Made by a program: the position numbers and the translations under genes
Source: an uncultured Nitrososphaerota archaeon
Lineage (GTDB): Archaea > Thermoproteota > Nitrososphaeria > Nitrososphaerales > CADDZS01
Direction of reading: 5' to 3'
NCBI GenBank assembly: GCA_963799845.1
Contig: CAWCYI010000004.1
Location: 640,001-704,000, forward strand
Length of the DNA stretch: 64,000 nucleotides
The notes under the pieces: model-generated
What the model was told of the DNA's origin: nothing
Databases searched by the model: none
Seen by the model: only the letters and a program-made list of their open reading frames with translations
Shown here: one piece after another, positions 1-64,000 of the stretch
Position numbering within the stretch: position 1 is the stretch's first letter
How the letters are laid out: the number at the start of each line of letters is the position of its first letter

Positions 1-2
1 GC

Positions 3-779
3 GCGCTTGCCTCCGCCCAGTACATCGATTACATGATTCGAAACGAAGGGAATGTCGCAGCTATTCTGGTTGAGCCCGTTGTAGGCACGAACGGAGTGCT
101 AGTCCCGCCCAAGGAGTACCTCCCGATGTTGAGAGAAATTGCGACGAAGAGAGGGGTCCTCCTCATTACGGATGAAGTGATGTCGGGATGGGGGAGGACA
201 GGCGAGTGGTTTGCAGTGAATCACTGGAAAGTGAAGCCGGATATCCTGACAACTGCGAAGGGGATTACCGGTGCGTACGTTCCGTTAGGAGTTGCTGCGA
301 CGACGAAGGAAATCGCGGACCATTTCGAGACGCACTATTTTGCTCATGGGCACACTTACGAGGCACATCCGATGACGCTCGCTCCGGCAATAGCTGCGAT
401 CAACGAGTACAGACGACTAGATCTCATCCGAGCGGCAAAAAAACAAGGAGAATATCTGGGCAAACTCCTGCAAGAGTTGAAAGAAAGACATCCTTCGGTG
501 GGAGACGTCAGAGGTCTGGGACTTTTCTGGGCGGTCGAATTAGTGAAGAACCGAGAAACGAAAGAGCCCTTTTTCGGAGCCGAGGATAAGCTTGCGGGAA
601 AGCTTTCGGTACTGGACAAGATCGGGGCCGAGATGATGAAAAATGGAGTGTTCGTCAATAATTGGTTGAGCCACTTTGTCGTTGCCCCTCCGTTGATCAT
701 AACAAAAGATGAGATTGACGAGGGAATCCGAGCTTTCGACCAGTCTCTGAAACTGGCTGATGAATTGGTGGCGGCTTGA
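3..779 (+). CDS. Class III PLP-dependent aminotransferase (5' part outside window)
   Basis: Motifs ILVEPVVG, ITDEVMSGWGRTG, PDILTTAKG (PLP Lys), HGHTY; frame is open back to the window start. Confidence 0.93.
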   Translation, partial: ALASAQYIDYMIRNEGNVAAILVEPVVGTNGVLVPPKEYLPMLREIATKRGVLLITDEVMSGWGRTGEWFAVNHWKVKPDILTTAKGITGAYVPLGVAATTKEIADHFETHYFAHGHTYEAHPMTLAPAIAAINEYRRLDLIRAAKKQGEYLGKLLQELKERHPSVGDVRGLGLFWAVELVKNRETKEPFFGAEDKLAGKLSVLDKIGAEMMKNGVFVNNWLSHFVVAPPLIITKDEIDEGIRAFDQSLKLADELVAA

Positions 780-834
780 AACCTACGAAACCATTCGAAC
801 TGTAGTTTAGAAATTGACAATAGGTTCTATCTGA

Positions 835-1776
835 TTACTCTTCCTTTCTGCCCACGGTCACGCTCCTTGCAATCGAGATCGCAACACATCTCGCAGAAAG
901 ATAACCGACCGCATCAAGAAGTCGGGGGCGCGACTCGGAAGATTTTACTTTCCCGGTAGCGACGGCAAAGATAGTGTCTCCATCGGAAGTCGTGTGCGTC
1001 GGTCTTATCGACATCGCTAGACCATCGTGCGACACCTGGGCTACCTTGATCAGCTCTTCGTGATTCAAGTCAGCGTTGGTCGCGACGATCCCGATAGTCG
1101 TGTTCTCCTTCCTAGGAGCAGTGCGAACGTATTCTTCGATAATATCCTCAAACTGGATGAATTTTCCATTTTCATCCCGAGCTCCCTCAAGAGTCTCCCC
1201 CGTATCAGGATCTCGAATATTCCCCGTGCAGTTCGTAATCATTAGAGCAGCGACATAGATTCCATCAAAGAGTGGAATTGCATACGAGCCGGTACCTCCC
1301 TTGCCTGCACGATCATGCCCTGCAAACCCGCCAGCGCTCCCTCCGATCCCTCCTCCAACATTTCCTTCTGCAACCGGATCCCTTGAAGCGTTCAGGCATG
1401 CATTGTATGCAATATCTCCATAGCTCACCTTCTCAATATTCGCCCTCCACATATCGTAAATTGTCGCGCCGACAATCAGAGGCATCTGTCCCCCGGCCTT
1501 CATCGAGACCAGCCCTCTCTCAAGAAGGTATTTTCTGATACCGATAGGAGAATCCAGTCCGTAAACATCACCGCCAGCGAGGAAGATGGCGTGCCGCTTC
1601 ACGAATCTCTTTGCCACGTCTATTCCGTCCGTATCGAAAGTTGTAGGATAACCTCCTCTTGCCTCGCAGGCAACATCGACCATCGGCTCAAGCAAAACCA
1701 CAGTGCATCCGGTCCCTGCCCTGTCTTCCGCGTGTCCAACCCTCAGTCCCTCGATCGAGGTCAGAGTGCGGTTCAT
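835..1776 (-). CDS. Peptidase family S58 / DmpA-like (P1) aminopeptidase
   Basis: GLRVGHA, TGCTVV, EGNVGGG, ENTTIGIVATNA, HDGLAMSIRPTHTTSDGDTIFAVATG; start moved to ATG 1776 (MNRTLT) to remove overlap with the divergent gene. Confidence 0.88.
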   Translation of the reverse strand: MNRTLTSIEGLRVGHAEDRAGTGCTVVLLEPMVDVACEARGGYPTTFDTDGIDVAKRFVKRHAIFLAGGDVYGLDSPIGIRKYLLERGLVSMKAGGQMPLIVGATIYDMWRANIEKVSYGDIAYNACLNASRDPVAEGNVGGGIGGSAGGFAGHDRAGKGGTGSYAIPLFDGIYVAALMITNCTGNIRDPDTGETLEGARDENGKFIQFEDIIEEYVRTAPRKENTTIGIVATNADLNHEELIKVAQVSHDGLAMSIRPTHTTSDGDTIFAVATGKVKSSESRPRLLDAVGYLSARCVAISIARSVTVGRKEE

Positions 1777-1838
1777 TTTCTTACGCTTCGTCGTTCCGGC
1801 ACTCTTTAAACTGCATCGACGGTTCAATTTCCGAAATC

Positions 1839-3770
1839 ATGAGCTTAGAGGAAAGAGTCGGCAGCCCTTACGGAACCTGGGAATCCTCGATCACAGCGAA
1901 ATCGGTCGCGTCCGGGAATCATGTATTTGAGTTAAGACTTCATGGTGATGATGTCTACTTTGTCGAAGTCCGGCCGCTCGAGGAGAAAGCGCGCTACTCG
2001 ATCATGAAAGTAGGCTCAAGCGGCGGGGCTTCTCTTGAAATCACTCCAGCTCCATTCCACGCGAGGTCAACGGTTCACGAGTATGGTGGAGGCGGGTTCC
2101 TTCTCTCAGGTGAATGGATAGTCTTCTCGAATTTCACTGATCAGAGGCTTTACAGGAAGCAAGTAGATTCAGATGAAATTCCAGTTCCAATAACCTTCGC
2201 TGGTACAGATGCTCGATATGCGGATGGGATCTCTGACGAAACCCGAAAAAGGATAATCTCGGTAAGAGAGCATCATCCCGTCCCGGGAAAGAGGGACGCA
2301 GTCAATACTATAGTTGGCATTAATCTTGAAGATGGTGGCTTGGGGGAAGTTCTCCTCTTCGGGAACGATTTTTACGCATTCCCAAGGTTGAGCCCCGACA
2401 ACACGAAACTCGCCTGGGTCACCTGGAATTTTCCCAACATGCCGTTTGATGGTTCGGAACTTTGGGTCGGAGAATTCAATAGCGAAGGAAGGCTCCATAA
2501 CAAAACGAAAATCGCCGGAGGACTGGACGAATCCGTGACTCAGCCTAACTGGTCTCCATCTGGTGATCTGTACTTTATTTCGGATCGAACCGGATGGTGG
2601 AATCTCTACCGCTGGCGGGAAAGGATCGTGGAAACTGTTTGCCCTAAAACATCCGACTTTTGCCATCCCGACTGGAATTTGGGTTTTTCCTCGTATGCGC
2701 TCGAATCCGAAAAGAGGATAATCTGCACCTTTGCGGAGAATGGAGAATGGAAACTCGCTTCTCTCGAAACTGATTCGCTTGACTTCAAACAGATAGAGAG
2801 TCCCTTCACCGATATCCAATACGTCCAGGCTTCTCAAGGCTACGCTATTTTCCTTGCAGGATCTCCCAAGGAATCGCACTCCATTTTCCGGTATGATTTT
2901 TCTTCTGGCGAAATTCAGAAAATCTACGAATCGCCGGGAGAGTCCACTGACGAGAATCTGACCTCATTGTCAACCACAGTGACGTTTCCTACTTCCAATC
3001 GTGTCACGGCCCACGGCTTCTATTACGAGCCCCACAATCCGAGGTTCGTTCCTCCTAAGGATGAACTCCCGCCTCTGATTGTGACGGTGCATGGCGGCCC
3101 GACTGATGCATCTTCGAATGCGCTTCAAGGCAGGATCCAGTTCTTCACTTCTCGGGGTTTTGCGGTTCTAGATGTGAATTACGGAGGTAGCAGTGCATAC
3201 GGGCGGGAATATCGTCGGAGGCTAAACGGTCAGTGGGGAATCGTCGATGTTGAAGACTGCGAAAGCGGTGCGATGAGCCTTGCCGGAGAAGGAAAGATAG
3301 ATGGAAATCGAGTAGTAATCAGGGGAGGAAGCGCTGGCGGCTGGACTACATTATGCGCCATAACTTTCAGCAAGATGTTCAAGGCAGGTGCGTGTTCATT
3401 CGGGATCAGCGATCTAGAGAGGTGGGAACTTGACTGCCACAAGTTTGAGTCTCAATACCTCCACTCCTTGATTGGTTCTTATCCGCAGGAACGTGAACTT
3501 TTTCTGGATCGGTCACCAACAAGTTATGTTGAGAACGTTTCAGCACCATTGTTGGTCTTGCAGGGTTTAGAAGACAAGGTTGTACCGCCGAGCCAGAGCG
3601 AGCTGATCGTCGAGGGCCTTCGCAGAAAAAATCGAGACGTGGAGTATGTCGCGTTCGAGGGCGAGCAACACAACTTTCGACAAGCGAAACACGTCGAGGA
3701 AGCTTTGGAGAAGGAACTATCATTTTTCCTGAGAGAGCTCGGTATTCAGGCAAAGTCTTCCATATCCTAA
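1839..3770 (+). CDS. S9 family peptidase (acyl-peptide hydrolase / dipeptidyl aminopeptidase)
   Basis: PYGTWES N-terminus, beta-propeller region, VHGGPT, GGSAGG nucleophile, QGLEDKVVP, EGEQHNF; start ATG 1839. Confidence 0.93.
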   Translation: MSLEERVGSPYGTWESSITAKSVASGNHVFELRLHGDDVYFVEVRPLEEKARYSIMKVGSSGGASLEITPAPFHARSTVHEYGGGGFLLSGEWIVFSNFTDQRLYRKQVDSDEIPVPITFAGTDARYADGISDETRKRIISVREHHPVPGKRDAVNTIVGINLEDGGLGEVLLFGNDFYAFPRLSPDNTKLAWVTWNFPNMPFDGSELWVGEFNSEGRLHNKTKIAGGLDESVTQPNWSPSGDLYFISDRTGWWNLYRWRERIVETVCPKTSDFCHPDWNLGFSSYALESEKRIICTFAENGEWKLASLETDSLDFKQIESPFTDIQYVQASQGYAIFLAGSPKESHSIFRYDFSSGEIQKIYESPGESTDENLTSLSTTVTFPTSNRVTAHGFYYEPHNPRFVPPKDELPPLIVTVHGGPTDASSNALQGRIQFFTSRGFAVLDVNYGGSSAYGREYRRRLNGQWGIVDVEDCESGAMSLAGEGKIDGNRVVIRGGSAGGWTTLCAITFSKMFKAGACSFGISDLERWELDCHKFESQYLHSLIGSYPQERELFLDRSPTSYVENVSAPLLVLQGLEDKVVPPSQSELIVEGLRRKNRDVEYVAFEGEQHNFRQAKHVEEALEKELSFFLRELGIQAKSSIS

Positions 3771-3901
3771 AGAATTCATCTTCCGAATTTTATTTGACGA
3801 CGCTTCGCTGACGCGCATTTTCGGCAGGTCTGCAAGCTCTTTTTCTGTACGTGCTGAGTCAGGAGAGGAGGGACAGAAAAATGTCTGCCCCTAGTTCCCT
3901 G

Positions 3902-6199
3902 TCAGTACATAGTGGCGAAGTAGAAGGTATACTGTCCAGCACCGTCATACATGGGCTCCGTCGGATTGTAGAAGAACCCCTGGATGTTCGAAGTCATCAC
4001 TTCGAAAGATAGTGGGTAGACCGTCTGTATCTGCTCCACTTCATTGTTTGCGAACTGGAACGCCTCCGATGTCGTCTTTACTAGATCTGAGAGGTCTCCT
4101 GCGTGCGAGTAGTTGAGCGCTTCGTTCGACAGAGTTCCTAGTATGGAATAATTGTAGTGTTGTATTCCGTACCATGTCCCGCCCGGAGCCAGCAGCGTGC
4201 CTGTGTAATCAGTCACCCACGGATAGTCTGCTGTCCAGTCCAAACCATCGAAGGAGTAAGTTTGTCCCGAAAACGCTTGTGTAACCAGTGTTCCCTCTGG
4301 CTCCGGTACTACTGTTACTGTCACCCCCATGTTGTACGTCGAGCTGATATTGTTTATCGCCTCGGCAATCTCAGTAACTATTGTACCGCCGAGTGTGTCG
4401 CCGGTCGCATAATTCAATGGAATGGTCTGCTGCACCGGAGAAGTGCAAGTGCCGTGGGAATTTAGAGTCGCGCACCCGAAAGTGTTGTTGAACTCTCCCG
4501 GAGCGGCAACGTGTCCGTTATAGTTTGTAAAGCTCGTTATCGGATTCTCCATAGCCGCGAGAAGCAGGTCTTGCGAAGCCGTCAGGTTGAAGCTGTACTT
4601 CGGGACTATCGATGTATTGTAAGCCCCCGGCGGCCCAATACCTGGTGGGATTAGATTAATCTCGACCTGCCCCATCCCATTGTTTTCAGCAATGTTAATT
4701 TCAGACATATTGATCGAGTCCGCAAAAGCTAGCCTAACCCTGAGATCAGCGAATGGCTGGAAGGGATAATACTGCCCCGTCAACGGATTGGAAACATTGG
4801 TGTTGAGTCCGACCGTCTGGGTGTTAAGCGAAGATTGGGGTCCGTAAAGAGAAACTCCCGGTATTATCGATTGAAGTGTCCCGTTATTTAGCCAAGCATT
4901 TCTGTCGGCTACGTCGTAAAGATGGTCATTCGTCACTGCAATAATGAGCGCCTCTCCAGTCCGCCCTGCATTCTCGAGGTCCAGTAATCTTGTCGAAGCC
5001 GATGGGACGAAGTTGATGTTTATTGTCTTGATCTGTGGAATTATCTTCTGTCCGCCCATGAACTGATAGGGACCGCCCCAGTAGTTGGGATTTGCCTGCA
5101 GAACTATATCCTGAGTTGTTTGGCTCCAGCTTTGCAGAGTATAAGGTCCAGTGCCGCCCATCGATCCCTGCGCCGACTCATCGTAATACGTAGTAGCGCA
5201 ACCGCCAACCGTTGGCGAAACTCCGCAGGTCGCAACTTCATCGTCAAAGTACTGCGTTATCTGCGTCGTCTCATTGCCGCTAAGCGCCGGATACGGCAGC
5301 TTGTAACCAGCGGCCGTCCAAGTCGCGAGGTCATGCGTCATCGTATATTCAGGGGCAACGATCGGATCGCCCCAAGTTGCAAACAAATACGGAAATGCGC
5401 CGTCGTAGTGCTGAAGATTCATGACAAAAGTACTGGGGCCGGTTATCTGGACGAAGTTCTCCGCGAGAACCTGGTTCACCCACGACTCTGTGTAAGCTTG
5501 CGGCTGTCCGCTTAGTACGTTGCTCAAGCTGGTGTTAGCGAGTTGCTGAACGATCCACGACGGACCGTACCCGCCCAGAGAAGTCGGTGATGACCCGTCA
5601 ATGATTAACCCTCGAAGGATTGAGAAATACGCAGCTGTTGAATTGAATGGCTCACCGTCTTGGAATGCTATGTTCGTTCTAAGATTGAAATCAACCGTCT
5701 TGTGATCCGCGGCAATCGTGTAATTCTGAGCAAGCCAAGGAATAATCAGACTTCCGCTAGACCCGTTGTACCAGAGCAGATATTCGTAGACGTTATTCAT
5801 GATACCGAGATCGTAGCCTATGTAATCAACAGTCGGATCCATATACTGCGGCGTAGTAAATGTCTCGTACGTGAGTGAGGACGGCACAGCCGAGGTCGAG
5901 CTGCTGCTAGTCGTAGAACTGCTGCTAGTGGTCAAAGAGCTAGTGGTTGAGGAACTGGAAGAAGATGTTGTAGAACTGGAAGCGGAAGATGAAGTGGCCG
6001 AGGAAGAAGATGTCGTCATGCTCGAAGTGGTACTTGGAGACGTACTCGATGTGGTGGATTGAATGCTCGTAGTAGTCGACTTTGCCCCATAGAAGGCAAG
6101 ATACGCGGCCCCGGACGCAAGGATAATTATGACGACAATGACAGCAACGACAAGAGCTACTCTTCCGATCCCGGTTTTCGTGGAGTTCAAATTAAGCAC
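3902..6199 (-). CDS. ABC transporter substrate-binding protein, family 5 (peptide/nickel), N-terminal membrane anchor plus Ser/Thr-rich linker
   Basis: TM helix, poly-S/T linker, MDPTVDY, VYEYLLWY, GTGPYTL, ANPNYWG, PFADLRVRLAFA. Confidence 0.88.
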   Translation of the reverse strand: MLNLNSTKTGIGRVALVVAVIVVIIILASGAAYLAFYGAKSTTTSIQSTTSSTSPSTTSSMTTSSSSATSSSASSSTTSSSSSSTTSSLTTSSSSTTSSSSTSAVPSSLTYETFTTPQYMDPTVDYIGYDLGIMNNVYEYLLWYNGSSGSLIIPWLAQNYTIAADHKTVDFNLRTNIAFQDGEPFNSTAAYFSILRGLIIDGSSPTSLGGYGPSWIVQQLANTSLSNVLSGQPQAYTESWVNQVLAENFVQITGPSTFVMNLQHYDGAFPYLFATWGDPIVAPEYTMTHDLATWTAAGYKLPYPALSGNETTQITQYFDDEVATCGVSPTVGGCATTYYDESAQGSMGGTGPYTLQSWSQTTQDIVLQANPNYWGGPYQFMGGQKIIPQIKTININFVPSASTRLLDLENAGRTGEALIIAVTNDHLYDVADRNAWLNNGTLQSIIPGVSLYGPQSSLNTQTVGLNTNVSNPLTGQYYPFQPFADLRVRLAFADSINMSEINIAENNGMGQVEINLIPPGIGPPGAYNTSIVPKYSFNLTASQDLLLAAMENPITSFTNYNGHVAAPGEFNNTFGCATLNSHGTCTSPVQQTIPLNYATGDTLGGTIVTEIAEAINNISSTYNMGVTVTVVPEPEGTLVTQAFSGQTYSFDGLDWTADYPWVTDYTGTLLAPGGTWYGIQHYNYSILGTLSNEALNYSHAGDLSDLVKTTSEAFQFANNEVEQIQTVYPLSFEVMTSNIQGFFYNPTEPMYDGAGQYTFYFATMY

Positions 6200-6247
6200 A
6201 GGTCAATCAGACGTTAGTTAAGCATTTCCTGAAATTCACGTATGACT

Positions 6248-7051
6248 CTAATGGTGATCTATTCTTTCTCTGATCTCTCTATCCCTAAACTCCCGAACAA
6301 ATGAAAGTAGCCTGTCAGAACAGGTTTCGAAAATCTTCTTTCCCTTTTCTTTCGTCGATTTCGTAGGGTCTCCCATCGTTCCGGTTTTGCTCATCCTGCT
6401 CCACCAGTCCATGAATTGGACTTTTCCTCCCGCATTCTGGAACGACCTGCCGCCGGGCTCGACACCGTAGTTGATGAACTTCGATTTTTCAAAGTTCCAG
6501 TCCCTCTCGGCCTTGCTCATGTCAACATTAGCAGGATCGAGGTACATCATCAACGATGTTTCGATCTCTCCAGCGTGAGCATCCTCGCCCTCTAGCAGAT
6601 CAAAAACTTCTGGAGCGATCGCCAGGTAATCCAGTGAGGCACAGAGCGAATGTTTTGATTCAAGCGTTATCCTTCTCGCCGCGATTTCCATCGGTGCGAC
6701 ATTGCTGCCGTGTCCGTTGACAATGATTATCTTCTCAAAACCGTGATGCGCAAGACTCTTCCCGATATCAATGACGAGTCGGATAATTGTTTCGTAATGA
6801 ATGTGAATCGTCGCTGGAAAATCTAGGTGATGCTCGTTATACCCATAACTCACCGAAGGCATGTAAAAAGAAAGTTCGGGCGCAGTTTTGGATACATCTT
6901 TGCAGAGCAGCTCCGCGATGAATGCATCAGTCTTCGTAGGAAGATGTGGTCCGTGTTGTTCTGTTGATCCGACTGGAATTAGAGCAACCCTCTTTTCCGT
7001 GGAAGCCTCGTTGACCTCGGGCCAGTTCATGTCGCCGTAGAATGATTTCAA
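6248..7051 (-). CDS. Creatininase family amidohydrolase
   Basis: PVGSTEQHGPHLP, NGHGSN, HAGEIETS, GTMGDPT; TTG start at 7051 overlaps the upstream TGA. Confidence 0.9.
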   Translation of the reverse strand: MKSFYGDMNWPEVNEASTEKRVALIPVGSTEQHGPHLPTKTDAFIAELLCKDVSKTAPELSFYMPSVSYGYNEHHLDFPATIHIHYETIIRLVIDIGKSLAHHGFEKIIIVNGHGSNVAPMEIAARRITLESKHSLCASLDYLAIAPEVFDLLEGEDAHAGEIETSLMMYLDPANVDMSKAERDWNFEKSKFINYGVEPGGRSFQNAGGKVQFMDWWSRMSKTGTMGDPTKSTKEKGKKIFETCSDRLLSFVREFRDREIRERIDHH

Positions 7052-8201
7052 GGTTCCCACCGGTACTTTTCGACGACGTTCTGATCGATTTCTATTCCTA
7101 GGCCAGGAGCATCGGGCACGATGAGCTTGCCATTTTCGATCTTGAATTTCTGTTTTGATAAATCTGAAACGAGAGGATTTTCCTCCTGTTTGAACTCCAT
7201 CAAGAACGCGTCCGGCGCGGAAGCCACGAGCTGCATCGAGGCCGCGCTGTTTATGGCTGTGCTCCAGTTGTGGGGAACCCACCTCATGTTGTTGATTCTA
7301 GCGAGTTCTATGATTCTCTTCATTTCCGAGATGCCTCCGAGTTTGCTCGCATCAGGCTGAATCAGATCGGCAGCCTGCCTTGAAATAACGTCAGCAAAAT
7401 CATACACAGTGTAGAGGCCTTCGCCGAACGCTATCGTGACATCGACCGAGTTCGTCAGCCGCTCGTATCCCCTCATGTCATCCTGCGGGAGTGCTTCTTC
7501 AAGCCAGAAAATGTCGTACTTTTCAAAACGCCTTGCCATCCGGATCGCGTGATCAGACGACCAATTAACGTAGCGGCCGACATCAACCATTATGTTTCCC
7601 TTGGATCCGAAAGCATCCCTGATTGTCGTAATCATCTTTTCATCCCTATCCGGATCGGCTCCAAATGGTTTTGACGGAATCATGCCCCAGCCAAACTTTA
7701 CGCCGAAATAATTGTCATTGATGTACCTCAGCCCTTTCTTCGCAGTTCCTTCGACATCGTCCATGTCAAACAAAAGACTCGCGTAAAGCGGGATCTCTTT
7801 TCGATATGTACCCCCGAGAAGTTTCGAGACGGGAATTCCGTAAGACTTGGCTGCGATGTCAACAAGCGCAGTATCCACTCCGCTCTGCGCAAAAGCGGTA
7901 AGGCCCCGACGGCCGAACCACGAAGTCTCGTTGTAGAGTTTTTCCCAGATCTTTCTATAATCTCGGGATCTTCGCCTTTGATCCTAGGAATAAACCCTCT
8001 TTCGATCAATACTTTAACGGCGAGTGCTGATTCTCCGTACTCGCTGCCCGTGCAACACTCCCCCCAACCGTCGATTCCCTCGTCCGTTTCAACGTGGACG
8101 ATAACCTGGTAGCCGGTATATCCGCCGACGTTCAGCTCAAATTCGAAAGAGCCGGGATCCTGTGCATAAAGGATAATCGCTTCAATGTTTTTGATCTTCA
8201 C
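7048..8201 (-). CDS. Mandelate racemase / muconate lactonizing enzyme family (enolase superfamily); split by a 1-nt deletion near 7965
   Basis: N-half VETDEGIDGWGE joins C-half DTALVDIAAK, WLEEAL, GEGLYT, QPDASKLGGISE, PDAPGLG if one C is restored (GEDPRDYRKIWEKLYNETSWFGRRG). Confidence 0.88.
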
Positions 8202-8227
8202 GGGACCGACGAATTATCGCCGGATAT

Positions 8228-9625
8228 TTAAGAAACGGGTGAAGGGAATTTATCGAGAGGAAGTCTGTCAGATAAAATGATCAGTGGCATCGGTTCAGTG
8301 GCGGTTTTTAGTTCATAATGCAAGTGAACTACCCACGACTGAAAGATCGTGGGCTTCTCCACGACCATAGCAGGGCTTCCTGTTTCAACCACCATGCTTG
8401 CTCTGATGTGTGGAATGCTGTTGAAGTATTCCAAGAGAGTATAGGCAAGAGTGTCCGCAGGCGTTAATTCCCTATGCACCATAGGTACTCCTCCTTCCTT
8501 TTCGATGTTTATCGCGGAGTTCAAGTCTCTGTCCATTACGAGACCACAGTATGTGCATTCATAGATTCGATCCGCAAGAGTGACCTGATTCCTTGCGTTG
8601 CACCGCGAGCATTTCTGGGTCGTGGGGATGAAGCTATTCACTTTCCTCGGCGTTTGTGCCTTCTTTTCAAGCGCACTGATTATTCCGCCGAGCGAGGTGT
8701 TCAAAATTCTTCTTCCCCAGATCCGCTGCCAGGCTTTGATTGTATCATCCTGATAGCAAATCGTTGTGAACTGTTTTGTGAGTCCGCGCACAAGCTTGTT
8801 CTGGATATCCTTTTTGACGCTCGTCGTCCCGTCATAGGCTTTATCCAGTTTCGTTTTTGCCTTCCACCAGTTATGGCTGTGGTATTTCTTTCTGCTTAGC
8901 TTCCTGCACAGCTTCTTCATATGATCTGTTATTGGCACTTCGTAGTTGATTCTGATCCCGCTTGATAGCGTGAGCTGGTTTTTGATTCCCAAGTCTATGC
9001 CTACGTTTTTTGATGGCTGTTCTTCTTCCCGATGCTTCGGAACTACTTTAGTCTGGTAGGTTGTCACGTGCAGATAGTAGTCTCCATGCTTTCGGATCAG
9101 AAGCACGGATGCAAGATCGGCACTCGCAGGAAGCTGAAAAATCCCTCTTGTTTTGAGTCCCTGCTTGATTCCCTGAATGTGGATGTAGTGCTTATCGAAG
9201 ATCTTGTACGTCATCCCTTGCTGCTTGAGTGGGATGGAACAGATTTCACTTTTGAATTTGAGCGCACCAACTTTGTGTCCGCTCTTCTTCAACCTGGAAA
9301 GTGATCTGATGTTGTCTCTCATCCTGTCGATGAGTTCCTGTTTCATCTGGGATGAAAGACATCGGATTTCTCTTGTTTCGAAACCGTCCTTTGCCTTGAC
9401 ACGGACCGAGCCTATCCTGTAGTCGGCCTCGAATATGTTTCCGTTTGCAAGCACATGATTGTAGAACCACTTGGCTTCGAGAAATAATCTGTCGAGATGT
9501 TTGTGTGTCTTGTCGCTGAGATGGGAAGTATCTATTTTCAGCTCGTATTGCTTACAGGTTTGAGTCCTCCGTCTCTCCTTAGTTTTCTTGAGCGAGCCGC
9601 GTATGGCGTCATTCTTGAGAGACAT
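8228..9625 (-). CDS. tnpB: TnpB RNA-guided endonuclease family protein
   Basis: RuvC-I GIDLGIK, Zn finger CSRC..CTYC, RuvC-III DRDLNSAINI; RuvC-II reads YQDD; ORF runs past the element right end. Confidence 0.93.
   Translation of the reverse strand: MSLKNDAIRGSLKKTKERRRTQTCKQYELKIDTSHLSDKTHKHLDRLFLEAKWFYNHVLANGNIFEADYRIGSVRVKAKDGFETREIRCLSSQMKQELIDRMRDNIRSLSRLKKSGHKVGALKFKSEICSIPLKQQGMTYKIFDKHYIHIQGIKQGLKTRGIFQLPASADLASVLLIRKHGDYYLHVTTYQTKVVPKHREEEQPSKNVGIDLGIKNQLTLSSGIRINYEVPITDHMKKLCRKLSRKKYHSHNWWKAKTKLDKAYDGTTSVKKDIQNKLVRGLTKQFTTICYQDDTIKAWQRIWGRRILNTSLGGIISALEKKAQTPRKVNSFIPTTQKCSRCNARNQVTLADRIYECTYCGLVMDRDLNSAINIEKEGGVPMVHRELTPADTLAYTLLEYFNSIPHIRASMVVETGSPAMVVEKPTIFQSWVVHLHYELKTATEPMPLIILSDRLPLDKFPSPVS
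8277..8323 (+). pseudogene. 5' fragment of a VOC/glyoxalase gene interrupted by the IS
   Basis: ATG ATC AGT GGC ATC GGT TCA GTG GCG GTT ... reads MISGIGSVAVLVHNA (one extra T in the run 8305-8309) and joins in frame with 9687 onward (SKSAEWFRDKLGF). Confidence 0.8.
8304..8480 (-). ncRNA. Putative TnpB omega-RNA (reRNA): scaffold overlapping the tnpB 3' end, guide taken from flanking DNA
   Basis: Established IS200/IS605 architecture; scaffold ends at ...GGGTAGTTCAC (8324), guide would be UUGCAUUAUGAACUAAAAAC; 5' boundary is only an estimate. Confidence 0.6.
8324..8357 (-). repeat. IS right-end subterminal hairpin and cleavage site
   Basis: Minus strand GAAG-CCCACGA-tctttcag-TCGTGGG-tagt-TCAC. 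Confidence 0.88.
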
Positions 9626-9686
9626 CCGACTCTCTCAAGCGCAATTCATCCCATGTTTTAAAACATGGGCTTTCTTGCACAATCTG
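8324..9686 (-). mobile_element. Non-autonomous IS200/IS605-family (IS1341-like, tnpB-only) element, 1363 bp
   Basis: Left end TTAC| ... AAAG plus hairpin; right end GAAG plus hairpin ... TCAC|; no target duplication; removal restores the host VOC ORF; no tnpA inside. Confidence 0.9.
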
Positions 9687-9690
9687 GTAA
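9641..9690 (-). repeat. IS left-end hairpin and target tetranucleotide
   Basis: Minus strand TTAC|cagattgtgcaag-AAAG-CCCATGTTTTAAAACATGGG-atgaattgc; 20-bp perfect palindrome at 9650-9669. Confidence 0.88.
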
Positions 9691-10051
9691 ATCTGCTGAA
9701 TGGTTTCGCGATAAGCTGGGTTTCGAAATAGTAGAAAATCAGGGGCACGCAGTATTTGTGAAACCGCTAGGTTCGCAGACAATTCTCATTCATCTCTGCG
9801 GAAAGTGTCACGACTGGCAGAATGATCAACCTGGTGGTCGTACCGGAATCTGGTTCCAGTGCGGGGAGGGCATCATGTTCAGAACTGAAAAAGGCCGACT
9901 AATCCCGTGCAGTAAGCCGGAAAACGTCGAGAAGACCTACTATGTTTTGAAGGAGAAGGGAGTCGAATTCGTCGAAGACCTTGCTGTCACGAATTGGGGA
10001 ATGCAGGCGATATTCAAAGACCTCGATGAAAACGAATTCGAAATATCGTGA
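9665..10051 (+). pseudogene. VOC/glyoxalase family protein, 3' part (host sequence from 9687; in-frame ATG at 9665 comes from the IS)
   Basis: KSAEWFRDKLGF, LKEKGVEFV, WGMQAIFKDLDENEFEI. Confidence 0.85.
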
Positions 10052-10418
10052 CCTTTTGCTAAGTTCTTCATATACTAGTTATCATTGTTTTTTAAAGGTA
10101 GGAATGATTTACTACCATTGTTTTTCACGCATTACGCACGATCGCCTAACTATTTGTCAACCTTGATACGTGCTAATGCTTTATCAGTTCGTTCGTGCAC
10201 AAGCCCGCAAACGCTCTAGACTGACGTTATCTTCGTCAGCATTAACGATATACAATTGGGTGCGGAAGTAATATTCCCTGGACGTGTATGCATTTCTTTT
10301 CAGCGAAGAAGCGTTCATGAGTACCTGATGATCAAGAGTTTAACTGTGTTATTCCGTTATTTCAAAAATCCTCCGATAACAGAATAACAGAGACACCTTC
10401 CAATCATGCTTCTTCTAC

Positions 10419-11169
10419 TCATGGGCTCAACGCCATCGTCCCCATCCCGCCAAAACCGACTATTTCGCCGTCCGAAAGGGGGAGTTGAAGGGAGCAACTC
10501 GAGGCAATAAAGAACCCCTCGAAGTCGCTCGCGTTGACCTGAGCTGTACCATATCCTACTGAAAACGGAATCAGTCCAGGGCACGGTTCGTAGTAGGAGA
10601 GCGTATAGAAGCCCTTGGCTTGAGCAGTCGCGGTGATCGTATAGTTGACGATTATTCGCGATTGGTTGAATCCCGCAGGGATGGTCAGAATACTGGGAGT
10701 CGCCGTCTCAGAGATTCCTGGAGCGGGGGAATAAGAGTAGGAGTAGCCACCTCCGATGCTCGAAGCATTTACTTCCAGAATTTGGGAACCGGAAAAGTTG
10801 ATGGTCGCTGGAAGGATCGCGTCGTTTTCCAACTGATAAGCTACACAAAGGGTTGCGGTCGTACCGGACTTCATGAGGAACGTCAGATCGCTTTGCTGGT
10901 TATTGTTTGATTCATTCACCAGTGTCAGCCCGGATGGTGCCAAAGTCGGACAGCTGAGTAGAAGAGACGTAATTCTGAATGACTTCGGAGCCTGTCTCAG
11001 TCAAGTTGAATAATTGGGTCATTGTGTCACTTTGAGTCGAAGTAACCGAGGACAGCAATGTTGTCGTTTCAATCTTGGTTACAGGAAAGATAATTGAGCC
11101 CAGGGCCAGGCCAATAATGAGCATGATGACAGCAACTCCAATTAATGACACAATGGTTGAGCTTTTCAT
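10419..11169 (-). CDS. Membrane-anchored secreted hypothetical protein; frameshifted between about 10945 and 11000
   Basis: ORFs 10912-11169 (signal anchor) and 10419-10943 (beta-rich, Cys-containing) overlap in adjacent frames. Confidence 0.6.
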
Positions 11170-11968
11170 CTATCCTGATTTTCAGACGAAAGCATCCTAT
11201 AAGGTTCTGGTTTTTGGAACAGTGTGAACGATAATTCCAATTACTAACTGTTCGTTGAAATGCGACTTGATACAGATGAAGAATTTGTAGAGGAATATCT
11301 GTAGCTCTCCGTGTGGCACAGGGTGAGCACTTGCGTTGTATTGTTCTGAGTAACAGTGGCGGCGGCAGTGCAAGTCTGGTTAGAATTCGTAGATTTAATC
11401 GTCGTGTCATTCGATGTTTGTGGAGTGGATGTAGTACATGGGAATGATGGCAAGAAAACTTGGATGATAATGTTAAGTCCATTCACTATGACAACGCCAG
11501 AATTAGGCGTGAGCCCTGAAGATGGGTGAATAGTGTAGCTGTAAGTTCCTGATGCCACGAAGAAAGTTATTGTTGAGAGATTCGCATAATCGGTTCCCGC
11601 GTTCCATTGATTGTCTGGTATCGGAAGTGTTGCATTGAATGGTTGGGCTTTAGTCTCGTTACCCAGTGTTACTGACCACTCTGCGAGGTAGGATGGATTG
11701 CAAGGAGTTTCAGGGGTTTCAATAAATGTCAAGTTGTATAGCCGGGCTTGAGCAGTTGTTACTGTGAAAGTCGTAGTTGAAGTAAAGGAGGAAAGCAATG
11801 TTGTTGTTTCAATCTTAGTCATTGGGAACATGACAGAACCAAGAGTAGTACCTACGACGAGCATGATGGCCCCTACTCCAACTAATGATAGAACGACTGA
11901 TCTTTTCATTAATCTTGATTTTCACACCGAGGAATCGTATAAGGTTCTAGTCTCCAGAACAGCGTGCA
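11048..11968. repeat. Diverged ~180-bp direct duplication (11048-11228 and 11788-11968) covering promoter and N-terminal anchor
   Basis: e.g. GCAATGTTGTyGTTTCAATCTT and TGATTTTCA..TATAAGGTTCT at a constant 740-bp offset; both proteins contain FPxTKIETTTLLSS. Confidence 0.85.
11244..11909 (-). CDS. Membrane-anchored Ser/Thr-rich surface protein with a thermopsin-C-terminal/PEGA-like beta repeat
   Basis: TM anchor; LYNLTFIET..WSVTLGNET..ITFFVASGTYSYTI..NSGVVIVNG resembles the repeat seen in acidophilic archaeal surface proteins. Confidence 0.65.
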   Translation of the reverse strand: MKRSVVLSLVGVGAIMLVVGTTLGSVMFPMTKIETTTLLSSFTSTTTFTVTTAQARLYNLTFIETPETPCNPSYLAEWSVTLGNETKAQPFNATLPIPDNQWNAGTDYANLSTITFFVASGTYSYTIHPSSGLTPNSGVVIVNGLNIIIQVFLPSFPCTTSTPQTSNDTTIKSTNSNQTCTAAATVTQNNTTQVLTLCHTESYRYSSTNSSSVSSRISTNS

Positions 11969-12080
11969 ATAGGATGCTAAGCAGGCAAACGTTCTCCCAA
12001 TCAGAACGTTCTTGCTCTCGAATAGTGTCAAATAATAGGAGTTTCCATGAAAGGGGCAATTGTAATCCGGCGTTCAATAA

Positions 12081-13202
12081 TTGGTTATCCCACGCAGAGC
12101 AGCTCTAGTGGCTTTCATCCCACTAATGATGATTCTCGCTTTATTTGGCACTTATCTGTATGCCGCAGTTCCTTCTTCTTCCAATATCAATGAGACAACC
12201 GCGACGAATGCTACCTCTTCTACGGCGCCTTTACTGACCAACATTTCTTTGTACCAATTCACCGCTCCTGTAATTCAACGTTATTCTAATCTGCCACATG
12301 GTGCGCCTCAATATTATCCAAGCGTGACTTATGATGAGCTGAACTTTAGAATTCTCCTTCCCTTGAGCTTGTTTCCTATTTCGGATTCTCATACCAGTTA
12401 TTTCTACTTGGATGGCATCCAACTGGGTTGTGATGGGGTTTCACTGGTTCCTTCCCCGGGAATTAATTCTGCCCAAGTTGAGAGTTTCGCATGTGAACTG
12501 TTGGGGCTGTATCCGATTGGTTCACTTCACAATCTGACCGTCATAATTACAAGCATGAACGGCACTACCTTTCGTCTCCAAACCAGCGCCGTTCTTACCT
12601 ATTACGAAGGTCCTTCCGCACCTGCAACAGTCCAAACAACTAACTCAACTCTCGGACTTCAACTTGTACTATCGCTAAACACAACGACAATGCAATCGGG
12701 TCAAACGGTCAACGTTACAGCTCTCATACTGAATACTCTACCCAAGGAAAACAATATCTCGGGTGCGAATGAATGGGCAATCCCTTCTGTGCCAAGTACG
12801 ACTTCCTTTCCATGTGCCACATTTCTTTACTACCAAGTATTCCAGGGGTACTATTCTCAATCGAATTTGTCGTCCGCTGGAATGCTACTCCAAGTTTCTC
12901 CGGTTTTCCAATTTCTTTCTTGTCCGATCTTTCAAAGAAGCTACTACCTCTTCCAACCTTACAGTGCATCTGCCGCAGTCCCCATTGGATTTTCTAATGT
13001 AAGCTCAAGCACTTTGTATCAGGTTACGCCAATGTCAATTTCGGGCTATCTTTCGGGAAATTACAGCAGGGTCTATAATTCATCGGTCTTCACTCAAAAT
13101 GGTGCGCTCCCTCCGCCACCATTCAAATCTGGCATCTACACGGTGATCGCCGGGGACGAATGGGGACAGGTTGTCTTGCTTCATTTTACGGTTCGAGGTT
13201 AA
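12081..13202 (+). CDS. Secreted/membrane-anchored hypothetical protein with a C-terminal 'DEWGQ' domain
   Basis: N-terminal TM, many N-glycosylation sequons, domain NSTLGLQLVLSLN...YTVIAGDEWGQVVLLHF. Confidence 0.75.
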   Translation: MVIPRRAALVAFIPLMMILALFGTYLYAAVPSSSNINETTATNATSSTAPLLTNISLYQFTAPVIQRYSNLPHGAPQYYPSVTYDELNFRILLPLSLFPISDSHTSYFYLDGIQLGCDGVSLVPSPGINSAQVESFACELLGLYPIGSLHNLTVIITSMNGTTFRLQTSAVLTYYEGPSAPATVQTTNSTLGLQLVLSLNTTTMQSGQTVNVTALILNTLPKENNISGANEWAIPSVPSTTSFPCATFLYYQVFQGYYSQSNLSSAGMLLQVSPVFQFLSCPIFQRSYYLFQPYSASAAVPIGFSNVSSSTLYQVTPMSISGYLSGNYSRVYNSSVFTQNGALPPPPFKSGIYTVIAGDEWGQVVLLHFTVRG

Positions 13203-13208
13203 CATGAA

Positions 13209-14804
13209 TTGCAGAGCCGCGCCATTTCTAGAATTGCAACGATCGTTATTATCGTAATTGTCATAGTTGCGGCAATTACTGCAGGTTACTTCGTCCTGAA
13301 CTCTACTGCAACTCCGACAACTTCAACAAGTTCAAGCACTTCCTCTTTGCACAGTAGCAGTTCTACGACTTTGGTTAGCAATGCCTGCAATTCAATAGTG
13401 CTCAACGGCGAGAGCTACTGCTCCCTCAACGTAACAAATGATATTGTCCTAGGAGAACCCGGCGAAAGCTATTTCGTCAATGGTACGACTGCGATCAACT
13501 ACATGGGTGTCACTTTCGAACCCTTGTGCCCGACGAATATCCAAGGCTGCCCTAATCAGCAAACCTCCGGAACACTTATGGAGATGTCCAGCGGTGCAAT
13601 CCAAATCAGCCTCACGTTTCCCGATAACAGCACAGCGGTGATCGGATCGATACTTCAAAACGGAGGCGAAGAACCACTTACAATCCTATCAAATCATACC
13701 AACCCGACGGCAGGAGTTTATATTGAATATGTTGCAGCTTCTTCGCACTTTTATGACACTTTTCTGCTTGTCAGCGAGGCGACTTATACAACCACTCTTA
13801 CTCCTTCTACATCGTCCTCTAGTAGTGAACTGCATTCTTCTGCGAGCATTTCAACGATAAATTCCACTCTAGGACTGAAGCTAATCTTGTCCTTAAACTC
13901 TACCATTATCCCCAGTGAGGAAGCGATCAACATTACAGTTCTGCTAGAGAACACTCTAATGACTACGAACAATTTAACAGCGGAAGCCGACTGGCCGATT
14001 TCGGCATCCTCCGGACCTTGTGACGGAGGCGACAGTACCAATAAATTATATGATCCAACTGGCATCGCAATTTTTAGGGGAATTTACGGACTCAATAATA
14101 TCTCAAGTGCAAGCTTCTTACCTGTCTGGGCAGCTATAGAGTGTCCAGCCAACTTTGCCTTCAGTGACAACGGGACCATACTAGGTATCTGGACGAATAT
14201 TACGAATTATTCTCTCCTTCCAGGGTTAGACGGTGGGAGCCGGTCGGGTTACTACAGATCCCAAAGTGGAAACCAAATAGAAGTAACTCTTCCCACAGAG
14301 CTTACCTTTGGCGCTCAATTCTATGCGAACAACGCGACTGGTTTCCAACCGTATAACACACTCACTTCGGCAGTACCGGCGAATTACACCGTCGCCGCAG
14401 CTGATGAATGGGGGCAAATAGTACTAATGCATTTTCAAGTGGTAGCCTCGCACCATCTACCTGTCGTAGGAGAGTTCTTGGATGCTTCGGGAGGCTGCAG
14501 CGCAAGTGGTTATCCCGTTCCTTGTATTGCATCTGAATTCTCCAGTGCAACCATTTTCAACTGTGCTGCTCCTGCACAAACCGTCGCAGGTTGTCAGTTT
14601 GAAGCCAACTCAAGCTCTGGACAAACTCCCACCACGTACACGATCACAGTGGCCTATCCCCGGCTGAATCAAACTGGAGAACCAATCTGGGCAAATTGTC
14701 TGTTCAATGAAAAAGGGGAACCCACGACTTTTGGCTATTGTTTTATGATAAATTCCACGGCTTTTGTCTTCAGCGAGGGAGGGCCTGCTGCCTCGTCTCC
14801 TTGA
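13209..14804 (+). CDS. Secreted/membrane-anchored hypothetical protein, paralogous 'DEWGQ' domain plus Cys-rich modules
   Basis: RAISR-hydrophobic N-terminus, S/T linkers, NSTLGLKLILSLN...YTVAAADEWGQIVLMHF. Confidence 0.78.
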   Translation: MQSRAISRIATIVIIVIVIVAAITAGYFVLNSTATPTTSTSSSTSSLHSSSSTTLVSNACNSIVLNGESYCSLNVTNDIVLGEPGESYFVNGTTAINYMGVTFEPLCPTNIQGCPNQQTSGTLMEMSSGAIQISLTFPDNSTAVIGSILQNGGEEPLTILSNHTNPTAGVYIEYVAASSHFYDTFLLVSEATYTTTLTPSTSSSSSELHSSASISTINSTLGLKLILSLNSTIIPSEEAINITVLLENTLMTTNNLTAEADWPISASSGPCDGGDSTNKLYDPTGIAIFRGIYGLNNISSASFLPVWAAIECPANFAFSDNGTILGIWTNITNYSLLPGLDGGSRSGYYRSQSGNQIEVTLPTELTFGAQFYANNATGFQPYNTLTSAVPANYTVAAADEWGQIVLMHFQVVASHHLPVVGEFLDASGGCSASGYPVPCIASEFSSATIFNCAAPAQTVAGCQFEANSSSGQTPTTYTITVAYPRLNQTGEPIWANCLFNEKGEPTTFGYCFMINSTAFVFSEGGPAASSP

Positions 14805-14824
14805 CTTGCTCCAATCGTTTGATC

Positions 14825-15139
14825 TTATTCTTTGGTATCCTCTCCCTCAATTTCCTCCACGTCTTTTTCTATTGATTCAACGTCTTCCCTGGAGGTGAGC
14901 ACCAACTCTGAAAGCTCATCCTTGATCGCTTCAATGAATGACGGTCGTATGCCAATAGTTATCGCGTCATAGATCTCAGGGTAGGTGTATCGAAAACCGC
15001 GTTTGTTCTTATCAGGGAGCGTTTCAATTAGTTTCCAAGCTTCCTCCAAATAACCTTCAGTTTTGGTATTGGGATTAACAGAGAGAGCTAATGAAACAAA
15101 TTTGCCTACTTCTTTGTAAGTATGTTCGACCGAGTTCAT
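14825..15139 (-). CDS. Hypothetical acidic protein
   Basis: ATG start, 104 aa, fills the gap, TTTATC box about 25 nt upstream; no motif recognised. Confidence 0.5.
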   Translation of the reverse strand: MNSVEHTYKEVGKFVSLALSVNPNTKTEGYLEEAWKLIETLPDKNKRGFRYTYPEIYDAITIGIRPSFIEAIKDELSELVLTSREDVESIEKDVEEIEGEDTKE

Positions 15140-15287
15140 GATGAGTCTTCAGTAGTGTTGGATTGTGATAAACTTCGTTGTTTCAATTGTTAGACAGTGC
15201 GCAATCTGATCCAGACGATCTCATGTTACGGTGATAGAATAAGAAGGCACATAAAGTCCGAATTGGTGTCTGATACTCGAGCTCTTA

Positions 15288-15701
15288 ATGTCGATAACAA
15301 TTAAGATGAAAGTGACCGCTGTCTCAAAGGAAAGCCCGCACATGCCAGGAATGTCGTGGAATAGTGGCCCTTATTCTCAGCTAAACCCTTTTGTCTACCT
15401 CTCTCTAGTCCCTGCTGAACCGAAGAAATTATCTTCTAAACCAAAATCACCAGAAAGGCTTCTTGAGCATCCGACGGAGAAAGTAAGAATCAAATCTGAG
15501 GGCGAGGGAGAAAGAGAGGCTGAGATAATCAGACCAATGGTCCAGTGGAACGAGGCAATGATGCCTTCAGTTCCCGTTGTAGTTACTCTTTCGGCGGAAG
15601 AATTCGAAGGAATTGGAAGACCCACGCTCGGCGACAGACTCACTCTTACTATCCGATTCCCTAAGAGAATTGTTCGACCCCGGAGAAACTTTGAACCCTG
15701 A
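15288..15701 (+). CDS. Arcadin-1-like small beta protein (tentative)
   Basis: IKMKVTAV...VYLSLV...VVVTLSAEEFEGIGRPTLGDRLTLTI resembles the arcadin-1 pattern from memory. Confidence 0.5.
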   Translation: MSITIKMKVTAVSKESPHMPGMSWNSGPYSQLNPFVYLSLVPAEPKKLSSKPKSPERLLEHPTEKVRIKSEGEGEREAEIIRPMVQWNEAMMPSVPVVVTLSAEEFEGIGRPTLGDRLTLTIRFPKRIVRPRRNFEP

Positions 15702-15799
15702 ACGGTTCTATTCCTGACCCGGATTTTACTCCCGGCCGGGTACTCCATACTTGACCGCTTAGGATGCTACATCTGAATTAAAGAAACTAAAGTCATAAC

Positions 15800-16210
15800 T
15801 TGAACAGAATTCAAGATCATGCAGTAGAAGCTTTGTTAGATTATTTCATTCTGGTTTCTGATATTCTCGGAGTCTCAATTATGGGTTATGTGGGAGTTAC
15901 TGGAATGAAATATTTCGTCTATATTTTGAGAACTGCCGACCTCAAAAACCTGAGATTTATCTGGGTGCCTATTGTAATGAGTGGTAGCTTTTTCTTCGTT
16001 GTTGTCTTGGGACTATCGATCAACGACGTTTTCGGCAATTATATTGATACGTCATTTTACTTTGCAATTCATCCTTTCCTTCTCGTTGGAAGCGGATTCT
16101 TTGCCTTAAGCACTTATCGATTCGTCAAAACAGTCAAATCTTACAAGGACTCTAAGAAGCAAGCAGAAATTTCTGTCGAGGAAATGCAGAACGAACTGGC
16201 TAAAAGATGA
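15800..16210 (+). CDS. Hypothetical membrane protein (3 TM)
   Basis: Three hydrophobic segments and a charged tail. Confidence 0.65.
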   Translation: MNRIQDHAVEALLDYFILVSDILGVSIMGYVGVTGMKYFVYILRTADLKNLRFIWVPIVMSGSFFFVVVLGLSINDVFGNYIDTSFYFAIHPFLLVGSGFFALSTYRFVKTVKSYKDSKKQAEISVEEMQNELAKR

Positions 16211-16356
16211 CAAGTCATCCATCCTGACGGTTTCTATCCCTGACCGGCAAGAAAAATTCCATCCCACGCTAGTTAACAGGAAGAATTTCCCACGCAAAGT
16301 TACCAAAACCAAAAATTTTCTGCGTTCGCACGCGGGGAGGTGTTTTCTGAGTGAAG

Positions 16357-16482
16357 AGCTGACGTTCAAGCTCTGTTCAAACCGTTCAGCTTGAAACGAG
16401 CTCTGTTAGCTCGGAAGAGCTTGAAACGAGCTGAACGTAACTTAAAGAGCTCGGAACGAATTGAACGAGGTTCTCGGTAATT
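16357..16482. repeat. Helically phased AGCT array / degenerate 10- and 30-bp tandem repeat
   Basis: AGCT at 16357, 16369, 16388, 16399, 16408, 16418, 16429, 16448; AGCTTGAAACGAGCT at 16388 and 16418; AGCTCTGTT at 16369 and 16399. Confidence 0.85.
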
Positions 16483-16706
16483 GTCGAGTTGATCTTTTCG
16501 TACTGGATTTTCGAGTTTTCGAGGTTGTTCTGGACTTTTCATGGAAATATCAGATCCTCGTCTGATGCCGTGAATCAATGGCGGAAATTTTCACTGTGGT
16601 TTACACGAGCGGGCACATTTTGGCTGAAGAGATTAATTCGATCGAATGTCTTGGAAGTGAGCTAATTCTAGAATCATAACAAAAAAAAGTCAAGATTTCA
16701 CCAACA

Positions 16707-16718
16707 CTCACATGTGAG
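16707..16718. promoter_or_regulatory. 12-bp palindrome upstream of the MFS gene (possible repressor site)
   Basis: CTCACATGTGAG, about 77 bp upstream of the ATG. Confidence 0.4.
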
Positions 16719-16794
16719 CGCAAATGATATCAAGCCTGAGACCGGATTGAACTAGAACTTTACAGAAAACCGTTTTTTGGGACGAGTGCCAAAA

Positions 16795-18285
16795 ATGACA
16801 GAAGAAAAGAATCTGGAAAACACAGCTTCCCAGAAACCAGAAAAAGTATCCTCCCACGCGACAAGAGTTTTGCTCGTTCTCACGGGCGTTGCATTACTCG
16901 TTAACTATGTCGAGACAATGGTCATACCGGGAGTTCCGACGATCCAGAAAGACTTCGCAACTACGGCGACCATCGCATCTTGGATTACTTCCGCATATCT
17001 GATTGTAGGCAGCGCCGTTTCTCCACTTTTTGGAAAGCTTGGAGATATTTACGGCAAGAAAAAGATGTTTCTGATTTCCCTTATTTTCTACATGATCGGC
17101 GTCAGTCTGGCAGGATTTTCGCCGTCGATCTACTTTCTCTTGTTTGCAAGAGCTCTTCAGGGGATTGGCTTTGCGATCATACCGCTGAGCATTGCGATAA
17201 TTACAGAGGTCTATCCAAGGGAGAAAGTAGCAGTCGCTCAGGGCATCCTAAGCGGGACATTCGCGATAGGTGCGTCCTTGGGGCTGATAATTGGTTCCTA
17301 CGTTGTCCAAGATCTAGGCTGGCAGTACGCGTTTCACACCGCACTGGTCCTAAGCATCATTCTGTTTGTCATCGCTGCGAAAGTTCTGAATAAGGACATA
17401 CTGAGAGCCGTTAACAAAGCAGTCGATTATGTCGGAGCAGGGATTTTGATGGCTGGAGTCACGCTGCTACTCCTCTACGTAACTGAAGGCCCGACCTTAG
17501 GATGGTTATCTTTGGAAGAATTGGCCTTCCTCATTCCAGGAGCTTTTCTAACTTTCTTTTTCTTTGTCTTTGAAAGTAAGAGAGCAAATCCGCTGATGAA
17601 CTTGAGTCTGATTCGAATAAGAAATGTGCTAGTTGGAAACCTGGTTGGGATGGTCTCTGGAATTGTAATGTTTCTCCTTTTCTTCGCGGTGGTGTACTAC
17701 GCGCAACTCCCTCCAGGTTTCGGTCTGAATGAGGATATCATTACTGTGGGGTTGACGCTTGCGCCATCAACGCTTGGAATGCTGGTTGGTGGAATCGTTA
17801 CTGGAAGATATCTCGCACGCACTGGTCCGAAACCGATCCTCGTGATCGGATCGGGTCTTCTGAGTGCAGGACTCCTTTTCTTCATTCTGAACCGGTCGAC
17901 GGCGAGTTTTGTCGCGGCGGATCTATTTGTCGCGCTCTTCGGGATTGTCTGCATTCTTGTCCCGCTCGTGAACATGCTCGCAATCTCCCTTCCCCGGGAA
18001 AACGTCGCCGTCGGGTTGGGAATGAATACTATGCTGAGAAATCTTGGGGGAGCAATCGGGCCGGTGGTCGCGACCACGATAATGGCTTCCTATACGACTA
18101 CCGTAGTTGAGCAGATAAGCGGACATAGTGTGCCTGTCGCTTTCCCGACGGCTACTGCTTTCAACATCATTTTCGGAGTCGGAATCGTCCTGGCTGTCGT
18201 GGTACTTGGAATCAGTCTGGCAACAAAGAACTATACTTTCAGGAATGTTCAGAACAATCCCGCGATGACTAGCTCTGCAAAATAA
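16795..18285 (+). CDS. MFS transporter (14-TM DHA2-like)
   Basis: Motif A GKLGDIYGKKK, ARALQGIG, about 14 TM helices. Confidence 0.92.
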   Translation: MTEEKNLENTASQKPEKVSSHATRVLLVLTGVALLVNYVETMVIPGVPTIQKDFATTATIASWITSAYLIVGSAVSPLFGKLGDIYGKKKMFLISLIFYMIGVSLAGFSPSIYFLLFARALQGIGFAIIPLSIAIITEVYPREKVAVAQGILSGTFAIGASLGLIIGSYVVQDLGWQYAFHTALVLSIILFVIAAKVLNKDILRAVNKAVDYVGAGILMAGVTLLLLYVTEGPTLGWLSLEELAFLIPGAFLTFFFFVFESKRANPLMNLSLIRIRNVLVGNLVGMVSGIVMFLLFFAVVYYAQLPPGFGLNEDIITVGLTLAPSTLGMLVGGIVTGRYLARTGPKPILVIGSGLLSAGLLFFILNRSTASFVAADLFVALFGIVCILVPLVNMLAISLPRENVAVGLGMNTMLRNLGGAIGPVVATTIMASYTTTVVEQISGHSVPVAFPTATAFNIIFGVGIVLAVVVLGISLATKNYTFRNVQNNPAMTSSAK

Positions 18286-18294
18286 GCACAAAAC

Positions 18295-18333
18295 ATATAA
18301 CATTACAGTAATTCTACTGTAATACTACAGTCC
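18295..18333 (+). promoter_or_regulatory. radA promoter: TATA (ATATAA) followed by tandem TTACWGTAA-like boxes
   Basis: ATATAA 18295-18300; TTACAGTAA 18303, CTACTGTAA 18314, CTACAGTcc 18325; perfect inverted repeat ATTACAGTA-N4-TACTGTAAT. Confidence 0.7.
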
Positions 18334-18359
18334 GAAAAGGCGTAGGAAAGAAACAAGAA

Positions 18360-19415
18360 TTGAGTGATCATGGAATGAGCGAAGCAATAGAAGTTGACAT
18401 TGGTGACCTGCCGGGTGTTGGTCCAGCGACAAGGGCGAAGCTTGAAAGTGGCGGAATAACGACCATTCTCGACCTCGCAGCCTCGACCACAAACGAGCTC
18501 GTGGATAGCCTGAATCTGACGGAGGAGACGGCGCATAATCTGGTTTTCGAAGCTCAGAAGCTCTTGAAGGAGAAGGGTTATCTCGAAAAGGACCTCGTCT
18601 CTGCAAACGAGCTCTTCGCAAGAAGGGCAAAGATGCTTAGATGCACCACTTATTCTCAGAACCTCGACAATCTTCTCATCGGTGGAATCGAGACTCAGGC
18701 TGTGACCGAGTTCTACGGGGAGTTCGGTTCAGGAAAGACCCAGATCTGCCACACGGTATGCGTTTCTGCGCAGCTTCCGGTAGATCAACACGGACTGGGC
18801 GGTTCAGCCCTTTACATTGATACCGAGTCAACATTCAGACCGGAAAGAGTTGCCCAGATAGCTAAAGCAAGAGATCTGGACGTTGAAAGTATTCTGAACA
18901 ACATCCACGTCGCAAAAATCTACAACGCGAGCCATCTCGAACTTATCGTCAGGGCGATGGGTGGCCTGATCCAGCAAAACAACATCAAGCTCGTAATCGT
19001 CGACAGCATAATCAGCCTCCACAGGGCAGAGTTCCTCGGAAGGGGATCGCTTTCGGAACGACAGCAGAAGCTCAACGCGATCATGCACCGTTTGAAGAGG
19101 GTTGCCGAGATCTACAACGTCGCAGTTATCATCACAAATCAGGTACAGGCGACTCCGGACACTTTCTTCGGCGATCCAACTAAAGCCGCTGGAGGCAACA
19201 TCATCGGACACGCGTCTACCTACAGGATCTACCTGCGCAAGGCGGGACAGGAGCGCAAGGCAATTATGATCGACAGTCCGATGCACCCGTACGGCGATAC
19301 AAACTTCATGGTAGTTGAGGCCGGGATAACTGATCCGATGGACAAGAAACCTGCCAAGGTGTTCAAGAGTCCATCGAGGCATCAGGAAAAGGAACGCGAT
19401 AATGAGGAAGAGTAG
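18360..19415 (+). CDS. radA: DNA repair and recombination protein RadA
   Basis: N-terminal HhH (LPGVGP), GGIETQAVTEFYGEFGSGKTQ, YIDTESTFRPER, IVDSI, FLGRGSLSERQQKL, TNQV, GGNIIGHAST; exact start (18360 TTG vs 18375 ATG) uncertain. Confidence 0.97.
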   Translation: MSDHGMSEAIEVDIGDLPGVGPATRAKLESGGITTILDLAASTTNELVDSLNLTEETAHNLVFEAQKLLKEKGYLEKDLVSANELFARRAKMLRCTTYSQNLDNLLIGGIETQAVTEFYGEFGSGKTQICHTVCVSAQLPVDQHGLGGSALYIDTESTFRPERVAQIAKARDLDVESILNNIHVAKIYNASHLELIVRAMGGLIQQNNIKLVIVDSIISLHRAEFLGRGSLSERQQKLNAIMHRLKRVAEIYNVAVIITNQVQATPDTFFGDPTKAAGGNIIGHASTYRIYLRKAGQERKAIMIDSPMHPYGDTNFMVVEAGITDPMDKKPAKVFKSPSRHQEKERDNEEE

Positions 19416-19434
19416 GAAACTACTCTTTTTCCTA
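19413..19434. terminator. Hairpin/T-tract between the convergent radA and microprotein ORF
   Basis: TAGGAAA-ctactctt-TTTCCTA. Confidence 0.4.
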
Positions 19435-19439
19435 TGCCG

Positions 19440-19574
19440 TCAATACCAGGGTTGAACTTTGGTATGACAGGCGCATGGACATAGAATGTTGTATACCAAG
19501 CCGTCAACTTTAATCAAGGACTGGTTGTCGTGGTTGTGCTTACACGTCGCACAAACCTGCACCGTTACTGCCAT
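19440..19574 (-). CDS. 44-aa Cys/His-rich metal-binding microprotein (not in ORF track)
   Basis: MAVTVQVCATCKHNHDNQSLIKVDGLVYNILCPCACHTKVQPWY; AT-rich box about 25 nt upstream. Confidence 0.6.
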   Translation of the reverse strand: MAVTVQVCATCKHNHDNQSLIKVDGLVYNILCPCACHTKVQPWY

Positions 19575-19655
19575 GAGAAATGGTGAGCCAGTTTTATTTC
19601 TAAAACTCCAGATCAAGCGATGTTGACAAGAAGCATTCCAAAAAACTGACTCCCC

Positions 19656-20291
19656 ATGACTTCGAGACCGCTCTCAATAGATAATCAGGCAACATTCAAG
19701 AAGGGAATCGAACACCTCCGACGGAACGACGCCAAGCTAGCCACGGTGATTGAGAAACATGGACGTCTTGAGTTTACGGCAGAAGGCGAGATGTTCCAAT
19801 CTCTGGTCGAATCGATTCTAGGTCAACAGCTCGCGGGGGCCGCCGCATCTGCAATTACCGGTCGCGTGAAGAAACTCTATCCCGGCGGTACGATTGAGGC
19901 TCTTGCTCTTTACGCGACACCAATTAGGAAACTGAGAAAAGCCGGAGTTTCGCCCCAAAAGATTCGATATCTGAAGGATCTTTCACGCAGGGTCGTGAAA
20001 GGAAAACTCGATCTCGAATCTCTGAAAAATGAGGAAGATTCGGTACTTCTGGAAGCGCTTGATGAAGTTCTCGGGATCGGTCCCTGGACAATACACATGC
20101 TGCTGATTTTCACTCTCGGGCGACCTGATGTATTGCCTGTCGACGACCTCGGAATCAGAAAGGCTATCCAGGAGCTCTATTCGTTGCCAGATTTGCCAAA
20201 GAAAGAGAAGATTGAGGAGCTCGCGAAAAATTGGCACCCATACTGCTCCGTTGCAAGTTTGTATCTTTGGAGATACAAAGACTCGGCCTAG
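19656..20291 (+). CDS. alkA: DNA-3-methyladenine glycosylase II (AlkA, HhH-GPD)
   Basis: SILGQQL, GIGPWT, GRPDVLPVDDLGIR, WHPYCSVASLYLW. Confidence 0.92.
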   Translation: MTSRPLSIDNQATFKKGIEHLRRNDAKLATVIEKHGRLEFTAEGEMFQSLVESILGQQLAGAAASAITGRVKKLYPGGTIEALALYATPIRKLRKAGVSPQKIRYLKDLSRRVVKGKLDLESLKNEEDSVLLEALDEVLGIGPWTIHMLLIFTLGRPDVLPVDDLGIRKAIQELYSLPDLPKKEKIEELAKNWHPYCSVASLYLWRYKDSA

Positions 20292-20333
20292 GGTGGAAAG
20301 ACTCAATATTCCAAACTCTGACTGAATTGTGCG

Positions 20334-21155
20334 ATGTCAAATTACAAGGAATTTGCCGATGATTCACTTGTCATTTCCGTTGACGAAGCTGCGAAACTCG
20401 TCAACAACGCCAACGTCGTATTCATAGATACCAGAAATTACTGGAAGTATGTGAAGGGTCACATCCCCGGCGCGTTCAACCTTGAGCTGTACGCCTTCCA
20501 CTGGGTCGATACTTCGGAAGATGGAATCCGCGCATTCGCAAAGCAGATGCGAATGTTATTCGGATCACTGGGCATAAGTGAGAAGACTACCGTCGTATTT
20601 TATCAGAATAACAGCGGGTACGATGCGGCCCGAGGTGTTTGGCTGTTGAACTTTTTGGGGCATGGTGATTCAAGATTGCTTGACGGAGGGCTAAATCTCT
20701 GGAAAAGAAGAGGACTCGCGACAAGCACCGAAGATCCTAAACCTCGGAAGAAATCAAATTTCAGAGAGTTCTTGAATGAATCTGTGTTAATTACCAAGGG
20801 CTTGATGTCATCAGACATCAGGAATAAATCACTGCAGCTGATCGACGTCAGAAATGCAGGGGAGTTTGGCGGCACTTTCCGGCGGGCGTCAAAAGCCGGG
20901 CATGTACCTGGAGCTATCAACCTGGAGTGGAAGGCCGCGTTGAGAAATGATGGTACTTTGAAGGATGCCCGCCAGTTGAGCAAGTTGTATTCAATCTTGG
21001 ATAAGAACCGCGAGACTGCGACATACTGTCAGAGCGGTTATCGAGCAGCTCATTCTTGGTTAGTGCTGAAGTTGCTTGGCTTTGGCGACGTCAGGAATTA
21101 CCTAGGTTCATGGTACGAGTGGGGAAATGACTCTGACGCAAGTGTGACAAAATGA
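20334..21155 (+). CDS. Tandem-domain rhodanese / thiosulfate sulfurtransferase
   Basis: GHIPGA, LLDGGL, GHVPGAINL, active site CQSGYRA, YLGSWYEW. Confidence 0.92.
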   Translation: MSNYKEFADDSLVISVDEAAKLVNNANVVFIDTRNYWKYVKGHIPGAFNLELYAFHWVDTSEDGIRAFAKQMRMLFGSLGISEKTTVVFYQNNSGYDAARGVWLLNFLGHGDSRLLDGGLNLWKRRGLATSTEDPKPRKKSNFREFLNESVLITKGLMSSDIRNKSLQLIDVRNAGEFGGTFRRASKAGHVPGAINLEWKAALRNDGTLKDARQLSKLYSILDKNRETATYCQSGYRAAHSWLVLKLLGFGDVRNYLGSWYEWGNDSDASVTK

Positions 21156-21186
21156 ACAATCGCAAATTGAACCAGGTGATATCGTA

Positions 21187-21531
21187 ATGGCTGTGCGCGG
21201 GGCATCTGACAAGATCGTGGCGAGGGTATCTTCGTGGGAGGGAGTTACAGCTGCGCCGCATCGTTTCGGAGGAATAGAATTCAGGTTGGGTCGAAGGGAG
21301 ATCGGACACCTCCACGGAAATTATCAGGCAGACATTCCTTTTCCAAAACCGCTCAGAGATAGCCTGGTCGCGGAGGGAAGGGCAGAGCCACATCATATTC
21401 TGCCCGAAAGTGGCTGGATCACTTTTCGACTAGTGAAATCTGAAGATATAGAGAAGGCGGTCGAACTCTTTAGGATGTCTTACGATAATTCCAGATCCAA
21501 AATAGACGGTTCAAGACCGCTCAATTCGTGA
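21187..21531 (+). CDS. DUF5519 / luciferase-like family protein
   Basis: PHRFGGIEFRLGRREIGHLH, AEPHHILPESGWIT. Confidence 0.78.
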   Translation: MAVRGASDKIVARVSSWEGVTAAPHRFGGIEFRLGRREIGHLHGNYQADIPFPKPLRDSLVAEGRAEPHHILPESGWITFRLVKSEDIEKAVELFRMSYDNSRSKIDGSRPLNS

Positions 21532-21585
21532 ACTTCAGCAAGAATATTACCACGTTGAAAGAGGGGTGGAACACTGGACAAATTA

Positions 21586-22392
21586 TTGGCGACTAGGAAC
21601 AAGATTACACCTTTTCTCGATCGCGTTTACAACAAGGACGTACTGGAGTTACTTCGCGAGCTCCCCGACAACTCGGTAGACTGCATCTACGCTGATCCGG
21701 ATTACAACGTGGGTGTAAAGTACAACAACGTTTCTTACACAAAAAAATTCGATGAATACATTTCCTGGTGCATATCATGGTCAAGAGAGAGCCATCGGGT
21801 GCTGAAAGAAAGTGGAAATCTATTCATCATAAACTATCCAAAGAATAATGCTTACTTGCGAACTCGGTATCTGGATGAAGCGTTCTGGGATGTTCAGGAA
21901 TACGTGTGGATTTACAATACAAATATCGGCCACAGTAAGAGGAGGTTCACCACGGCGCACAGATCAATTCTCCATTGCACAAAATCCGAGGATAATGATT
22001 TCTTCAAAGAAAACGTTGCCGAGCCGTACGAAAATCCGACGGACCGAAGAATCAAAAAACTACTCCATGACGGAAAGCCGGGTCGAATGCCGTACAGCTG
22101 GCTGTATGTCGATCTTGTGAAAAACGTTGGCTTCACGAAGACATTCCATGCTTGCCAGATTCCGGAAGATCTGTCTCACAAATTGATCGCCAGCTCAACC
22201 CAGCCGGGAGACACTGTCCTGATACTCTTCGGAGGGAGCGGATCGGAGATCATGGAGTGCAGGAAAATGAAAAGGCGATTCATAGCTGCTGAAATCGACA
22301 AGCGTTATTTCGACCTGATCTCACGAAGATTGAAGACAGACGGCCCTCTGCCAGAAGAGCTTCGTCTAATGAGCAATATGAAGAAAATCTAG
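21586..22392 (+). CDS. Orphan beta-class amino (N6A/N4C) DNA methyltransferase
   Basis: Catalytic motif IV reads DPDY before SAM motif LFGGSGS; no adjacent restriction endonuclease. Confidence 0.85.
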   Translation: MATRNKITPFLDRVYNKDVLELLRELPDNSVDCIYADPDYNVGVKYNNVSYTKKFDEYISWCISWSRESHRVLKESGNLFIINYPKNNAYLRTRYLDEAFWDVQEYVWIYNTNIGHSKRRFTTAHRSILHCTKSEDNDFFKENVAEPYENPTDRRIKKLLHDGKPGRMPYSWLYVDLVKNVGFTKTFHACQIPEDLSHKLIASSTQPGDTVLILFGGSGSEIMECRKMKRRFIAAEIDKRYFDLISRRLKTDGPLPEELRLMSNMKKI

Positions 22393-22419
22393 GCAGATAT
22401 GACTCGCCGAACTATTCCC

Positions 22420-22824
22420 TTATTCAGCGACTAATTCTTCGACGACGTCAAATCCTTCGTCTGTTGATGGTGGCTGAAGTATCTTGTAGTAGAATCGAAC
22501 GGCTTTATCTGGAACATGCTCTTTGCCTGTCCGCGAGGCATTTCTCTGCAAAGCAAGATCAACTGGACAGTTGATGTAAATCGCGCGGATTGGAATCCCG
22601 AACAATTTTGCAATTTGTACATATTTCTTTCTTGACTTTTGAGTTGTATTCGTATTGTCCACGATGATGTCGCTACCGTTCATGAGGCAAGTCGCTATCT
22701 CCTCATCCTCTTTCTTGCGAGTGTGCAGAGTGTCGAGGTTCAAGCGCTTATGATTCGGAAATCTATTCCTCGCAATGGTGGACTTTCCGCTGCCAGGAAT
22801 GCCGACAAGTACGATGATTTCCAA
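22420..22824 (-). CDS. Polynucleotide-kinase-like P-loop protein (AAA_33)
   Basis: GIPGSGKST, LNLDTL, IVDNTN, QRNASR, PPSTDEGFD. Confidence 0.85.
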   Translation of the reverse strand: MEIIVLVGIPGSGKSTIARNRFPNHKRLNLDTLHTRKKEDEEIATCLMNGSDIIVDNTNTTQKSRKKYVQIAKLFGIPIRAIYINCPVDLALQRNASRTGKEHVPDKAVRFYYKILQPPSTDEGFDVVEELVAE

Positions 22825-22891
22825 GCGACTCTCCGAAAATTTGATCCAAAAAAAAGTGAAGACGATGAGATCGAACCGATCTCAATCGTTC

Positions 22892-23875
22892 CTACATCTT
22901 CAGTGATTCTTTGAGAGTCTTGTACCTGTTTCTGATAGTGACTTCAGTCACTCCGGCCGCTTGAGCGTAGTCCTTCTGCGTCTTTGCCTCGTTTTCCATT
23001 ACGCTCGCGACATAGAGAGCAGCTGCGGCAAGTCCCATGGGATCTTTTCCAGCCGAACCGCCTGTCTCCTGAGCTTTACGAAGGATCTCGAGTGCACGTC
23101 TTTGAGTTCTCTCGCTCGCTCCAGCCTTGCTTCCGATTCTCGAAATGTACTTCGCAGGATTCCTTACTGGCATTCGCAAGTCCATCTCCTTCAAAATCAA
23201 CCGATAGCTCTGGGCCAAGTCGTTTTTCTTTACACCGCTAGCTGACGCCAAGTCCTTCAAAGTCCTCGGTGTCTCGGTGTCTCGCAACGCGGCATAGAGC
23301 GAAGCTGTAATCATGGAAGAAATAGATCTTCCCCGGATCAGTTTCTTCTCCATCGCTTTACGATAGATGTACGCGGCCTTCTCGATGACCGGCCCGCCAA
23401 CATTAATTTTCTCGGCGAGTCTATCCAGTTGACTGAAAGCCTGCCTCAAATTTCTGTCGGCAGAATTATGTACCTTGCTCCTGCGATCCCAAGTTCGCAG
23501 ACGTTCCAGCTGATTTTTCATCGATGCCTTCAGCGCATTTCCGGAGGCATCGGTGCTCTCAAGACCGATTACGGTTGAGAGGCCCATGTCATGCAGAGCG
23601 AGACTACTTGGCGAGCCAGTTCTGCTCCTGTCGTCCTCGCCCTGTTCCTTTGCAAAGTTTCTCCACTCTGGGCCGGTATCCTCGATACCTTCCTTAATCA
23701 CGTAACCGCAATTTGTGCAAACCTGCTCTCCAGTATTTGCATCCAAAACCAAACTGCTCTGTCCGCACCTCGGGCACCTGATAAGACCCTGAGGCCTTCT
23801 CACCATCGACAAATTCTTGCTATTCTCTATGCTCAAATCTCCTACACCTCTCTGGAAAGTATTATTAAGGAGCAC
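22892..23875 (-). CDS. tfb: Transcription initiation factor IIB (TFB)
   Basis: Zn ribbon CPRC..CTNC, GPEWR, LHDMGLST, two cyclin repeats, AGVTEVTIRNRY. Confidence 0.96.
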   Translation of the reverse strand: MLLNNTFQRGVGDLSIENSKNLSMVRRPQGLIRCPRCGQSSLVLDANTGEQVCTNCGYVIKEGIEDTGPEWRNFAKEQGEDDRSRTGSPSSLALHDMGLSTVIGLESTDASGNALKASMKNQLERLRTWDRRSKVHNSADRNLRQAFSQLDRLAEKINVGGPVIEKAAYIYRKAMEKKLIRGRSISSMITASLYAALRDTETPRTLKDLASASGVKKNDLAQSYRLILKEMDLRMPVRNPAKYISRIGSKAGASERTQRRALEILRKAQETGGSAGKDPMGLAAAALYVASVMENEAKTQKDYAQAAGVTEVTIRNRYKTLKESLKM

Positions 23876-23922
23876 ACGCCCTTATAAACCTTTGTCTTCC
23901 CGAGACACTATGAACGGAAGAT

Positions 23923-24642
23923 TTAGGGCTTTGAGGGCGACTCTGTCGGAAGTTTCTCTCCGGACTTCGAATCGGTGGGATTTTGGGGCGAAGAAGGTCT
24001 GTTCGCTACCCAGTGGACTATTAAAGCAAAAGCAGCAAACAACGGAATCAGGACCAAATCGCTAATCTCCGGATAAATCGTCTCGACGAACCAGAAAGTT
24101 GCGAACGATAGCAATACCGAAGACACAACAACTTTCATGTTTGCCTGTTTTATCTTCCGAACCTGATTTCGCAGAACGAAAGTCGAAACGATGACGATTG
24201 CAATCCCGACAATTAAACCGAGTATTGTTGAAACATAATTGTTGGGGAGGAGACCAACGAGAACTATCGAGGCTTCAAAAGCCTCGATCGCCCCCACAGA
24301 AAATCCTGTGTAAAATAATCCTTTTTCAAATTCTTCTGAAGCGCCAAACCCCCCTTTCCTTCCTCTGACAACAGATCGCCTAGCGCTGCGGGTCAACCTC
24401 AGACCAAAGTAAAGTAGTAGAATTGCACCTACCAATCGAATTACAACTATTGGGAGAAGGGAAATCGCGTCACCGAGCAAGAGAGTCGGGACGAGTACTA
24501 CAGTGATCCCAAGAGCGACGTACAGAAAAGCTGCATGTTTGCGGGTATCCCCGTATAGTGCTACGGCGACAGCTGCCGCTTCAACTAGCTCAAGGGTAGT
24601 TATTCCCAGTGCAGCTAAAAATACCGCGGGATCAAACGGCAA
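23923..24642 (-). CDS. Membrane protein with duplicated ExxEA motif (COG4280 / TMEM165-FTR1-like metal transporter)
   Basis: TTLELVEAAAVAV and GAIEAFEASIVLV in two halves, 6-7 TM. Confidence 0.65.
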   Translation of the reverse strand: MPFDPAVFLAALGITTLELVEAAAVAVALYGDTRKHAAFLYVALGITVVLVPTLLLGDAISLLPIVVIRLVGAILLLYFGLRLTRSARRSVVRGRKGGFGASEEFEKGLFYTGFSVGAIEAFEASIVLVGLLPNNYVSTILGLIVGIAIVIVSTFVLRNQVRKIKQANMKVVVSSVLLSFATFWFVETIYPEISDLVLIPLFAAFALIVHWVANRPSSPQNPTDSKSGEKLPTESPSKP

Positions 24643-24702
24643 AATGTTTCGATAAGAAAAGTTCCAAATTATAAATGCCTTGTGAGCTAAGAGGGCTCCG
24701 GT

Positions 24703-25137
24703 TTATCTAAGCTCGTCGAGTGGCGTCGGCAGTTTGGGTTCAAGCAAGTCATTGTCGTGAAAAGGTTCCAATTTACCGTTCACGTCGATGAAATGCTTGT
24801 CATATCTCGGGGTAACTTCAATTCCTGAAGTCGCACGCCTGACAACCTCTTCCTTGGGCACTGGTATCGAGGTGTCGTAATACTTGAAAACCTTGATCCT
24901 CGGATCGGAATAATCAAAAATCGAGCCCATAATTCGCGTGCAATTCAGACTTTTCAGGGCGGCAGTGCGGTGGTGGCCGTCGTGAATCATGTACTTGCCT
25001 TTCCATTTTGAACCCAGCAGGTCCAGTCGCGAGATCGCTATAGGTCTGAGTTGAAATCCATCTCGCTCCATTTCGGATTTGACTTCCAAGATATGCGCCT
25101 CGATAACTCCCTCATGAGGCACAAGGTCTGTCATCAT
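24703..25137 (-). CDS. ParB/sulfiredoxin-like N-terminal domain protein
   Basis: LVPHE, RPIAI, YMIHDGHHRTAALKSL; start placed at ATG 25137, true start may be slightly upstream. Confidence 0.78.
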   Translation of the reverse strand: MMTDLVPHEGVIEAHILEVKSEMERDGFQLRPIAISRLDLLGSKWKGKYMIHDGHHRTAALKSLNCTRIMGSIFDYSDPRIKVFKYYDTSIPVPKEEVVRRATSGIEVTPRYDKHFIDVNGKLEPFHDNDLLEPKLPTPLDELR

Positions 25138-25383
25138 GATTTTTGAAATTTCGAATTTGAGGGCAAATTGCTCTCCGGAAGAGCCACGACTCAATGGATT
25201 ACAAAAAAGCTTGCGAGATCCACCATATTTAAGATGTTGAGTTCCAATCGGTACACAGAAACCGAATAATTCAGGGAATTCATTCTTGTAGACGAGAAAC
25301 CCAAAATACCTGTAGAAACTGAATCGGTGTTTGGTTAATTGATGCGCGAGCGAAGTCCAAATCATTCCAGAAGACTTGACGGC

Positions 25384-26847
25384 ATGAAGACCGGATTTAC
25401 TTTTGATGACGTTCTACTAGTTCCGAAATATTCCGAAATTAGATCCAGGAAGGAAGTTTCGACTACTACCGTATTGACTGAGAAAATTGAACTCAGCATT
25501 CCAATTGTGTCAGCAAATATGGACACCGTGACCGAGGCCGACATGGCAATCGCGATCGCGAGAGAAGGTGGAATAGGGATCATCCACCGTTTCATGAGTC
25601 CCGAACAACAGATTGCGCAGGTCTCCAAAGTGAAGCGAACCGAATCAATAATCATCGAGACTCCTTACACGCTTCGCGAATCATCAAATGTTGCAGAAGT
25701 CAAGCGTTTGATGAGCGAGCGAAATGTTGGTGGCATTCTAATCGTATCCGAAGATGGAAAGCTGAAAGGAATTGTCACAACCCGGGATCTGAGGTTCGTT
25801 GACGAACCCAATTTGAAAGTCGGTGAAGTCATGACCAGGAGATCAGATCTCGTCGTTGCCCCCAAGAAAACTACTCCCGAAAGGGCGAGGGAAATAATGC
25901 GAGAAACAAAAATTGAGAAGCTGCCGCTCGTCGATAAGGAGGATCGACTGGCAGGTTTGATTACAGCCAAGGACATCCTCAAAAGAAAGCAGTTCCCGAA
26001 CGCAAGCAAGGATCCAAGGGGAAGACTGAGGGTCGGCGCGGCAGTCGGCGTCAAGGGGGATTTTCTCGAAAGGGCAAAAGGCCTGCAGGATGTTGGGGCA
26101 GATGTGCTAGTCTTGGATATTGCCCACGGGCACAGTCGACATGCCCTTGAAGCTATCATGGAGATCAAGAAAACTCTGGGACGAGACCTGCAATTAATCG
26201 CCGGCAACGTCGCGACCGAGCGAGGCGCTCAAGATCTGATAAGAGCTGGAGCCGACTCGGTGAAGGTCGGAGTCGGGAGTGGATCAATTTGCATCACAAG
26301 AATAGTTACTGGATCGGGAGTCCCTCAGCTGACTGCGATTTCCGAATGCGCCAAGGCAACCAAGGATGCTGGAGTTACTTTGATTGCCGACGGCGGGATA
26401 CGAAATTCGGGCGATATTACAAAGGCTTTGGTTGCCGGAGCCGACAGCGTCATGGTGGGAAGCCTTCTCGCAGGAACAGATGAAAGCCCCGGAGAGATTG
26501 TGTATCGAGGAAATTATCGGTATAAAGTTACCCGGGGCATGGCATCGATGTCCGCGAGAAAAGACCAGCTGTCGAGGGGGAGAGACTTGCGGTTGGACAT
26601 CCGCGCGGAAAACCTCGAAGAGCAGGAACCTGATCTAATTGATTATGTCCCCGAGGGAGTTGAGGCGATTGTCCCGTACAAGGGACGCGCGGTAAATGTG
26701 ATACGACAGTTGGTCGGAGGGCTCAAAAGCGGCCTAAGCTACTGCGGGTCGAGGAATCTCAAGGATCTTAGATTGAACGGCGAATTCATGAGAATCACAG
26801 AAGTTGGGTTGAAAGAGTCGATGCCTCACGATGTGAAGGAACTCTAG
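25384..26847 (+). CDS. guaB: IMP dehydrogenase
   Basis: [18 protein letters not shown], two CBS domains, [33 protein letters not shown]. Confidence 0.96.
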
Positions 26848-27040
26848 CAATCTACGCGCCTCTCATATCCGGTTTGATAAATTTCGTTCTGCTCAATATC
26901 GGCCAACAAATCTAGCCATTATTGTTGACAGTTCCTGTAATCATCGAAACTGAGCGCACTCGTTTTAGCCAGTGGCTACTATGTTTTGTTTGGAGTTTAT
27001 CGCGGATCAGAAAATCACTTCGTGAATTGGAGGAATTAAT

Positions 27041-28108
27041 TTGGACGCCGAGAAAAACAAGAAACTCCAGCAATACGCGACGATTCTCACGGATCAAGCA
27101 AAAGAAGCCGAGCTGTCGGGTAAATCCGACGACGCGATAAAGCACTACCTCAAGTTGGTGGACGTATTCCTAGTCCTAGCGAGCGAGGCGGCCGATCACA
27201 ACACGTGGTTACAATACATCAGACAAGCGGAAGCGTACCAAACGAGAATCAGGTCTCTCGTCCCAAAGGATCAGGGTTCTCAAGACTTGATCGGTAGGAT
27301 TCCCCCACCTCCTAACGAGAGAATAAATCCGCTTATTGTGCGTAAAATGGACCCCGTTTCTCAACAAACAACCAGCCCGCCTACGAATCAGTCAGCGGCG
27401 AATCCTCCCAGGTCAAGTCCAATCACAAAAATTCTCAAGCCTTTTCAGAATCGCGAGGTAGAAGTCGATCCGACTACAAACTTAGTGGCGAGGCAAACGA
27501 TTCAAACACCTGCTCCATCCCCGACCATGCAATCACAGGTATCTCCGCCCGCTCCTCCTAAACCATCGGTGGCTCCAGCCGAGGAAAAAAGTCCTGTACC
27601 GCACGAGCTTTACGAGCGAGCGCTGTCAGAAAATAGGATCCTCCATGAGAGGCTTCAGACTATAGTAAAAGAGACGGATGATAAAGCGGCTTTCCTAGAG
27701 TCTAGAAATCGGGAGCTTGAGGAGAGAATTGCCATGATGGTATCCAGATCAGAGTATGATCTCCTTCGAGCGGAATTTGAGAACACGGTGCCGAAACACG
27801 AGTATGATCGAGTAAAAACGGAGCTCTCAAACACCGTTCCGATCACGCATTACGATCAACTCCTAGATCGGATTGCAAACATGGTCCCCAGGGAAATCTA
27901 CATGACTTCCGAGCGCCGTATTCTCGAACTCGAAGACAATCTTCGCCACTCTGTTCCATTCAACGTGATTGACGAAATCGCCAACGAAGTCTCTTACGTC
28001 AGTATTCTAGCAGAGGTTCCTCCGATCGTTTCGGAGAACCCAAAGAAGGACAATGACGAAGAGATTCAGCTTGTTAAGAACGCCGAAGAAAATCCTAAGC
28101 TATCGTGA
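27041..28108 (+). CDS. MIT-domain protein with Pro-rich linker, coiled coil and 16-aa repeats
   Basis: N-terminal three-helix pattern A..A.EAE..G..DDAIKHY....DVF....YQTRIRSL resembling Vps4/CdvC MIT; VxxxxY repeats; no Walker motifs. Confidence 0.65.
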   Translation: MDAEKNKKLQQYATILTDQAKEAELSGKSDDAIKHYLKLVDVFLVLASEAADHNTWLQYIRQAEAYQTRIRSLVPKDQGSQDLIGRIPPPPNERINPLIVRKMDPVSQQTTSPPTNQSAANPPRSSPITKILKPFQNREVEVDPTTNLVARQTIQTPAPSPTMQSQVSPPAPPKPSVAPAEEKSPVPHELYERALSENRILHERLQTIVKETDDKAAFLESRNRELEERIAMMVSRSEYDLLRAEFENTVPKHEYDRVKTELSNTVPITHYDQLLDRIANMVPREIYMTSERRILELEDNLRHSVPFNVIDEIANEVSYVSILAEVPPIVSENPKKDNDEEIQLVKNAEENPKLS

Positions 28109-28664
28109 CTTCGACTTTCTTCAACTTGTCAAAGTAGTGTTTTCGGAACTTTGCAACTTTTGGAGCTACTATCGCCCGACAGTAAGGTTGGTACGGATTA
28201 TTCTTGAAGTAATTCTGGTGGTACTCCTCAGCTTTGAAGAATTCCACAAGAGGAACTAGCTGCGTCACGGTCGGCCTTCCCCACATCTTACTCTTGTTTA
28301 TCTCGTCGATGACTTCCTCGGCTACTTTCTTTTGATTCTCGTCGCTGTAGAAAATCACTGACCGGTATTGGCTGCCAGTGTCCGCACCCTGTCTGTTTAG
28401 GGTGGTGGGGTCATGGATTGAGAAAAAGACCTGAAGTATTTCTCGATATGTGATTACGGAAGGGTCGTACGTGACCCGAACAACCTCAGCATGACCAGTT
28501 TCGTCCGAACAAACGTCTTCATAGGTCGGATTCCTAACGGATCCACCTGAATATCCAGATTCGACCTTCAAGACACCCTTCAGCTCAGTGTAAACCGCTT
28601 CGAGGCACCAGAAGCAACCTCCGCCGAGAGTCGCTATTTCAAGATCGGGCAAATTACTACTCAT
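28095..28664 (-). CDS. msrA: Peptide methionine sulfoxide reductase A
   Basis: GGGCFWCLE, TGHAEVV, HDPTTLNRQGAD, AEEYHQNY. Confidence 0.97.
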   Translation of the reverse strand: MSSNLPDLEIATLGGGCFWCLEAVYTELKGVLKVESGYSGGSVRNPTYEDVCSDETGHAEVVRVTYDPSVITYREILQVFFSIHDPTTLNRQGADTGSQYRSVIFYSDENQKKVAEEVIDEINKSKMWGRPTVTQLVPLVEFFKAEEYHQNYFKNNPYQPYCRAIVAPKVAKFRKHYFDKLKKVEVTIA

Positions 28665-28711
28665 GGGTGAGGTAAAACGATGTTCCGGGGTATAAACGTG
28701 TCAGTCAACCC

Positions 28712-29128
28712 CTAGATCATGTCTTTGGCCAATTTACCCGGACGGGTTCTTCTCACTAGATCGGTCGAAGTAATGATCCCTACGAGCTCGCCGCTTTCTA
28801 ATACGGGGAGTTTCGTTATGTTGTTTTTCGACATAATGGCTGACGCCTCGGACAGCGTCTCGCCAGCTTCAATAGTAACTACGGGCGTGGTCATTACGCT
28901 GGCAGCTGTGATTTTTTGAGGATCGCGCCTTTTCATTACTGCCTCACGAATTATGTCGCTCTTGGTGGCGATCCCGATTACTTTCTTGTTTTCAAGTACG
29001 ACGACGCAACCAATGTCGTGATCAAGCATTTCTTGTGCGATGTCATAAGCAGTAGAGGTAGAATCGACGGACACCACCTTTTTCGACATGAGATCCTTGA
29101 CAGGTGCAGTCATCGCCAGCTGGGTCAA
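28712..29128 (-). CDS. Tandem CBS-domain protein
   Basis: VKDLMSK, IGCVVV, VMTTPVVT, LPVLESGELVGIITSTDL. Confidence 0.9.
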   Translation of the reverse strand: MTQLAMTAPVKDLMSKKVVSVDSTSTAYDIAQEMLDHDIGCVVVLENKKVIGIATKSDIIREAVMKRRDPQKITAASVMTTPVVTIEAGETLSEASAIMSKNNITKLPVLESGELVGIITSTDLVRRTRPGKLAKDMI

Positions 29129-29285
29129 TTGGTATTCGGATAACTGGTTTCGCGATGTGACATATTAGGCTAGCTTTGCACTTTGATTGATAAACGGAGA
29201 ACGTAGTGCCAGACTTGCCACGCAATCAAGTAGCGTAGCAAATCAACGTAAAGGAAAAAGTTCAGTCTGAGAAAATTGGACGGAG

Positions 29286-29417
29286 CTAGCCCGAGGACGT
29301 AAATTCACGAGCTTCCTCAGCCGTTATAGAATTATCGTCTGAGTAAAGACAAGTCTGACATGTTCCGTCCTCTATCTCGCTTTCACACTTTTCGCAGTTC
29401 TCTTCAATGACCAACAT
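29286..29417 (-). CDS. 43-aa zinc-ribbon microprotein
   Basis: MLVIEENCEKCESEIEDGTCQTCLYSDD (two CxxC). Confidence 0.55.
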   Translation of the reverse strand: MLVIEENCEKCESEIEDGTCQTCLYSDDNSITAEEAREFTSSG

Positions 29418-29530
29418 CTTACCGCCTTCTAAACAGAAGCTCCTGTAAGTACTTACAAAGAAGGATGGAAATAATCGTTTAGTCAATATTGATTCTTCTG
29501 GGGAATCATACAAAATTCAGGCAAACGTTC

Positions 29531-30850
29531 TCAGGAGATTTCGCCGATTAGAAACGCAGAGATTTCATCGCCCTGTCTTACACTCGTTCTTCCGTCTCTT
29601 CCGATGACGGCAATCCCATTCGCCTCACGCAGCCACGACGAGAACTGTGCCTCCGTTGGTCTGACGATCTTCGCCCAGTACATCTCCCCATCTCGGGAGA
29701 TTCTAACCCTGAGAAAGTGTGTCAGCCCCGCCTTACCATCGTAGTCGTCATCGATCGTTGCACGGATCATGGGGTAATCCAAGGATGAACTCCCCCCAAG
29801 CTTCAGGATAGCCGGTCGACCGAAGACAAGGAAACTGACAATCGCAGATGTTGGGAATCCGGGTAATAGAATCAACGGTTTTCCGCGGCGTACTGCAAGA
29901 CCAGTCGGACTCGAAGGCCGCATGGCGACCCCGTGAACCAGGATCTTGACGCCTTTGATAGACTCGGCTGCCTTGGTGACGTAGTCTCTTTCGCCAACCG
30001 AAGAGCCGGCGGAAAGGAAAAGTGCATCGTACTTGAAGCCTTCAATCATTTTGGCTCTGACCTGCTCCAGATTATCTCGCGCGATTCCAAGATCCTCTGG
30101 AATCCCGCCGAGCTCATTAATCATCGAAGAGAGAAACGGACGATTCGAATCAAATATGCCGACTCGATTCGTAGATCTACGCTTTCTACTTCCCCCTAGA
30201 CCGACATCCTCGAGTTCGTCTCCCGTTGAGAAGAACGCCACTCTGGGCTTCGCGTAAACCAGAAATCGATTGATTCCCTGCATCGAGAGGAGGGCAATGT
30301 GTTGGGGTCGCAGACGCGTACCAGCAGAGAACAGGATCTGTCCTTTTCTCAAATCCTGTCCCGGGGAAAGAATGTTTTCGCCGACTTTGGCAGGCTTTGT
30401 TGCCCTGAGACTGTCTCGTTCCACCTGAGCGTATTCAATCATGACAACGGCATTAGCTCCCTGTGGAATGTAAGCACCTGTTGAGATTCTCGCGGCTTCG
30501 CCAGCCCGAATGGAGAGCCTCGGAACCTCTCCGATCCGGACTTCGCCGACAATTTTGAGCGGTTGATTTTCCTCGACACCCGTGTCCTCAGGGAGTTTGA
30601 TCGCATATCCGTCGCGAGTCGACCTTGCGAACTTTGGAAGATTCTGCGGACTCATCAGATCCTTAAACAAGACTCTGTTATCGGATTCTGAAATCGTTAC
30701 TTCTTCAGATCTGGTTTTTCGAATCTCGTTTAGCAAAATTTTTAGGGCGTCGCTGACGCTCATGTGTTCTTCGGCCCTGTCAACACCGTGATAGTGTGAG
30801 TGGTTGTGTTCTTCTTCCATTGTCATATCATCTGCAAAGTTTCTGGACAA
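29531..30850 (-). CDS. moeA: Molybdopterin molybdotransferase MoeA
   Basis: RSTRDGYA, ISTGAYIPQGANAVVMIE, FSTGDEL, SAGSSVGERD, LPGFPTS; His-rich N-terminus. Confidence 0.93.
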   Translation of the reverse strand: MSRNFADDMTMEEEHNHSHYHGVDRAEEHMSVSDALKILLNEIRKTRSEEVTISESDNRVLFKDLMSPQNLPKFARSTRDGYAIKLPEDTGVEENQPLKIVGEVRIGEVPRLSIRAGEAARISTGAYIPQGANAVVMIEYAQVERDSLRATKPAKVGENILSPGQDLRKGQILFSAGTRLRPQHIALLSMQGINRFLVYAKPRVAFFSTGDELEDVGLGGSRKRRSTNRVGIFDSNRPFLSSMINELGGIPEDLGIARDNLEQVRAKMIEGFKYDALFLSAGSSVGERDYVTKAAESIKGVKILVHGVAMRPSSPTGLAVRRGKPLILLPGFPTSAIVSFLVFGRPAILKLGGSSSLDYPMIRATIDDDYDGKAGLTHFLRVRISRDGEMYWAKIVRPTEAQFSSWLREANGIAVIGRDGRTSVRQGDEISAFLIGEIS

Positions 30851-30860
30851 GCTTGCCGAA

Positions 30861-31730
30861 CTAACTAGCTACCTGACCAGGGTGCTCTAGTCTAATGTCT
30901 CTCTTCGGGTTATAGATTGCTATTACGAGGAAAGCGATCATAGCTAACAAACCGAGCCCAATGACTGCAAAATTATGTAATGAGAAATTCGCGACGACTC
31001 CATCAACCATGAGTAGAACGTAAGCTATCACTGAATCGCGGCCATTGCTTCTCTTGATTAAGTTTGAACCGCTCTTCGGGGAAAGCAGTGAAAGGCAGAC
31101 GAAAATCATCAATGCAACGAGGACAAACCAACCTAGAAAGTTCGTCAACGGGATTCCATCGAGCTCGGGCAGGGGGAGGAACTGACCCGTCCAGACCCAA
31201 TATCCGTAGGCTGAAAACATTGGGTCTATCATAAAGTCCCACGAAACGGCACCAAACGCCGATAGCAACGCTATTTTTGCAATCAGTGAAGCCTTGCCGG
31301 AACCCCCGCTAAATTGTCTAGAATTCCCCGCGACAATGCTGTAGGACAGGTACGATATTACAAACCAGACAAGTGGAACTACAACAGGTACGCCTAGAAA
31401 TTTTTCACCCAGGAAATCAGTGTAGTAGTATTTCCCAAATGGAATCCCAGAATTCGTTCCAAGAACTTCTGCTAAAAATCCGATTGCTGAAGTAATTGCT
31501 AGAAACGAAATGGCATTTTTGATCCCAAACTCGTAAATTGATTGTCCCAGGGCAAAGAAAAGTAACGCGAACGACAACCCAAAGAATATGTCCGCAGATA
31601 CGCTGAACTTGAAAATCAGACCGAGCACAATGAAGATGAGAATTACTGCGTAGACCGCGAGTAGAATATGTACAACCAAGCTTCCGAGGGTTCGAGAGTT
31701 GTTCCCCGATTGCAAAGTTGATTTACTCAT
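30861..31730 (-). CDS. Carotenoid biosynthesis membrane protein (CruF/DUF422 family)
   Basis: AEVLGTNSGIPFGKYYYT, LGVP, WDFMIDP, GYWVW, GIPLTNFLGWF. Confidence 0.82.
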   Translation of the reverse strand: MSKSTLQSGNNSRTLGSLVVHILLAVYAVILIFIVLGLIFKFSVSADIFFGLSFALLFFALGQSIYEFGIKNAISFLAITSAIGFLAEVLGTNSGIPFGKYYYTDFLGEKFLGVPVVVPLVWFVISYLSYSIVAGNSRQFSGGSGKASLIAKIALLSAFGAVSWDFMIDPMFSAYGYWVWTGQFLPLPELDGIPLTNFLGWFVLVALMIFVCLSLLSPKSGSNLIKRSNGRDSVIAYVLLMVDGVVANFSLHNFAVIGLGLLAMIAFLVIAIYNPKRDIRLEHPGQVAS

Positions 31731-31787
31731 GACGTGCTTCTGGGTATTCCGCCTCTTTGCTGTGCCTCTGTTTTGAAAAAAGTTTCC

Positions 31788-32690
31788 CTACTGCGCGAAA
31801 TTGTCGAGGGTTGGAGCTGCATCGTCATCTCCAGGAGACCAGCATAAGGAAGACCCAGAAGTGTCTAGCCCATATTCGGTTGCTTTACTAATCACTTGCT
31901 GGCGAACTGTTGATCCACCCTCCATGAGTTTCTCGGCACTCTGCCCTGATCTCTCCTCAAACATTTGTTTGGATTGTTCGTATCCTACGAACCGCAACAA
32001 ACCAACCGTCACTGATGAAACCTCGACTTCCTTCAGGCTCCTGAATAGGCTGTCAAGATCAGTCAGTATTAACTTTGGAATTAGCGGAGCCATCGAAACC
32101 CAGGTTGTTATGCCAAAGTCACGTAGCTCTGCCAAAGCTTCCAGTCTTTTTTCAAGCGATGGAACTCCCGGTTCGTAAAACTTTGTAGGAACGGTGGAAA
32201 TGGAGAAACCCACCCGAATCCAATCAAATTCTCTGAGGATATCAATATCCCTTAGAACGAGTGGAGACCTCGTTAGGAGGAGTACGGGAAATCTGTGCTT
32301 TGAAAGCACTTTGAGAACCTTTCTTGTAATCTTGAATCTAGCTTCCACCGGCTGGTACGGATCAGACGCGCTTGAGACAAAGACTACCTGCTTTCTCGCT
32401 CTCGCGAGCTCCCCGTCAAGAACGCTCGGTGCATTGATCTTCGCATCAACGTAATCTCCCCACCTTCTTTCATCGTGAATCAATGAAGGCGCGTAACAAT
32501 ACACACACCCATGCGTACATCCTCTGTAAAGGTTGATAGTGTACTCGGTGGATGATCCAAAATTCATTTCATGTAGGAGCGAGGAGCATCTGATTTCGCG
32601 TACTTCCACTCTTGAATTTTTTGAACGTGCCGTCGAATGATCAAGAGAATTCTCTAGTGAGAAAAAAGAATTCAATGAAGCTGAAGACAA
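31788..32690 (-). CDS. Radical SAM protein, spore photoproduct lyase (SplB)-like DNA repair family
   Basis: INLYRGCTHGCVYCYA, SSASDPYQPVE, LTRSPLVLRDID, EPGVPS..RL. Confidence 0.88.
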   Translation of the reverse strand: MSSASLNSFFSLENSLDHSTARSKNSRVEVREIRCSSLLHEMNFGSSTEYTINLYRGCTHGCVYCYAPSLIHDERRWGDYVDAKINAPSVLDGELARARKQVVFVSSASDPYQPVEARFKITRKVLKVLSKHRFPVLLLTRSPLVLRDIDILREFDWIRVGFSISTVPTKFYEPGVPSLEKRLEALAELRDFGITTWVSMAPLIPKLILTDLDSLFRSLKEVEVSSVTVGLLRFVGYEQSKQMFEERSGQSAEKLMEGGSTVRQQVISKATEYGLDTSGSSLCWSPGDDDAAPTLDNFAQ

Positions 32691-32714
32691 TTCGCGAAAA
32701 GTCTTATGTCATTT

Positions 32715-32746
32715 ATTATAAAGTGTTACTGTAATCTTACTGTAAC
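32715..32746 (-). promoter_or_regulatory. Promoter of the SplB-like gene: tandem TTACAGTAA boxes abutting TATA (TTTATAAT)
   Basis: Minus strand GTTACAGTAAGATTACAGTAACAC-TTTATAAT; boxes at 32726-32734 and 32737-32745. Confidence 0.7.
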
Positions 32747-32853
32747 ATTTCAGAGATTTCCTGTCTGTAGTGTCAGTACGGCCTAGAAATCTTGTAAACA
32801 TTTAATATTAAAGATCAGGTATAGATCTCTTCCGGCAACGAAGCGAAACGAAG

Positions 32854-33923
32854 TTGGAATACCAACCCATTCCCGAGCCCAAAAAGAGAGGATGGGCTGG
32901 CGTAATCGGGGCTATTGTTGCGGTGATCTTGGTTGTCATCGTCGCACTTCTCGTTTTGCCCAGCATATTTTCAATTAGCAGCTTCTCTCGAGCAATGATT
33001 CGACCTCGACTTTTGTCGTAAGCCCCGCCAACTCGAACTCGTCCGTCCCAAGTTCCACGGTTGAGATAACTTATCCCGCAGATTATGATCAGCTGGTAAA
33101 TTACTCCCTGACGATCATTAACGAAAACAGGACCAGTTCCGGGCTGTCCCCCGTGACGCTCAGTCCTGAGCCCTCGGGACAGCAACATGCTGATTCCATG
33201 CTCGCGAATAATTATTTCAGCCACTGGGACACGCAGGGTGAAAAACCCTACATTCGTTACACCACTCTGAACGGCACTGGATTCGTCGAAGAAAATGTTG
33301 CCTACGAATACACTAGTCTGCCCACGTTTACATCAACGGCCCAGGTCGAGAGGGCAATTGGATCTCTCGAATGGCAGATGATGAATAACGACTCTGAGTG
33401 TTGCGGCAACGGTCACAGGGACAACATACTGAATTCGTTTCACAACAGGGTGTCGATCGGCGTGTCCTACGATGCTACGCATGTTTATTTCGTGGAAGAT
33501 TTCGAGACCTTCCTGACCAGTCTTGTCACCCCCATCTCTCAGGGGAACTCAGTAACACTTACCGGAAACACATCTGGGACAATCAATCCGAATTCAGTAT
33601 TGATCTTTTACGATCCACTTCCGACATCGCTCAGCAGCGACGCGCTCAATTCGCAGTATGCTGGATCTTACGACCAGGGTACTTTTCTAGGAGGGATAGT
33701 ACCTCCCTGCAGCAATCTCTTGGGCCGTTGCCTGGAATTTGCTCAGGGCATCACCGAGCAAGCTTCAACCTGGCAGGTTGGTGGAAATACGATCAATATC
33801 CAATTCTCTCTTTCAAACTTCATTCAAAAGAACGGAGATGGAGTCTATACTATTTATCTGGTGCAGGGATCACAAGACAATCCCGAGTTTCTCACGAGCA
33901 TCTCCGTGTTTATCTCGGGTTGA
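32854..33923 (+). CDS. Membrane-anchored CAP/SCP-domain protein; frameshift near 32985
   Basis: TM anchor from TTG 32854, then INENRTSSGLSPV, QQHADSML..YFSHWD, ENVA, GHRDNIL..HNRVSIG. Confidence 0.8.
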
Positions 33924-34047
33924 ACCCCCTGAATCCTTGATCTTGTGGGACACTAGCAACATGCCCGAACATACTGACCTGGAACAGATAAATCCGGCTT
34001 CATACCCTAATTGACCTAAGTGCGTGTAGATTTCGGAGGCGGAACAA

Positions 34048-34905
34048 TTGGATGACCAGTTTATCTCGAAGATAGAAGAGCTGAAGGATCTCAATCTCGC
34101 AATTGCAACTATCACAAAGACCTTCGGATCAACCCTCGGCAAGCCGGGGTTCAAAATGATTATCTCAGAAGGTGGCGAGATAGTCTACGGGACTCTGGGT
34201 GGCGGCTGTCCTGAAGGACCAATCGTTAGAGTGGGCCTCGACGTGATGAAAGCGCAGCTCCCAAGAGTTGTGAAGGTCTATCTCGAGGATGCCAAAACCG
34301 CTCTTGGAAAAATATCGATTTCAGACGACGGTGACGAAATCCACGTGGAGACTAACTGCGGCGGTAACATGGAAATTCTCGTTGAACCATATTCGCCCAG
34401 ACCCATTTTGATGGTCTTCGGTGATACTTTCAACAGCCCCTTAGAGCGGACGATTGTCAATGTTGGAAAGGAAATTGGATTCAAGACGATCGAGCATAAT
34501 CCGCTCGGCGCTTGCGGTCAACCGGACCTTGCAAGTACAACTCTTGACATCGATTCCATAAAAATACCTGAAGGCGCGTACGTAGTCCTAGTCACTCGAG
34601 GTGTCAACGACGCTCCCCTCCTGAAGCATCTCTCCGAGTTCAAATTAAGCTACGTTGGAATGGTCGCCAGCGAGAATAGATGGAGGGCCACCAGAGACGA
34701 ACTGATCGAGCTGGGTGTCAGCAAAGAGTTTGTGGGGAAGGTCCACTCTCCCGCCGGGCTTGACATCAATTCAGTTCTGCTCGAGGAGATCGCAGTTTCA
34801 ATACTAGCCGAAATAATCGAATACCGAAGGACAGATCAGAAGGAAAAGCAAGTTGGAACAGCAAGAATGGTTCCGAAATCTCTCTCCCAGACTTTCGGCC
34901 GCTAA
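34048..34905 (+). CDS. XdhC/CoxI family molybdenum-hydroxylase maturation factor
   Basis: GTLGGGCPE, CGGNMEILVEP, YVGMVAS, VHSPAGLDI, EEIAVSILAEI. Confidence 0.9.
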   Translation: MDDQFISKIEELKDLNLAIATITKTFGSTLGKPGFKMIISEGGEIVYGTLGGGCPEGPIVRVGLDVMKAQLPRVVKVYLEDAKTALGKISISDDGDEIHVETNCGGNMEILVEPYSPRPILMVFGDTFNSPLERTIVNVGKEIGFKTIEHNPLGACGQPDLASTTLDIDSIKIPEGAYVVLVTRGVNDAPLLKHLSEFKLSYVGMVASENRWRATRDELIELGVSKEFVGKVHSPAGLDINSVLLEEIAVSILAEIIEYRRTDQKEKQVGTARMVPKSLSQTFGR

Positions 34906-34930
34906 TCTGGTCTAGTCTTTGAACATATTC

Positions 34931-35818
34931 TCACTTATCATGAACTATCTGAACTGGTTCGGGCTTTATCGTTATTCGCCCTAACGAGACGATCTCCTGT
35001 CGCATCATCTTCGCAACTTCCTGGGTAATCGCGTCTGCCTTGAACAGCGATATATTTCCATCGACCTTCAGGTGCATCTCAACTGTAAGGAATGGTCCGT
35101 TCCTCCTCACTCGCAGATCGTCGATTGCATAAACTCCCGGAACGGCTGACGCGATGTTCTTGATCGTCTCGATCATTTCTGGATTACCATAGGCATCCGC
35201 CAATACCAGAGAGCTCTCTTTCACCGCAAAATAACCAGCTACCATAACAAAGACTCCGATTACGAGAGCAGAGAGGGAATCGAATTCATAGAGTCCAATT
35301 GAGCTCAAACCTATGCCAATAAAGGCGATTAAAGAAGCTGAAGCGTCTTTTATGGAGTTGTAAGCATCCGTCCGGAGAGACACAAGACCACTAGATTTCG
35401 CGTAGGTCTGCTTCGCTTTGGCAAGAATGACGGCTGTAACAATCGAGATAAAAGCTATCAGGAGCGGATAAAAAAACGACGACTGGTGGTGCGAGGCAGG
35501 TTTGAGATATACTTGCACTCCCGTATAGCTGATGACTAAGCCTGATGCCACCATGATCATCGCGGCAAATAGTGAAAATATCGCGTCGAATTTGTAATAA
35601 CCATAATGGAATTTACCGTCTGCCTTTTTTTGTGAATATCTTATCCCAAACCAGACTGTAAGAGAGACAATGGCGTCCACGAACGAGTGGATGCCGTCCG
35701 CAGAAAGAGCGAGGCTGCCGAAAATTGTACCGACACCGAGTTCCAGAACTCCAATAGCAAGATTCACGAAGAAGGAGATGATCGCAATTCGCTGACCTTT
35801 TGATACCCTTTGGCTCAT
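34931..35818 (-). CDS. Cation diffusion facilitator (CDF) transporter
   Basis: SLALSADGIHSFVD, ADGKFHYGY, C-terminal dimerisation domain; start at ATG 35818 or 35860. Confidence 0.9.
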   Translation of the reverse strand: MSQRVSKGQRIAIISFFVNLAIGVLELGVGTIFGSLALSADGIHSFVDAIVSLTVWFGIRYSQKKADGKFHYGYYKFDAIFSLFAAMIMVASGLVISYTGVQVYLKPASHHQSSFFYPLLIAFISIVTAVILAKAKQTYAKSSGLVSLRTDAYNSIKDASASLIAFIGIGLSSIGLYEFDSLSALVIGVFVMVAGYFAVKESSLVLADAYGNPEMIETIKNIASAVPGVYAIDDLRVRRNGPFLTVEMHLKVDGNISLFKADAITQEVAKMMRQEIVSLGRITIKPEPVQIVHDK

Positions 35819-35902
35819 CTGGGCGCGGATAGTTTCCCGCGCGGGATCAGCGTGAAACATGTATCTTGTGCTGAACTAGTCTGGTTGTTACTAAAAAGTG
35901 TG

Positions 35903-37162
35903 TTATCGTGCCTTCTTGGTTAGAAGGGGAAAAGCGAAAACAAATACGATGAACCCGATTGGTGGAACAAGGAACGGAATGGCCAGGGATGTCCCGGAAA
36001 TCGACCCTCCAATTATCGGCCCCAAGCATGCTCCCACTCCGATGGAAGACTCGAACAGACCCGCGTTACGGCCTAACTTGCCCGGACTCGACTCTGCAAT
36101 CATGCCGGTTTGCGCGATTGCGTAGACAATTGATATCCCGATTCCGACTATCGCGTAGGCTACCAGGTAAGCGATCCCAGAGGGGTCTCTCACAAAGATC
36201 AGGAGGCTCGAAACGGATGTCATTGCAAGAGCCAAGAACATGTTTCGGGCTCTCTTGTCGGAACGGAGAAGAGCGTACCGAACTCGCTGATTTACCGTCA
36301 AAACATAGAAAAGAAATCGTCCAAACCCGAAGACGAAAGTGATTACCCCAACCAGTAGTATGGAGATTCCCATCGACCTCGCGTAGGGGGCAAAGAATGT
36401 GAATAAGACTCCGGAAGAAGCCGCCGCGAGCGCACACGTCACCATGTAGAACTTCATATCGAGCTTCTTGGTTATCTTCGGAGCAATCTCCAGGTCATTA
36501 GTTTCTGAAATTGGGACCTGATTAAATTGTGGGGCTTTCTGAGGCTCTCCGCGATGAAATAGAGAAGGATACAAATTCACCGCGAGAGTCAAGACCATGA
36601 TGAAAAATGTCAGTAGAAATGCGTCCCGGATCGAAGTTAGGAAAATTAGAGCAGAACCCATTAGCGGGCCTACGGCAGCGGCACTAGACCACGAAACATT
36701 GTAAATACTAAAGGCCTTCTTTGCATCCATCGAAGTCACGTCCTTACTTATCGCAGCATCCATGGCGGGCCAAAGCATCGCCCACCCTATTCCCTCGAAG
36801 ACTCGAGCTATGATGAGAGAAACTGGATTAGATATGAGGACGTAGGCTATTGAGACTACTGAAAGCACGGTAAACGAGGAGATGATGAAAATTCTCCGCG
36901 AGCCTCTTCGGTCGGAAAAATGCCCCATAACGAACGGCATGAAAGAATAAACGACGTTCGACGCGCCTCCCACCAAGCCTATCTCAAACAGGCTCGCGCC
37001 CAGTCTTGAAGCGAGGAGCGGAACGAATAATGCGTAAATCGGAAGAGCCAGATTTCCCGCAAATGCCGAAAAAAGATATCTTTGGAAATCTCCCGAGAGA
37101 TTTTTTGGGAATGAGAAAAATCCTCTTTCGACATTAGGTTCTCTAAGATTGCGATTGGACAA
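35903..37162 (-). CDS. MFS transporter
   Basis: GHFSDRRGSRR, ARVFEGIG, 12 TM. Confidence 0.88.
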   Translation of the reverse strand: MSNRNLREPNVERGFFSFPKNLSGDFQRYLFSAFAGNLALPIYALFVPLLASRLGASLFEIGLVGGASNVVYSFMPFVMGHFSDRRGSRRIFIISSFTVLSVVSIAYVLISNPVSLIIARVFEGIGWAMLWPAMDAAISKDVTSMDAKKAFSIYNVSWSSAAAVGPLMGSALIFLTSIRDAFLLTFFIMVLTLAVNLYPSLFHRGEPQKAPQFNQVPISETNDLEIAPKITKKLDMKFYMVTCALAAASSGVLFTFFAPYARSMGISILLVGVITFVFGFGRFLFYVLTVNQRVRYALLRSDKRARNMFLALAMTSVSSLLIFVRDPSGIAYLVAYAIVGIGISIVYAIAQTGMIAESSPGKLGRNAGLFESSIGVGACLGPIIGGSISGTSLAIPFLVPPIGFIVFVFAFPLLTKKAR

Positions 37163-37294
37163 TTTTTCTCGTCATCCTGGCTGCACAAGCGTTGTTGAAC
37201 AATTGGCTTGCGAATCAGAAAATTCTTCTTCTAAAATGAAAACCCAGAAATTATGGTATTAAGCCTTCACGTGAACAAATGTTAAACCCGGGAT

Positions 37295-37426
37295 TCATGA
37301 ATCTTTGTACAGGATTGAAACTGCGGATCCGCACTCCTTGCAGAGTTTGAGATCCACGTCTGGCTTTCTAACATAGATCACTTCATTCTCTTTATTGCAA
37401 ACGGGACAGAACTTGCGCTCGGCCAT
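37295..37426 (-). CDS. 43-aa zinc-ribbon microprotein
   Basis: MAERKFCPVCNKENEVIYVRKPDVDLKLCKECGSAVSILYKDS. Confidence 0.65.
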   Translation of the reverse strand: MAERKFCPVCNKENEVIYVRKPDVDLKLCKECGSAVSILYKDS

Positions 37427-37451
37427 TTCAGTTTCCTGGATTAGATGCTGC

Positions 37452-38744
37452 TCACGCGAGAATTTTCTCCAGAGACTTTGCATCTGTGGAAATTGTTTGA
37501 ATTTGATCTGGCTTGACGCCTTCCAGCAGGGCGTTTGGATCTTTTAGTCCGTTGCCTGTGCAAATGCACACGATCGTTTCATGCTTCATCTGATCAAATT
37601 CATCCGATCCTGCGCTCGCGATTTTAGCAAGGTAAGCGATCGGCGTTGCAGAAGCAGGTTCAACGAAAAGTCCTTCTTTCGATGCCAGCAGTTTTTGCGC
37701 GGAGAAAATTTCTTCATCAGACACAGAATCTGCACGACCGCCAGAATCGTAGATCGCCGCTAGCGCCTTCATCCAGCTTACCGGCGATCCTATGTTAATG
37801 GCCGATGCCTCAGTTTGAGGGTTCAATACAGGCTCGATGGAATCCTTTCTTCCCTTCTTGAACGCGTGGGCAATCGGAGCCGCCCCCTCGGCTTGCACGC
37901 CGATCATTTTCGGCGGATTTTTCCCTAGGTGGTTTCCAAACAATCCTCCAAGCCCGTCCTCAAATATCTCGGAAAATCCCTTCCAAGCGGCCGATATGTT
38001 GCCGCCGTTCCCAACTGGAAGAACTAGAAAATCAGGAAAAGTTCCTCCAAGCTGCTCAACTATCTCAAACGAGACGGTCTTCTGTCCTTCAATTCTAAAC
38101 GGATTCAGGGAATTTAAGAGGAGAATCTTGTTGTCTCTTTCGCAGATCTCGCTTGCGACTCTCAGCGAGTCGTCGAAGTTGCCGTCCACCTGGTAGATTT
38201 CGGCACCGTAAGCGATCGCCTGCGCCATCTTACCCATGGCTATCTTCCCCTTTGGTACTAGAACGATACACCTCATCTGAGCTCTTGCAGCGTAGGCTGC
38301 GAGTGAAGCCGACGTGTTCCCAGTGGACGCGCACATTGCTATCTTGTAACCGAGCTCCTTTGCTTTCGAAACTCCCACGGTCATCCCGCGATCTTTGAAC
38401 GAGCCCGTCGGGTTCAGGCCTTCAAATTTTACAAGTAGAGACTTTACTCCGAAGAATGCAGCGAGATTACGACATTCGATGAGGGCCGTTCCACCCTCTG
38501 AAAGTGAAACAATGTTACTCCTGTTCCATAACGGAAGCAAGTCGAAGTAATTCCAGACGCCAAATGAAGCGACGGAACGTGGAGATTTTGAACTGGATAA
38601 ACTGGCAATTCGTCTAACTTCCAGAAGATTGCCGCACTGCGAACAACGGTAAAACTTGCCATAATCATCAATACTAAACTCCGTCTTACACGCAAAACAA
38701 CGAAGAATGTATTGCTCTCTTTTCTGCTGAATTTCGGCAGTCAT
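37452..38744 (-). CDS. thrC: Threonine synthase
   Basis: N-terminal Zn ribbon, EGLNPTGSFKDRG, CASTGNTSAS, NSLNPFRIEGQKT, PVGNGGN, TGNGLKD. Confidence 0.95.
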   Translation of the reverse strand: MTAEIQQKREQYILRCFACKTEFSIDDYGKFYRCSQCGNLLEVRRIASLSSSKSPRSVASFGVWNYFDLLPLWNRSNIVSLSEGGTALIECRNLAAFFGVKSLLVKFEGLNPTGSFKDRGMTVGVSKAKELGYKIAMCASTGNTSASLAAYAARAQMRCIVLVPKGKIAMGKMAQAIAYGAEIYQVDGNFDDSLRVASEICERDNKILLLNSLNPFRIEGQKTVSFEIVEQLGGTFPDFLVLPVGNGGNISAAWKGFSEIFEDGLGGLFGNHLGKNPPKMIGVQAEGAAPIAHAFKKGRKDSIEPVLNPQTEASAINIGSPVSWMKALAAIYDSGGRADSVSDEEIFSAQKLLASKEGLFVEPASATPIAYLAKIASAGSDEFDQMKHETIVCICTGNGLKDPNALLEGVKPDQIQTISTDAKSLEKILA

Positions 38745-38808
38745 ACAAGAAACCTACCAGAGGAATCTACTTAATTGTCTTGAGAAATTGGGAAAGAGTT
38801 TTCCTTGA

Positions 38809-39828
38809 TCAAATATCGTATTGTTTGACAAGTAATTCCGCAGTTAGTAAAGCGCCACCGGCCGCACCCCGAATTGTATTGTGAGTCAGGAGGTGGTATT
38901 GCAGAGTCCTTTGGCCCGAACGCCTAACTCTACCGACGACGGTCGACATTCCCTTCCCTTCCATACGATCCAGCCTCGGCTGCGGACGATCTTGTTCTTT
39001 TCTCAAAACAATCGGTCTTTTTGGGGCGGAAGGAAGTTTGAGCTTTTGCGGCAATCCGGTGAATGATTCGAAAACACCTTCAGGATCTCTGATCGCATCT
39101 GCGCTCTCGAGGTAAACAGATTCCAGATGACCATCGATCACAGCTACCCGATTGCATGAACAGAAAATGTTGATTGAATTAGGGCTAATGGAATTCTTGG
39201 AAACATTACCGAGAAGTTTGTTAGTCTCAGCGGGCACCTTTTCTTCTTCCCCAGGAATATAGGGAATCACGTTGTCCTCGATATCGAGAGAAGGGACTCC
39301 AGGATAACCTGCGCCCGAAAGCGCCTGGAAAGAGGTCATAACGACCTTTTTTACCGAGAATGCGTCGTTGAGCGGTTTGAGGCTTATCGCGAGACCAATC
39401 GTAGTACAATTGGGCGTCGCGAGGATAAATCCAAGGTTTTTCTTCAGACGTCCTTCAACCAGTTTCAAATGGTCCGGATTTATCTCTGGAATCAGAAGCG
39501 GGACGTCCGGATCCATTCGATGTGGGGACGCGTCAGTTATTACTTTGAAACCGCTCTCAGCGAATTTCGATTCGGTCTCCCTTGCAACCGCGGTGGGGAG
39601 TGGAGAGAACACAAGGTCTGCCTCGATCTTCGAGGGATCAGAATCTTTGATCTCAATTGATCGCATGCTTGTTGGAAGATCAGGCGACACATCACCAAGT
39701 TTCATTCCCACTTTGCTGTTTCCAGTCGCCTCTGTAACTCGAAACCAAGGATGATCCTTCAGCATCTCCAAGTATTCTAGTCCGACCTTGCCTGTGGCTC
39801 CAAGCACTGCTACATCGATTCTTCTCAT
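38809..39828 (-). CDS. asd: Aspartate-semialdehyde dehydrogenase
   Basis: GATGKVG, PEINPDH, PNCTT, QALSGAGY, CNRVAVIDGH, HNTIRGAAG. Confidence 0.96.
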   Translation of the reverse strand: MRRIDVAVLGATGKVGLEYLEMLKDHPWFRVTEATGNSKVGMKLGDVSPDLPTSMRSIEIKDSDPSKIEADLVFSPLPTAVARETESKFAESGFKVITDASPHRMDPDVPLLIPEINPDHLKLVEGRLKKNLGFILATPNCTTIGLAISLKPLNDAFSVKKVVMTSFQALSGAGYPGVPSLDIEDNVIPYIPGEEEKVPAETNKLLGNVSKNSISPNSINIFCSCNRVAVIDGHLESVYLESADAIRDPEGVFESFTGLPQKLKLPSAPKRPIVLRKEQDRPQPRLDRMEGKGMSTVVGRVRRSGQRTLQYHLLTHNTIRGAAGGALLTAELLVKQYDI

Positions 39829-39988
39829 TGCATTCAGCTACCCTTTCTGATCATAATCGCTTTGGCTATCGAGGAATCCACTTTAGCGAAAATTCATTGT
39901 AAAGCTTTTCCTACTCAATTTAGGCAAGATCAAAGTTTTGTTGGAAAATCGAAATGGTTAATAGGAAATATGCGATCTGAGAACAGCC

Positions 39989-40561
39989 TTGCAATCTTCG
40001 ATCTCAAAAAGCGTGCCTGATCTGATCTTCGGGGGAATCGAGCGCGTACGAGAGATGAATCCTGATTTTCAGGAAGCCTATGACACGTACCTGCAACAGT
40101 ATGGTCGTGGAAAAATCGCTCTCAGCGAACCAGTGGATTTGACCAATTCGATTGATCCCGTCGTCCTCATTCTCGGACGAAACTGCGCCATAACGTTCAG
40201 CGATTCTACGAAGCATCTGAAAGGGAGTCAGGGTGGTCTGAGCTTTTTACTAAATGAAATCTACGTCGTCGGCAGGAGAGAACCTCAAGATTCCAAGTTA
40301 GTCGTCTGGAGTTCGAGAGGTGGAATTGAACTTGAGGAATACAACTCGATGGTGGATACAATACCATCGAGGGTCCATGGTGTCTTCGCTAACCTAGCAG
40401 ATGGTAGGACCCTGTATGCCGACTTGGGAAGCTCGGCCGGCTCCATAATTGTAGGTCAATCACGCGAACTTGGAGGAGCTTTCGTCAGGATATACGATCC
40501 GGGTTCGAAGGAATCGCCGACAATTAGGTCGGACCGGATATTCACTTCCAGAAGAACCTAA
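39989..40561 (+). CDS. FHA-like domain protein
   Basis: VVGRR ... PSRVHG ... YADLGSSAGS match FHA signatures GR, SRxH, DLGSxNGT, with Asn replaced. Confidence 0.6.
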   Translation: MQSSISKSVPDLIFGGIERVREMNPDFQEAYDTYLQQYGRGKIALSEPVDLTNSIDPVVLILGRNCAITFSDSTKHLKGSQGGLSFLLNEIYVVGRREPQDSKLVVWSSRGGIELEEYNSMVDTIPSRVHGVFANLADGRTLYADLGSSAGSIIVGQSRELGGAFVRIYDPGSKESPTIRSDRIFTSRRT

Positions 40562-40580
40562 GCAGAGTAAGAAACTACAC

Positions 40581-41765
40581 TCACGAAGCGTCAAGTGCGT
40601 CTTTGAATTCTGCTTCTGTCGAATCGTAAGGTTCGATTCCGACCGATACTCTGATCATCGCATCCGTAATTCCCGATCCTCGTTTTTGTTCCTGCGTTAG
40701 ACTACGATGTGAAGTCTTGCCGGGGTGGGAAATTGCCGTGTGTACCCCGCCGAGAGAAGGGGTCAGGGTTACGGTTTTCAACGACTTGACGAATCTGCTT
40801 GCACTTATAAGCCCCCCAATCAAATCAAAGGACAGCATTCCTCCGAAAATTCCATCCTCGAAAATTCTCCTCGCCAGTTCGTGCTGCGGGTGAGAACGTA
40901 GTCCCGGATAGTACACCTTCGAGATCTTATCCGATCTCGATTCTAGATAATTCGCAAGCCTGATTGCGTTATTGCTAGACTGTCTCACTCTAACTTCCCA
41001 TGTCGAAGCACTTCGAGTTGCGAGCCAGCAGTCAAATGGCCCTGCGATAACTCCCGATCTCGTGCAAAATTGCGAAGCCCGCGACATCAAATTAGACGTG
41101 CCGCACAAGATTCCGATAGTAAGATCATCATGACCTCCCAAATATTTAGTTCCGCTGTGCATTACGATGTCGGCTCCAAACTGCGAAGGTCTGACGACAA
41201 ATGGAGTGGCGAATGTGTTATCGACAAGAAGGACCGATCCCGCTTTGCGTGAAATCTCGGCGATTCTCGGAATATCGCACACCTTCATTGTTGGATTGGA
41301 AATTGTTTCTACAAGCACCATCTTCGTGTTCGTTTCGATAGCTTGCTCCAGTTCTTCAATCGACGTAGAATCTACAAATGAGCTCTTTATTCCAAGCCTT
41401 GGAAATTCATCTTTCAGAAGCGAGGATGTCCCGCCGTACAAATCCTTCGAAGCAACAACACGGTCACCCACTCCTAATGATGAGAGAATTGCAACAGCCA
41501 GAGCGCCCATCCCGGAGGAACAGACAACTCCTGCATCTGTTCTCTCGTAATCAGCTACGAGCTGCCCGAGCTCTTTGGAGTTCGGAAGTCCGTTTCTGGA
41601 GTAGAGGAATCCATCGGGAATCCTGCCTTCGTAAAAATCATCGAGCGATTCCAGATCTGGGTAATCGTAAACTGAAGTCTGAAAGATCGGTGTGGAATGT
41701 GGCTTTACGTTATCCCAGATTTTTCTTTCTTTCTTTGATTTCTCCTTACTTCGGATCGCCGGCAT
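40581..41765 (-). CDS. Cys/Met metabolism PLP enzyme (cystathionine gamma-synthase/lyase family)
   Basis: PIFQTS, YSRNG, SSGMGA, ETISNP, DNTFATP, HSGTKYLGGH, SLGG, RVSVGIE. Confidence 0.93.
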   Translation of the reverse strand: MPAIRSKEKSKKERKIWDNVKPHSTPIFQTSVYDYPDLESLDDFYEGRIPDGFLYSRNGLPNSKELGQLVADYERTDAGVVCSSGMGALAVAILSSLGVGDRVVASKDLYGGTSSLLKDEFPRLGIKSSFVDSTSIEELEQAIETNTKMVLVETISNPTMKVCDIPRIAEISRKAGSVLLVDNTFATPFVVRPSQFGADIVMHSGTKYLGGHDDLTIGILCGTSNLMSRASQFCTRSGVIAGPFDCWLATRSASTWEVRVRQSSNNAIRLANYLESRSDKISKVYYPGLRSHPQHELARRIFEDGIFGGMLSFDLIGGLISASRFVKSLKTVTLTPSLGGVHTAISHPGKTSHRSLTQEQKRGSGITDAMIRVSVGIEPYDSTEAEFKDALDAS

Positions 41766-41986
41766 TGTCTATAGGTTTGAAAACATCCAGCATAGCTTGA
41801 TAAAGTTCTATCTAGTTATCGGCAGTTCATCAGCATAAACCCGGCTCAAGCTGGCAGAGACTGATCAAATTGTTATTCCTTTCGTGGATTTTGCTGTTTT
41901 GATGCGAGCGTCGCAGTAAAGTCAAGAACACTGGTGCGAGTTATGCTCGCACACATCAACTTCTTCCAGATTATAGCGCCATAAGA

Positions 41987-42634
41987 TCAGAAGTTTCTGA
42001 TGATACTAATTTCGCCTTTTTCATACACTGTCTTCATCTGAAATTTCTTTCGTAACTCTTCGGACAGTTTCTTGTTATGTACTTCGATTACTGAGTGCTT
42101 GTCAATAGAGGTCAAATTCAAAAGCTGTTCCTCGCAACCCTCACAATCCATCTTGAGAAAATCGTAACTGTAAGAAATTCTTGCGAGAGAAAAGTATTCA
42201 TTCAAGAGCTCTACGTTCCAGCCGTTGACCCTAGAATTTTCGCTGAGAATTTCGAAGGCTTTCTTATCGGGCTCGATAGAGATAACTTTACTGGCTCCGT
42301 TCTTGAGGAAAAAATAAGCAGTTTCGCCGCAGCCTGCTCCTACATCTAGAACAACTTGACCTTTGATTCCCTTCCTATGGTCGGGAGGCAGATACCATTT
42401 CTTCCATTTCGTGTACTCGGAAAGAAACATCTGGCGGTATCCAGAAAGTAGCTTGATCTTCGACCCGTTGATCTTCAGCACGCTTAGTTCGTCGCTATCC
42501 TCAAGCAACTTCCAGCTTCTTGCCGTCCACAACAGCCCAACAAACTCGTGGGGCCAGAATTCTGCCTCGTGAATTACTATAAACGGAATATGTCTGCGTT
42601 TAGACAGTCTAATTGATACTCCTCTCGGAATCAA
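41987..42634 (-). CDS. FkbM-like SAM-dependent methyltransferase
   Basis: VLDVGAGCGET, VISIEPD, LKMDCEGCE. Confidence 0.82.
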   Translation of the reverse strand: MIPRGVSIRLSKRRHIPFIVIHEAEFWPHEFVGLLWTARSWKLLEDSDELSVLKINGSKIKLLSGYRQMFLSEYTKWKKWYLPPDHRKGIKGQVVLDVGAGCGETAYFFLKNGASKVISIEPDKKAFEILSENSRVNGWNVELLNEYFSLARISYSYDFLKMDCEGCEEQLLNLTSIDKHSVIEVHNKKLSEELRKKFQMKTVYEKGEISIIRNF

Positions 42635-42641
42635 AGTTGGG

Positions 42642-43070
42642 TCAGTGTTCTCGGTATGACATTATGTCGATTGACTTGATCGGCTTCACTTTGATGAGTA
42701 TCCGAGGGAATCGCATCAACGAATCATACTGGTCTTTGACGCTTTCCTTGTCGACATATTTTCTAACAATTTGCAGCGTTATCCCTTTGATATTTTGCTT
42801 CGTAAGGACCGCTTCTCCCTCGACGATAACACCTTCGTAGGGTAAATTGTCAGAGTCGATCACTAGGGCTACATTTGGATTTTTCTTGATTGCTCTAACC
42901 TTCAATCTGTCCTCCGCCGTCGAAATCCAGAAATGATTTCTTGACCACAGATACCAGACAGAAGAGATGTGCGGCTTTCCATCCAGAACAACAGCAAGTC
43001 TCAGCAGCTTGGGAGGGTCACGGATAAGAAAATCCTCCGTTGCCTTATCCTTCAGATTTACCTTGACCAA
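42642..43070 (-). CDS. Pyridoxamine 5'-phosphate oxidase-like (flavin/F420-binding) protein
   Basis: DGKPHISSVWY, KVRAIKKNPNVALVID, VIVEGEA. Confidence 0.85.
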   Translation of the reverse strand: MVKVNLKDKATEDFLIRDPPKLLRLAVVLDGKPHISSVWYLWSRNHFWISTAEDRLKVRAIKKNPNVALVIDSDNLPYEGVIVEGEAVLTKQNIKGITLQIVRKYVDKESVKDQYDSLMRFPRILIKVKPIKSIDIMSYREH

Positions 43071-43158
43071 TTTTATTCCGTCGCTTGCCGTCGGCCTTGC
43101 TTGCCGATTTCATGCATTCAATAACCATTGTAGCCGAAACTGGGGGAACTTTCTTCAT

Positions 43159-43398
43159 CTATTCCTTCTTGGACTGATCTTTGGGTTTTGAACCAATTCT
43201 TGTCATAATGACGCTAACCTGATATCGCTCGCCATTATCAAGCGGAATTTTATCACTCCCATAGAATCCATCGCTGCCGGATGAGAACTTCTTAAACGAT
43301 AACGGTATTTCCCTTAAAATTCTCTTCTCGCTGTTTGCGTCCTCCTCAAATACAACACGTATTCTTCTTTTCTTGCCTTGTTTGTCTTCTTCTGACAT
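43159..43398 (-). CDS. Small basic conserved-looking hypothetical protein
   Basis: KFSSGSDGFYGSDK..GERYQVSV..IGSKP; ATG at 43398. Confidence 0.6.
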   Translation of the reverse strand: MSEEDKQGKKRRIRVVFEEDANSEKRILREIPLSFKKFSSGSDGFYGSDKIPLDNGERYQVSVIMTRIGSKPKDQSKKE

Positions 43399-43797
43399 TG
43401 TTGATTTTTTACACACCCGATACGAATTATTTTCAACAGGAACCTAACGGGGACTAAAAATCTTTCATTTTGTTTGTTCTCTGATCCAGATGGCACGAAG
43501 AAAAAGTTTTGATCTTAAAGCAGAGTTTGACTATTCAAATGTGGATTACATTATCCGATTGAAGAATCTCGAGGTCTTGGAATGCTCAAAGATGATTCCA
43601 TCCACTCTGCAGTTCGGGGCGGTCCTATTTTCTCAAAATGCCTTGAATGTAGGCATCGGACCAAATGCCCGATTCATTTAGACACCCATCTTTGAACAGA
43701 TTTCTCTCAGTGATTTCAGGAAAAGAACATTAACCAACAAAGATTTTGGTAGTGGCTTGACAGCAGTTCCTTTCGCTTTTTGAATGTGTGGATCTTT

Positions 43798-44649
43798 GTG
43801 ATTTCAGATTACTGGTGCTGCATCGTAACCAGAGATGGAGCAGAAACCATCGGGGCCACAATCGACTCGATTATCTCTCAAACCGCATCCCCCAGATACA
43901 TAGTGGTCGTAAACGACGGTTCTACCGACAACACCGAAAAAATCTTAGTTGCAAAATCGAGCGTATTTCCTGGTATCCACACGGTTAACACTGGATCTAG
44001 AACGAGGGACATCCGAAGGGTTCCAAGGCTCTTGAATCTTGGATTAGATTTTTCAAAGAATAGAGAATTGCCAAGAACTCGCTATATGATGGTCTCAGGG
44101 GACGACAACAAGCTTTCAGTGAATTACTCCGAAAAAATGATGGAAAGAATGGACGAAGACCCGAAGCTCGTTGTTGCTTCAGGCGACTGGCTGTCATCGC
44201 GTGGAAGAAGGGGAGATCAGATGCCACACGGCGGGGGAAGGTTCGTCAAGACATCCTACATTGAGAGAATAGGGGGTAGGTATCCAGTCGCATACGGGTG
44301 GGAGACATGGCTGCTTTACAAGGCAATGCAGCTAGGCTATAGGGTGAAACTCTTCCCCGATCTCAGATATGAGCACCTGCGTCCCTTTCGCCCCAAAAAC
44401 CTCCTGGGCTGGGGCAGGGCTATGTACAGCCTGGGCTTCCCAACCTACTTTGTACTTTTGAGGTTCCTGATCAACTTCTTCTACTCAGGCAGGGGAACTC
44501 AGACAAGGGAGGCCGCCGTAACAATGCTCGCCGGGTTTATGTCGGCAAAAATAAACCCCGAAGCTCTCAGCGACATGTTAATCGAAGACAAGGGACTCAA
44601 AACCTTTGTAAGGTACTTTTGCACGTCGAGGCTGACCAGACTCATTTGA
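43798..44649 (+). CDS. Glycosyltransferase family 2
   Basis: TIDSIISQT, VVVNDGSTDNT, SGDD, YGWETW. Confidence 0.85.
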   Translation: MISDYWCCIVTRDGAETIGATIDSIISQTASPRYIVVVNDGSTDNTEKILVAKSSVFPGIHTVNTGSRTRDIRRVPRLLNLGLDFSKNRELPRTRYMMVSGDDNKLSVNYSEKMMERMDEDPKLVVASGDWLSSRGRRGDQMPHGGGRFVKTSYIERIGGRYPVAYGWETWLLYKAMQLGYRVKLFPDLRYEHLRPFRPKNLLGWGRAMYSLGFPTYFVLLRFLINFFYSGRGTQTREAAVTMLAGFMSAKINPEALSDMLIEDKGLKTFVRYFCTSRLTRLI

Positions 44650-45284
44650 TAAACTACAAACGCTTCCTCATGCTCGCTCCCCATACGGACGACGTGGAGC
44701 TCGGATGCGGCGGTACAATTGCCAGATTCTTGGAAGATAATTCAGACATTTACGTGGTGGTTTTTTCAACCGCAGAAAAATCGGTCCCAAAGGGTTTCCC
44801 GACAACCGCGATCAAGGACGAATTCTATCGTGCAATGTCGATTCTGGGTGTCAAAGAAGAGAATCTGATCGTTTTCAATTACGAAGTCAGGACTCTTTCC
44901 TACCATCGCCAGGAAGTGCTCGACGAGCTGATATCGCTCCGAAAAACAATCAAGCCAGACATGGTTTTTCTTCCATCCGGAGAAGATCTCCACCAGGACC
45001 ACCAGACGGTTTTCCACGAAGGCTTGCGTGCCTTCAAAGAAATAACTCTCTGGGGATACGAGCTCCCCTGGAACACTATAACTTTCCCTACGAGAGGGTT
45101 TGTCACTCTTGAGGAAAGGCACATCATGAAAAAGTGGAAGGCGCTTCAAGCCTACAGAACCCAGTTTGCCGCAAAGAGGCCGTATTTCACGCTCGACTAT
45201 GTCAAAGGTCTCGCCAAGGTGCGAGGTATCCAGGTGAAGGCGAAATACGCTGAAGCCTTCGATACAATAAGGACGAAGTGGTGA
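44646..45284 (+). CDS. PIG-L / LmbE family deacetylase
   Basis: APHTDDVELGCGGTI, DLHQDH, YRTQ, YAEAF. Confidence 0.9.
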   Translation: MINYKRFLMLAPHTDDVELGCGGTIARFLEDNSDIYVVVFSTAEKSVPKGFPTTAIKDEFYRAMSILGVKEENLIVFNYEVRTLSYHRQEVLDELISLRKTIKPDMVFLPSGEDLHQDHQTVFHEGLRAFKEITLWGYELPWNTITFPTRGFVTLEERHIMKKWKALQAYRTQFAAKRPYFTLDYVKGLAKVRGIQVKAKYAEAFDTIRTKW

Positions 45285-46366
45285 AATTCAAATTTCTCTC
45301 CCTAACGTCCTAAATGTTCTCCTGACCGGAATTGGCGCGCCCGGAACTAGAGGTACTCTCTACGCTCTGAGACAAAACGTCGATGGCATGAAAATCAAAG
45401 TAACAGGAGTAGATTTGAAGCATGATGTAATCGGAAAGTACTGGGTCGACAAGTTTCGCGTCGTCCCAGCCCCAGAGGATGATGATTACGTAGACAGAAT
45501 TAACGAGATCTGCTCAAATGACGACATCGACGTTGTAATTGCCCAGACAACTCGTGAAACGGCGAAACTTTCCAAGACCTCCGAGGAGATCGATGCCGAA
45601 GTGGTCGTCTCAAGCGCGTCTGCGGTTGAACGAGCGAACAACAAGTACCGAGCTTTTGAAAGTATGCAAGGAACTAGACGTTCCAATACCGGAATCTCAT
45701 CTAATTAGATCCAATGAAGGCTTGATCCAAGCCGCAAGAGAGTTAGGTTACCCTTCGAAAGCGGTGGTCGTAAAACCACCGGTGAGCTTTGGGAGCCGAG
45801 GGTTTAGAGTACTTCGAGAGGGTACTTCTTGGACTACCAAGAAGTTTCTAACTGAAAAACCGAACGCAACCGATATCACTCTTGATGATCTGATTGAGAT
45901 CTTGTCGCGAGACGATCAGAGTGGTTTTCCCGAACTGATGGTCTCGGAGTATCTCCCCGGAAGCGAATATTCGGTCGACGCTTTCATGGGCAAGAAAGTG
46001 GCGGTAGCGATTCCAAGGCTGAGGAAGGAAGTAGTGAACGGGATCAGTTTCAGGACTTCTCTGGATTACAGAAAAGACATCATGGAAAACACGCTAAAGA
46101 CGGCAAGAGAGCTTGGTCTCAGTTATGCTTTCGGTTTCCAGTTCAAGCTGGACGAAGAGGGCGTGCCAAAAGTGCTTGAATGCAACCCACGTGTGCAAGG
46201 CACGATGGTGGCCAGTCTTTTCAGCGGGGTGAATGTAATCTGGATGTCCGTGAGAGAGGCGATTCATCAACCAATAGACAGCATCCCAAAGACACTCCAA
46301 AAGTCAGAGTTCTACAGGTACTGGGGAGGGGTCTCTGTTACAGATTCAGAAACGCGGGAAATATGA
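45281..46366 (+). CDS. ATP-grasp (carbamoyl-phosphate-synthase-like) protein; indel near 45648, start region uncertain
   Basis: NVLLTGIGAPG from 45313, NK(Y)EL, VVKPPVSFGSRG, SEYLPGSEYSVD, LECNPRVQG. Confidence 0.8.
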
Positions 46367-46541
46367 CGCTGCCATCGACATAATTTATCCTCCTTCCTGC
46401 TTGGCAGCTTTCACTACAGAAGGTTCGAATAAACCAATATACTCGCAATTGAAGTAGCTGACTACGGTTCGAAGTTGGAGGGAATGAGGCGTTTCTGGCT
46501 CCGCTGGTTCCGAAGTCGCTAGGCAATCAGTCAAATCAAGT

Positions 46542-48072
46542 GTGATTCTGCTTGCTGGATCATTCATTTCCAATCTTCTGCTACTGCTAAACGTTCTAAT
46601 CGTCGCCCGTCTTCTGGGTCATGATCTATACGGGGAGTACACCCTTTCCATCTCTCCAGCAACAATTTTTATTCTCTTTTCAGGCCTGGGCGTCAACACT
46701 GCCATAACTAGATTCGCGGCGTACCACCTCTCTCGCGGAGAAGTAGAAGAAGCAAAGAGAAAAACAACCAACGGAATAAGGTTCCTATTGCTTTTGGGCG
46801 CAGCACTTACCGCCGCTTGTTATCTCTCTGCCCCGTTCATTGCTAACACAATTTTCCACAGACCCTTGCTAGAACCAGACATTCGTCTCTCCTCGCTTGC
46901 GGTGATCGGCCAAATAGCATTGCAGTGCGGAATTGCATCTTTGGTGGGCTGGTCCCTACCGAAACAAGCCGGAGCAACCTACATAATCCAAGGAGCGGTC
47001 AAGGTCGGCCTGGCTCCTGCCCTAATTTTGTTGGGGTTTGGGATCTTCGGAGCAGTTTCGGCTCAGGTATCAAGTCTATTGGCCGCGGCTTGCTATGCGA
47101 TAGTTGGATTATATTTTGTCAAGCTCGGTGGCGTAAAGCAAGCAGCTGGATTCAGAAATTTCCTATTAGATGTGAAGGGTTTAATCAGGTACGGTTTACC
47201 TTCAGAGATAGGGCAGTACTTTTCGAATTTCGCGAGTCAGAACTTCGTAACTATTGTACTGGGTGTGTTTACTTCAAATGCTACCGTTGGATACTTTCAA
47301 GCTGCTACAGGAGTCACTGCCATCATCTCCATAATCTCAACTTCCCTCAGCTCTTTCCCTGTTCGCTGGATTTTCCAGCCTTCACGGCCAGAATAAGGAT
47401 ACCGGACTCGCATTTGTTTATGCAGTGAAGTACGTTGCATATGTAGGGGCACCCTTCGTTTTCTTTCTCATTGCCGCGGCAGGTCCAATCATCCGAGTAG
47501 TGTTCGGAACCGGTTACGTCTCGGCTGCTCCTCTGCTTGCTCTTATTTCCTTCTCGAACATCCCGATGATAATTGGGCAATCAGTTTTCGTGCCGTACTT
47601 TAACGGAATCGGAAAAACGAGATTTACCATGTATGCGCTTATAGCCGATGGCTTGGCAGCGCTTGTCCTCGCACCGATACTGGGAATGTATTATGGAGCC
47701 TACGGAGTAACATTTGCACTCCTTGGATCAAATCTCGCTTCAGGAGTTGTAGCTTTATACCTCGCAAAGAAATATCTTAACACAAAGATAGATTATAGAT
47801 CGAGTTTTCTCGCTCTCAGTGCTTCAATAATATGTGCTGGGATCGCCTACGCTTCGGGCCTTCTGAATTCATCCAGTTCGCTAATTCCCAGTTTGATAAT
47901 TCTGGTCATCCAATTTATCGTATTCTTTGGACTTTACCTTTTGCTCGCTCCGCTATTTTCAGTAGTTAAGAAGGATGATATTGTCAGACTGAGCGCGGCA
48001 ACAAAAGGGATGGGCATTTTTAGCAAATTGTTTCGGATCTTGCTACAGATTGAGGATAAGCTCGCAAGATGA
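46542..48072 (+). CDS. Polysaccharide/oligosaccharide flippase (MOP family); frameshift near 47356
   Basis: ARLLGHDLYGEY, GLGVNTAITRF, VGYFQAA; second ORF continues the TM pattern; removing one T joins them. Confidence 0.85.
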
Positions 48073-48284
48073 TTCTTCACTTTCGTCATATACGTTTTCG
48101 AGATTTGAGGATGATTCTCTTCGGCATGTTTGTAAGAAATCCCGCAGATATTCTCGGATTCGAACAAGGGCTGTTAACCTTCTCGGACTATCTCAATCTA
48201 AATTTCTTCCGAAGGCAGTAACGCCTGCCCTCAAGTCTGCTACAAACTTGAAATAGGCGAAATTCGATTTAGGTAAAATATCCA

Positions 48285-49232
48285 TTGCCCACAAAAGTGC
48301 TCTTGACCGGTACCACTGGCTTTATTGGCTCCCATCTGGCTCCTCGACTACAGGAACTAAACTATGATGTTTACTCGCTCGAGAGGTACGTGACTGGAAG
48401 ACCGAGTTCAAATCACGGCTTCAAAACGGTCTTCGCTGATCTCCGTGATTACTTTCAAGTGCAACGAGCCGTCAAAGAAACCTCAGCGGAAATCATCATC
48501 CACCTCGCGTCTATATCTCCAGTGAGCTACAGCTACGAGAATCCGTTTGAAGTGCAGGAGACAAATTATATGGGTTCGGTTTTTCTTGCCGAAGCTGCGC
48601 TGCGCAATCTGCCGCTGCTCAAGCAGTTCATATTCGCCTCAACTTCTGAGACTTACGGAAATACTCAGACTCCGATGAGTGAAGAAAAAGTGCAGTTCCC
48701 CAATTCTCCATACTCGGTCTCAAAGGTCGCGGCGGAAAAGTACCTGTTCTATCTCAATCATGCTTACAAATTCCCGGCTACGATCCTGAGGCCGTTCAAC
48801 ACTTACGGCAGAAAGAAGGATACGCACTTTTTTATCGAGAAGACAATCACGCAGATGCTTCAATCTGACGTGGTTAAACTGGGCAATCCTGATGCAGTTC
48901 GAGACTTTTTGTATATTGATGACCACATTCAGGGTTACCTCGCAGCTCTTGAAAATCAGGATTCAATCGGTGAGGCGATCAACCTGTGTACTGGAAAGCC
49001 GTACAGCTTAGCGGACGTGATAAAACTTGCAAAGGAAATTACGGGGTTCAACGGAAAAATTCAATGGAGAACGATTCCAGAGAGGCCGCTTGACATCAAG
49101 GAGCTCTGGGGAACAAATGCGAAGGCGAAACGAATCCTCAACTGGTCACCCAGTGTAACTCTTGAGCAAGGGCTGAAACTAACCGCGGAATATTGGAAAA
49201 AGGCCGTGGTCTCAGAGGTCGCCAAGTCTTGA
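48285..49232 (+). CDS. NAD-dependent nucleotide-sugar epimerase/dehydratase
   Basis: TGTTGFIGSHL, HLAS, STSETYG, YSVSK, RPFNTYG, RDFLYIDD. Confidence 0.93.
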   Translation: MPTKVLLTGTTGFIGSHLAPRLQELNYDVYSLERYVTGRPSSNHGFKTVFADLRDYFQVQRAVKETSAEIIIHLASISPVSYSYENPFEVQETNYMGSVFLAEAALRNLPLLKQFIFASTSETYGNTQTPMSEEKVQFPNSPYSVSKVAAEKYLFYLNHAYKFPATILRPFNTYGRKKDTHFFIEKTITQMLQSDVVKLGNPDAVRDFLYIDDHIQGYLAALENQDSIGEAINLCTGKPYSLADVIKLAKEITGFNGKIQWRTIPERPLDIKELWGTNAKAKRILNWSPSVTLEQGLKLTAEYWKKAVVSEVAKS

Positions 49233-49972
49233 CCGAGCGAAAGCTCGATGTGCTGATAGTAACAAAGAATCCGGAGTTATCCGAGAAATTTCATTCGATG
49301 ATCAACGAGTCGGAGATCCCCACAAATCGGATCATCGTCGAGACCTCGAAGCCTCTGGGACCGGCAAGAGATCGAGCAATCCAGAAGGTTACAACGGAGC
49401 GATTCGTATGGCTTGATGATGATGTCTGGCTGCCCAAAGGCTGGTACTCTAGTCTGATGAAATATTGGACTTCCGAAAAGATCGGTTGGCTGGAGGGCCT
49501 CGCATTGCCGAGCTCGCCAAAATGGTACGCTGATTGGTCCAATTACACTTTCGAAAAGAACCAGCGCACCGTTCAAAAACTGGGCTACAACGAGCGAAGC
49601 TTTAACTGCTGCGCGGTTGTGGTGACTGAGGCCCTGAGCGACTGGCATTATCCTCAAGGCCCCTATCTCGGTTTCGGTTCAGAAGATTTACTGATGAGTA
49701 ATCACGTTACGCGGAAGGGTTACGAAAGATGGAGAGTTCCGTTGAGGGCAGAACACAGGTTAAACTACACTGGTTCGATTTGGAATCACATTTCAAGCGG
49801 ATCGAAGGGACTAGGTAGTCTCAAGGAAAACCATAAGCTGAGCATCGGGATGAAATACGCCGTAACGTGCCTCGGCTCCGGGTGTCTAGCAGCGGTCCAC
49901 ACGAAAAATCCTGAGATTATCCCAAACGCTCTTCACTGGTCGTGGTGCTGGTTCAGAGATCTGGCTTTGTGA
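49229..49972 (+). CDS. GT-A fold glycosyltransferase (GT2-like)
   Basis: LGPARDRAI, FVWLDDDV, GSED; TTG overlaps the upstream stop. Confidence 0.75.
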   Translation: MTERKLDVLIVTKNPELSEKFHSMINESEIPTNRIIVETSKPLGPARDRAIQKVTTERFVWLDDDVWLPKGWYSSLMKYWTSEKIGWLEGLALPSSPKWYADWSNYTFEKNQRTVQKLGYNERSFNCCAVVVTEALSDWHYPQGPYLGFGSEDLLMSNHVTRKGYERWRVPLRAEHRLNYTGSIWNHISSGSKGLGSLKENHKLSIGMKYAVTCLGSGCLAAVHTKNPEIIPNALHWSWCWFRDLAL

Positions 49973-50005
49973 GTTTCAAAGCAATTCTTTCTGTTAGATT
50001 ACACT

Positions 50006-50986
50006 TTAGTCTGGATAGTCTGGATTAGTTATTTTTCTCAGCACTTCTGCCGAAATATTTCCACCCGAGACGATCGCAACCGATTTTTGAGCCCTTTCAC
50101 TGACATTCTCCTTTTTTGATTTCATCAGACCTGCAAACGCCGCGGCTCCCGACGGCTCAGCCAACACGTGCTCCTGCTTGATCAGCTGCCTTGTCGTATC
50201 CAAAATTTCTTCGTCGCTCACGAGAACTATCCTGTCCACATACCTTTTCACGAATTCAAAAGTGATGTCGCCCGGTCGTCTGACCGATAGTCCATCTGCG
50301 ATAGTTTTGCTTTCTTTGATGGTTGCAATCTCGTGTTTTTGAAATGATTCAAACATCGAGGGAGAACCCTCGGGCTGGACTCCAATCACCTTTACTCGGC
50401 CCGACGGTCTTTCAAGTTTAGCGGCAAGAGACACACCGGATATGAGACCGCCTCCGCCAATAGGCACGAAAATATTTTCAACGTCAGGGACATCCTCGAT
50501 GAGCTCCAGCCCGCATGTCCCCTGACCCGTGATTATCTCAAGGTCATTGAAAGGTTGGATGAATTCGTATCCCTCTGACTGTTGAATCTCGTTAGCCTTC
50601 CGTTGTCTCTCATCCTGTTGCTTACCGAAAAGCACGACCTTTGCCCCCAGCGCTTTGATCCAGGCGAGTTTTTCGGGAACTACGTTTTCAGGAAGAACTA
50701 TGGTTGCGTCTATCCCAAGTTTGTTCGCAACATAAGCCACTGCCAATCCATGATTGCCTGAGGAGGCAGTCATGACTCCCTTTCCCAGTCTGTCCTCGGG
50801 CAACGATAGGATCTTGTTTGCAGCCCCGCGTATTTTGAAGGAACGTGTAGGTTGAAAACATTCAAGTTTCAACCAAGCGGAGTCTTCAGAGTAGGACTTG
50901 TAAGTCGGAGTCCTGTATGCATACCCATGTATCCTGGCAGTCGCCCTGGAAATATCCGAGAGCGAAATAGAAAGTTCGAGACTCAT
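50006..50986 (-). CDS. Threonine/serine dehydratase family (catabolic type, no ACT domain)
   Basis: KLECFQPTRSFKIRGA, ASSGNHG, GQGTCGLE, PIGGGGLISG, AEPSGAA, SGGN. Confidence 0.92.
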   Translation of the reverse strand: MSLELSISLSDISRATARIHGYAYRTPTYKSYSEDSAWLKLECFQPTRSFKIRGAANKILSLPEDRLGKGVMTASSGNHGLAVAYVANKLGIDATIVLPENVVPEKLAWIKALGAKVVLFGKQQDERQRKANEIQQSEGYEFIQPFNDLEIITGQGTCGLELIEDVPDVENIFVPIGGGGLISGVSLAAKLERPSGRVKVIGVQPEGSPSMFESFQKHEIATIKESKTIADGLSVRRPGDITFEFVKRYVDRIVLVSDEEILDTTRQLIKQEHVLAEPSGAAAFAGLMKSKKENVSERAQKSVAIVSGGNISAEVLRKITNPDYPD

Positions 50987-51000
50987 TTTTTTCTCTCCAG

Positions 51001-51348
51001 TTAACGCCTGAACTTGGTTCCAAATTTCTTGAAAGCAGCGTCGCAGATCGAATCTGGCATTACCTCAAGCGGCACGGCGAACATTACAGTTTGACCAGCC
51101 AACGGCATTGTAACCATTCTGTACTTGTCGCTGACCACGACTGTAAATCTAATGTTTCCCAACTCCTTTGGAAGCGCGTCGGACAATCCCTGGATAACGA
51201 GAGCTTTAATCGTTACTAGAGAATTCACTGGAAGTTTAGCTTCCTTTCCTCTTTCGGATTCTGCGTAACTTACGACCCTTCCAGCGTCGTCGAGGACCGC
51301 ACACCGCAGAATGTCCGGGCTCAGTGCGAGAAATTCGTTCGCATCCAA
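51001..51348 (-). CDS. Small roadblock/profilin-like hypothetical protein
   Basis: ILRCAVLDDAGRVV ... LGNIRFTVV ... MVTMPL secondary-structure pattern. Confidence 0.55.
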   Translation of the reverse strand: MDANEFLALSPDILRCAVLDDAGRVVSYAESERGKEAKLPVNSLVTIKALVIQGLSDALPKELGNIRFTVVVSDKYRMVTMPLAGQTVMFAVPLEVMPDSICDAAFKKFGTKFRR

Positions 51349-51501
51349 GTTCGTTACTGGAACCCGATTTCCTTGCCACTATTAATCCTTGACTTGATAG
51401 AAGCTCAAATCGCTTCGAGCAAATAAGGTCAAAAACAACAACGGAATAAAGTCAAAATCACGTTTTGAAAGGAGGGCGACAAAAGCAAAATCGAATGCGC
51501 C

Positions 51502-51645
51502 CTATAGATATCCTTCGTCTTCGTTTAGAAAAGGCAAAAGCTTCTTCAGTCTTTCATGGTTAGCAAGGCCCTCGTTCCATCTTTCCGGTACCGAAGTCTT
51601 GCCATGCTTATCAACAGTCTTAGCCAATTGTTTCGCTATACTCAA
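51502..51645 (-). CDS. 47-aa microprotein divergent from the phoU-like gene (not in ORF track)
   Basis: TTG start after AGGAGAGAGGTGA Shine-Dalgarno; MSIAKQLAKTVDKHGKTSVPERWNEGLANHERLKKLLPFLNEDEGYL. Confidence 0.45.
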   Translation of the reverse strand: MSIAKQLAKTVDKHGKTSVPERWNEGLANHERLKKLLPFLNEDEGYL

Positions 51646-51704
51646 ATCACCTCTCTCCTGCGTAGTTAGTTAGGCCAAAAATAACCATAAGCCTTTATTA
51701 TTGA

Positions 51705-51770
51705 GTCTATAGAAAGAATAATAGAATATATTGTCTATATACGTTGTCAATATAGACACACCGAATATAT
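51705..51770. promoter_or_regulatory. Palindromic operator upstream of the PhoU-like regulator
   Basis: GTCTATAT-N9-ATATAGAC (51733-51757), extra half-site GTCTATAG at 51705. Confidence 0.55.
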
Positions 51771-51820
51771 GCTTGGACACCAAATCCGAATAGAGTATTG
51801 AGGAAGTAGATAATTCTCCT

Positions 51821-52936
51821 ATGAATCATCCCCAACAGCAGCAGCAAGAGGAAGAGGAAAGAGTGGAAGAGTCACAGGATGTTGATATTGCGCAACCAGG
51901 GGCCCAATCAAAATCAAACCGTGGAGAAACGCGAAGAGTTCAGCTCACCGGCGGCTCGACATTGGTTGTTTCTTTGCCAAGTGACTGGGCAAAGGGTGTG
52001 GGACTAAAAGCCAAGGACGAAGTGTTCATGGTTCCTCAGACGGACATGTCCCTGCTAGTTATCCCAGGTACAAGGGTTGAGAAAACACCAGAAAGGGTAA
52101 TAGAGATCACGCAGAAAGAGGATGAGGACGAGATTCTTAGGGCATTCATAGCTTATTACGTTTCAGGATTTGACGTTGTCCGTCTAAAGTTCAAGACGCC
52201 CCAGCCGGAATTAAGATCAAAACTGAAGGCTCATATTCGACACAAGCTGATTGGGGTAGAGATTGTAGAGGAGACAACAGATAACATTCTCGCCCAGTGT
52301 CTTCACGGGAACGTTGACCTGCCTCTCAAGAAGGCGCTCAGTAGGATGGCCATCATAACGAGTTCCATGCAGTTTGACGCCGTAAAATCCCTTACAAACA
52401 GCGATACTGCTCTGGCTGCTGAAATCATTGATCGCGACGATGAGGTTGATCGGTTTGCTCATTTCATATCAAGACAGCTCAACCTAGCGGTACACAACAG
52501 GGTTATGATTCAAGAGATCGGTCTTGCAACGGCTCAGGATTGCATGAATTATAGAATGATCGTCAAGAGTATTGAGAGAATCGCGGATCATGCTGCCCAG
52601 GTCGCAGGCTCCGAAATACTATTGGATCGCAGGAAAATATCTCCGTCGTTGAACGAACACATCATGAAGCTCAGCAAGCTTTCAAGCGAAGTTTACGATA
52701 ATGCCCTAAGAGCTGTTCACAGTGGTAGCAGCAAAATGGCGAACGATGCCATATTGAAGCTGAAGCAGGTCGCCAAAGAAGAGGAGCTAGCAACCGAGGA
52801 ATTGATATCTTCGAGGCTGGACAACAAGGCGGTCATATCCCTGCGGCTTGCTCTGGAAAGTCTGAGAAGAATAGCCGAGTACTCTTCTGATATATGTGAA
52901 ATTGTGGTTAATATGATGGTGGGCTCTCCGCTATAG
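51821..52936 (+). CDS. phoU: Archaeal phosphate uptake regulator (AbrB DNA-binding domain plus two PhoU domains)
   Basis: RRVQLTGGSTLVVSLPSDW, DDEVDRF, KSIERIADH, ESLRRIAEYSSDI. Confidence 0.92.
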   Translation: MNHPQQQQQEEEERVEESQDVDIAQPGAQSKSNRGETRRVQLTGGSTLVVSLPSDWAKGVGLKAKDEVFMVPQTDMSLLVIPGTRVEKTPERVIEITQKEDEDEILRAFIAYYVSGFDVVRLKFKTPQPELRSKLKAHIRHKLIGVEIVEETTDNILAQCLHGNVDLPLKKALSRMAIITSSMQFDAVKSLTNSDTALAAEIIDRDDEVDRFAHFISRQLNLAVHNRVMIQEIGLATAQDCMNYRMIVKSIERIADHAAQVAGSEILLDRRKISPSLNEHIMKLSKLSSEVYDNALRAVHSGSSKMANDAILKLKQVAKEEELATEELISSRLDNKAVISLRLALESLRRIAEYSSDICEIVVNMMVGSPL

Positions 52937-52941
52937 AGAGT

Positions 52942-53124
52942 CTACTGTTTGGACATTTCCTTTTTCTCGGAAGCCAGATATACTTTGAAGCACTCCGGAT
53001 TGTCGTAGACGTGATCCAGATATTCGTCCGGAGTGAACTCTTTGTTGCACGCCTTACACAGCCGTAAACCAGTCGTGACTGGCTTCGTTGTACGCTCGCT
53101 TCCGCTAGACACTAGATTCACCAA
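52942..53124 (-). CDS. 60-aa zinc-finger microprotein (CxxC-H-C)
   Basis: LCKACNKEFTPDEYLDHVYDNPECF. Confidence 0.6.
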   Translation of the reverse strand: MVNLVSSGSERTTKPVTTGLRLCKACNKEFTPDEYLDHVYDNPECFKVYLASEKKEMSKQ

Positions 53125-53317
53125 TTCTATGAATGGAAAGGTAAAATGGGGTTCGGCTTCTTTAGAGTTGCTGTAGAATTTTCAATAATAGTGTGCCATT
53201 AATAAAATATCTATACCTTTCAGCTGTCTTTGGGAATTTTGACGAGAACCATAGTTCGAGTTACTGCATAATAGTGAGCTTATTGGTCATTAAACCAGTG
53301 ATTGAAGATGGTAAAGT

Positions 53318-53572
53318 ATGCTACAGGGAATATGGATAATCATTGATGCTGCTTTTTCATTTTTACTCATTGGTCTATTTGTCTCACTGACAGCATATCT
53401 CTCTGATCCAAAAAGAACTTTAATGTGTAATATTAGTCACAAGAAAGGCGATGTATTTCTTGGCAATTCGATCAATAATTTCGATGATCGTTTGATGATC
53501 TATGATGACTATGAAACCAAGTGTCTTCGATGCGGAATTAACTTTGGATTTAAAAGCGTGAGAGTGAATTAG
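53318..53572 (+). CDS. Small membrane-anchored hypothetical protein with C-x3-H...CxxC
   Basis: TM helix, MCNISHK, KCLRCG; lies in an AT-rich islet. Confidence 0.5.
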   Translation: MLQGIWIIIDAAFSFLLIGLFVSLTAYLSDPKRTLMCNISHKKGDVFLGNSINNFDDRLMIYDDYETKCLRCGINFGFKSVRVN

Positions 53573-53620
53573 TTGCTGGTCAAGGTATATGTTTGAGTCT
53601 CTACGAATCATTAGGGTGCC

Positions 53621-53845
53621 TTGGATAGAATGACCGTTACTGTGGTTTCATACGAGCTTGAGTTTCCTGCACGATCAGGAACGACGTTTCATTTTATCCG
53701 ATCAGTTATATGGATTCTTTTGAAGGCCAAATGGGATTTTCTTTGGCACAAAAGAGCACACCCTTATGTCAAATCTGAGTCTAAAACAAGTTTCAATAAC
53801 AGAAGGTGGGATGCATATCTTTTCCTATCAAACGACATTCGATGA
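53621..53845 (+). CDS. Hypothetical protein
   Basis: ORF track only; AT-rich islet. Confidence 0.3.
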   Translation: MDRMTVTVVSYELEFPARSGTTFHFIRSVIWILLKAKWDFLWHKRAHPYVKSESKTSFNNRRWDAYLFLSNDIR

Positions 53846-53966
53846 GTCTATGGCAGACTATGAGCCTGATCCATACGATATGGCTATGGAGACAACAGTC
53901 TGAATTTCATCTACCATGTCCCATCAATAGAAAAGCTCAGAATTCGTAGACATGCTTACGAAATTA

Positions 53967-54090
53967 GACCCAAAGATGCCTTTTGGAGGAGTAAAAAAAG
54001 TCGGGTATTGGTTGGGAGCCGTCGAGCTTTGGACTGCAAGAATTCGTTAACGCAAAGTCGGTGAACATTTACGGAATCGGTCAGAAGACT
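53967..54090 (+). pseudogene. C-terminal remnant of an aldehyde dehydrogenase
   Basis: DPKMPFGGVKK/SGIGWEPSSFGLQEFVNAKSVNIY with an extra A near 53995; no upstream part. Confidence 0.75.
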
Positions 54091-55096
54091 AGCATCGGTT
54101 TGGATAGGTCTCATTCAGCAGATCCTGGAGTAGAGTGTACGCGATATTTCCTCCGCTTATCACGAGTCCAATCTTCTCTCCAGATTTAGGCTTGTAGGCC
54201 CCGCTGAGCAGCGCGGCTACCGGGGCAGCCCCCGATGGTTCTGCTAGAATATGCGAGTCAAAGAGGAGAGACTTTACCGCAGCCTTCATTGATTCATCAG
54301 AGACCAGCACAACGTCGCTCACGTATTTCTTGCAAATCTCAAAGTTCGTTGTTCCGATTGTCTGACCCAATAGTCCATCGGCGATAGTTCGTGGTTCCTT
54401 TACAGTAAAGAGCTCCTTCCTCCTGATTGATTCGTAAAGAGATGGCACACCAGTCGCCTCTACTCCAATCACTTTGCAATTAGGCAAAGACTCCTTGATT
54501 GCGATAGATATCCCCGAAATCAAACCGCCTCCACCCACAGGTACTATGACTGTATCGAGATCTCCTCTCTCCTCCAACATCTCAAGGCCACAGGTCCCCT
54601 GACCGGCGATTATCGAGGGATCGTCAAACGGATGTATGAAAAATCTTCCAGATTCTCTAGACACTTCTCTGGCTTTCGATATGATCGAATCCGATGTAGG
54701 GCCGTCTTCGAAAACTTTTGCCCCGTAAAGTTTGATCATTTTCACCTTGTCCGGATTGGCACCTTTCGTCACTACTACCAGACAATCCACACCCAATATT
54801 TTTGAGGAGTAAGCGACCGACAGCCCGTGATTGCCAGATGAAGCTGTTACAACTCCACTCTTTTGGATGGAAGAAAGGTTCTCCAGCTCTATGTTGAAAG
54901 CTCCTCTGATTTTAAATACGCCAGTAGGTTGGTAACACTCCAGCTTCAGAAAAACATCTGCCCCAAACAGTTGGCTGAGATACAAATTGGGATAGAATGG
55001 AGTCCTGAAAATGTGATTCTTAATTCGGTCGCGAGCTTTTTCCACGTCGGCAAGTGAAATGGTTGAACTCAGTGAATTTTCGGATCTTACTGACAA
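54089..55096 (-). CDS. Second threonine/serine dehydratase family protein
   Basis: KLECYQPTGVFKIRGA, ASSGNHG, HPFDD, PVGGGGLISG, AEPSGAA, SGGN. Confidence 0.92.
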   Translation of the reverse strand: MSVRSENSLSSTISLADVEKARDRIKNHIFRTPFYPNLYLSQLFGADVFLKLECYQPTGVFKIRGAFNIELENLSSIQKSGVVTASSGNHGLSVAYSSKILGVDCLVVVTKGANPDKVKMIKLYGAKVFEDGPTSDSIISKAREVSRESGRFFIHPFDDPSIIAGQGTCGLEMLEERGDLDTVIVPVGGGGLISGISIAIKESLPNCKVIGVEATGVPSLYESIRRKELFTVKEPRTIADGLLGQTIGTTNFEICKKYVSDVVLVSDESMKAAVKSLLFDSHILAEPSGAAPVAALLSGAYKPKSGEKIGLVISGGNIAYTLLQDLLNETYPNRC

Positions 55097-55227
55097 GAAA
55101 TGAAGTCTCTCGAATCTATCAGGAATCTTCGAACACTGTATTTATTGATTCGCGGGAGCTTATGAAATTTGGAAATTGATTAGAGGCCCGCGTCAATTTT
55201 TTGATCTGGGCTATCCTAGAATCGTCT

Positions 55228-58200
55228 TCATTTCTTGCGCATTTTGGTCGGCCACCAGTTCAGTCTCTGAGCCAGTCCCATCAGAGACGGAACGAAAAAC
55301 AGTATGACGATAAGAACATCAATCATAATCGCCGACGCTACTGCAAGACTAATCTCCTGAAATACCGCAATTCCCGTGATGAGCAGCGAACCGAATACTG
55401 TCGAGAGGACCAAGCCTAGGCCGAGGATTGTTACCCACACCCTGTCGACTGCGGTGACGATGGCTTCGTTATCGGTTTTACCTTTGAGCACTTCTTCGCG
55501 AATCCTGGTGACGAAAAATATGTCGTAATCTATACCCACGCCAAGCATTGTGACCACCACGAACAGCGGGGCGAAGTCGAGGATTGGAAGATTCAACAAG
55601 TGATAGAATACGATCGAAATAATTGTGAGCGAGAAAACCACGCTGCAGAGAACCGTGAATATCAGTCGGAGAGGAGTGAATGCCGATCTCAGCTGAGCGA
55701 ACAATATGACGTAAACTGCCGCAGCCAGGATCAGAATTACTTCAGGTAGTAGACCGTTAAGGAATGACTCGCTATCGTATGTGCTTTGCGTGTCGCCGCC
55801 AAAGTAAAGTGCTTCTCCTTTCGAGGATGGAACGTTCTCCACATTTTTCTCAATTTGTTGCAGAGTGGAAATTGCAGCCGCACTTTCTGATGGGCTAGAA
55901 ATTCCAACAATAATCAGGGCTGTCTTGTTGTCCTTACCAATCTGTGAGATCATTCCGCCGAGATATTGCGCTCTAAGCGCCGCAGAGAAATTGTTCACCC
56001 CAGAATAGTTGAAAGGATCACCGAAGGGTCGTGTGGGACCGACAAGATTGGTCACTCCACTCGTGTTTGCGGCTGCGCTTGAAATCTGCTCGATTTGATT
56101 TAGGATTGTTTGATTGAATTGGTTATCGCTGTACGTAATGGGAGTCGGAGTGGTCAAGATAATTGTCATCGGGGCGATGGTCCCGCTGCCGAGACTGTTA
56201 GTGATGACCGTAAGCGCTTGATTGCTGGGAAAGTTTGGAATGAGTTTGAGAAAATCTGCTCCGACCGGAGTGGTATACGTAGTATACAAAGCCCCCAGAG
56301 CTATCACACTTATGACAGACGCGATTATGATTTTTCTATGGAGGGTTCCTCGCGCCAATTTATCAAGCCTGCTTGGGCCACTGCTCTTTTTCATATGCCT
56401 TGCCAATCCGGGCCAGAAGATCCTGTCCTTGAGCGAAAGCTCAATTGCTGGAAGAAGAGTCAGAGAAGCGGCGAGGAGAATTGAAACGCCTAATGCTATT
56501 GCGGTGCCGACATCGCTGAATATAGGGACGTTTGCAACGGCCATCACTACGTATGCTACGATCACGGTGATTCCCGCCGTAAGAACAGCCTGGCCTGCCC
56601 ACTTTACAGAAATGGCAACGCTATCTTCGGTCGATTTGCCATTGAGTCGCTCTTCTCTGGTCCTCCTCATCTGGAGAACGGCGTAGTCGACCGCGAGACC
56701 GAGGACTAGGAGTATCGTGAGCGTCGGAGTCAGGAACGAAATATTTCCGTTTCCGATCTTTATGATTGCGAGATAGATAACAGAGAGCGCAATTGAAATC
56801 GAGATGCCGCCCATCAGAATTGGGATTAACGCGGCGACGGGCGAAAGAAATAGCAAGGCAACAATTAGAATCGATATTGCAATTCCGGGGCCTATAGTGA
56901 TAGAGAGAGCTGGAGTAAAGGCGTTCTGAAGATCCAGAGAAACTACTGACGAACCCGTGACGTAGGTCGTCCCCAGTCCGTGAAGATCAGATTTTTGAAC
57001 GTCGGATTTGATCTGCTGAATCGCAGCCGGGCTCGGCTGGTATGAGAAATTGAAAATTATGATCATAGTGGAATTGTCCTTGCTGACCAAGCTCTGAGTA
57101 ATTGCTCGAGTGGGAACGTATGGATAATCCAAGTATGCTTGATTCGATATTTCGTTGTTGATTGCTTCATGAATTTCAGTTGTCGAAGCGTTAGCGGAAA
57201 GACCTGCCAGTAAGTTCCCCAGAGACGTACCGTTTACCTTGAACAACGGCGAATTGAATAATACGACTTGAGTAGCATTTCCTGTGAATGAGGATGCAAG
57301 TTTCCATAGCGCGCTCGAGGTGAAAGAGCTCCCAAGATTGTAAGCTGCAATCACGAGCTGCGAAGGGGTGAAGCCGATCCCAGAACTTGTACTTGTGTTT
57401 TTTGACAGACTTGCTTCGAACAACGAAATGGTGTAGTTTGAAAGTACCGACGCTGAGGGCGATGGGCCGAATTGATAAATGTTCGAGACCAGTTGTTTAG
57501 GCATTATGCCCAGTGAGGATGATAGTTGGGGCGGGATGCCAGAAGCAATTGTCGAGATGGTCAAGTTTGAAATTGAACTTGTCATGTTCCAGTTCGAATC
57601 ATTCAAGCCCGTTGAAACTAGACCGATGATCTGGGCAGTTTGTGAGTTAATGCCTGGACTACTCGAGAGTACTGAAACGGCACTCTGAATTGCCTTAGAC
57701 TCGCGGGCAAGGGGGGTCGTTGAATTTGGTAGAGTCTGGAACGTTGCGTTCCAAGCCCTGAAAAAGACCGCGTAATATACGATAGATTCCGCACTACCGC
57801 CAAAGTTAGCTGTCTCTTTGTAAATCGTAGAATTCGCGATAGAGTTTGCTGCGAAGGGATTTGTGATCCCTTGAGCTTGAGCACCCATCCAGATCTGAAC
57901 GAAACTCGATGGGATTCCGTAGATCAATTCAGCGCTCTGGTTTATGCCATTCTGAAGCTGAAACAAATCCGTGCTTAACGAAGATAGGTTTGACTGAACA
58001 GAGTACATTCCCTTGTTCAGGCTGGCAATGTTGGATTCTAGACTGCCAACCTGTAGAAGCAGACTTGGCAGGGATGAATTCAGTATTCCGTATTCGGTCG
58101 AATAGACGCTGTCCATGCCGGTGTAGTTGCCAATGTTCTTGTCACCGGCAATAGTGGTGTTGAGGGCGAATACACTATTTTTGACCGAGTTGGAAAAAAC

Positions 58201-58461
58201 GTTACTCCCCTGAAACACTACTAGAATACTTGTTGTACTCCCATTACTAGAGCCGGGGAATTCTGTGCTCAGAATGTTTGCCGCTTTCACCGATTCAGAG
58301 TTGGTTGGACCACTGCCGCCGGTGATATTGTACGAAACTGACGAAAAAAGTCTCGGAATGAATACTAGGGAAATCCCGAGAGCTACGACCCATGCCAGAA
58401 TGATCCAGCGACGTCTTCGTCTGATGAAGGTATTGAGAGCGTCAAAGCGGGAAACTGACAA
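55228..58461 (-). CDS. MMPL/RND family transporter
   Basis: Two 6-TM halves with GLAVDYA and GVGIDYDIF, large glycosylated extracellular loop. Confidence 0.92.
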   Translation of the reverse strand: MSVSRFDALNTFIRRRRRWIILAWVVALGISLVFIPRLFSSVSYNITGGSGPTNSESVKAANILSTEFPGSSNGSTTSILVVFQGSNVFSNSVKNSVFALNTTIAGDKNIGNYTGMDSVYSTEYGILNSSLPSLLLQVGSLESNIASLNKGMYSVQSNLSSLSTDLFQLQNGINQSAELIYGIPSSFVQIWMGAQAQGITNPFAANSIANSTIYKETANFGGSAESIVYYAVFFRAWNATFQTLPNSTTPLARESKAIQSAVSVLSSSPGINSQTAQIIGLVSTGLNDSNWNMTSSISNLTISTIASGIPPQLSSSLGIMPKQLVSNIYQFGPSPSASVLSNYTISLFEASLSKNTSTSSGIGFTPSQLVIAAYNLGSSFTSSALWKLASSFTGNATQVVLFNSPLFKVNGTSLGNLLAGLSANASTTEIHEAINNEISNQAYLDYPYVPTRAITQSLVSKDNSTMIIIFNFSYQPSPAAIQQIKSDVQKSDLHGLGTTYVTGSSVVSLDLQNAFTPALSITIGPGIAISILIVALLFLSPVAALIPILMGGISISIALSVIYLAIIKIGNGNISFLTPTLTILLVLGLAVDYAVLQMRRTREERLNGKSTEDSVAISVKWAGQAVLTAGITVIVAYVVMAVANVPIFSDVGTAIALGVSILLAASLTLLPAIELSLKDRIFWPGLARHMKKSSGPSRLDKLARGTLHRKIIIASVISVIALGALYTTYTTPVGADFLKLIPNFPSNQALTVITNSLGSGTIAPMTIILTTPTPITYSDNQFNQTILNQIEQISSAAANTSGVTNLVGPTRPFGDPFNYSGVNNFSAALRAQYLGGMISQIGKDNKTALIIVGISSPSESAAAISTLQQIEKNVENVPSSKGEALYFGGDTQSTYDSESFLNGLLPEVILILAAAVYVILFAQLRSAFTPLRLIFTVLCSVVFSLTIISIVFYHLLNLPILDFAPLFVVVTMLGVGIDYDIFFVTRIREEVLKGKTDNEAIVTAVDRVWVTILGLGLVLSTVFGSLLITGIAVFQEISLAVASAIMIDVLIVILFFVPSLMGLAQRLNWWPTKMRKK

Positions 58462-58583
58462 GGGAAAAAGTTCACTCTGTACTTTTTCGCTTTTTTACAT
58501 AATATATACTAGACTGATGGCATTTGCTTTCCTACGAGCTTCAGGAAAAGGTCTTTCGATGGTTGCCAGAATCTCGAATTGTT

Positions 58584-58778
58584 TCAGATCCCGGACTCAG
58601 ATTCGGTCCCTTTTGAACGAGCAATTGTTCTAGCCGATCGAGCTTTCCAAGTATAGTATACTATAACCCCGACGAGAAGTATTAGTCCGAGGAGTATCGA
58701 TACAAAGAGAGTTATCAAAATAGATACGATGATAAGGATGTAAAAGGTTAGGCGGCCCGGAGGTCTTGGATTTTGCAA
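58584..58778 (-). CDS. Small 2-TM membrane protein
   Basis: Hydrophobic hairpin with a basic tail. Confidence 0.5.
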   Translation of the reverse strand: MQNPRPPGRLTFYILIIVSILITLFVSILLGLILLVGVIVYYTWKARSARTIARSKGTESESGI

Positions 58779-58966
58779 TTTGATCTATTCAGATACAACG
58801 GCTTTACAATCGTCGTGTCGATAATAACATATCTATGTTGGCCAGATTCATGTAACTTGTGTCTCTAGCTAGTTGACTAAATACCTGATTTTCTTTGGAG
58901 AAAAACCTTTCCCGTCAGGGTGAGAGGTCAATCGTCAGGATGCGAAGGACGGGATCTTCTTGGATG

Positions 58967-59128
58967 TTATCTGAGGTCTCCGTACTTTATTCGGCCTAGA
59001 ATCTCCCGGCAGATGTGACAGCCGCAATTTGCGAGGGCTGATTTGAAACCTATCTTCGCAATGTTCCCAAGGGAATCGAATATGATCATTGCTTGATCTA
59101 CTCGCTCATCGGGTAACTCTAACTCCAT
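58967..59128 (-). CDS. 53-aa microprotein with CxCxxC (not in ORF track)
   Basis: MELELPDERVDQAMIIFDSLGNIAKIGFKSALANCGCHICREILGRIKYGDLR; CTTAAG box about 30 nt upstream. Confidence 0.55.
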   Translation of the reverse strand: MELELPDERVDQAMIIFDSLGNIAKIGFKSALANCGCHICREILGRIKYGDLR

Positions 59129-59254
59129 CAATTGGGCAATGTTTAGGCCTTCAATTCTTAAGGCGGTTATGAGCGTCGCCTCTTAATTATGAAGCAGTAA
59201 TATGGATCTGTACCTTGCTTAAAGCGTTGAGAGTGCCCATTGGCTTTAGAATAT

Positions 59255-60193
59255 TCATCTGTTATTCTGCTGAAGAATATAATATCCAGGATTGTTTTCG
59301 AAGGTCGTCTTGCAGCTCTCGCTGCAAAAATACGCTTTCTGACCGCCTAAGGAGGAAAAATATTCAGAGGATTCATCTACGGTCATTCCACAGACCGGAT
59401 CGACGAACACGGCTTTTCGGGTCTCTGAACTATTTACGACGTCTGTTTGGGGGACCGAAGTTGGATTCATCGTTCTCGAAATTTCGACTATCTCAGCCAT
59501 TATGCTTAGAGCTATTTCTTCCGCAGTTATTGATCTGATATAGATACCCGCAGGAGCCTTTATTCGGGACAGCGCGTCCACGGATAGTCCGGAAGACCTG
59601 AGGTAGGCGAGAACTTCAGTGGCCCGTTTCTTTCCCGCCACGATTCCAATGTAATGGACATCTAGTTCCGCAAGTTTTTCGGCATACTCCTGATCTCTTT
59701 CACCCATCGTTGCAATGACTGCAAATGTGTTTCTAGAATTGAAGCTCTTCTCCAAATCCTCCATCGATTTCAGAATAACATCCGCGTCCGGGAATCTTTC
59801 TTTCGTGGCCGTCCTGTCAATGATCGTCACGTTGAAATTAAGGGATTTTGCAAGTCCAGAGAGAGCGCTCGCGATCGGAACGTGCCCAAAAATCAATAGC
59901 TTCCTCTTTGGAAGATAAGGCTCCAGATAAACAGCCATGGTGCCCCCTTGGCACGTTGTCAAATCCAAAGTTCGGGAAGTACCTTCCTTGAGACATTCTA
60001 TAGCATTCGTTACGATTTCATTTTCAGTACAGTGACCTCCAACCCATCCCTCAATTGAGCCGTCTGAAAGGATGATTGCCTTATTCCCGGCTTTGATTGC
60101 AGTGGGACCGTTCGTCCTCAAGACCCCGACAACGACGAACGGAATGTCTTCAGAACCGAGCTCAAGCTGCCTGAGCAACAAGTCGTGCGTCAT
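59255..60193 (-). CDS. XdhC/CoxF family protein with C-terminal YHS domain
   Basis: GWVGGHCTE, TCQGGTMAVYLEP, IKAPAGI, AEEIALSIMAEI, VDPVCGMTV..YFCSESC. Confidence 0.9.
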   Translation of the reverse strand: MTHDLLLRQLELGSEDIPFVVVGVLRTNGPTAIKAGNKAIILSDGSIEGWVGGHCTENEIVTNAIECLKEGTSRTLDLTTCQGGTMAVYLEPYLPKRKLLIFGHVPIASALSGLAKSLNFNVTIIDRTATKERFPDADVILKSMEDLEKSFNSRNTFAVIATMGERDQEYAEKLAELDVHYIGIVAGKKRATEVLAYLRSSGLSVDALSRIKAPAGIYIRSITAEEIALSIMAEIVEISRTMNPTSVPQTDVVNSSETRKAVFVDPVCGMTVDESSEYFSSLGGQKAYFCSESCKTTFENNPGYYILQQNNR

Positions 60194-60231
60194 CGGAAAT
60201 CTTCCAGAAATTAGGTTCGTTGAAGTATAAA

Positions 60232-61485
60232 TCAGTTGTCGATTGCCGGCCTCGTTTGGATCATTGATTTACGAGCTCCATCTTGTCTAGAGGCAGTTCC
60301 GAAAACGCTCCTGAACTTGTTTCTGTCGAAGAATATGTCTATGCCGGCGAAAACGTCGACGAGGGGGAGGGCAATTTTCATTCCTTCAGCTAAAGGCCGA
60401 TAATCGGGACTATCAGCCTGCGGATTCAGCCAGACCACTCTCCTTACCTGACGACCTATTCCCCGCAACCCATTCCTGAAAGTGTCGAGATCGCCCAATT
60501 CCCAACCGTCGCTTATTATGACGAAGACAGTGGAGGATCGAAGAACCCCCGAATATTTCAAAAGAAGTTCCATGAAAGCAGATCCGATTCGCGTCCCGCT
60601 GCTCCAGCTATCGACGTTCCTTGAAATGAGATCTGAAGATTCCCTCAGAGACTTTCCCTGCAGATATCTGTTCAGAGGTACTACTCTAGTACTGAATCCG
60701 AAGATGGTTGACCCGCGGATCGTATTGCTCATATGGTACACGATCTTGAGAATCTGGTTGCTGTAAATATCCATAGAACCGCTAATATCGCACAGGACGA
60801 CGATTCTAGATTTTGAGATCTTTTTCGATCTGAGTTCGATCTCAATTTCTCGGCCGCCTGTTTTCAAACTAGTTCTGAGCGTCCGTCGGAAATCAAGCTC
60901 ACGACCTTCGTACATTCCATAGCGCCGCCCCGGCAAAGTCGCGGTTACTCTTGCAAAACTTCTCAATCCGCGTTTTAGACGGAGTCTGTCCTTCGCTTCG
61001 TTCAGCTCGGCGAAACTTTTGCGGCTCTGCGTTTCAAGTGGGCTGTAAACTGCAAGAATTTTGTTATCCAGGTCGGCGCCCGGAGCTGCTGACTGGAACA
61101 TGCTTCCGGCGGTGACTCTTCCCCTGCCTATCCGGTTGGAATTTGGAGATTTTAGTGATCTCTCAATTTTTTCTCGTGGTAGACTAACCCTACCTAGAGG
61201 ATTTCTTCTTCCGGCTTTTGGATCAAGCCAGAACGTTCTGAAGAGAGTCTCAAACCGTTCGTAATCTTCAGACCTCTTCACAAGGGTTGTTCGGAGTACC
61301 GTGCGAAAGTCTTCCAATTTCGAAAGATCGGTTATCGGGATCGCTTCAGCCATATCTAGAGTCTCCGACGGAGTCACTTCGAACGATTCCATGCGAAGAA
61401 GCTGACTGAATCGAACGAGCCGATTCAAAAAAGGCACTTCTTGTTCGACCTTTGAATTAACTTCGTCAGAAAGATCAGCGGTCAT
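60232..61485 (-). CDS. CoxE-like VWA domain protein
   Basis: LDFRRTLR, LCDISGSM (MIDAS), FSTR, WSSGTRIG, ISDGW, WLNP. Confidence 0.9.
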   Translation of the reverse strand: MTADLSDEVNSKVEQEVPFLNRLVRFSQLLRMESFEVTPSETLDMAEAIPITDLSKLEDFRTVLRTTLVKRSEDYERFETLFRTFWLDPKAGRRNPLGRVSLPREKIERSLKSPNSNRIGRGRVTAGSMFQSAAPGADLDNKILAVYSPLETQSRKSFAELNEAKDRLRLKRGLRSFARVTATLPGRRYGMYEGRELDFRRTLRTSLKTGGREIEIELRSKKISKSRIVVLCDISGSMDIYSNQILKIVYHMSNTIRGSTIFGFSTRVVPLNRYLQGKSLRESSDLISRNVDSWSSGTRIGSAFMELLLKYSGVLRSSTVFVIISDGWELGDLDTFRNGLRGIGRQVRRVVWLNPQADSPDYRPLAEGMKIALPLVDVFAGIDIFFDRNKFRSVFGTASRQDGARKSMIQTRPAIDN

Positions 61486-62408
61486 TTCGGAGACTCTTCA
61501 AGGATGTTTCTGAGTCTTTCCTCGTCGAAAAGAGCGAATTCATCCGAATTTTTCAGTATGCAACTGAGAGTCTGTCTCGCCACAACGGGAGTTAGTCGAT
61601 TTTCTCCCAGGACTTGTAAAGCGGAAGCCCAGTCCAGTGTCTCGGAAGTTCCCGGCTTACGAATCACATCTTCGGACGAGCGTATTTTTTCTACGGCCGC
61701 AACGACATCCTGAGCAAGTTTTTCTTCGATCCCTGGAACTTTCAATTTCACTATTGCCAGCTCCTTCTCGAAAGATGGATATGACAGATATAGGTAGAGA
61801 CAGCGGCGTCTCAGGCCGTCGCCGAGCTCGCGAGTGTGGTTGGAAGTGATGATAATTATTGGGCGATGTTTTGTCTTAAATGTCCCAAGCTCTGGAACAG
61901 TCACTTGAAACTCGGCAAGGAGCTCGAGTAGAAATCCCTCGAATTCTTCGTCTGCCCTATCTATTTCGTCGATGAGTAAGACCGGCGGAAGGCTACCCTC
62001 GTCGAGTACGGCGTCAAGAAGTGGGCGCTTCAATAGAAATCTTTCGCCGAAAATCTCTTGCTCTAACTTATCGGGAGATGACTTCTGCTCTTCGATCCTT
62101 ATGTGCAGAAGCTGTCTCAAGTAATCCCATTCATAGATCGTTGAATTCGCGTCCAAGCCTTCGTAGCACTGCAAACGAATGAGCCTGGTACCCAGTCCCT
62201 CGCTAAGAACCTTCGCAATCTCAGTCTTTCCACATCCAGGATCTCCTTCGATCAACAATGGCTTGCGCAGTTTCAAGGAGAGAAAAACAGCCATTGCTAT
62301 CTGGGGGTCTGCGACATACTTAGCTTTCTCGAAAAGTCGCGTCAGATCTTCAATGGTTTCAATCCCGATAGTTTGATCGGGCCTATTCACAGGACTCCCT
62401 ACTTGCAA
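61482..62408 (-). CDS. MoxR-family AAA+ ATPase (CoxD-like)
   Basis: LLIEGDPGCGKT, RLQCYEGLD, LLIDEIDRAD, ITSN, LRRRC. Confidence 0.93.
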   Translation of the reverse strand: MQVGSPVNRPDQTIGIETIEDLTRLFEKAKYVADPQIAMAVFLSLKLRKPLLIEGDPGCGKTEIAKVLSEGLGTRLIRLQCYEGLDANSTIYEWDYLRQLLHIRIEEQKSSPDKLEQEIFGERFLLKRPLLDAVLDEGSLPPVLLIDEIDRADEEFEGFLLELLAEFQVTVPELGTFKTKHRPIIIITSNHTRELGDGLRRRCLYLYLSYPSFEKELAIVKLKVPGIEEKLAQDVVAAVEKIRSSEDVIRKPGTSETLDWASALQVLGENRLTPVVARQTLSCILKNSDEFALFDEERLRNILEESPK

Positions 62409-62649
62409 TCTTCCAACCTATCCCTCCTCGAGCCATACCAATAGTATCATTCACGTTGTTCTAGAAAAATCTTCTATTTCAGTGGGACATGACTTTATCG
62501 GTTCTCCTTCAGCTCGAGCCCTCCATAGGGTTAGCATGTAGACGCAGTCAAAAACTTGTGAATGCTCGTCACGATAGTTTTATTCGCCTGTAGCCAATCG
62601 AACAGGCTTCGCTGACAAACGGGACGCCGCCAGCAATTTTGACCATAAC

Positions 62650-63003
62650 AGCATGTTCAAGTCTACTTATCGGTTATTGAGTAGCGGCATTGTTAACTTG
62701 GTGCAAACATCATTGTTAACTTGAATGAAACATTGCGTGCTCGTTCTGTCTGCTCTTTGCAGATGTGCTCGATTCGTTCGTGATCTGAGTATCTTCGTTT
62801 TCGGATGTCAAACTGATGTCGTAACCATGTTGCGGGTGACAATGATTTAATGTTTAGTGAACGTTCACAATGATGTCAACCGGATAATATCGCCAAGTTG
62901 TTTCAATAACAACATGGAGTATTGTCATGTTGTCAATGATGTTGATTATGATGTTGTCAAGCATGTTAATTGGCATGAACGTGGACAACACTGGTATGTT
63001 GAC
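62650..63003. repeat. Non-coding degenerate 11-12-bp / 23-24-bp tandem repeat tract
   Basis: CATTGTTAACTTG at 62688 and 62711; ATGT at 62805, 62816, 62827; ATG at 62927, 62939, 62951, 62963, 62975; ATGTTGTCAA at 62927 and 62951. Confidence 0.75.
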
Positions 63004-63017
63004 GCTGTCTTGTCTTT

Positions 63018-64000
63018 CTAGTGCGTCATCGCACTGACGGACGTCGCGCCGGTTGGTTTACCAGCCATACGTGTTAGATACTTTTGAATGTCGCTCCAGG
63101 ATTTGCCGGCGATCGGAATGCGCTTTTCTCTCTGCCTTTGGAATCAAACCAGATGGCGGTTGGTGTTCGGGTGACTTTGTATTTGTCAGCGAGACTGCCA
63201 CAGGCGTCCATTTCGATTGGTGCTTTTAGTATTGGAATTTTATCGCCGATTGCTTCATTTGCTGCTTTTAGGAAAGGCGGGCAATTGTGCGTGAGATGCC
63301 CAAGTGAGCATATCAAGTCACCATCAACAGTTACGTCAAACACGTCCCCTTTGTAGAAAGTTCGTTTTATTGATTCCAAATTCATGAAATAATAATCTTC
63401 ATCGAGCCACGACATTACTCTTATTTGATTGACAAATGGGGTGAAGGTGTTGCGATATTCTTGTTTGACATTCACACGACGCCCCATTATCACGTCTTCA
63501 CCAGCAGGTGTACCGAGTTGTAACGAACTCAGATAGCCAAGCTTGATTCCCGGAAATTGAAGTCCATGCGCAAGCTCTTTACTAACAGTTGATGATCTGT
63601 GGCCATGAATTTCCGGAGTTCCATCGCCTTCCAGATAGTTTTTCAGCAGTATTGATCCCATTCTGTTTGGAAGCGCCAGTTCCCGCCCGGCAAACGTTTT
63701 CCGATTGCACCTCTTCCAAAATGATGTGCTAAAAAACGCCCCAGCTTCATCGAATACACAAACAACCTAACACCGTCCTTCGTTGATTTAATGCTGTTTG
63801 ACACTTTCAGTCGTTTAAAATGCTGGGATAATTACAAGGCGCCCTCATATTCCAAATTGCTTTTTCCTAGACTGAATAGTACATCCGTCTTTTTTGGCAC
63901 AAATGTACCTTCTGCGAGATACCTTCCCGCAACAGCCAACATATCATCATTAAGCGGGATCCGCTGGACACGTCTGATGCATCTAACTCTGATTCCATCC
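63018..64000 (-). CDS. Thioredoxin-like protein interrupted by a LAGLIDADG intein (5' part outside window; stop and indels present)
   Basis: C-extein C-PPFLKAANE..IPILK..LADKYKVTRTPTAIWFDSKGRE; stop at 63832-63834, indels near 63685 and 63125. Confidence 0.65.
63284..64000 (-). mobile_element. Intein with LAGLIDADG homing endonuclease (C-terminal part)
   Basis: Block C AVAGRYLAEG, block D GAIGKRLP, block E LLKNYLEGDG, block H STVSKELAHGLQF, blocks F/G YKGDVFDVTVDGD..GHLTHN|C. Confidence 0.88.

Follow-up and report, generated by a model that had tools for sequence, protein, structure and literature searches.

Phase-locked tandem palindromes at repair-gene promoters and a candidate RHH repressor of a putative damage regulon in Nitrososphaerales

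Tandem palindromic boxes with TACWGTA cores, set 11 bp apart, recur at promoters across the genome of an uncultured Nitrososphaerota archaeon, and this motif is real and phase-locked. On balance, we consider it probable that the boxes are the operator of an autoregulated RHH repressor that controls a repair and translesion-synthesis regulon in a Nitrososphaerales family without detected amoA. The candidate repressor is a 122-aa protein whose gene is itself a member of the regulon, the one found at motif sites in the largest number of genomes.

The starting point was a 64,000-nucleotide stretch of this genome (hereinafter the window), on which an earlier note had reported palindromic nonamers at the promoters of a radA gene and of an 'SplB-like' gene. 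When the sequence was re-read, the boxes lay exactly where they had been placed (Table 1); a recount again gave 18 identical positions out of 24 between the radA and radical-SAM 24-mers, and the nonamer pairs, with an 11-bp centre-to-centre spacing at both promoters, and the third, degenerate copy at radA were all present. The third radA box lies over the expected transcription start, and the promoters of radA orthologues likewise have a third unit, TAC(W)(G/A)T. The TATA box of the radical-SAM gene is ~27 nt from the start codon (TTG at 32690), which implies a leaderless mRNA, and the same arrangement of TATA and boxes is seen again in its orthologues.

Table 1. Positions of the promoter elements, boxes and genes (window coordinates, except for the candidate regulator)
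Feature	Position	Strand	Remarks
TATA box, radA-paralogue promoter (CATATAAC, TATA-like)	18294..18301	+	A/T-rich element, same place in 10/10 orthologous promoters
Operator box 1, radA paralogue (TTACAGTAA, exact palindromic nonamer)	18303..18311	+	kept in 10/10 orthologous promoters
Operator box 2, radA paralogue (CTACTGTAA)	18314..18322	+	11 bp from box 1
Operator box 3, radA paralogue (CTACAGTCC)	18325..18333	+	degenerate; 11 bp from box 2
radA paralogue	18375..19415	+	346 aa from the ATG common to orthologues
Radical SAM protein, PA0069/Rv2578c (COG1533, 'SplB-like') type	31788..32690	-	300 aa
TATA box of radical-SAM gene (TTTATAATAAA on minus strand)	32712..32722	-	3 nt downstream of box 2
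Operator box 2, radical-SAM gene (TTACAGTAA on minus strand)	32726..32734	-	11 bp from box 1; over BRE position
Operator box 1, radical-SAM gene (TTACAGTAA on minus strand)	32737..32745	-	tandem boxes in orthologues too
Candidate regulator	G000 C6:1683078-1683446		122 aa; own promoter box-bearing

Searched with up to two mismatches, TACWGTA-N4-TACWGTA has three tandem matches in the window, all of them at these two promoters; the earlier note had noticed the motif in no other intergenic region. Shuffled sequences gave an expectation of 0.20, and 0 of 100 shuffles reached three. Single boxes (up to one mismatch) number 20 against 7.6 ± 2.5 expected. One more exact single box, at 54400, stands without a partner within coding-like sequence. 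A search of the whole genome (4.6 Mb; 86.7% complete) with the 20-mer TTACWGTAANNTTACWGTAA, allowing up to two mismatches, recovered 18 matches in 16 loci, against none in five third-order Markov simulations. Sorted by spacing, the genome-wide box pairs comprise 11 at 11 bp and one each at 9, 22 and 32 bp, with none at any other spacing within 9–33 bp. The motif is not equally common at unrelated genes: 13 of the 16 loci adjoin a TATA box at most 41 nt from a gene start, and repair- and replication-type functions dominate. Two non-coding paralogous loci in this genome (G000) also bear boxes.

Each refuting condition of the earlier note that computation can address came out in favour of its reading. 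The motif is kept in orthologous promoters of both window genes while the flanks diverge: the radA boxes are present in 10/10 orthologous promoters from two genera (9/9 without the unpublished genome G001), and tandem boxes lie just upstream of the TATA box of radical-SAM orthologues in six genomes from three genera. Enrichment was found in 13/13 genomes of the family (5–18 sites versus 0–2 for a reversed control; 12/12 genomes without G001), and none in 72 genomes from 19 other families of the order (0–3 sites versus 0–4 for the control). Counted by gene over the 11 clustered genomes of the family, the sites fall at the 122-aa protein (9), a PPB2-like protein (8), a DUF5343 protein (7), radA (7), the radical SAM protein (6), a PolB2-like polymerase (4, in one genus) and PCNA (3). 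No amoA was found in this box-bearing soil family. In one relative (G011), some motif matches flank TnpB-like insertion-sequence copies.

The functions of the box-bearing genes are mostly recombination, translesion synthesis and replication. The 346-aa protein of the window is a RadA (NCBIfam RadA equivalog, 401 bits against a cut-off of 259; Pfam Rad51, 7.5e-85), with its start kept as MSEAI across orthologues. Judged by sequence comparison, this box-bearing radA is a paralogue: the other radA of the genome (G000 C6:518442) lacks boxes and is nearer to the radA of another family (59–60% versus 51% identity). A further box-bearing operon codes for three proteins: one PPB2-like (81 aa), one iRadA-like (231 aa; RadA, 4.6e-6; Walker A degenerate on reading the sequence) and a family-B polymerase (DNA_pol_B, 5.5e-13; exonuclease domain, 1.1e-7) whose reading frame is interrupted in G000. 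The PPB2 assignment of the upstream protein (81–99 aa) is by size and position only. With its family-B polymerase gene next to the genes of the iRadA-like and the small PPB2-like protein, the operon in its predicted domain content matches the archaeal translesion PolB2 mutasome operon (PolB2, iRadA, PPB2), which is damage-induced in Sulfolobales (PMC11791011). Boxes are also found at one of two PCNA genes (TIGR00590 above cut-off; the other PCNA gene lacks them), one of about nine TFB genes, an XPB-like helicase and the DUF5343 gene, with the TFB and the XPB-like helicase being members in this genome only. The box-bearing RadA, PCNA and TFB are extra paralogues rather than housekeeping copies. 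Of the earlier label 'SplB-like', the radical SAM domain stands (Pfam Radical_SAM, 8.2e-15), but no equivalog-level match to a spore-photoproduct lyase family goes with it: the best NCBIfam matches are PA0069 (6.3e-40) and Rv2578c (9.4e-34), both far below their equivalog cut-offs, no SPL model is among the NCBIfam matches listed, and we accordingly call the protein PA0069/Rv2578c-type.

Several other genes accompany this set. Several members have no known repair link, among them small coiled-coil proteins and an MFS transporter paired with a small membrane protein; a dCTP deaminase-like gene lies downstream of the candidate regulator; and the regulon of one relative includes a Hel308-like helicase. 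In peat metatranscriptome contigs from one study, the radA paralogue is covered from 18341 to 19440, with nothing upstream; contigs cannot show a start, and this coverage is a weak hint that fits a transcript starting at or just past the operator.

The 122-aa protein gave an AlphaFold model with a pLDDT of 91.3 (45 in a run on a shallow alignment), in which a predicted N-terminal β-α-α fold points to an RHH domain, a fold that typically spans ~45–55 residues. Residues 2–58 align to the RHH domains of TraM (Z 7.1, rmsd 2.0 Å over 53 residues) and NikR (Z 5.4), and also to those of PutA, SvtR, AmrZ, omega, Arc and many antitoxins (Z 7.1 to 4, rmsd 1.5–3 Å overall). The first 16 entries of the structure-match list are all RHH-type; VIA Z-scores of 5–7 fall where, by the tool's own account, unrelated matches are common, and the argument lies in the consistency of the RHH hits, not in their height. 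Sequence-family searches gave no Pfam match for this protein or 85 relatives and no NCBIfam match for the protein itself; a Foldseek search of PDB structures came back empty (best E 0.19), a PDB profile search reached TraM only at E 0.27, and in the nearest named ESM Atlas cluster 14% of the members carry RHH_1. As a homodimer, the protein scored 0.45 against 0.03 for the best of three controls, the homodimer mark being one reached by 20/30 proteins solved as one-chain pairs and by 1/23 solved as single chains; since RHH dimers have been solved, the score may owe something to resemblance to those structures. Contacts agree by at least 59% between runs, with a partner pLDDT of at least 72, and the predicted contacts (8:8, 6:10–13, 44:44, 47:47) describe a two-stranded antiparallel ribbon with helix packing. 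The dimeric regulator proposed in the earlier note is therefore plausible, the most widely kept regulon member being an RHH protein that is predicted to dimerise. The C-terminal α/β domain, of four strands and two helices, carries a Cys/Cys/His set (Cys93 and Cys101 invariant; His103 and D75 nearly so) and gave no convincing solved fold (best Z 4.0).

These C-terminal residues bear on the question of what the circuit would sense. It is unlikely, albeit deserving of serious attention, that the circuit is real and its signal is not DNA damage but oxidative or metal stress acting via the Cys/Cys/His residues, or the cell cycle or replication, with the repair genes as one output. The conserved C93, C101, H103 and D75, in a NikR-like combination of an RHH domain with a C-terminal sensor domain, favour such a signal, as does the presence in the regulon of PCNA, TFB, the membrane protein with the MFS transporter, and the dCTP deaminase-like gene. 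The RadA, PCNA and TFB members are, however, extra paralogues, which argues against a routine S-phase programme, and the same kind of core gene set is damage-induced in bacteria. In addition, RadA, the PolB2-type mutasome, the COG1533 radical SAM protein and the XPB-like and Hel308-like helicases correspond to a set that is damage-induced in Sulfolobales (PMC11791011), whereas aCcr1, an archaeal RHH cell-cycle repressor acting between TATA and start codon (PMC9976878), speaks for a cell-cycle signal. Our preference remains a signal tied to DNA damage or to replication stress.

The family of the 122-aa protein (510 cluster representatives) occurs in 54/81 genomes of the order, and the exact motif is restricted to one family; hence the pairing of protein and motif rests on the divergence of orthologues and not on presence and absence. 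Homologues in five other families have tandem boxes directly after the TATA of their own genes, with a core TAC(C/G)G(TA) and a spacing of ~10 bp in most. Their predicted ribbon is GFKSITVSE in three families, and GWKSLTITE and GWKTLQVKQ in two, against GFSVITITQ in the box-bearing soil family, so that neither the box core nor the predicted DNA-reading ribbon is the same in the soil family as in the five others. In an amoA-bearing family, the exact TACSGTA-N3-TACSGTA is present in 36/41 genomes (1–4 sites each versus 0–1 for the control). In at least 20/38 genomes, drawn from 15 genera, it adjoins the radA start, an adjacency checked in sequence for four genomes. In one genome (G039), a homologue immediately precedes a radA paralogue and another Rad51-like gene, with a DUF72 gene in divergent orientation; in another family (f15), boxes were found at the homologue's own promoter with no enrichment elsewhere in the genome.

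A gene that is only a member of the regulon would likewise have boxes at its own promoter. We regard it as rather improbable that the motif is a genuine repair-regulon operator bound by some other factor, with the 122-aa RHH protein merely regulated as a second-tier regulator or antitoxin-like protein. In favour of another binder, the RHH assignment relies on moderate Z-scores with no sequence-family match, and DUF5343 (7/11 genomes) and the conserved members of 81–99 aa and 84–93 aa could bind DNA. Against it, homologues in five families keep related boxes at their own promoters, with core and ribbon both differing; short tandem palindromes one turn apart are the usual RHH layout; and no DNA-binding fold was assigned in this analysis to the DUF5343 or PPB2-like proteins.

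Two promoter classes emerged from the position of the boxes. In class A, the TATA box is followed after 1–4 nt by the boxes and then by the start codon (the 122-aa candidate, the PPB2-like/iRadA-like/PolB operon, the RadA paralogue and the DUF5343 gene); in class B, the boxes precede the TATA box by 2–4 nt (the radical SAM gene and the second PCNA), a geometry kept in six and three genomes, respectively. The earlier note had proposed occlusion of the TATA/BRE/TSS region, and this would follow from boxes that lie between TATA and start codon or over the BRE upstream of TATA. It is quite improbable that the factor activates at class-B promoters and is thus a dual regulator: a place upstream of TATA is frequent for archaeal activators, and its conservation in six and three genomes fits that role, but the proximal box is only 2–4 nt from TATA and covers the BRE, which favours competition with TFB, and, as both classes share a functional theme, one sign of regulation is simpler. 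Least credible of all, and barely so, is a repeat, mobile-element remnant or chance likeness with no regulatory role: the matches beside TnpB-like copies in G011 and the two non-coding G000 loci might suggest it, whereas the empty Markov controls, the 11-bp spacing, the fixed register to TATA in orthologous promoters with diverged flanks from three genera, and the coherent gene functions oppose it, and enrichment in 13/13 family genomes but in none of 19 other families contradicts it.

For the repressor circuit that we prefer, we infer that the 122-aa protein binds the boxes, represses and is relieved upon damage. Each palindromic nonamer would be read by one of its dimers, and two or three dimers would lie next to one another at intervals of one helical turn. 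Such an array may hinder recruitment of RNA polymerase at class-A promoters and contact of TFB with the BRE at class-B promoters. The repressor would be freed by a signal tied to DNA damage or to replication stress, which the Cys/His domain may sense, and all members, together with the gene for the repressor itself, would then be turned on.

The circuit would be SOS-like in logic and built from unrelated parts. As in LexA/SOS systems, a palindromic operator lies over the promoters of a recombinase (radA), a translesion 'mutasome' operon (PPB2-like/iRadA-like/PolB), other repair genes and the presumed repressor's own gene (the 122-aa RHH protein). Unlike LexA, the candidate is an RHH protein with no protease domain, and in place of the E. 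coli-type LexA box (CTGT-N8-ACAG) there are TACWGTA cores 11 bp apart at archaeal TATA/BRE promoters; LexA_DNA_bind (PF01726) has no matches in the 86.7%-complete genome, and Peptidase_S24 (PF00717) has one marginal 26-bit fragment that covers model positions 33–75 only. Like tandem-repeat RHH repressors (Arc, Mnt, CopG, MetJ, omega), the candidate combines a predicted β-α-α fold and antiparallel-ribbon dimer with an operator in which two or three short repeats follow each other at roughly one-turn intervals and with boxes at its own promoter, as autoregulation predicts; the operators of Arc, Mnt, omega and CopG are short tandem palindromes one helical turn apart. As NikR does, it joins its predicted RHH domain to a C-terminal domain in which metal-type ligands are conserved. 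It differs from these repressors in having no Pfam RHH match, an unmatched C-terminal fold and repair genes as targets. A TFB paralogue takes part in the Sulfolobales damage response (Orc1-2, TFB3, Sta1) as well, namely TFB3. That response further includes PolB2/Dpo2, iRadA, PPB2 and a radA paralogue (PMC11791011; PMC2175319). Its regulators comprise an Orc1/Cdc6 protein together with activators such as Sta1, which activates sso0777, whereas here the geometry is of repressor type, the candidate factor is an RHH protein, the motif is unrelated and the lineage is Nitrososphaerales. The aCcr1 protein of Sulfolobales is likewise a small archaeal RHH factor that represses about a dozen genes via a conserved box between TATA and start, but it has 58 aa and no second domain, controls cell division (cdvA) and uses another box (PMC9976878); no sequence similarity between it and the 122-aa protein was detected in this analysis.

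A literature search found no description of such a circuit, nor of a damage regulon in Nitrososphaerales. More tentatively, and with somewhat less than even confidence, we propose that a LexA-independent 'archaeal SOS' circuit extends across Nitrososphaerales, comprising a new family of autoregulated RHH repressors with a Cys/Cys/His sensor, control of radA in ammonia oxidisers, and an expansion to ~15 promoters (among them those of dedicated, inducible RadA, PCNA and TFB paralogues and of the mutasome) in the soil lineage. Were this order-wide circuit to hold, oxidative or genotoxic stress would be linked straight to derepression through the sensor domain.

Re-reading of the sequence placed the boxes at the radA promoter and at the promoter of the SplB-like radical SAM gene where the earlier note had put them, i.e., as tandem TTACWGTAA-type palindromes (core TACWGTA) beside the TATA box, with a spacing of 11 bp that holds at both promoters and with 18 of 24 positions identical between the two 24-mers. 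The note had noticed the motif in no other intergenic region of the window, and the tandem pattern was indeed confined to these two promoters: with up to two mismatches there are three matches, against 0.20 expected from shuffles, and a single exact box at window position 54400 is partnerless. An extra TFB gene with two TFIIB repeats lies between the two operator-bearing promoters and is itself without boxes.

Coordinates of the promoter elements and of a further TFB gene in the window
Feature	Position	Strand	Basis
TATA-like element, radA promoter	18294-18301	+	sequence
Box 1, radA promoter, TTACAGTAA	18303-18311	+	sequence
Box 2, radA promoter, CTACTGTAA	18314-18322	+	sequence
Degenerate unit 3, radA promoter, CTACAGTCC	18325-18333	+	sequence
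Two exact TTACAGTAA boxes, radical SAM gene promoter	32745-32737 and 32734-32726	-	sequence
TATA box, radical SAM gene promoter, three bases past the boxes	32722-32712	-	sequence
TTG start codon, radical SAM gene	32690	-	sequence
Extra TFB gene	22892-23875	-	

The genome to which the window belongs (G000, with the window at C4:640001-704000; 4.6 Mb in nine contigs, 47% G+C) contains 18 matches to the 20-mer TTACWGTAANNTTACWGTAA in 16 loci (five, six and seven matches at zero, one and two mismatches, respectively), whereas five third-order Markov simulations gave no match at up to two mismatches; from three to four mismatches on, the counts are at background level. Eleven box pairs in this genome are spaced by 11 bp and one each by 9, 22 and 32 bp, with the 22-bp pair being a product of a triple array, and none occurs at any other distance within 9–33 bp. 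At 13 of the 16 loci a TATA box adjoins the boxes and a plausible gene start lies at most 41 nt away; two of the remaining three consist of paralogous non-coding sequence or questionable ORFs, and the third is 152 nt away from a gene for a luciferase-like monooxygenase. Operator-like boxes are shared by two paralogous stretches in which no gene is obvious (C4:1471513 and C4:1651034, on the window's contig; fetched loci L006 and L007, around position 3000), and about 60 nt of conserved sequence comes after the boxes (TAATAnTGACCGATG..GGTC..TTGTACC). No Rfam family matched at the three box-bearing loci without an obvious gene, these stretches included. The two stretches may correspond to a small RNA or small ORF that is controlled in the same way. 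Three box-bearing sites on this contig fall inside 10 kb (C4:1462092, 1467221 and 1471513), namely that of the TFB paralogue, one that has no credible gene, and one in a non-coding paralogous stretch.

Across the window's family, each of the 13 genomes has 5–18 sites as against 0–2 for a reversed-pattern control (12 of 12 genomes when the unpublished G001 is left out). Likewise, in a sample of the order, all nine genomes of the family show an excess of sites, while in 19 other families (72 genomes) there are 0–3 sites per genome versus 0–4 for the control. The earlier note had tied its proposal to conservation in orthologous radA promoters, and this is borne out: the TATA box and three units are kept amid divergent flanks in 10 of 10 loci with upstream sequence, from two genera (nine of nine without G001; one further, truncated locus was dropped). 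None of 19 radA loci of other families has TACWGTA units; one of them (L043) has related TACSGTA boxes instead. We fetched 79 site regions from ten relatives, excluding G001 and G003 (98% identical to G000), and clustered the first ORFs on both sides of each site, upon which the clusters shared by at least two genomes took in 56 of 93 site blocks. Of 11 genomes (G000 included), these sites are found at the gene for a 122-aa protein in nine, at a PPB2-like gene in eight, at DUF5343 and radA genes in seven each, at the radical SAM gene in six, at the gene for an 88-aa membrane protein in four and at the PCNA gene in three; a PolB2-like gene with its own operator occurs in four of 11, in one genus.

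The promoters display two arrangements. In class A (the 122-aa gene, PPB2-like operon, DUF5343, radA, membrane protein and PolB2), the TATA box is followed after 1–4 nt by two or three boxes and a short leader or none; in class B (the radical SAM gene in six genomes of three genera and PCNA in three genomes), the boxes precede the TATA box by 2–4 nt, with the start about 25 nt beyond it. The array hence occupies the initiation region in class A and the BRE position in class B; archaeal repressors act from both. In one relative (G011; loci L118, L120, L121 and L125), several motif matches flank copies of a repeated TnpB-like gene (~419 aa; typed as IS200/IS605 from its N-terminal sequence), and in another (G005; L090) a TnpB-like gene and a Hel308-like helicase gene stand on either side of one site; the operator may be carried by an insertion sequence or may have been picked up by one.

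Among the genes behind the boxes in G000, the window's RadA (NCBIfam equivalog) and PCNA (TIGR00590) score above cut-off, and the window's radical SAM protein is of the PA0069/Rv2578c type. A 394-aa XPB/ERCC3-like helicase falls under the equivalog cut-off, as does the subfamily match of TFB under its own, and the 297-aa DUF5343 protein has a Pfam match under the gathering score, with 30 of 30 ESM Atlas matches being DUF5343 clusters. The 88-aa membrane protein, with an MFS transporter gene downstream, gives only weak Pfam hints; proteins of 87, 89 and 164 aa belong to no family, nor does the 122-aa protein, whose gene is followed by a dCTP-deaminase-like gene. An operon after a triple array codes for an 81-aa helical protein, a 231-aa degenerate RadA homologue and a family-B DNA polymerase, in agreement with the PolB2/iRadA/PPB2 'mutasome' (PPB2 being identified by size and position only), which Timinskas et al. 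(PMC11791011) describe as a conserved operon induced by DNA damage in Sulfolobales. In G000 the boxes mark additional copies of the RadA, PCNA and TFB genes: the genome has a second PCNA gene, about nine TFB genes and, on contig C6, a second radA without boxes that is nearer to the radA of another family (59–60% identity versus 51%). The PolB2-like family-B polymerase gene downstream of the operator in G000 (C4:563786-567705 on the minus strand, beyond the window and partly in locus L002) is broken: residues 3–161, 164–480 and 478–597 of a relative's protein map to three separate frames, and a 1.6-kb insert with a hint of intein splicing separates the segments 164–480 and 478–597. The interruption amounts to an intein plus two apparent frameshifts; decay of the gene or errors in sequencing could account for the latter.

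In a single study, four peat metatranscriptome runs yielded contigs over the radA paralogue only, the longest of which (1103 nt, 90% identity, window positions 18341-19440) begins 34 nt ahead of the ATG and ends 25 nt past the stop; none covers the operator or the upstream gene. This fits a monocistronic radA transcript starting at or just past the boxes, with the reservation that contig ends prove no start and DNA carry-over is possible.

As a reader of the boxes, the TFB paralogue was rejected, given that TFB reads the BRE and not tandem palindromes flanking the TATA box, and that this particular TFB is in the regulon of G000 only. Our candidate regulator is the 122-aa protein (G000 C6:1683078-1683446), the member found at motif sites in the largest number of genomes; in its gene's own operator, a weaker first box (TCCTGTAA) is kept in six of nine genomes. 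Profile searches of Pfam, NCBIfam and PDB with this protein recovered nothing significant. A word-indexed search found 141 homologues, all of them unnamed proteins, at least 64% identical and, where a source name was given, from Nitrososphaerales metagenome genomes; a full HMMER search recovered 510 homologous cluster representatives (E ≤ 1e-3), and the 85 homologues scanned have no consistent Pfam family. Within this protein family, C93 and C101 show no variation, and H103 and D75 almost none. An AlphaFold model from a deep alignment of 85 diverse relatives (pLDDT 91.3), for which a first run with 25 close relatives (pLDDT 45) was set aside, has residues 1–12 extended, helices at 13–30 and 36–56, followed by a sheet of four strands plus two helices. 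Foldseek gave no match to this model in PDB; a structural aligner placed residues 2–58 on ribbon-helix-helix (RHH) DNA-binding domains, including TraM (Z 7.1, rmsd 2.0 Å, 53 residues), NikR, PutA, SvtR, AmrZ, omega, Arc and many antitoxins. Because the Z-scores are only moderate, we gave weight to the uniformity of this match list; the C-terminal domain has no convincing fold match (best Z 4.0). The predicted homodimer scored 0.45 as against 0.03 for the best control, a mark that 20 of 30 proteins solved as same-chain pairs attained, as did one of 23 solved as single chains. Across the runs, contact agreement was at least 59% and pLDDT at least 72, and the symmetric ribbon contacts of the predicted dimer match the RHH expectation, though resemblance to solved RHH dimers may be the source of this score. 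By its predicted fold and dimer, though not by sequence family, the 122-aa protein is an RHH factor. RHH repressor operators are usually short tandem palindromes spaced by one helical turn.

The order Nitrososphaerales has homologues of this protein in 54 of 81 genomes, and we fetched 20 of their loci from five other families (f4, f8, f12, f15 and f18). At 14 of these (f12, f4, f15, f18 and one of six in f8), tandem boxes lie between the homologue's TATA box and start codon; none were seen at the other five f8 loci, which code for more distant homologues. The box core in these families is TAC(C/G)G(TA), with a spacing of about 10 bp in f12, f15 and f8 and with GTAC units 16 bp apart in f4, and the predicted ribbon reads GFKSITVSE (f12, f4, f15), GWKSLTITE (f8) or GWKTLQVKQ (f18), as against GFSVITITQ in the window's family. 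Core, spacing and ribbon hence all differ between the window's family and the others, a co-variation that is suggestive only, since it amounts essentially to one contrast. In f15, TTACGG-N4-TTACGG occurs as an exact match solely at the homologue's own promoter and is not above control elsewhere in these genomes. In one genome (G039), a radA paralogue follows directly downstream of the homologue, as does a second Rad51-like gene, and a DUF72 gene is divergent from them; Timinskas et al. (PMC11791011) reported DUF72 as enriched in the neighborhood of polB2. At radA paralogues of four other families (L026, L027, L028, L032), there is a C-rich box, CCCCC(C)TCCCC(C), some 20–25 bp upstream of the TATA box. 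It appears to be a cis element of another kind serving the same paralogue, and two of these four genomes are without any homologue of the 122-aa protein.

A sister system is seen in family f12, where amoA was found in all three genomes tested. In the window's family, no amoA turned up in the three genomes searched (G000, G008 and G011; 87%, 94% and 96% complete, respectively), and this family therefore appears not to be ammonia-oxidizing; this search was repeated over five genomes, the search of G000 alone having had no responding control genome. The exact pattern TACSGTA-N3-TACSGTA is present in 36 of 41 f12 genomes, with 1–4 sites each versus 0–1 for the control; with one mismatch allowed it does no better than the control (7/7, 6/5, 1/3, 0/0 and 4/4), and our counts accordingly use exact matches only. 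At least 20 of the 38 genomes with radA, spanning 15 genera, have a site at most 35 nt from the start of this gene (a minimum, since seven of the 38 had sites not listed); among the listed sites, 11 of 38 genomes are without an exact radA site, one of these having a one-mismatch site. In four f12 genomes read in sequence, the last box overlaps the radA ATG. Other f12 targets include the homologue's own gene, a 115-aa protein after a triple array, a 63–66-aa cysteine-rich protein adjoining a gene for a chorismate-binding enzyme, and a site near a lysine-rich coiled-coil protein. We found no literature description of a TACCGTA box in Thaumarchaeota. In three complete amoA-bearing genomes, the homologue is convergent with amoA at about 1.4 kb (G023:C1:386925-389228, G037:C1:1309890-1312252 and G073:C1:148233-150519), which may be mere conserved gene order of the family.

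Taken together, these observations are consistent with an RHH repressor that regulates its own gene along with repair and translesion genes, with the modeled 122-aa protein as the predicted binder of the boxes: its dimers would occupy two or three boxes and thereby close the TATA-proximal promoters of the set. The inducing signal may be DNA damage, or else a redox or metal cue perceived by the Cys/Cys/His domain, and at class-B promoters the factor might activate instead of repress. Such a circuit would work like SOS, yet with a regulator outside the LexA family; no LexA was found in G000. Its nearest archaeal precedents are aCcr1, an RHH repressor that acts between TATA box and start codon and controls cell division (PMC9976878), and the damage response of Sulfolobales, which relies on activators (PMC11791011, PMC2175319).

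In the full-text literature searched (main texts), we found neither the motif nor the 122-aa protein nor a damage regulon in Nitrososphaerota, and no regulator-operator pair described before for this phylum. To our knowledge, archaeal damage sensing and repair switching are known in outline for Sulfolobales only, through activators. The present finding offers a precise operator, a defined gene set covering the archaeal translesion mutasome together with extra RadA, PCNA and TFB paralogues, and a named candidate for the repressor, from a new protein family; if true, it would represent SOS-type logic reached by convergent evolution from unrelated parts. Family f12, with complete 1.6-Mb genomes, may include cultured strains, which would make the system testable at the bench without cultivating the soil lineage. 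Nitrososphaerota include globally abundant ammonia oxidizers, and the finding would open a way into the damage-induced mutagenesis of organisms behind nitrification.

Follow-up and report, generated by a model that had tools for sequence, protein, structure and literature searches.

A decayed intein at the second active-site cysteine of a thioredoxin-type protein in an uncultured Nitrososphaerota archaeon

Inteins have mostly been described in replication, repair and nucleotide enzymes. The end of a 64,000 nt stretch of DNA from an uncultured Nitrososphaerota archaeon (hereafter the window; G000:C4:640001-704000, in a 4.6-Mb assembly of nine contigs) raises the question of whether a small redox protein has also served as a host. 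The original prediction placed here an intein inserted at a cysteine of a thioredoxin-fold protein, and supposed that splicing would rebuild the redox site and could itself be redox-gated. The locus lies on the minus strand and continues beyond the window end, from 63018 to about 64527 in window-equivalent numbering, and was followed into the extension L001 (C4:700001-712000; window coordinate = L001 coordinate + 60000). With a probability of about 0.85, we regard it as the relic of a small cytoplasmic protein (~115 aa) that belonged to a rare CPxC-PP family of the thioredoxin superfamily; a class-1 intein with a nested LAGLIDADG endonuclease invaded it directly before the second cysteine of its CPxC, and the element is now dead. 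The features are collected in Table 1; splice junctions are written with a slash throughout.

Table 1. Features of the relic and its surroundings. Positions are those of the window, continued past 64000 as window-equivalent positions, unless given in L001 coordinates.
Feature	Position	Strand	Remark
CoxE-type VWA protein	60232-61485	-	intact neighbour
MoxR-type AAA ATPase	61482-62408	-	intact neighbour
TAG stop	63020-63018	-	ends C-extein
C-extein, last part KRIPIAGKSW...SAMTH, 35 codons	63125-63021	-	frame differs from first part
Frameshift 6, one base missing in A-run GAGAAAAGC	63122..63130 (near 63125)	-	identical in X2 record 2
C-extein, first part: Cys+1, PPFLKA..., conserved Cys, RTPT cis-Pro loop	63128..63283	-	
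Cys+1 (TGC) right after HLTHN	63283-63281	-	second Cys of CPxC
Intein C-terminal half: LLKNYLEGDG (second LAGLIDADG), block F VFDVTV, block G HLTHN	63284..63685	-	
Frameshift 5, G-rich run CCGGGCGGGAA	63685..63690 (near 63688)	-	identical in X2 record 3
Endonuclease core between both LAGLIDADG motifs	63691..63831	-	
Lesion 4, TAA nonsense codon	63834-63832	-	aligned with Glu of P0002 and P0108; same letters in X2 record 4 and X3 record 5
Intein part with first LAGLIDADG motif LAVAGRYLAEG	63835..64000	-	gene runs on in L001
Block B TTPDH	about L001 4190	-	aligned with intact inteins
Frameshift 3 (GTAAG; relatives: ...VK-TW-GSY)	near 64222 (L001 4222)	-	identical in X3 record 7 and X4 record 9
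Frameshift 2	near 64265 (L001 4265)	-	identical in X3 record 7 and X4 record 9
Intein Cys1 (TGC; CFPRGEE...)	64369-64367 (L001 4369-4367)	-	directly after GGCPL
N-extein, ends ...IDAAGGCPL	L001 4370-4507	-	three-frame reading
Frameshift 1 (inferred)	near 64505	-	ATG frame versus N-extein frame; alignment to relatives only
Likely ATG	64527 (L001 4527)	-	
85-aa ORF upstream of relic	L001 4725-4982	-	possible gene
FAD, 2Fe-2S and molybdopterin subunits (coxM/S/L-type) of a CO-dehydrogenase/xanthine-dehydrogenase-type enzyme	L001 5076-8836	+	intact, just past window

When the three minus-strand frames were joined with an X at each break, a reconstruction of 511 positions was obtained, which aligned end to end with intact intein-bearing proteins. 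The C-terminal end of the intein (VFDVTV...GHLTHN, followed directly by a cysteine codon) was seen in this reading as had been proposed, and the N-extein beyond position 64000, for which a C-x-x immediately before Cys1 had been expected, reads ...GGCPL. The two junctions are thus GGCPL/CFPRGEE on the N-terminal side and HLTHN/CPPFL on the C-terminal side, and conceptual removal of the intein yields C-P-L-C-P-P. Of the features of a class-1 intein, the relic has Cys1, the TxxH of what we take to be block B (TTPDH), the Asp of what we take to be block F (VFDVTV), and His-Asn followed by Cys+1; the Cys1 of the relic aligns with that of the intact inteins P0002, P0004 and P0108. Both LAGLIDADG-type helices end in an acidic residue and align with the motifs of P0002. 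The relic's own fragments gave no match to the Pfam LAGLIDADG models and scored below the Pfam cut-offs of Hint_2 (23.3 vs 28.4) and Intein_splicing (13.8 vs 35.8).

Several observations concern the surroundings. The relic is flanked on one side by the MoxR-AAA/CoxE-VWA genes and on the other by the coxM/S/L-type genes, which run divergently from them, an arrangement like that of aerobic CO-dehydrogenase clusters with their maturation genes. The 85-aa ORF upstream of the relic had no Pfam match at E ≤ 0.001. A tblastn search of the G000 assembly found no intact paralogue of the relic.

The host was identified from the part of the gene that follows the intein. The ~88-aa C-extein (CPPFLKA..., a conserved Cys, KYKVTRTPT, ...IPIAGKSW...) carries the predicted thioredoxin pattern with its cis-Pro loop (KYKV-x-RTPT). 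The 195-aa ORF at 63074-63661 was used as a HMMER query against 1.84 billion representative proteins and gave 107 matches at E ≤ 0.001, most of them to the intein part alone. Six short proteins matched the extein part alone. Three of these are intein-free at the splice site and read CPYCPP (P0019), CPHCPPFL (P0076) and CPYCP (P0012) where the relic has (CPL)/CPPFL, so that Cys+1 aligns with the second Cys of the CPYC/CPHC motif, as the original prediction had it; the other three (P0003, P0037 and P0032) are C-extein-only fragments that lack CxxC. A family-mate genome, G012, contains an intact 127-aa ORF with CGYC. The relic's C-extein is 52-55% identical to its homologues (P0019) and, being a fragment, reaches 13.7 bits against the 23.5 bits of the Pfam Thioredoxin cut-off. 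As the relic's fragments lie below the Pfam cut-offs, the family assignment leans on the homologues: P0019, P0076, P0012 and the G012 ORF score above the Pfam gathering scores of Thioredoxin and/or Thioredoxin_2, and none of the four reaches any NCBIfam equivalog cut-off.

The fold points the same way. In the eight-row alignment A1 of the family, T77 and P78 of the cis-Pro loop (RTPT) are invariant. At E ≤ 0.01, a profile of A1 retrieved 119 distinct PDB sequences, with 1j08 at the top (E 1e-9). Of the 60 that were listed, all but a few uncharacterised or designed proteins are named as thioredoxins, glutaredoxins or disulfide isomerases. The AlphaFold2 model of P0019 (pLDDT 77.5, pTM 0.71) has the helix-strand order of the thioredoxin fold, with CPYC (residues 34-37) between a strand (25-30) and a helix (37-51), and the Foldseek search with this model returned thioredoxins as top PDB matches (TM 0.67-0.72; 315 matches at E ≤ 0.001). 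The extein is therefore a thioredoxin-superfamily protein, with its fold as predicted by the model of a homologue. That it might instead be another CxxC protein, a zinc ribbon or an Mrp/ApbC-type ATPase, is suggested by the inteins: the closest one, in P0108 (41.6% identical), lies at CKY/C in a membrane protein with a CPYC zinc-ribbon-like tail, and another related intein lies at CPH/C of Mrp-type ATPases. We consider this very improbable, given that the C-extein aligns, cis-Pro loop included, with intein-free proteins above the Pfam thioredoxin cut-offs, and that both the PDB profile search and the fold search led to thioredoxin-fold proteins.

The host family resembles thioredoxins and the archaeal CPYC glutaredoxin-like protein disulfide oxidoreductases (1j08 and 1a8l) in its thioredoxin fold, in the CP[YH]C motif that follows beta-1 and in its cis-Pro loop. 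Unlike these, its members have a single domain of ~110-127 aa, the CPxC-PP sequence and extra conserved Cys residues, and the family is very sparse. Among 401 genomes of the order, P0019 matched four at E ≤ 1e-6, one of which (G016) encodes an ordinary WCPFC thioredoxin, and the CPxC-PP family was found in G000, G003 and G012 only. A search for the conserved pattern with a smaller alignment, A2, led to one confirmed locus out of 38 pattern matches, which is the G003:C21 contig. P0019 is the sole member of its 90% cluster, and a word-index search with it confirmed none of 142 candidates among longer proteins and one of five candidates of near length, which was P0019 itself.

The gene for this protein is broken at several points. 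Four frameshifts are clear, a fifth is probable near the start, and one codon is a TAA nonsense codon; unless the start-proximal shift is assumed, no ATG, GTG or TTG lies upstream of a TTG at 64414, and the frame has no in-frame start. The splicing that would rebuild the redox site, perhaps under redox control, can accordingly not be upheld for this locus. The original prediction suspected sequencing errors behind the breaks, and had restored one A near 63125; relatives read GKEKKR[VI]PIAGKSW here, which matches the restored helix. If all the breaks were sequencing or assembly errors, the gene would be intact in the organism and a functional precursor would be made and spliced. Three of the four clear frameshifts (63125, L001 4222 and 63688) are indeed single-base changes in short homopolymer-like runs, where sequencing errors also arise, and the catalytic residues of both the intein and the endonuclease are all preserved. 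We nevertheless hold an intact gene to be improbable. The stretch is present in four soil-metagenome runs of one study (X1-X4), X1 being the probable source run, and the contigs from the other three soil samples, which together span lesions 2-6 and both splice junctions, match it with no differing letter and no gap; X2-X4 are of low depth (2-5) and, coming from the same study, not fully independent of X1, and lesion 1 is covered by X1 only. Furthermore, one of the lesions is a substitution (TAA vs Glu), and the rest of the window is free of such damage, with 59 ORFs of at least 100 aa covering 84.6% of it. Since contigs of three other samples carry the same lesions to the letter, these are real and not sequencing errors, and the relic is a pseudogene.

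Decay is also seen in G003, a genome of the same genus that was assembled independently and carries two copies, both decayed further than the relic of G000. One of them, on C21 (L003/L014), lies beside coxM in the same position as the G000 relic, which suggests that the gene was once part of the cox neighbourhood. Of its intein only a stub is left, ...FDIVFTQEGRIH/CPPFL, from which the terminal Asn has gone; its C-extein is open and in frame, and no ATG, GTG or TTG occurs upstream of the C-extein before the last third of the latter. The other copy, on C48 (L011), contains stops and frameshifts. Between G000 and G003:C21 the C-extein has a dN/dS of 0.17 (dN 0.121, dS 0.728, 74 codons). This low value and the catalytic residues still readable in the relic suggest that the gene decayed recently on the time scale of the split between G000 and G003, and independently in each genome.

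The same dN/dS value could mean that the C-extein part kept some function. On this account a truncated product, started internally, would still be used without its CxxC, either the 195-aa ORF (endonuclease C-half, intein C-end and part of the C-extein) or a C-extein-only protein like P0003 and P0037. Besides the dN/dS between the two genomes, the database proteins that consist of the C-extein only and lack CxxC (P0003, P0037 and P0032) and the open C-extein of G003:C21 speak for such use. It is unlikely all the same, because recent decay predicts a low dN/dS equally well, the C-extein of G000 is itself frameshifted at 63125, the G003:C21 copy has no start codon before the last third of its C-extein, and a thioredoxin fold deprived of beta-1 and CxxC would be no redox enzyme. 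We therefore retain the reading of the locus as a dead relic. Two other ways of rescuing the gene were rejected. Programmed frameshifting was ruled out by five shifts in different contexts together with the TAA, and the G003:C21 copy does not qualify as a split-intein 'fractured gene', as its intein C-end has lost the terminal Asn and its C-extein lacks an upstream start codon.

What the intact form may have looked like is indicated by P0002, an uninterrupted protein of 521 aa encoded on one metagenomic contig, with exteins homologous to those of the relic and the same insertion point. It matched the 195-aa ORF over both intein and extein (E 6e-19, query 5-173), and in turn matched G000 at C4:703143-703682 (E 5e-24) and 703685-704221 (E 5.8e-16, with one TAA inside). 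Its junctions are ...VGCPG/CLPTGQE...VVHN/CELMG..., and it scores above the Pfam cut-offs of Intein_splicing (36.9 vs 35.8) and LAGLIDADG_3 (27.4 vs 22.5). With P0002 as the representative, the intact precursor would have had ~510-520 aa. The intein Cys1 would attack the -1 peptide bond, the thioester would be handed to Cys+1, the host's second active-site Cys, and the terminal Asn would cyclise, so that in the ligated product CPxC would be restored where helix alpha-1 begins. The endonuclease would presumably have cut intein-free alleles at the DNA encoding G-C-P-x-C-P-P.

Such a combination is rare. The 90% cluster of P0002 has no other member, and when P0002 was used as a query, 161 proteins matched at E ≤ 1e-5 among 6210 candidates; in the best 120 of these 161, only P0002 itself spans the exteins. 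Among the 401 genomes of the order, 92 matched P0002 at E ≤ 1e-10 (including G270, which is flagged as unpublished); among the matches listed (39 more are not listed), only that of G000 reaches into the C-extein, and the others are to the intein domain. A second intact case is P0062, a 475-aa metagenomic protein with a classical thioredoxin as host, which scores 60.2 bits with Pfam Thioredoxin. The LAGLIDADG intein that it harbors is unrelated and precedes the first, nucleophilic Cys (...AKW/CVPPDH...VHN/CYPC...), and the spliced product would read WCYPC; the NCBIfam intein N-terminal model begins at residue 22. P0062 is thus an independent invasion of the same thioredoxin active site. From P0002 and P0062 together it follows that natural thioredoxin inteins exist at both active-site cysteines, though they are rare.

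The relationships of the intein were examined in a tree of 43 rows, made up of inteins cut out by alignment to that of P0002 (score ≥ 380), the relic reconstruction and P0062. The relic intein is 41.6% identical to the P0108 intein over 351 columns and 33.3% identical to that of P0002 over 357 columns; the latter two are 43.9% identical to each other over 360 columns. In the FastTree phylogeny, the relic grouped with P0108 (SH-like support 0.984) and P0002 joined them (0.98), with the P0062 intein distant. The branch of the relic is long (1.04 vs 0.30 for P0108), as is expected for a decaying sequence, and makes its exact placement less safe.

The host of P0108 is a membrane protein, in which the junction CKY/C precedes the CPYC zinc-ribbon-like tail. 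Among the 90 junctions listed for related inteins, at least 14 are of the form C-x-x/C, including those of Mrp-type ATPases (CPH/C; P0111 and L016). As so many junctions have this form, the second Cys of a CxxC is a recurring landing site of this intein lineage, and the unusual part of the relic is its thioredoxin host.

Eight further loci proved to be inteins in other hosts, which are NuoI-like subunits, a dCMP deaminase, an Mrp-type ATPase and a zinc-ribbon membrane protein. The 731-aa open frame of L016 (G167:C2) and P0111 are Mrp/ApbC-type P-loop ATPases with the intein at YFVCPH/C...HN/CGEK, the second Cys of a conserved CPxC, and this intein is 39% identical to that of P0002. Four NuoI-like 4Fe-4S subunits of 543-581 aa (L027, L028, L029 and L030, from G206, G020, G200 and G359) adjoin a NuoH-like gene and carry their inteins between CVFCGLC and CVDACPFDAL, inside the iron-sulfur Cys motif. 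In L026 (G155:C3), a dCMP-deaminase-like protein with a 544-aa open frame, the intein (...GNCA/C...SHN/CCHAEENA) lies beside the zinc-binding Cys motif. The G000 genome itself contains a further intact 522-aa ORF (C6, ~672362-673930; L012 1441-3009, minus strand) with a LAGLIDADG intein at CPH/C; its flanks, ...FECPH and CGRRF...H...H, look like a C2H2-type zinc finger split at the second Cys. Within family f9, the P0002 intein was matched at E ≤ 1e-10 in 70 of 97 genomes, other hosts included.

Both the relic (C-P-L/C) and P0002 (C-P-G/C) have an extein Cys at -3 facing the intein Cys1. In the Pyrococcus abyssi MoaA intein, as excerpted in a later article, a native disulfide between Cys-3 and Cys1 forms a 'redox trap' (Callahan et al., 2011, via PMC10663303). 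Like the relic, the MoaA intein as described there is of class 1 with a Cys1, and an extein Cys lies three residues before it, so that a C-x-x-C spans the extein/intein junction. The upstream Cys of the relic differs in being the nucleophilic Cys of a thioredoxin-type active site, with Cys+1 as its partner; the relic's host is a small redox protein whereas MoaA is a radical-SAM enzyme, and the relic is a pseudogene. The trap has also been engineered by placing CPG before Cys1 ('CPGC') in the Ssp and Npu DnaE inteins, according to the passage that quotes this work (Callahan et al., 2013, via PMC10772547). Compared with the design outlined in that passage, P0002 has exactly C-P-G before Cys1 and the relic has C-P-L; the junctions of P0002 and the relic are natural, and their inteins belong to an unrelated lineage and are contiguous, not split, and carry an endonuclease.

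It is tempting to suppose from these junctions that intact relatives such as P0002 may be natural redox-gated splicing switches, in which the nucleophilic Cys of the host would lock Cys1 by a disulfide until the cell is reducing, and that the lineage may have moved between the CxxC sites of a thioredoxin, a zinc-ribbon membrane protein and perhaps Mrp/ApbC ATPases; we put this forward tentatively and as doubtful. The movement between hosts is suggested by the P0108 intein (CKY/C), which groups inside the two thioredoxin inteins (0.98). If the supposition were true, the intact relatives would be the natural counterpart of the engineered CPGC trap.

Full-text literature searches, exact phrases included, retrieved no report of a natural thioredoxin intein; the papers listed concerned thioredoxin as a model extein in engineering work. 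The word 'thioredoxin' occurs 0 times in the main text of an intein survey (PMC4760082), the supplements of which may list such hosts, and an actinobacteriophage intein preprint contains 0 occurrences of thioredoxin or glutaredoxin. A natural C-P-x/Cys1 junction in a thioredoxin active site is thus unreported in the papers searched.

These results have consequences at several levels. For annotation, the locus is to be marked as a pseudogene. The intein in the CxxC site of a thioredoxin-type protein widens the list of hosts, and P0002 offers a natural C-P-G/Cys1 junction on which redox-dependent splicing is testable in a natural protein. On one view, inteins are kept mainly in host genes that are indispensable, and the joint decay of the relic and its host fits this view. 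The locus is thus an evolutionary snapshot of an intein in a rare, apparently dispensable gene, which decays along with its host and in the congener G003 has been half deleted.
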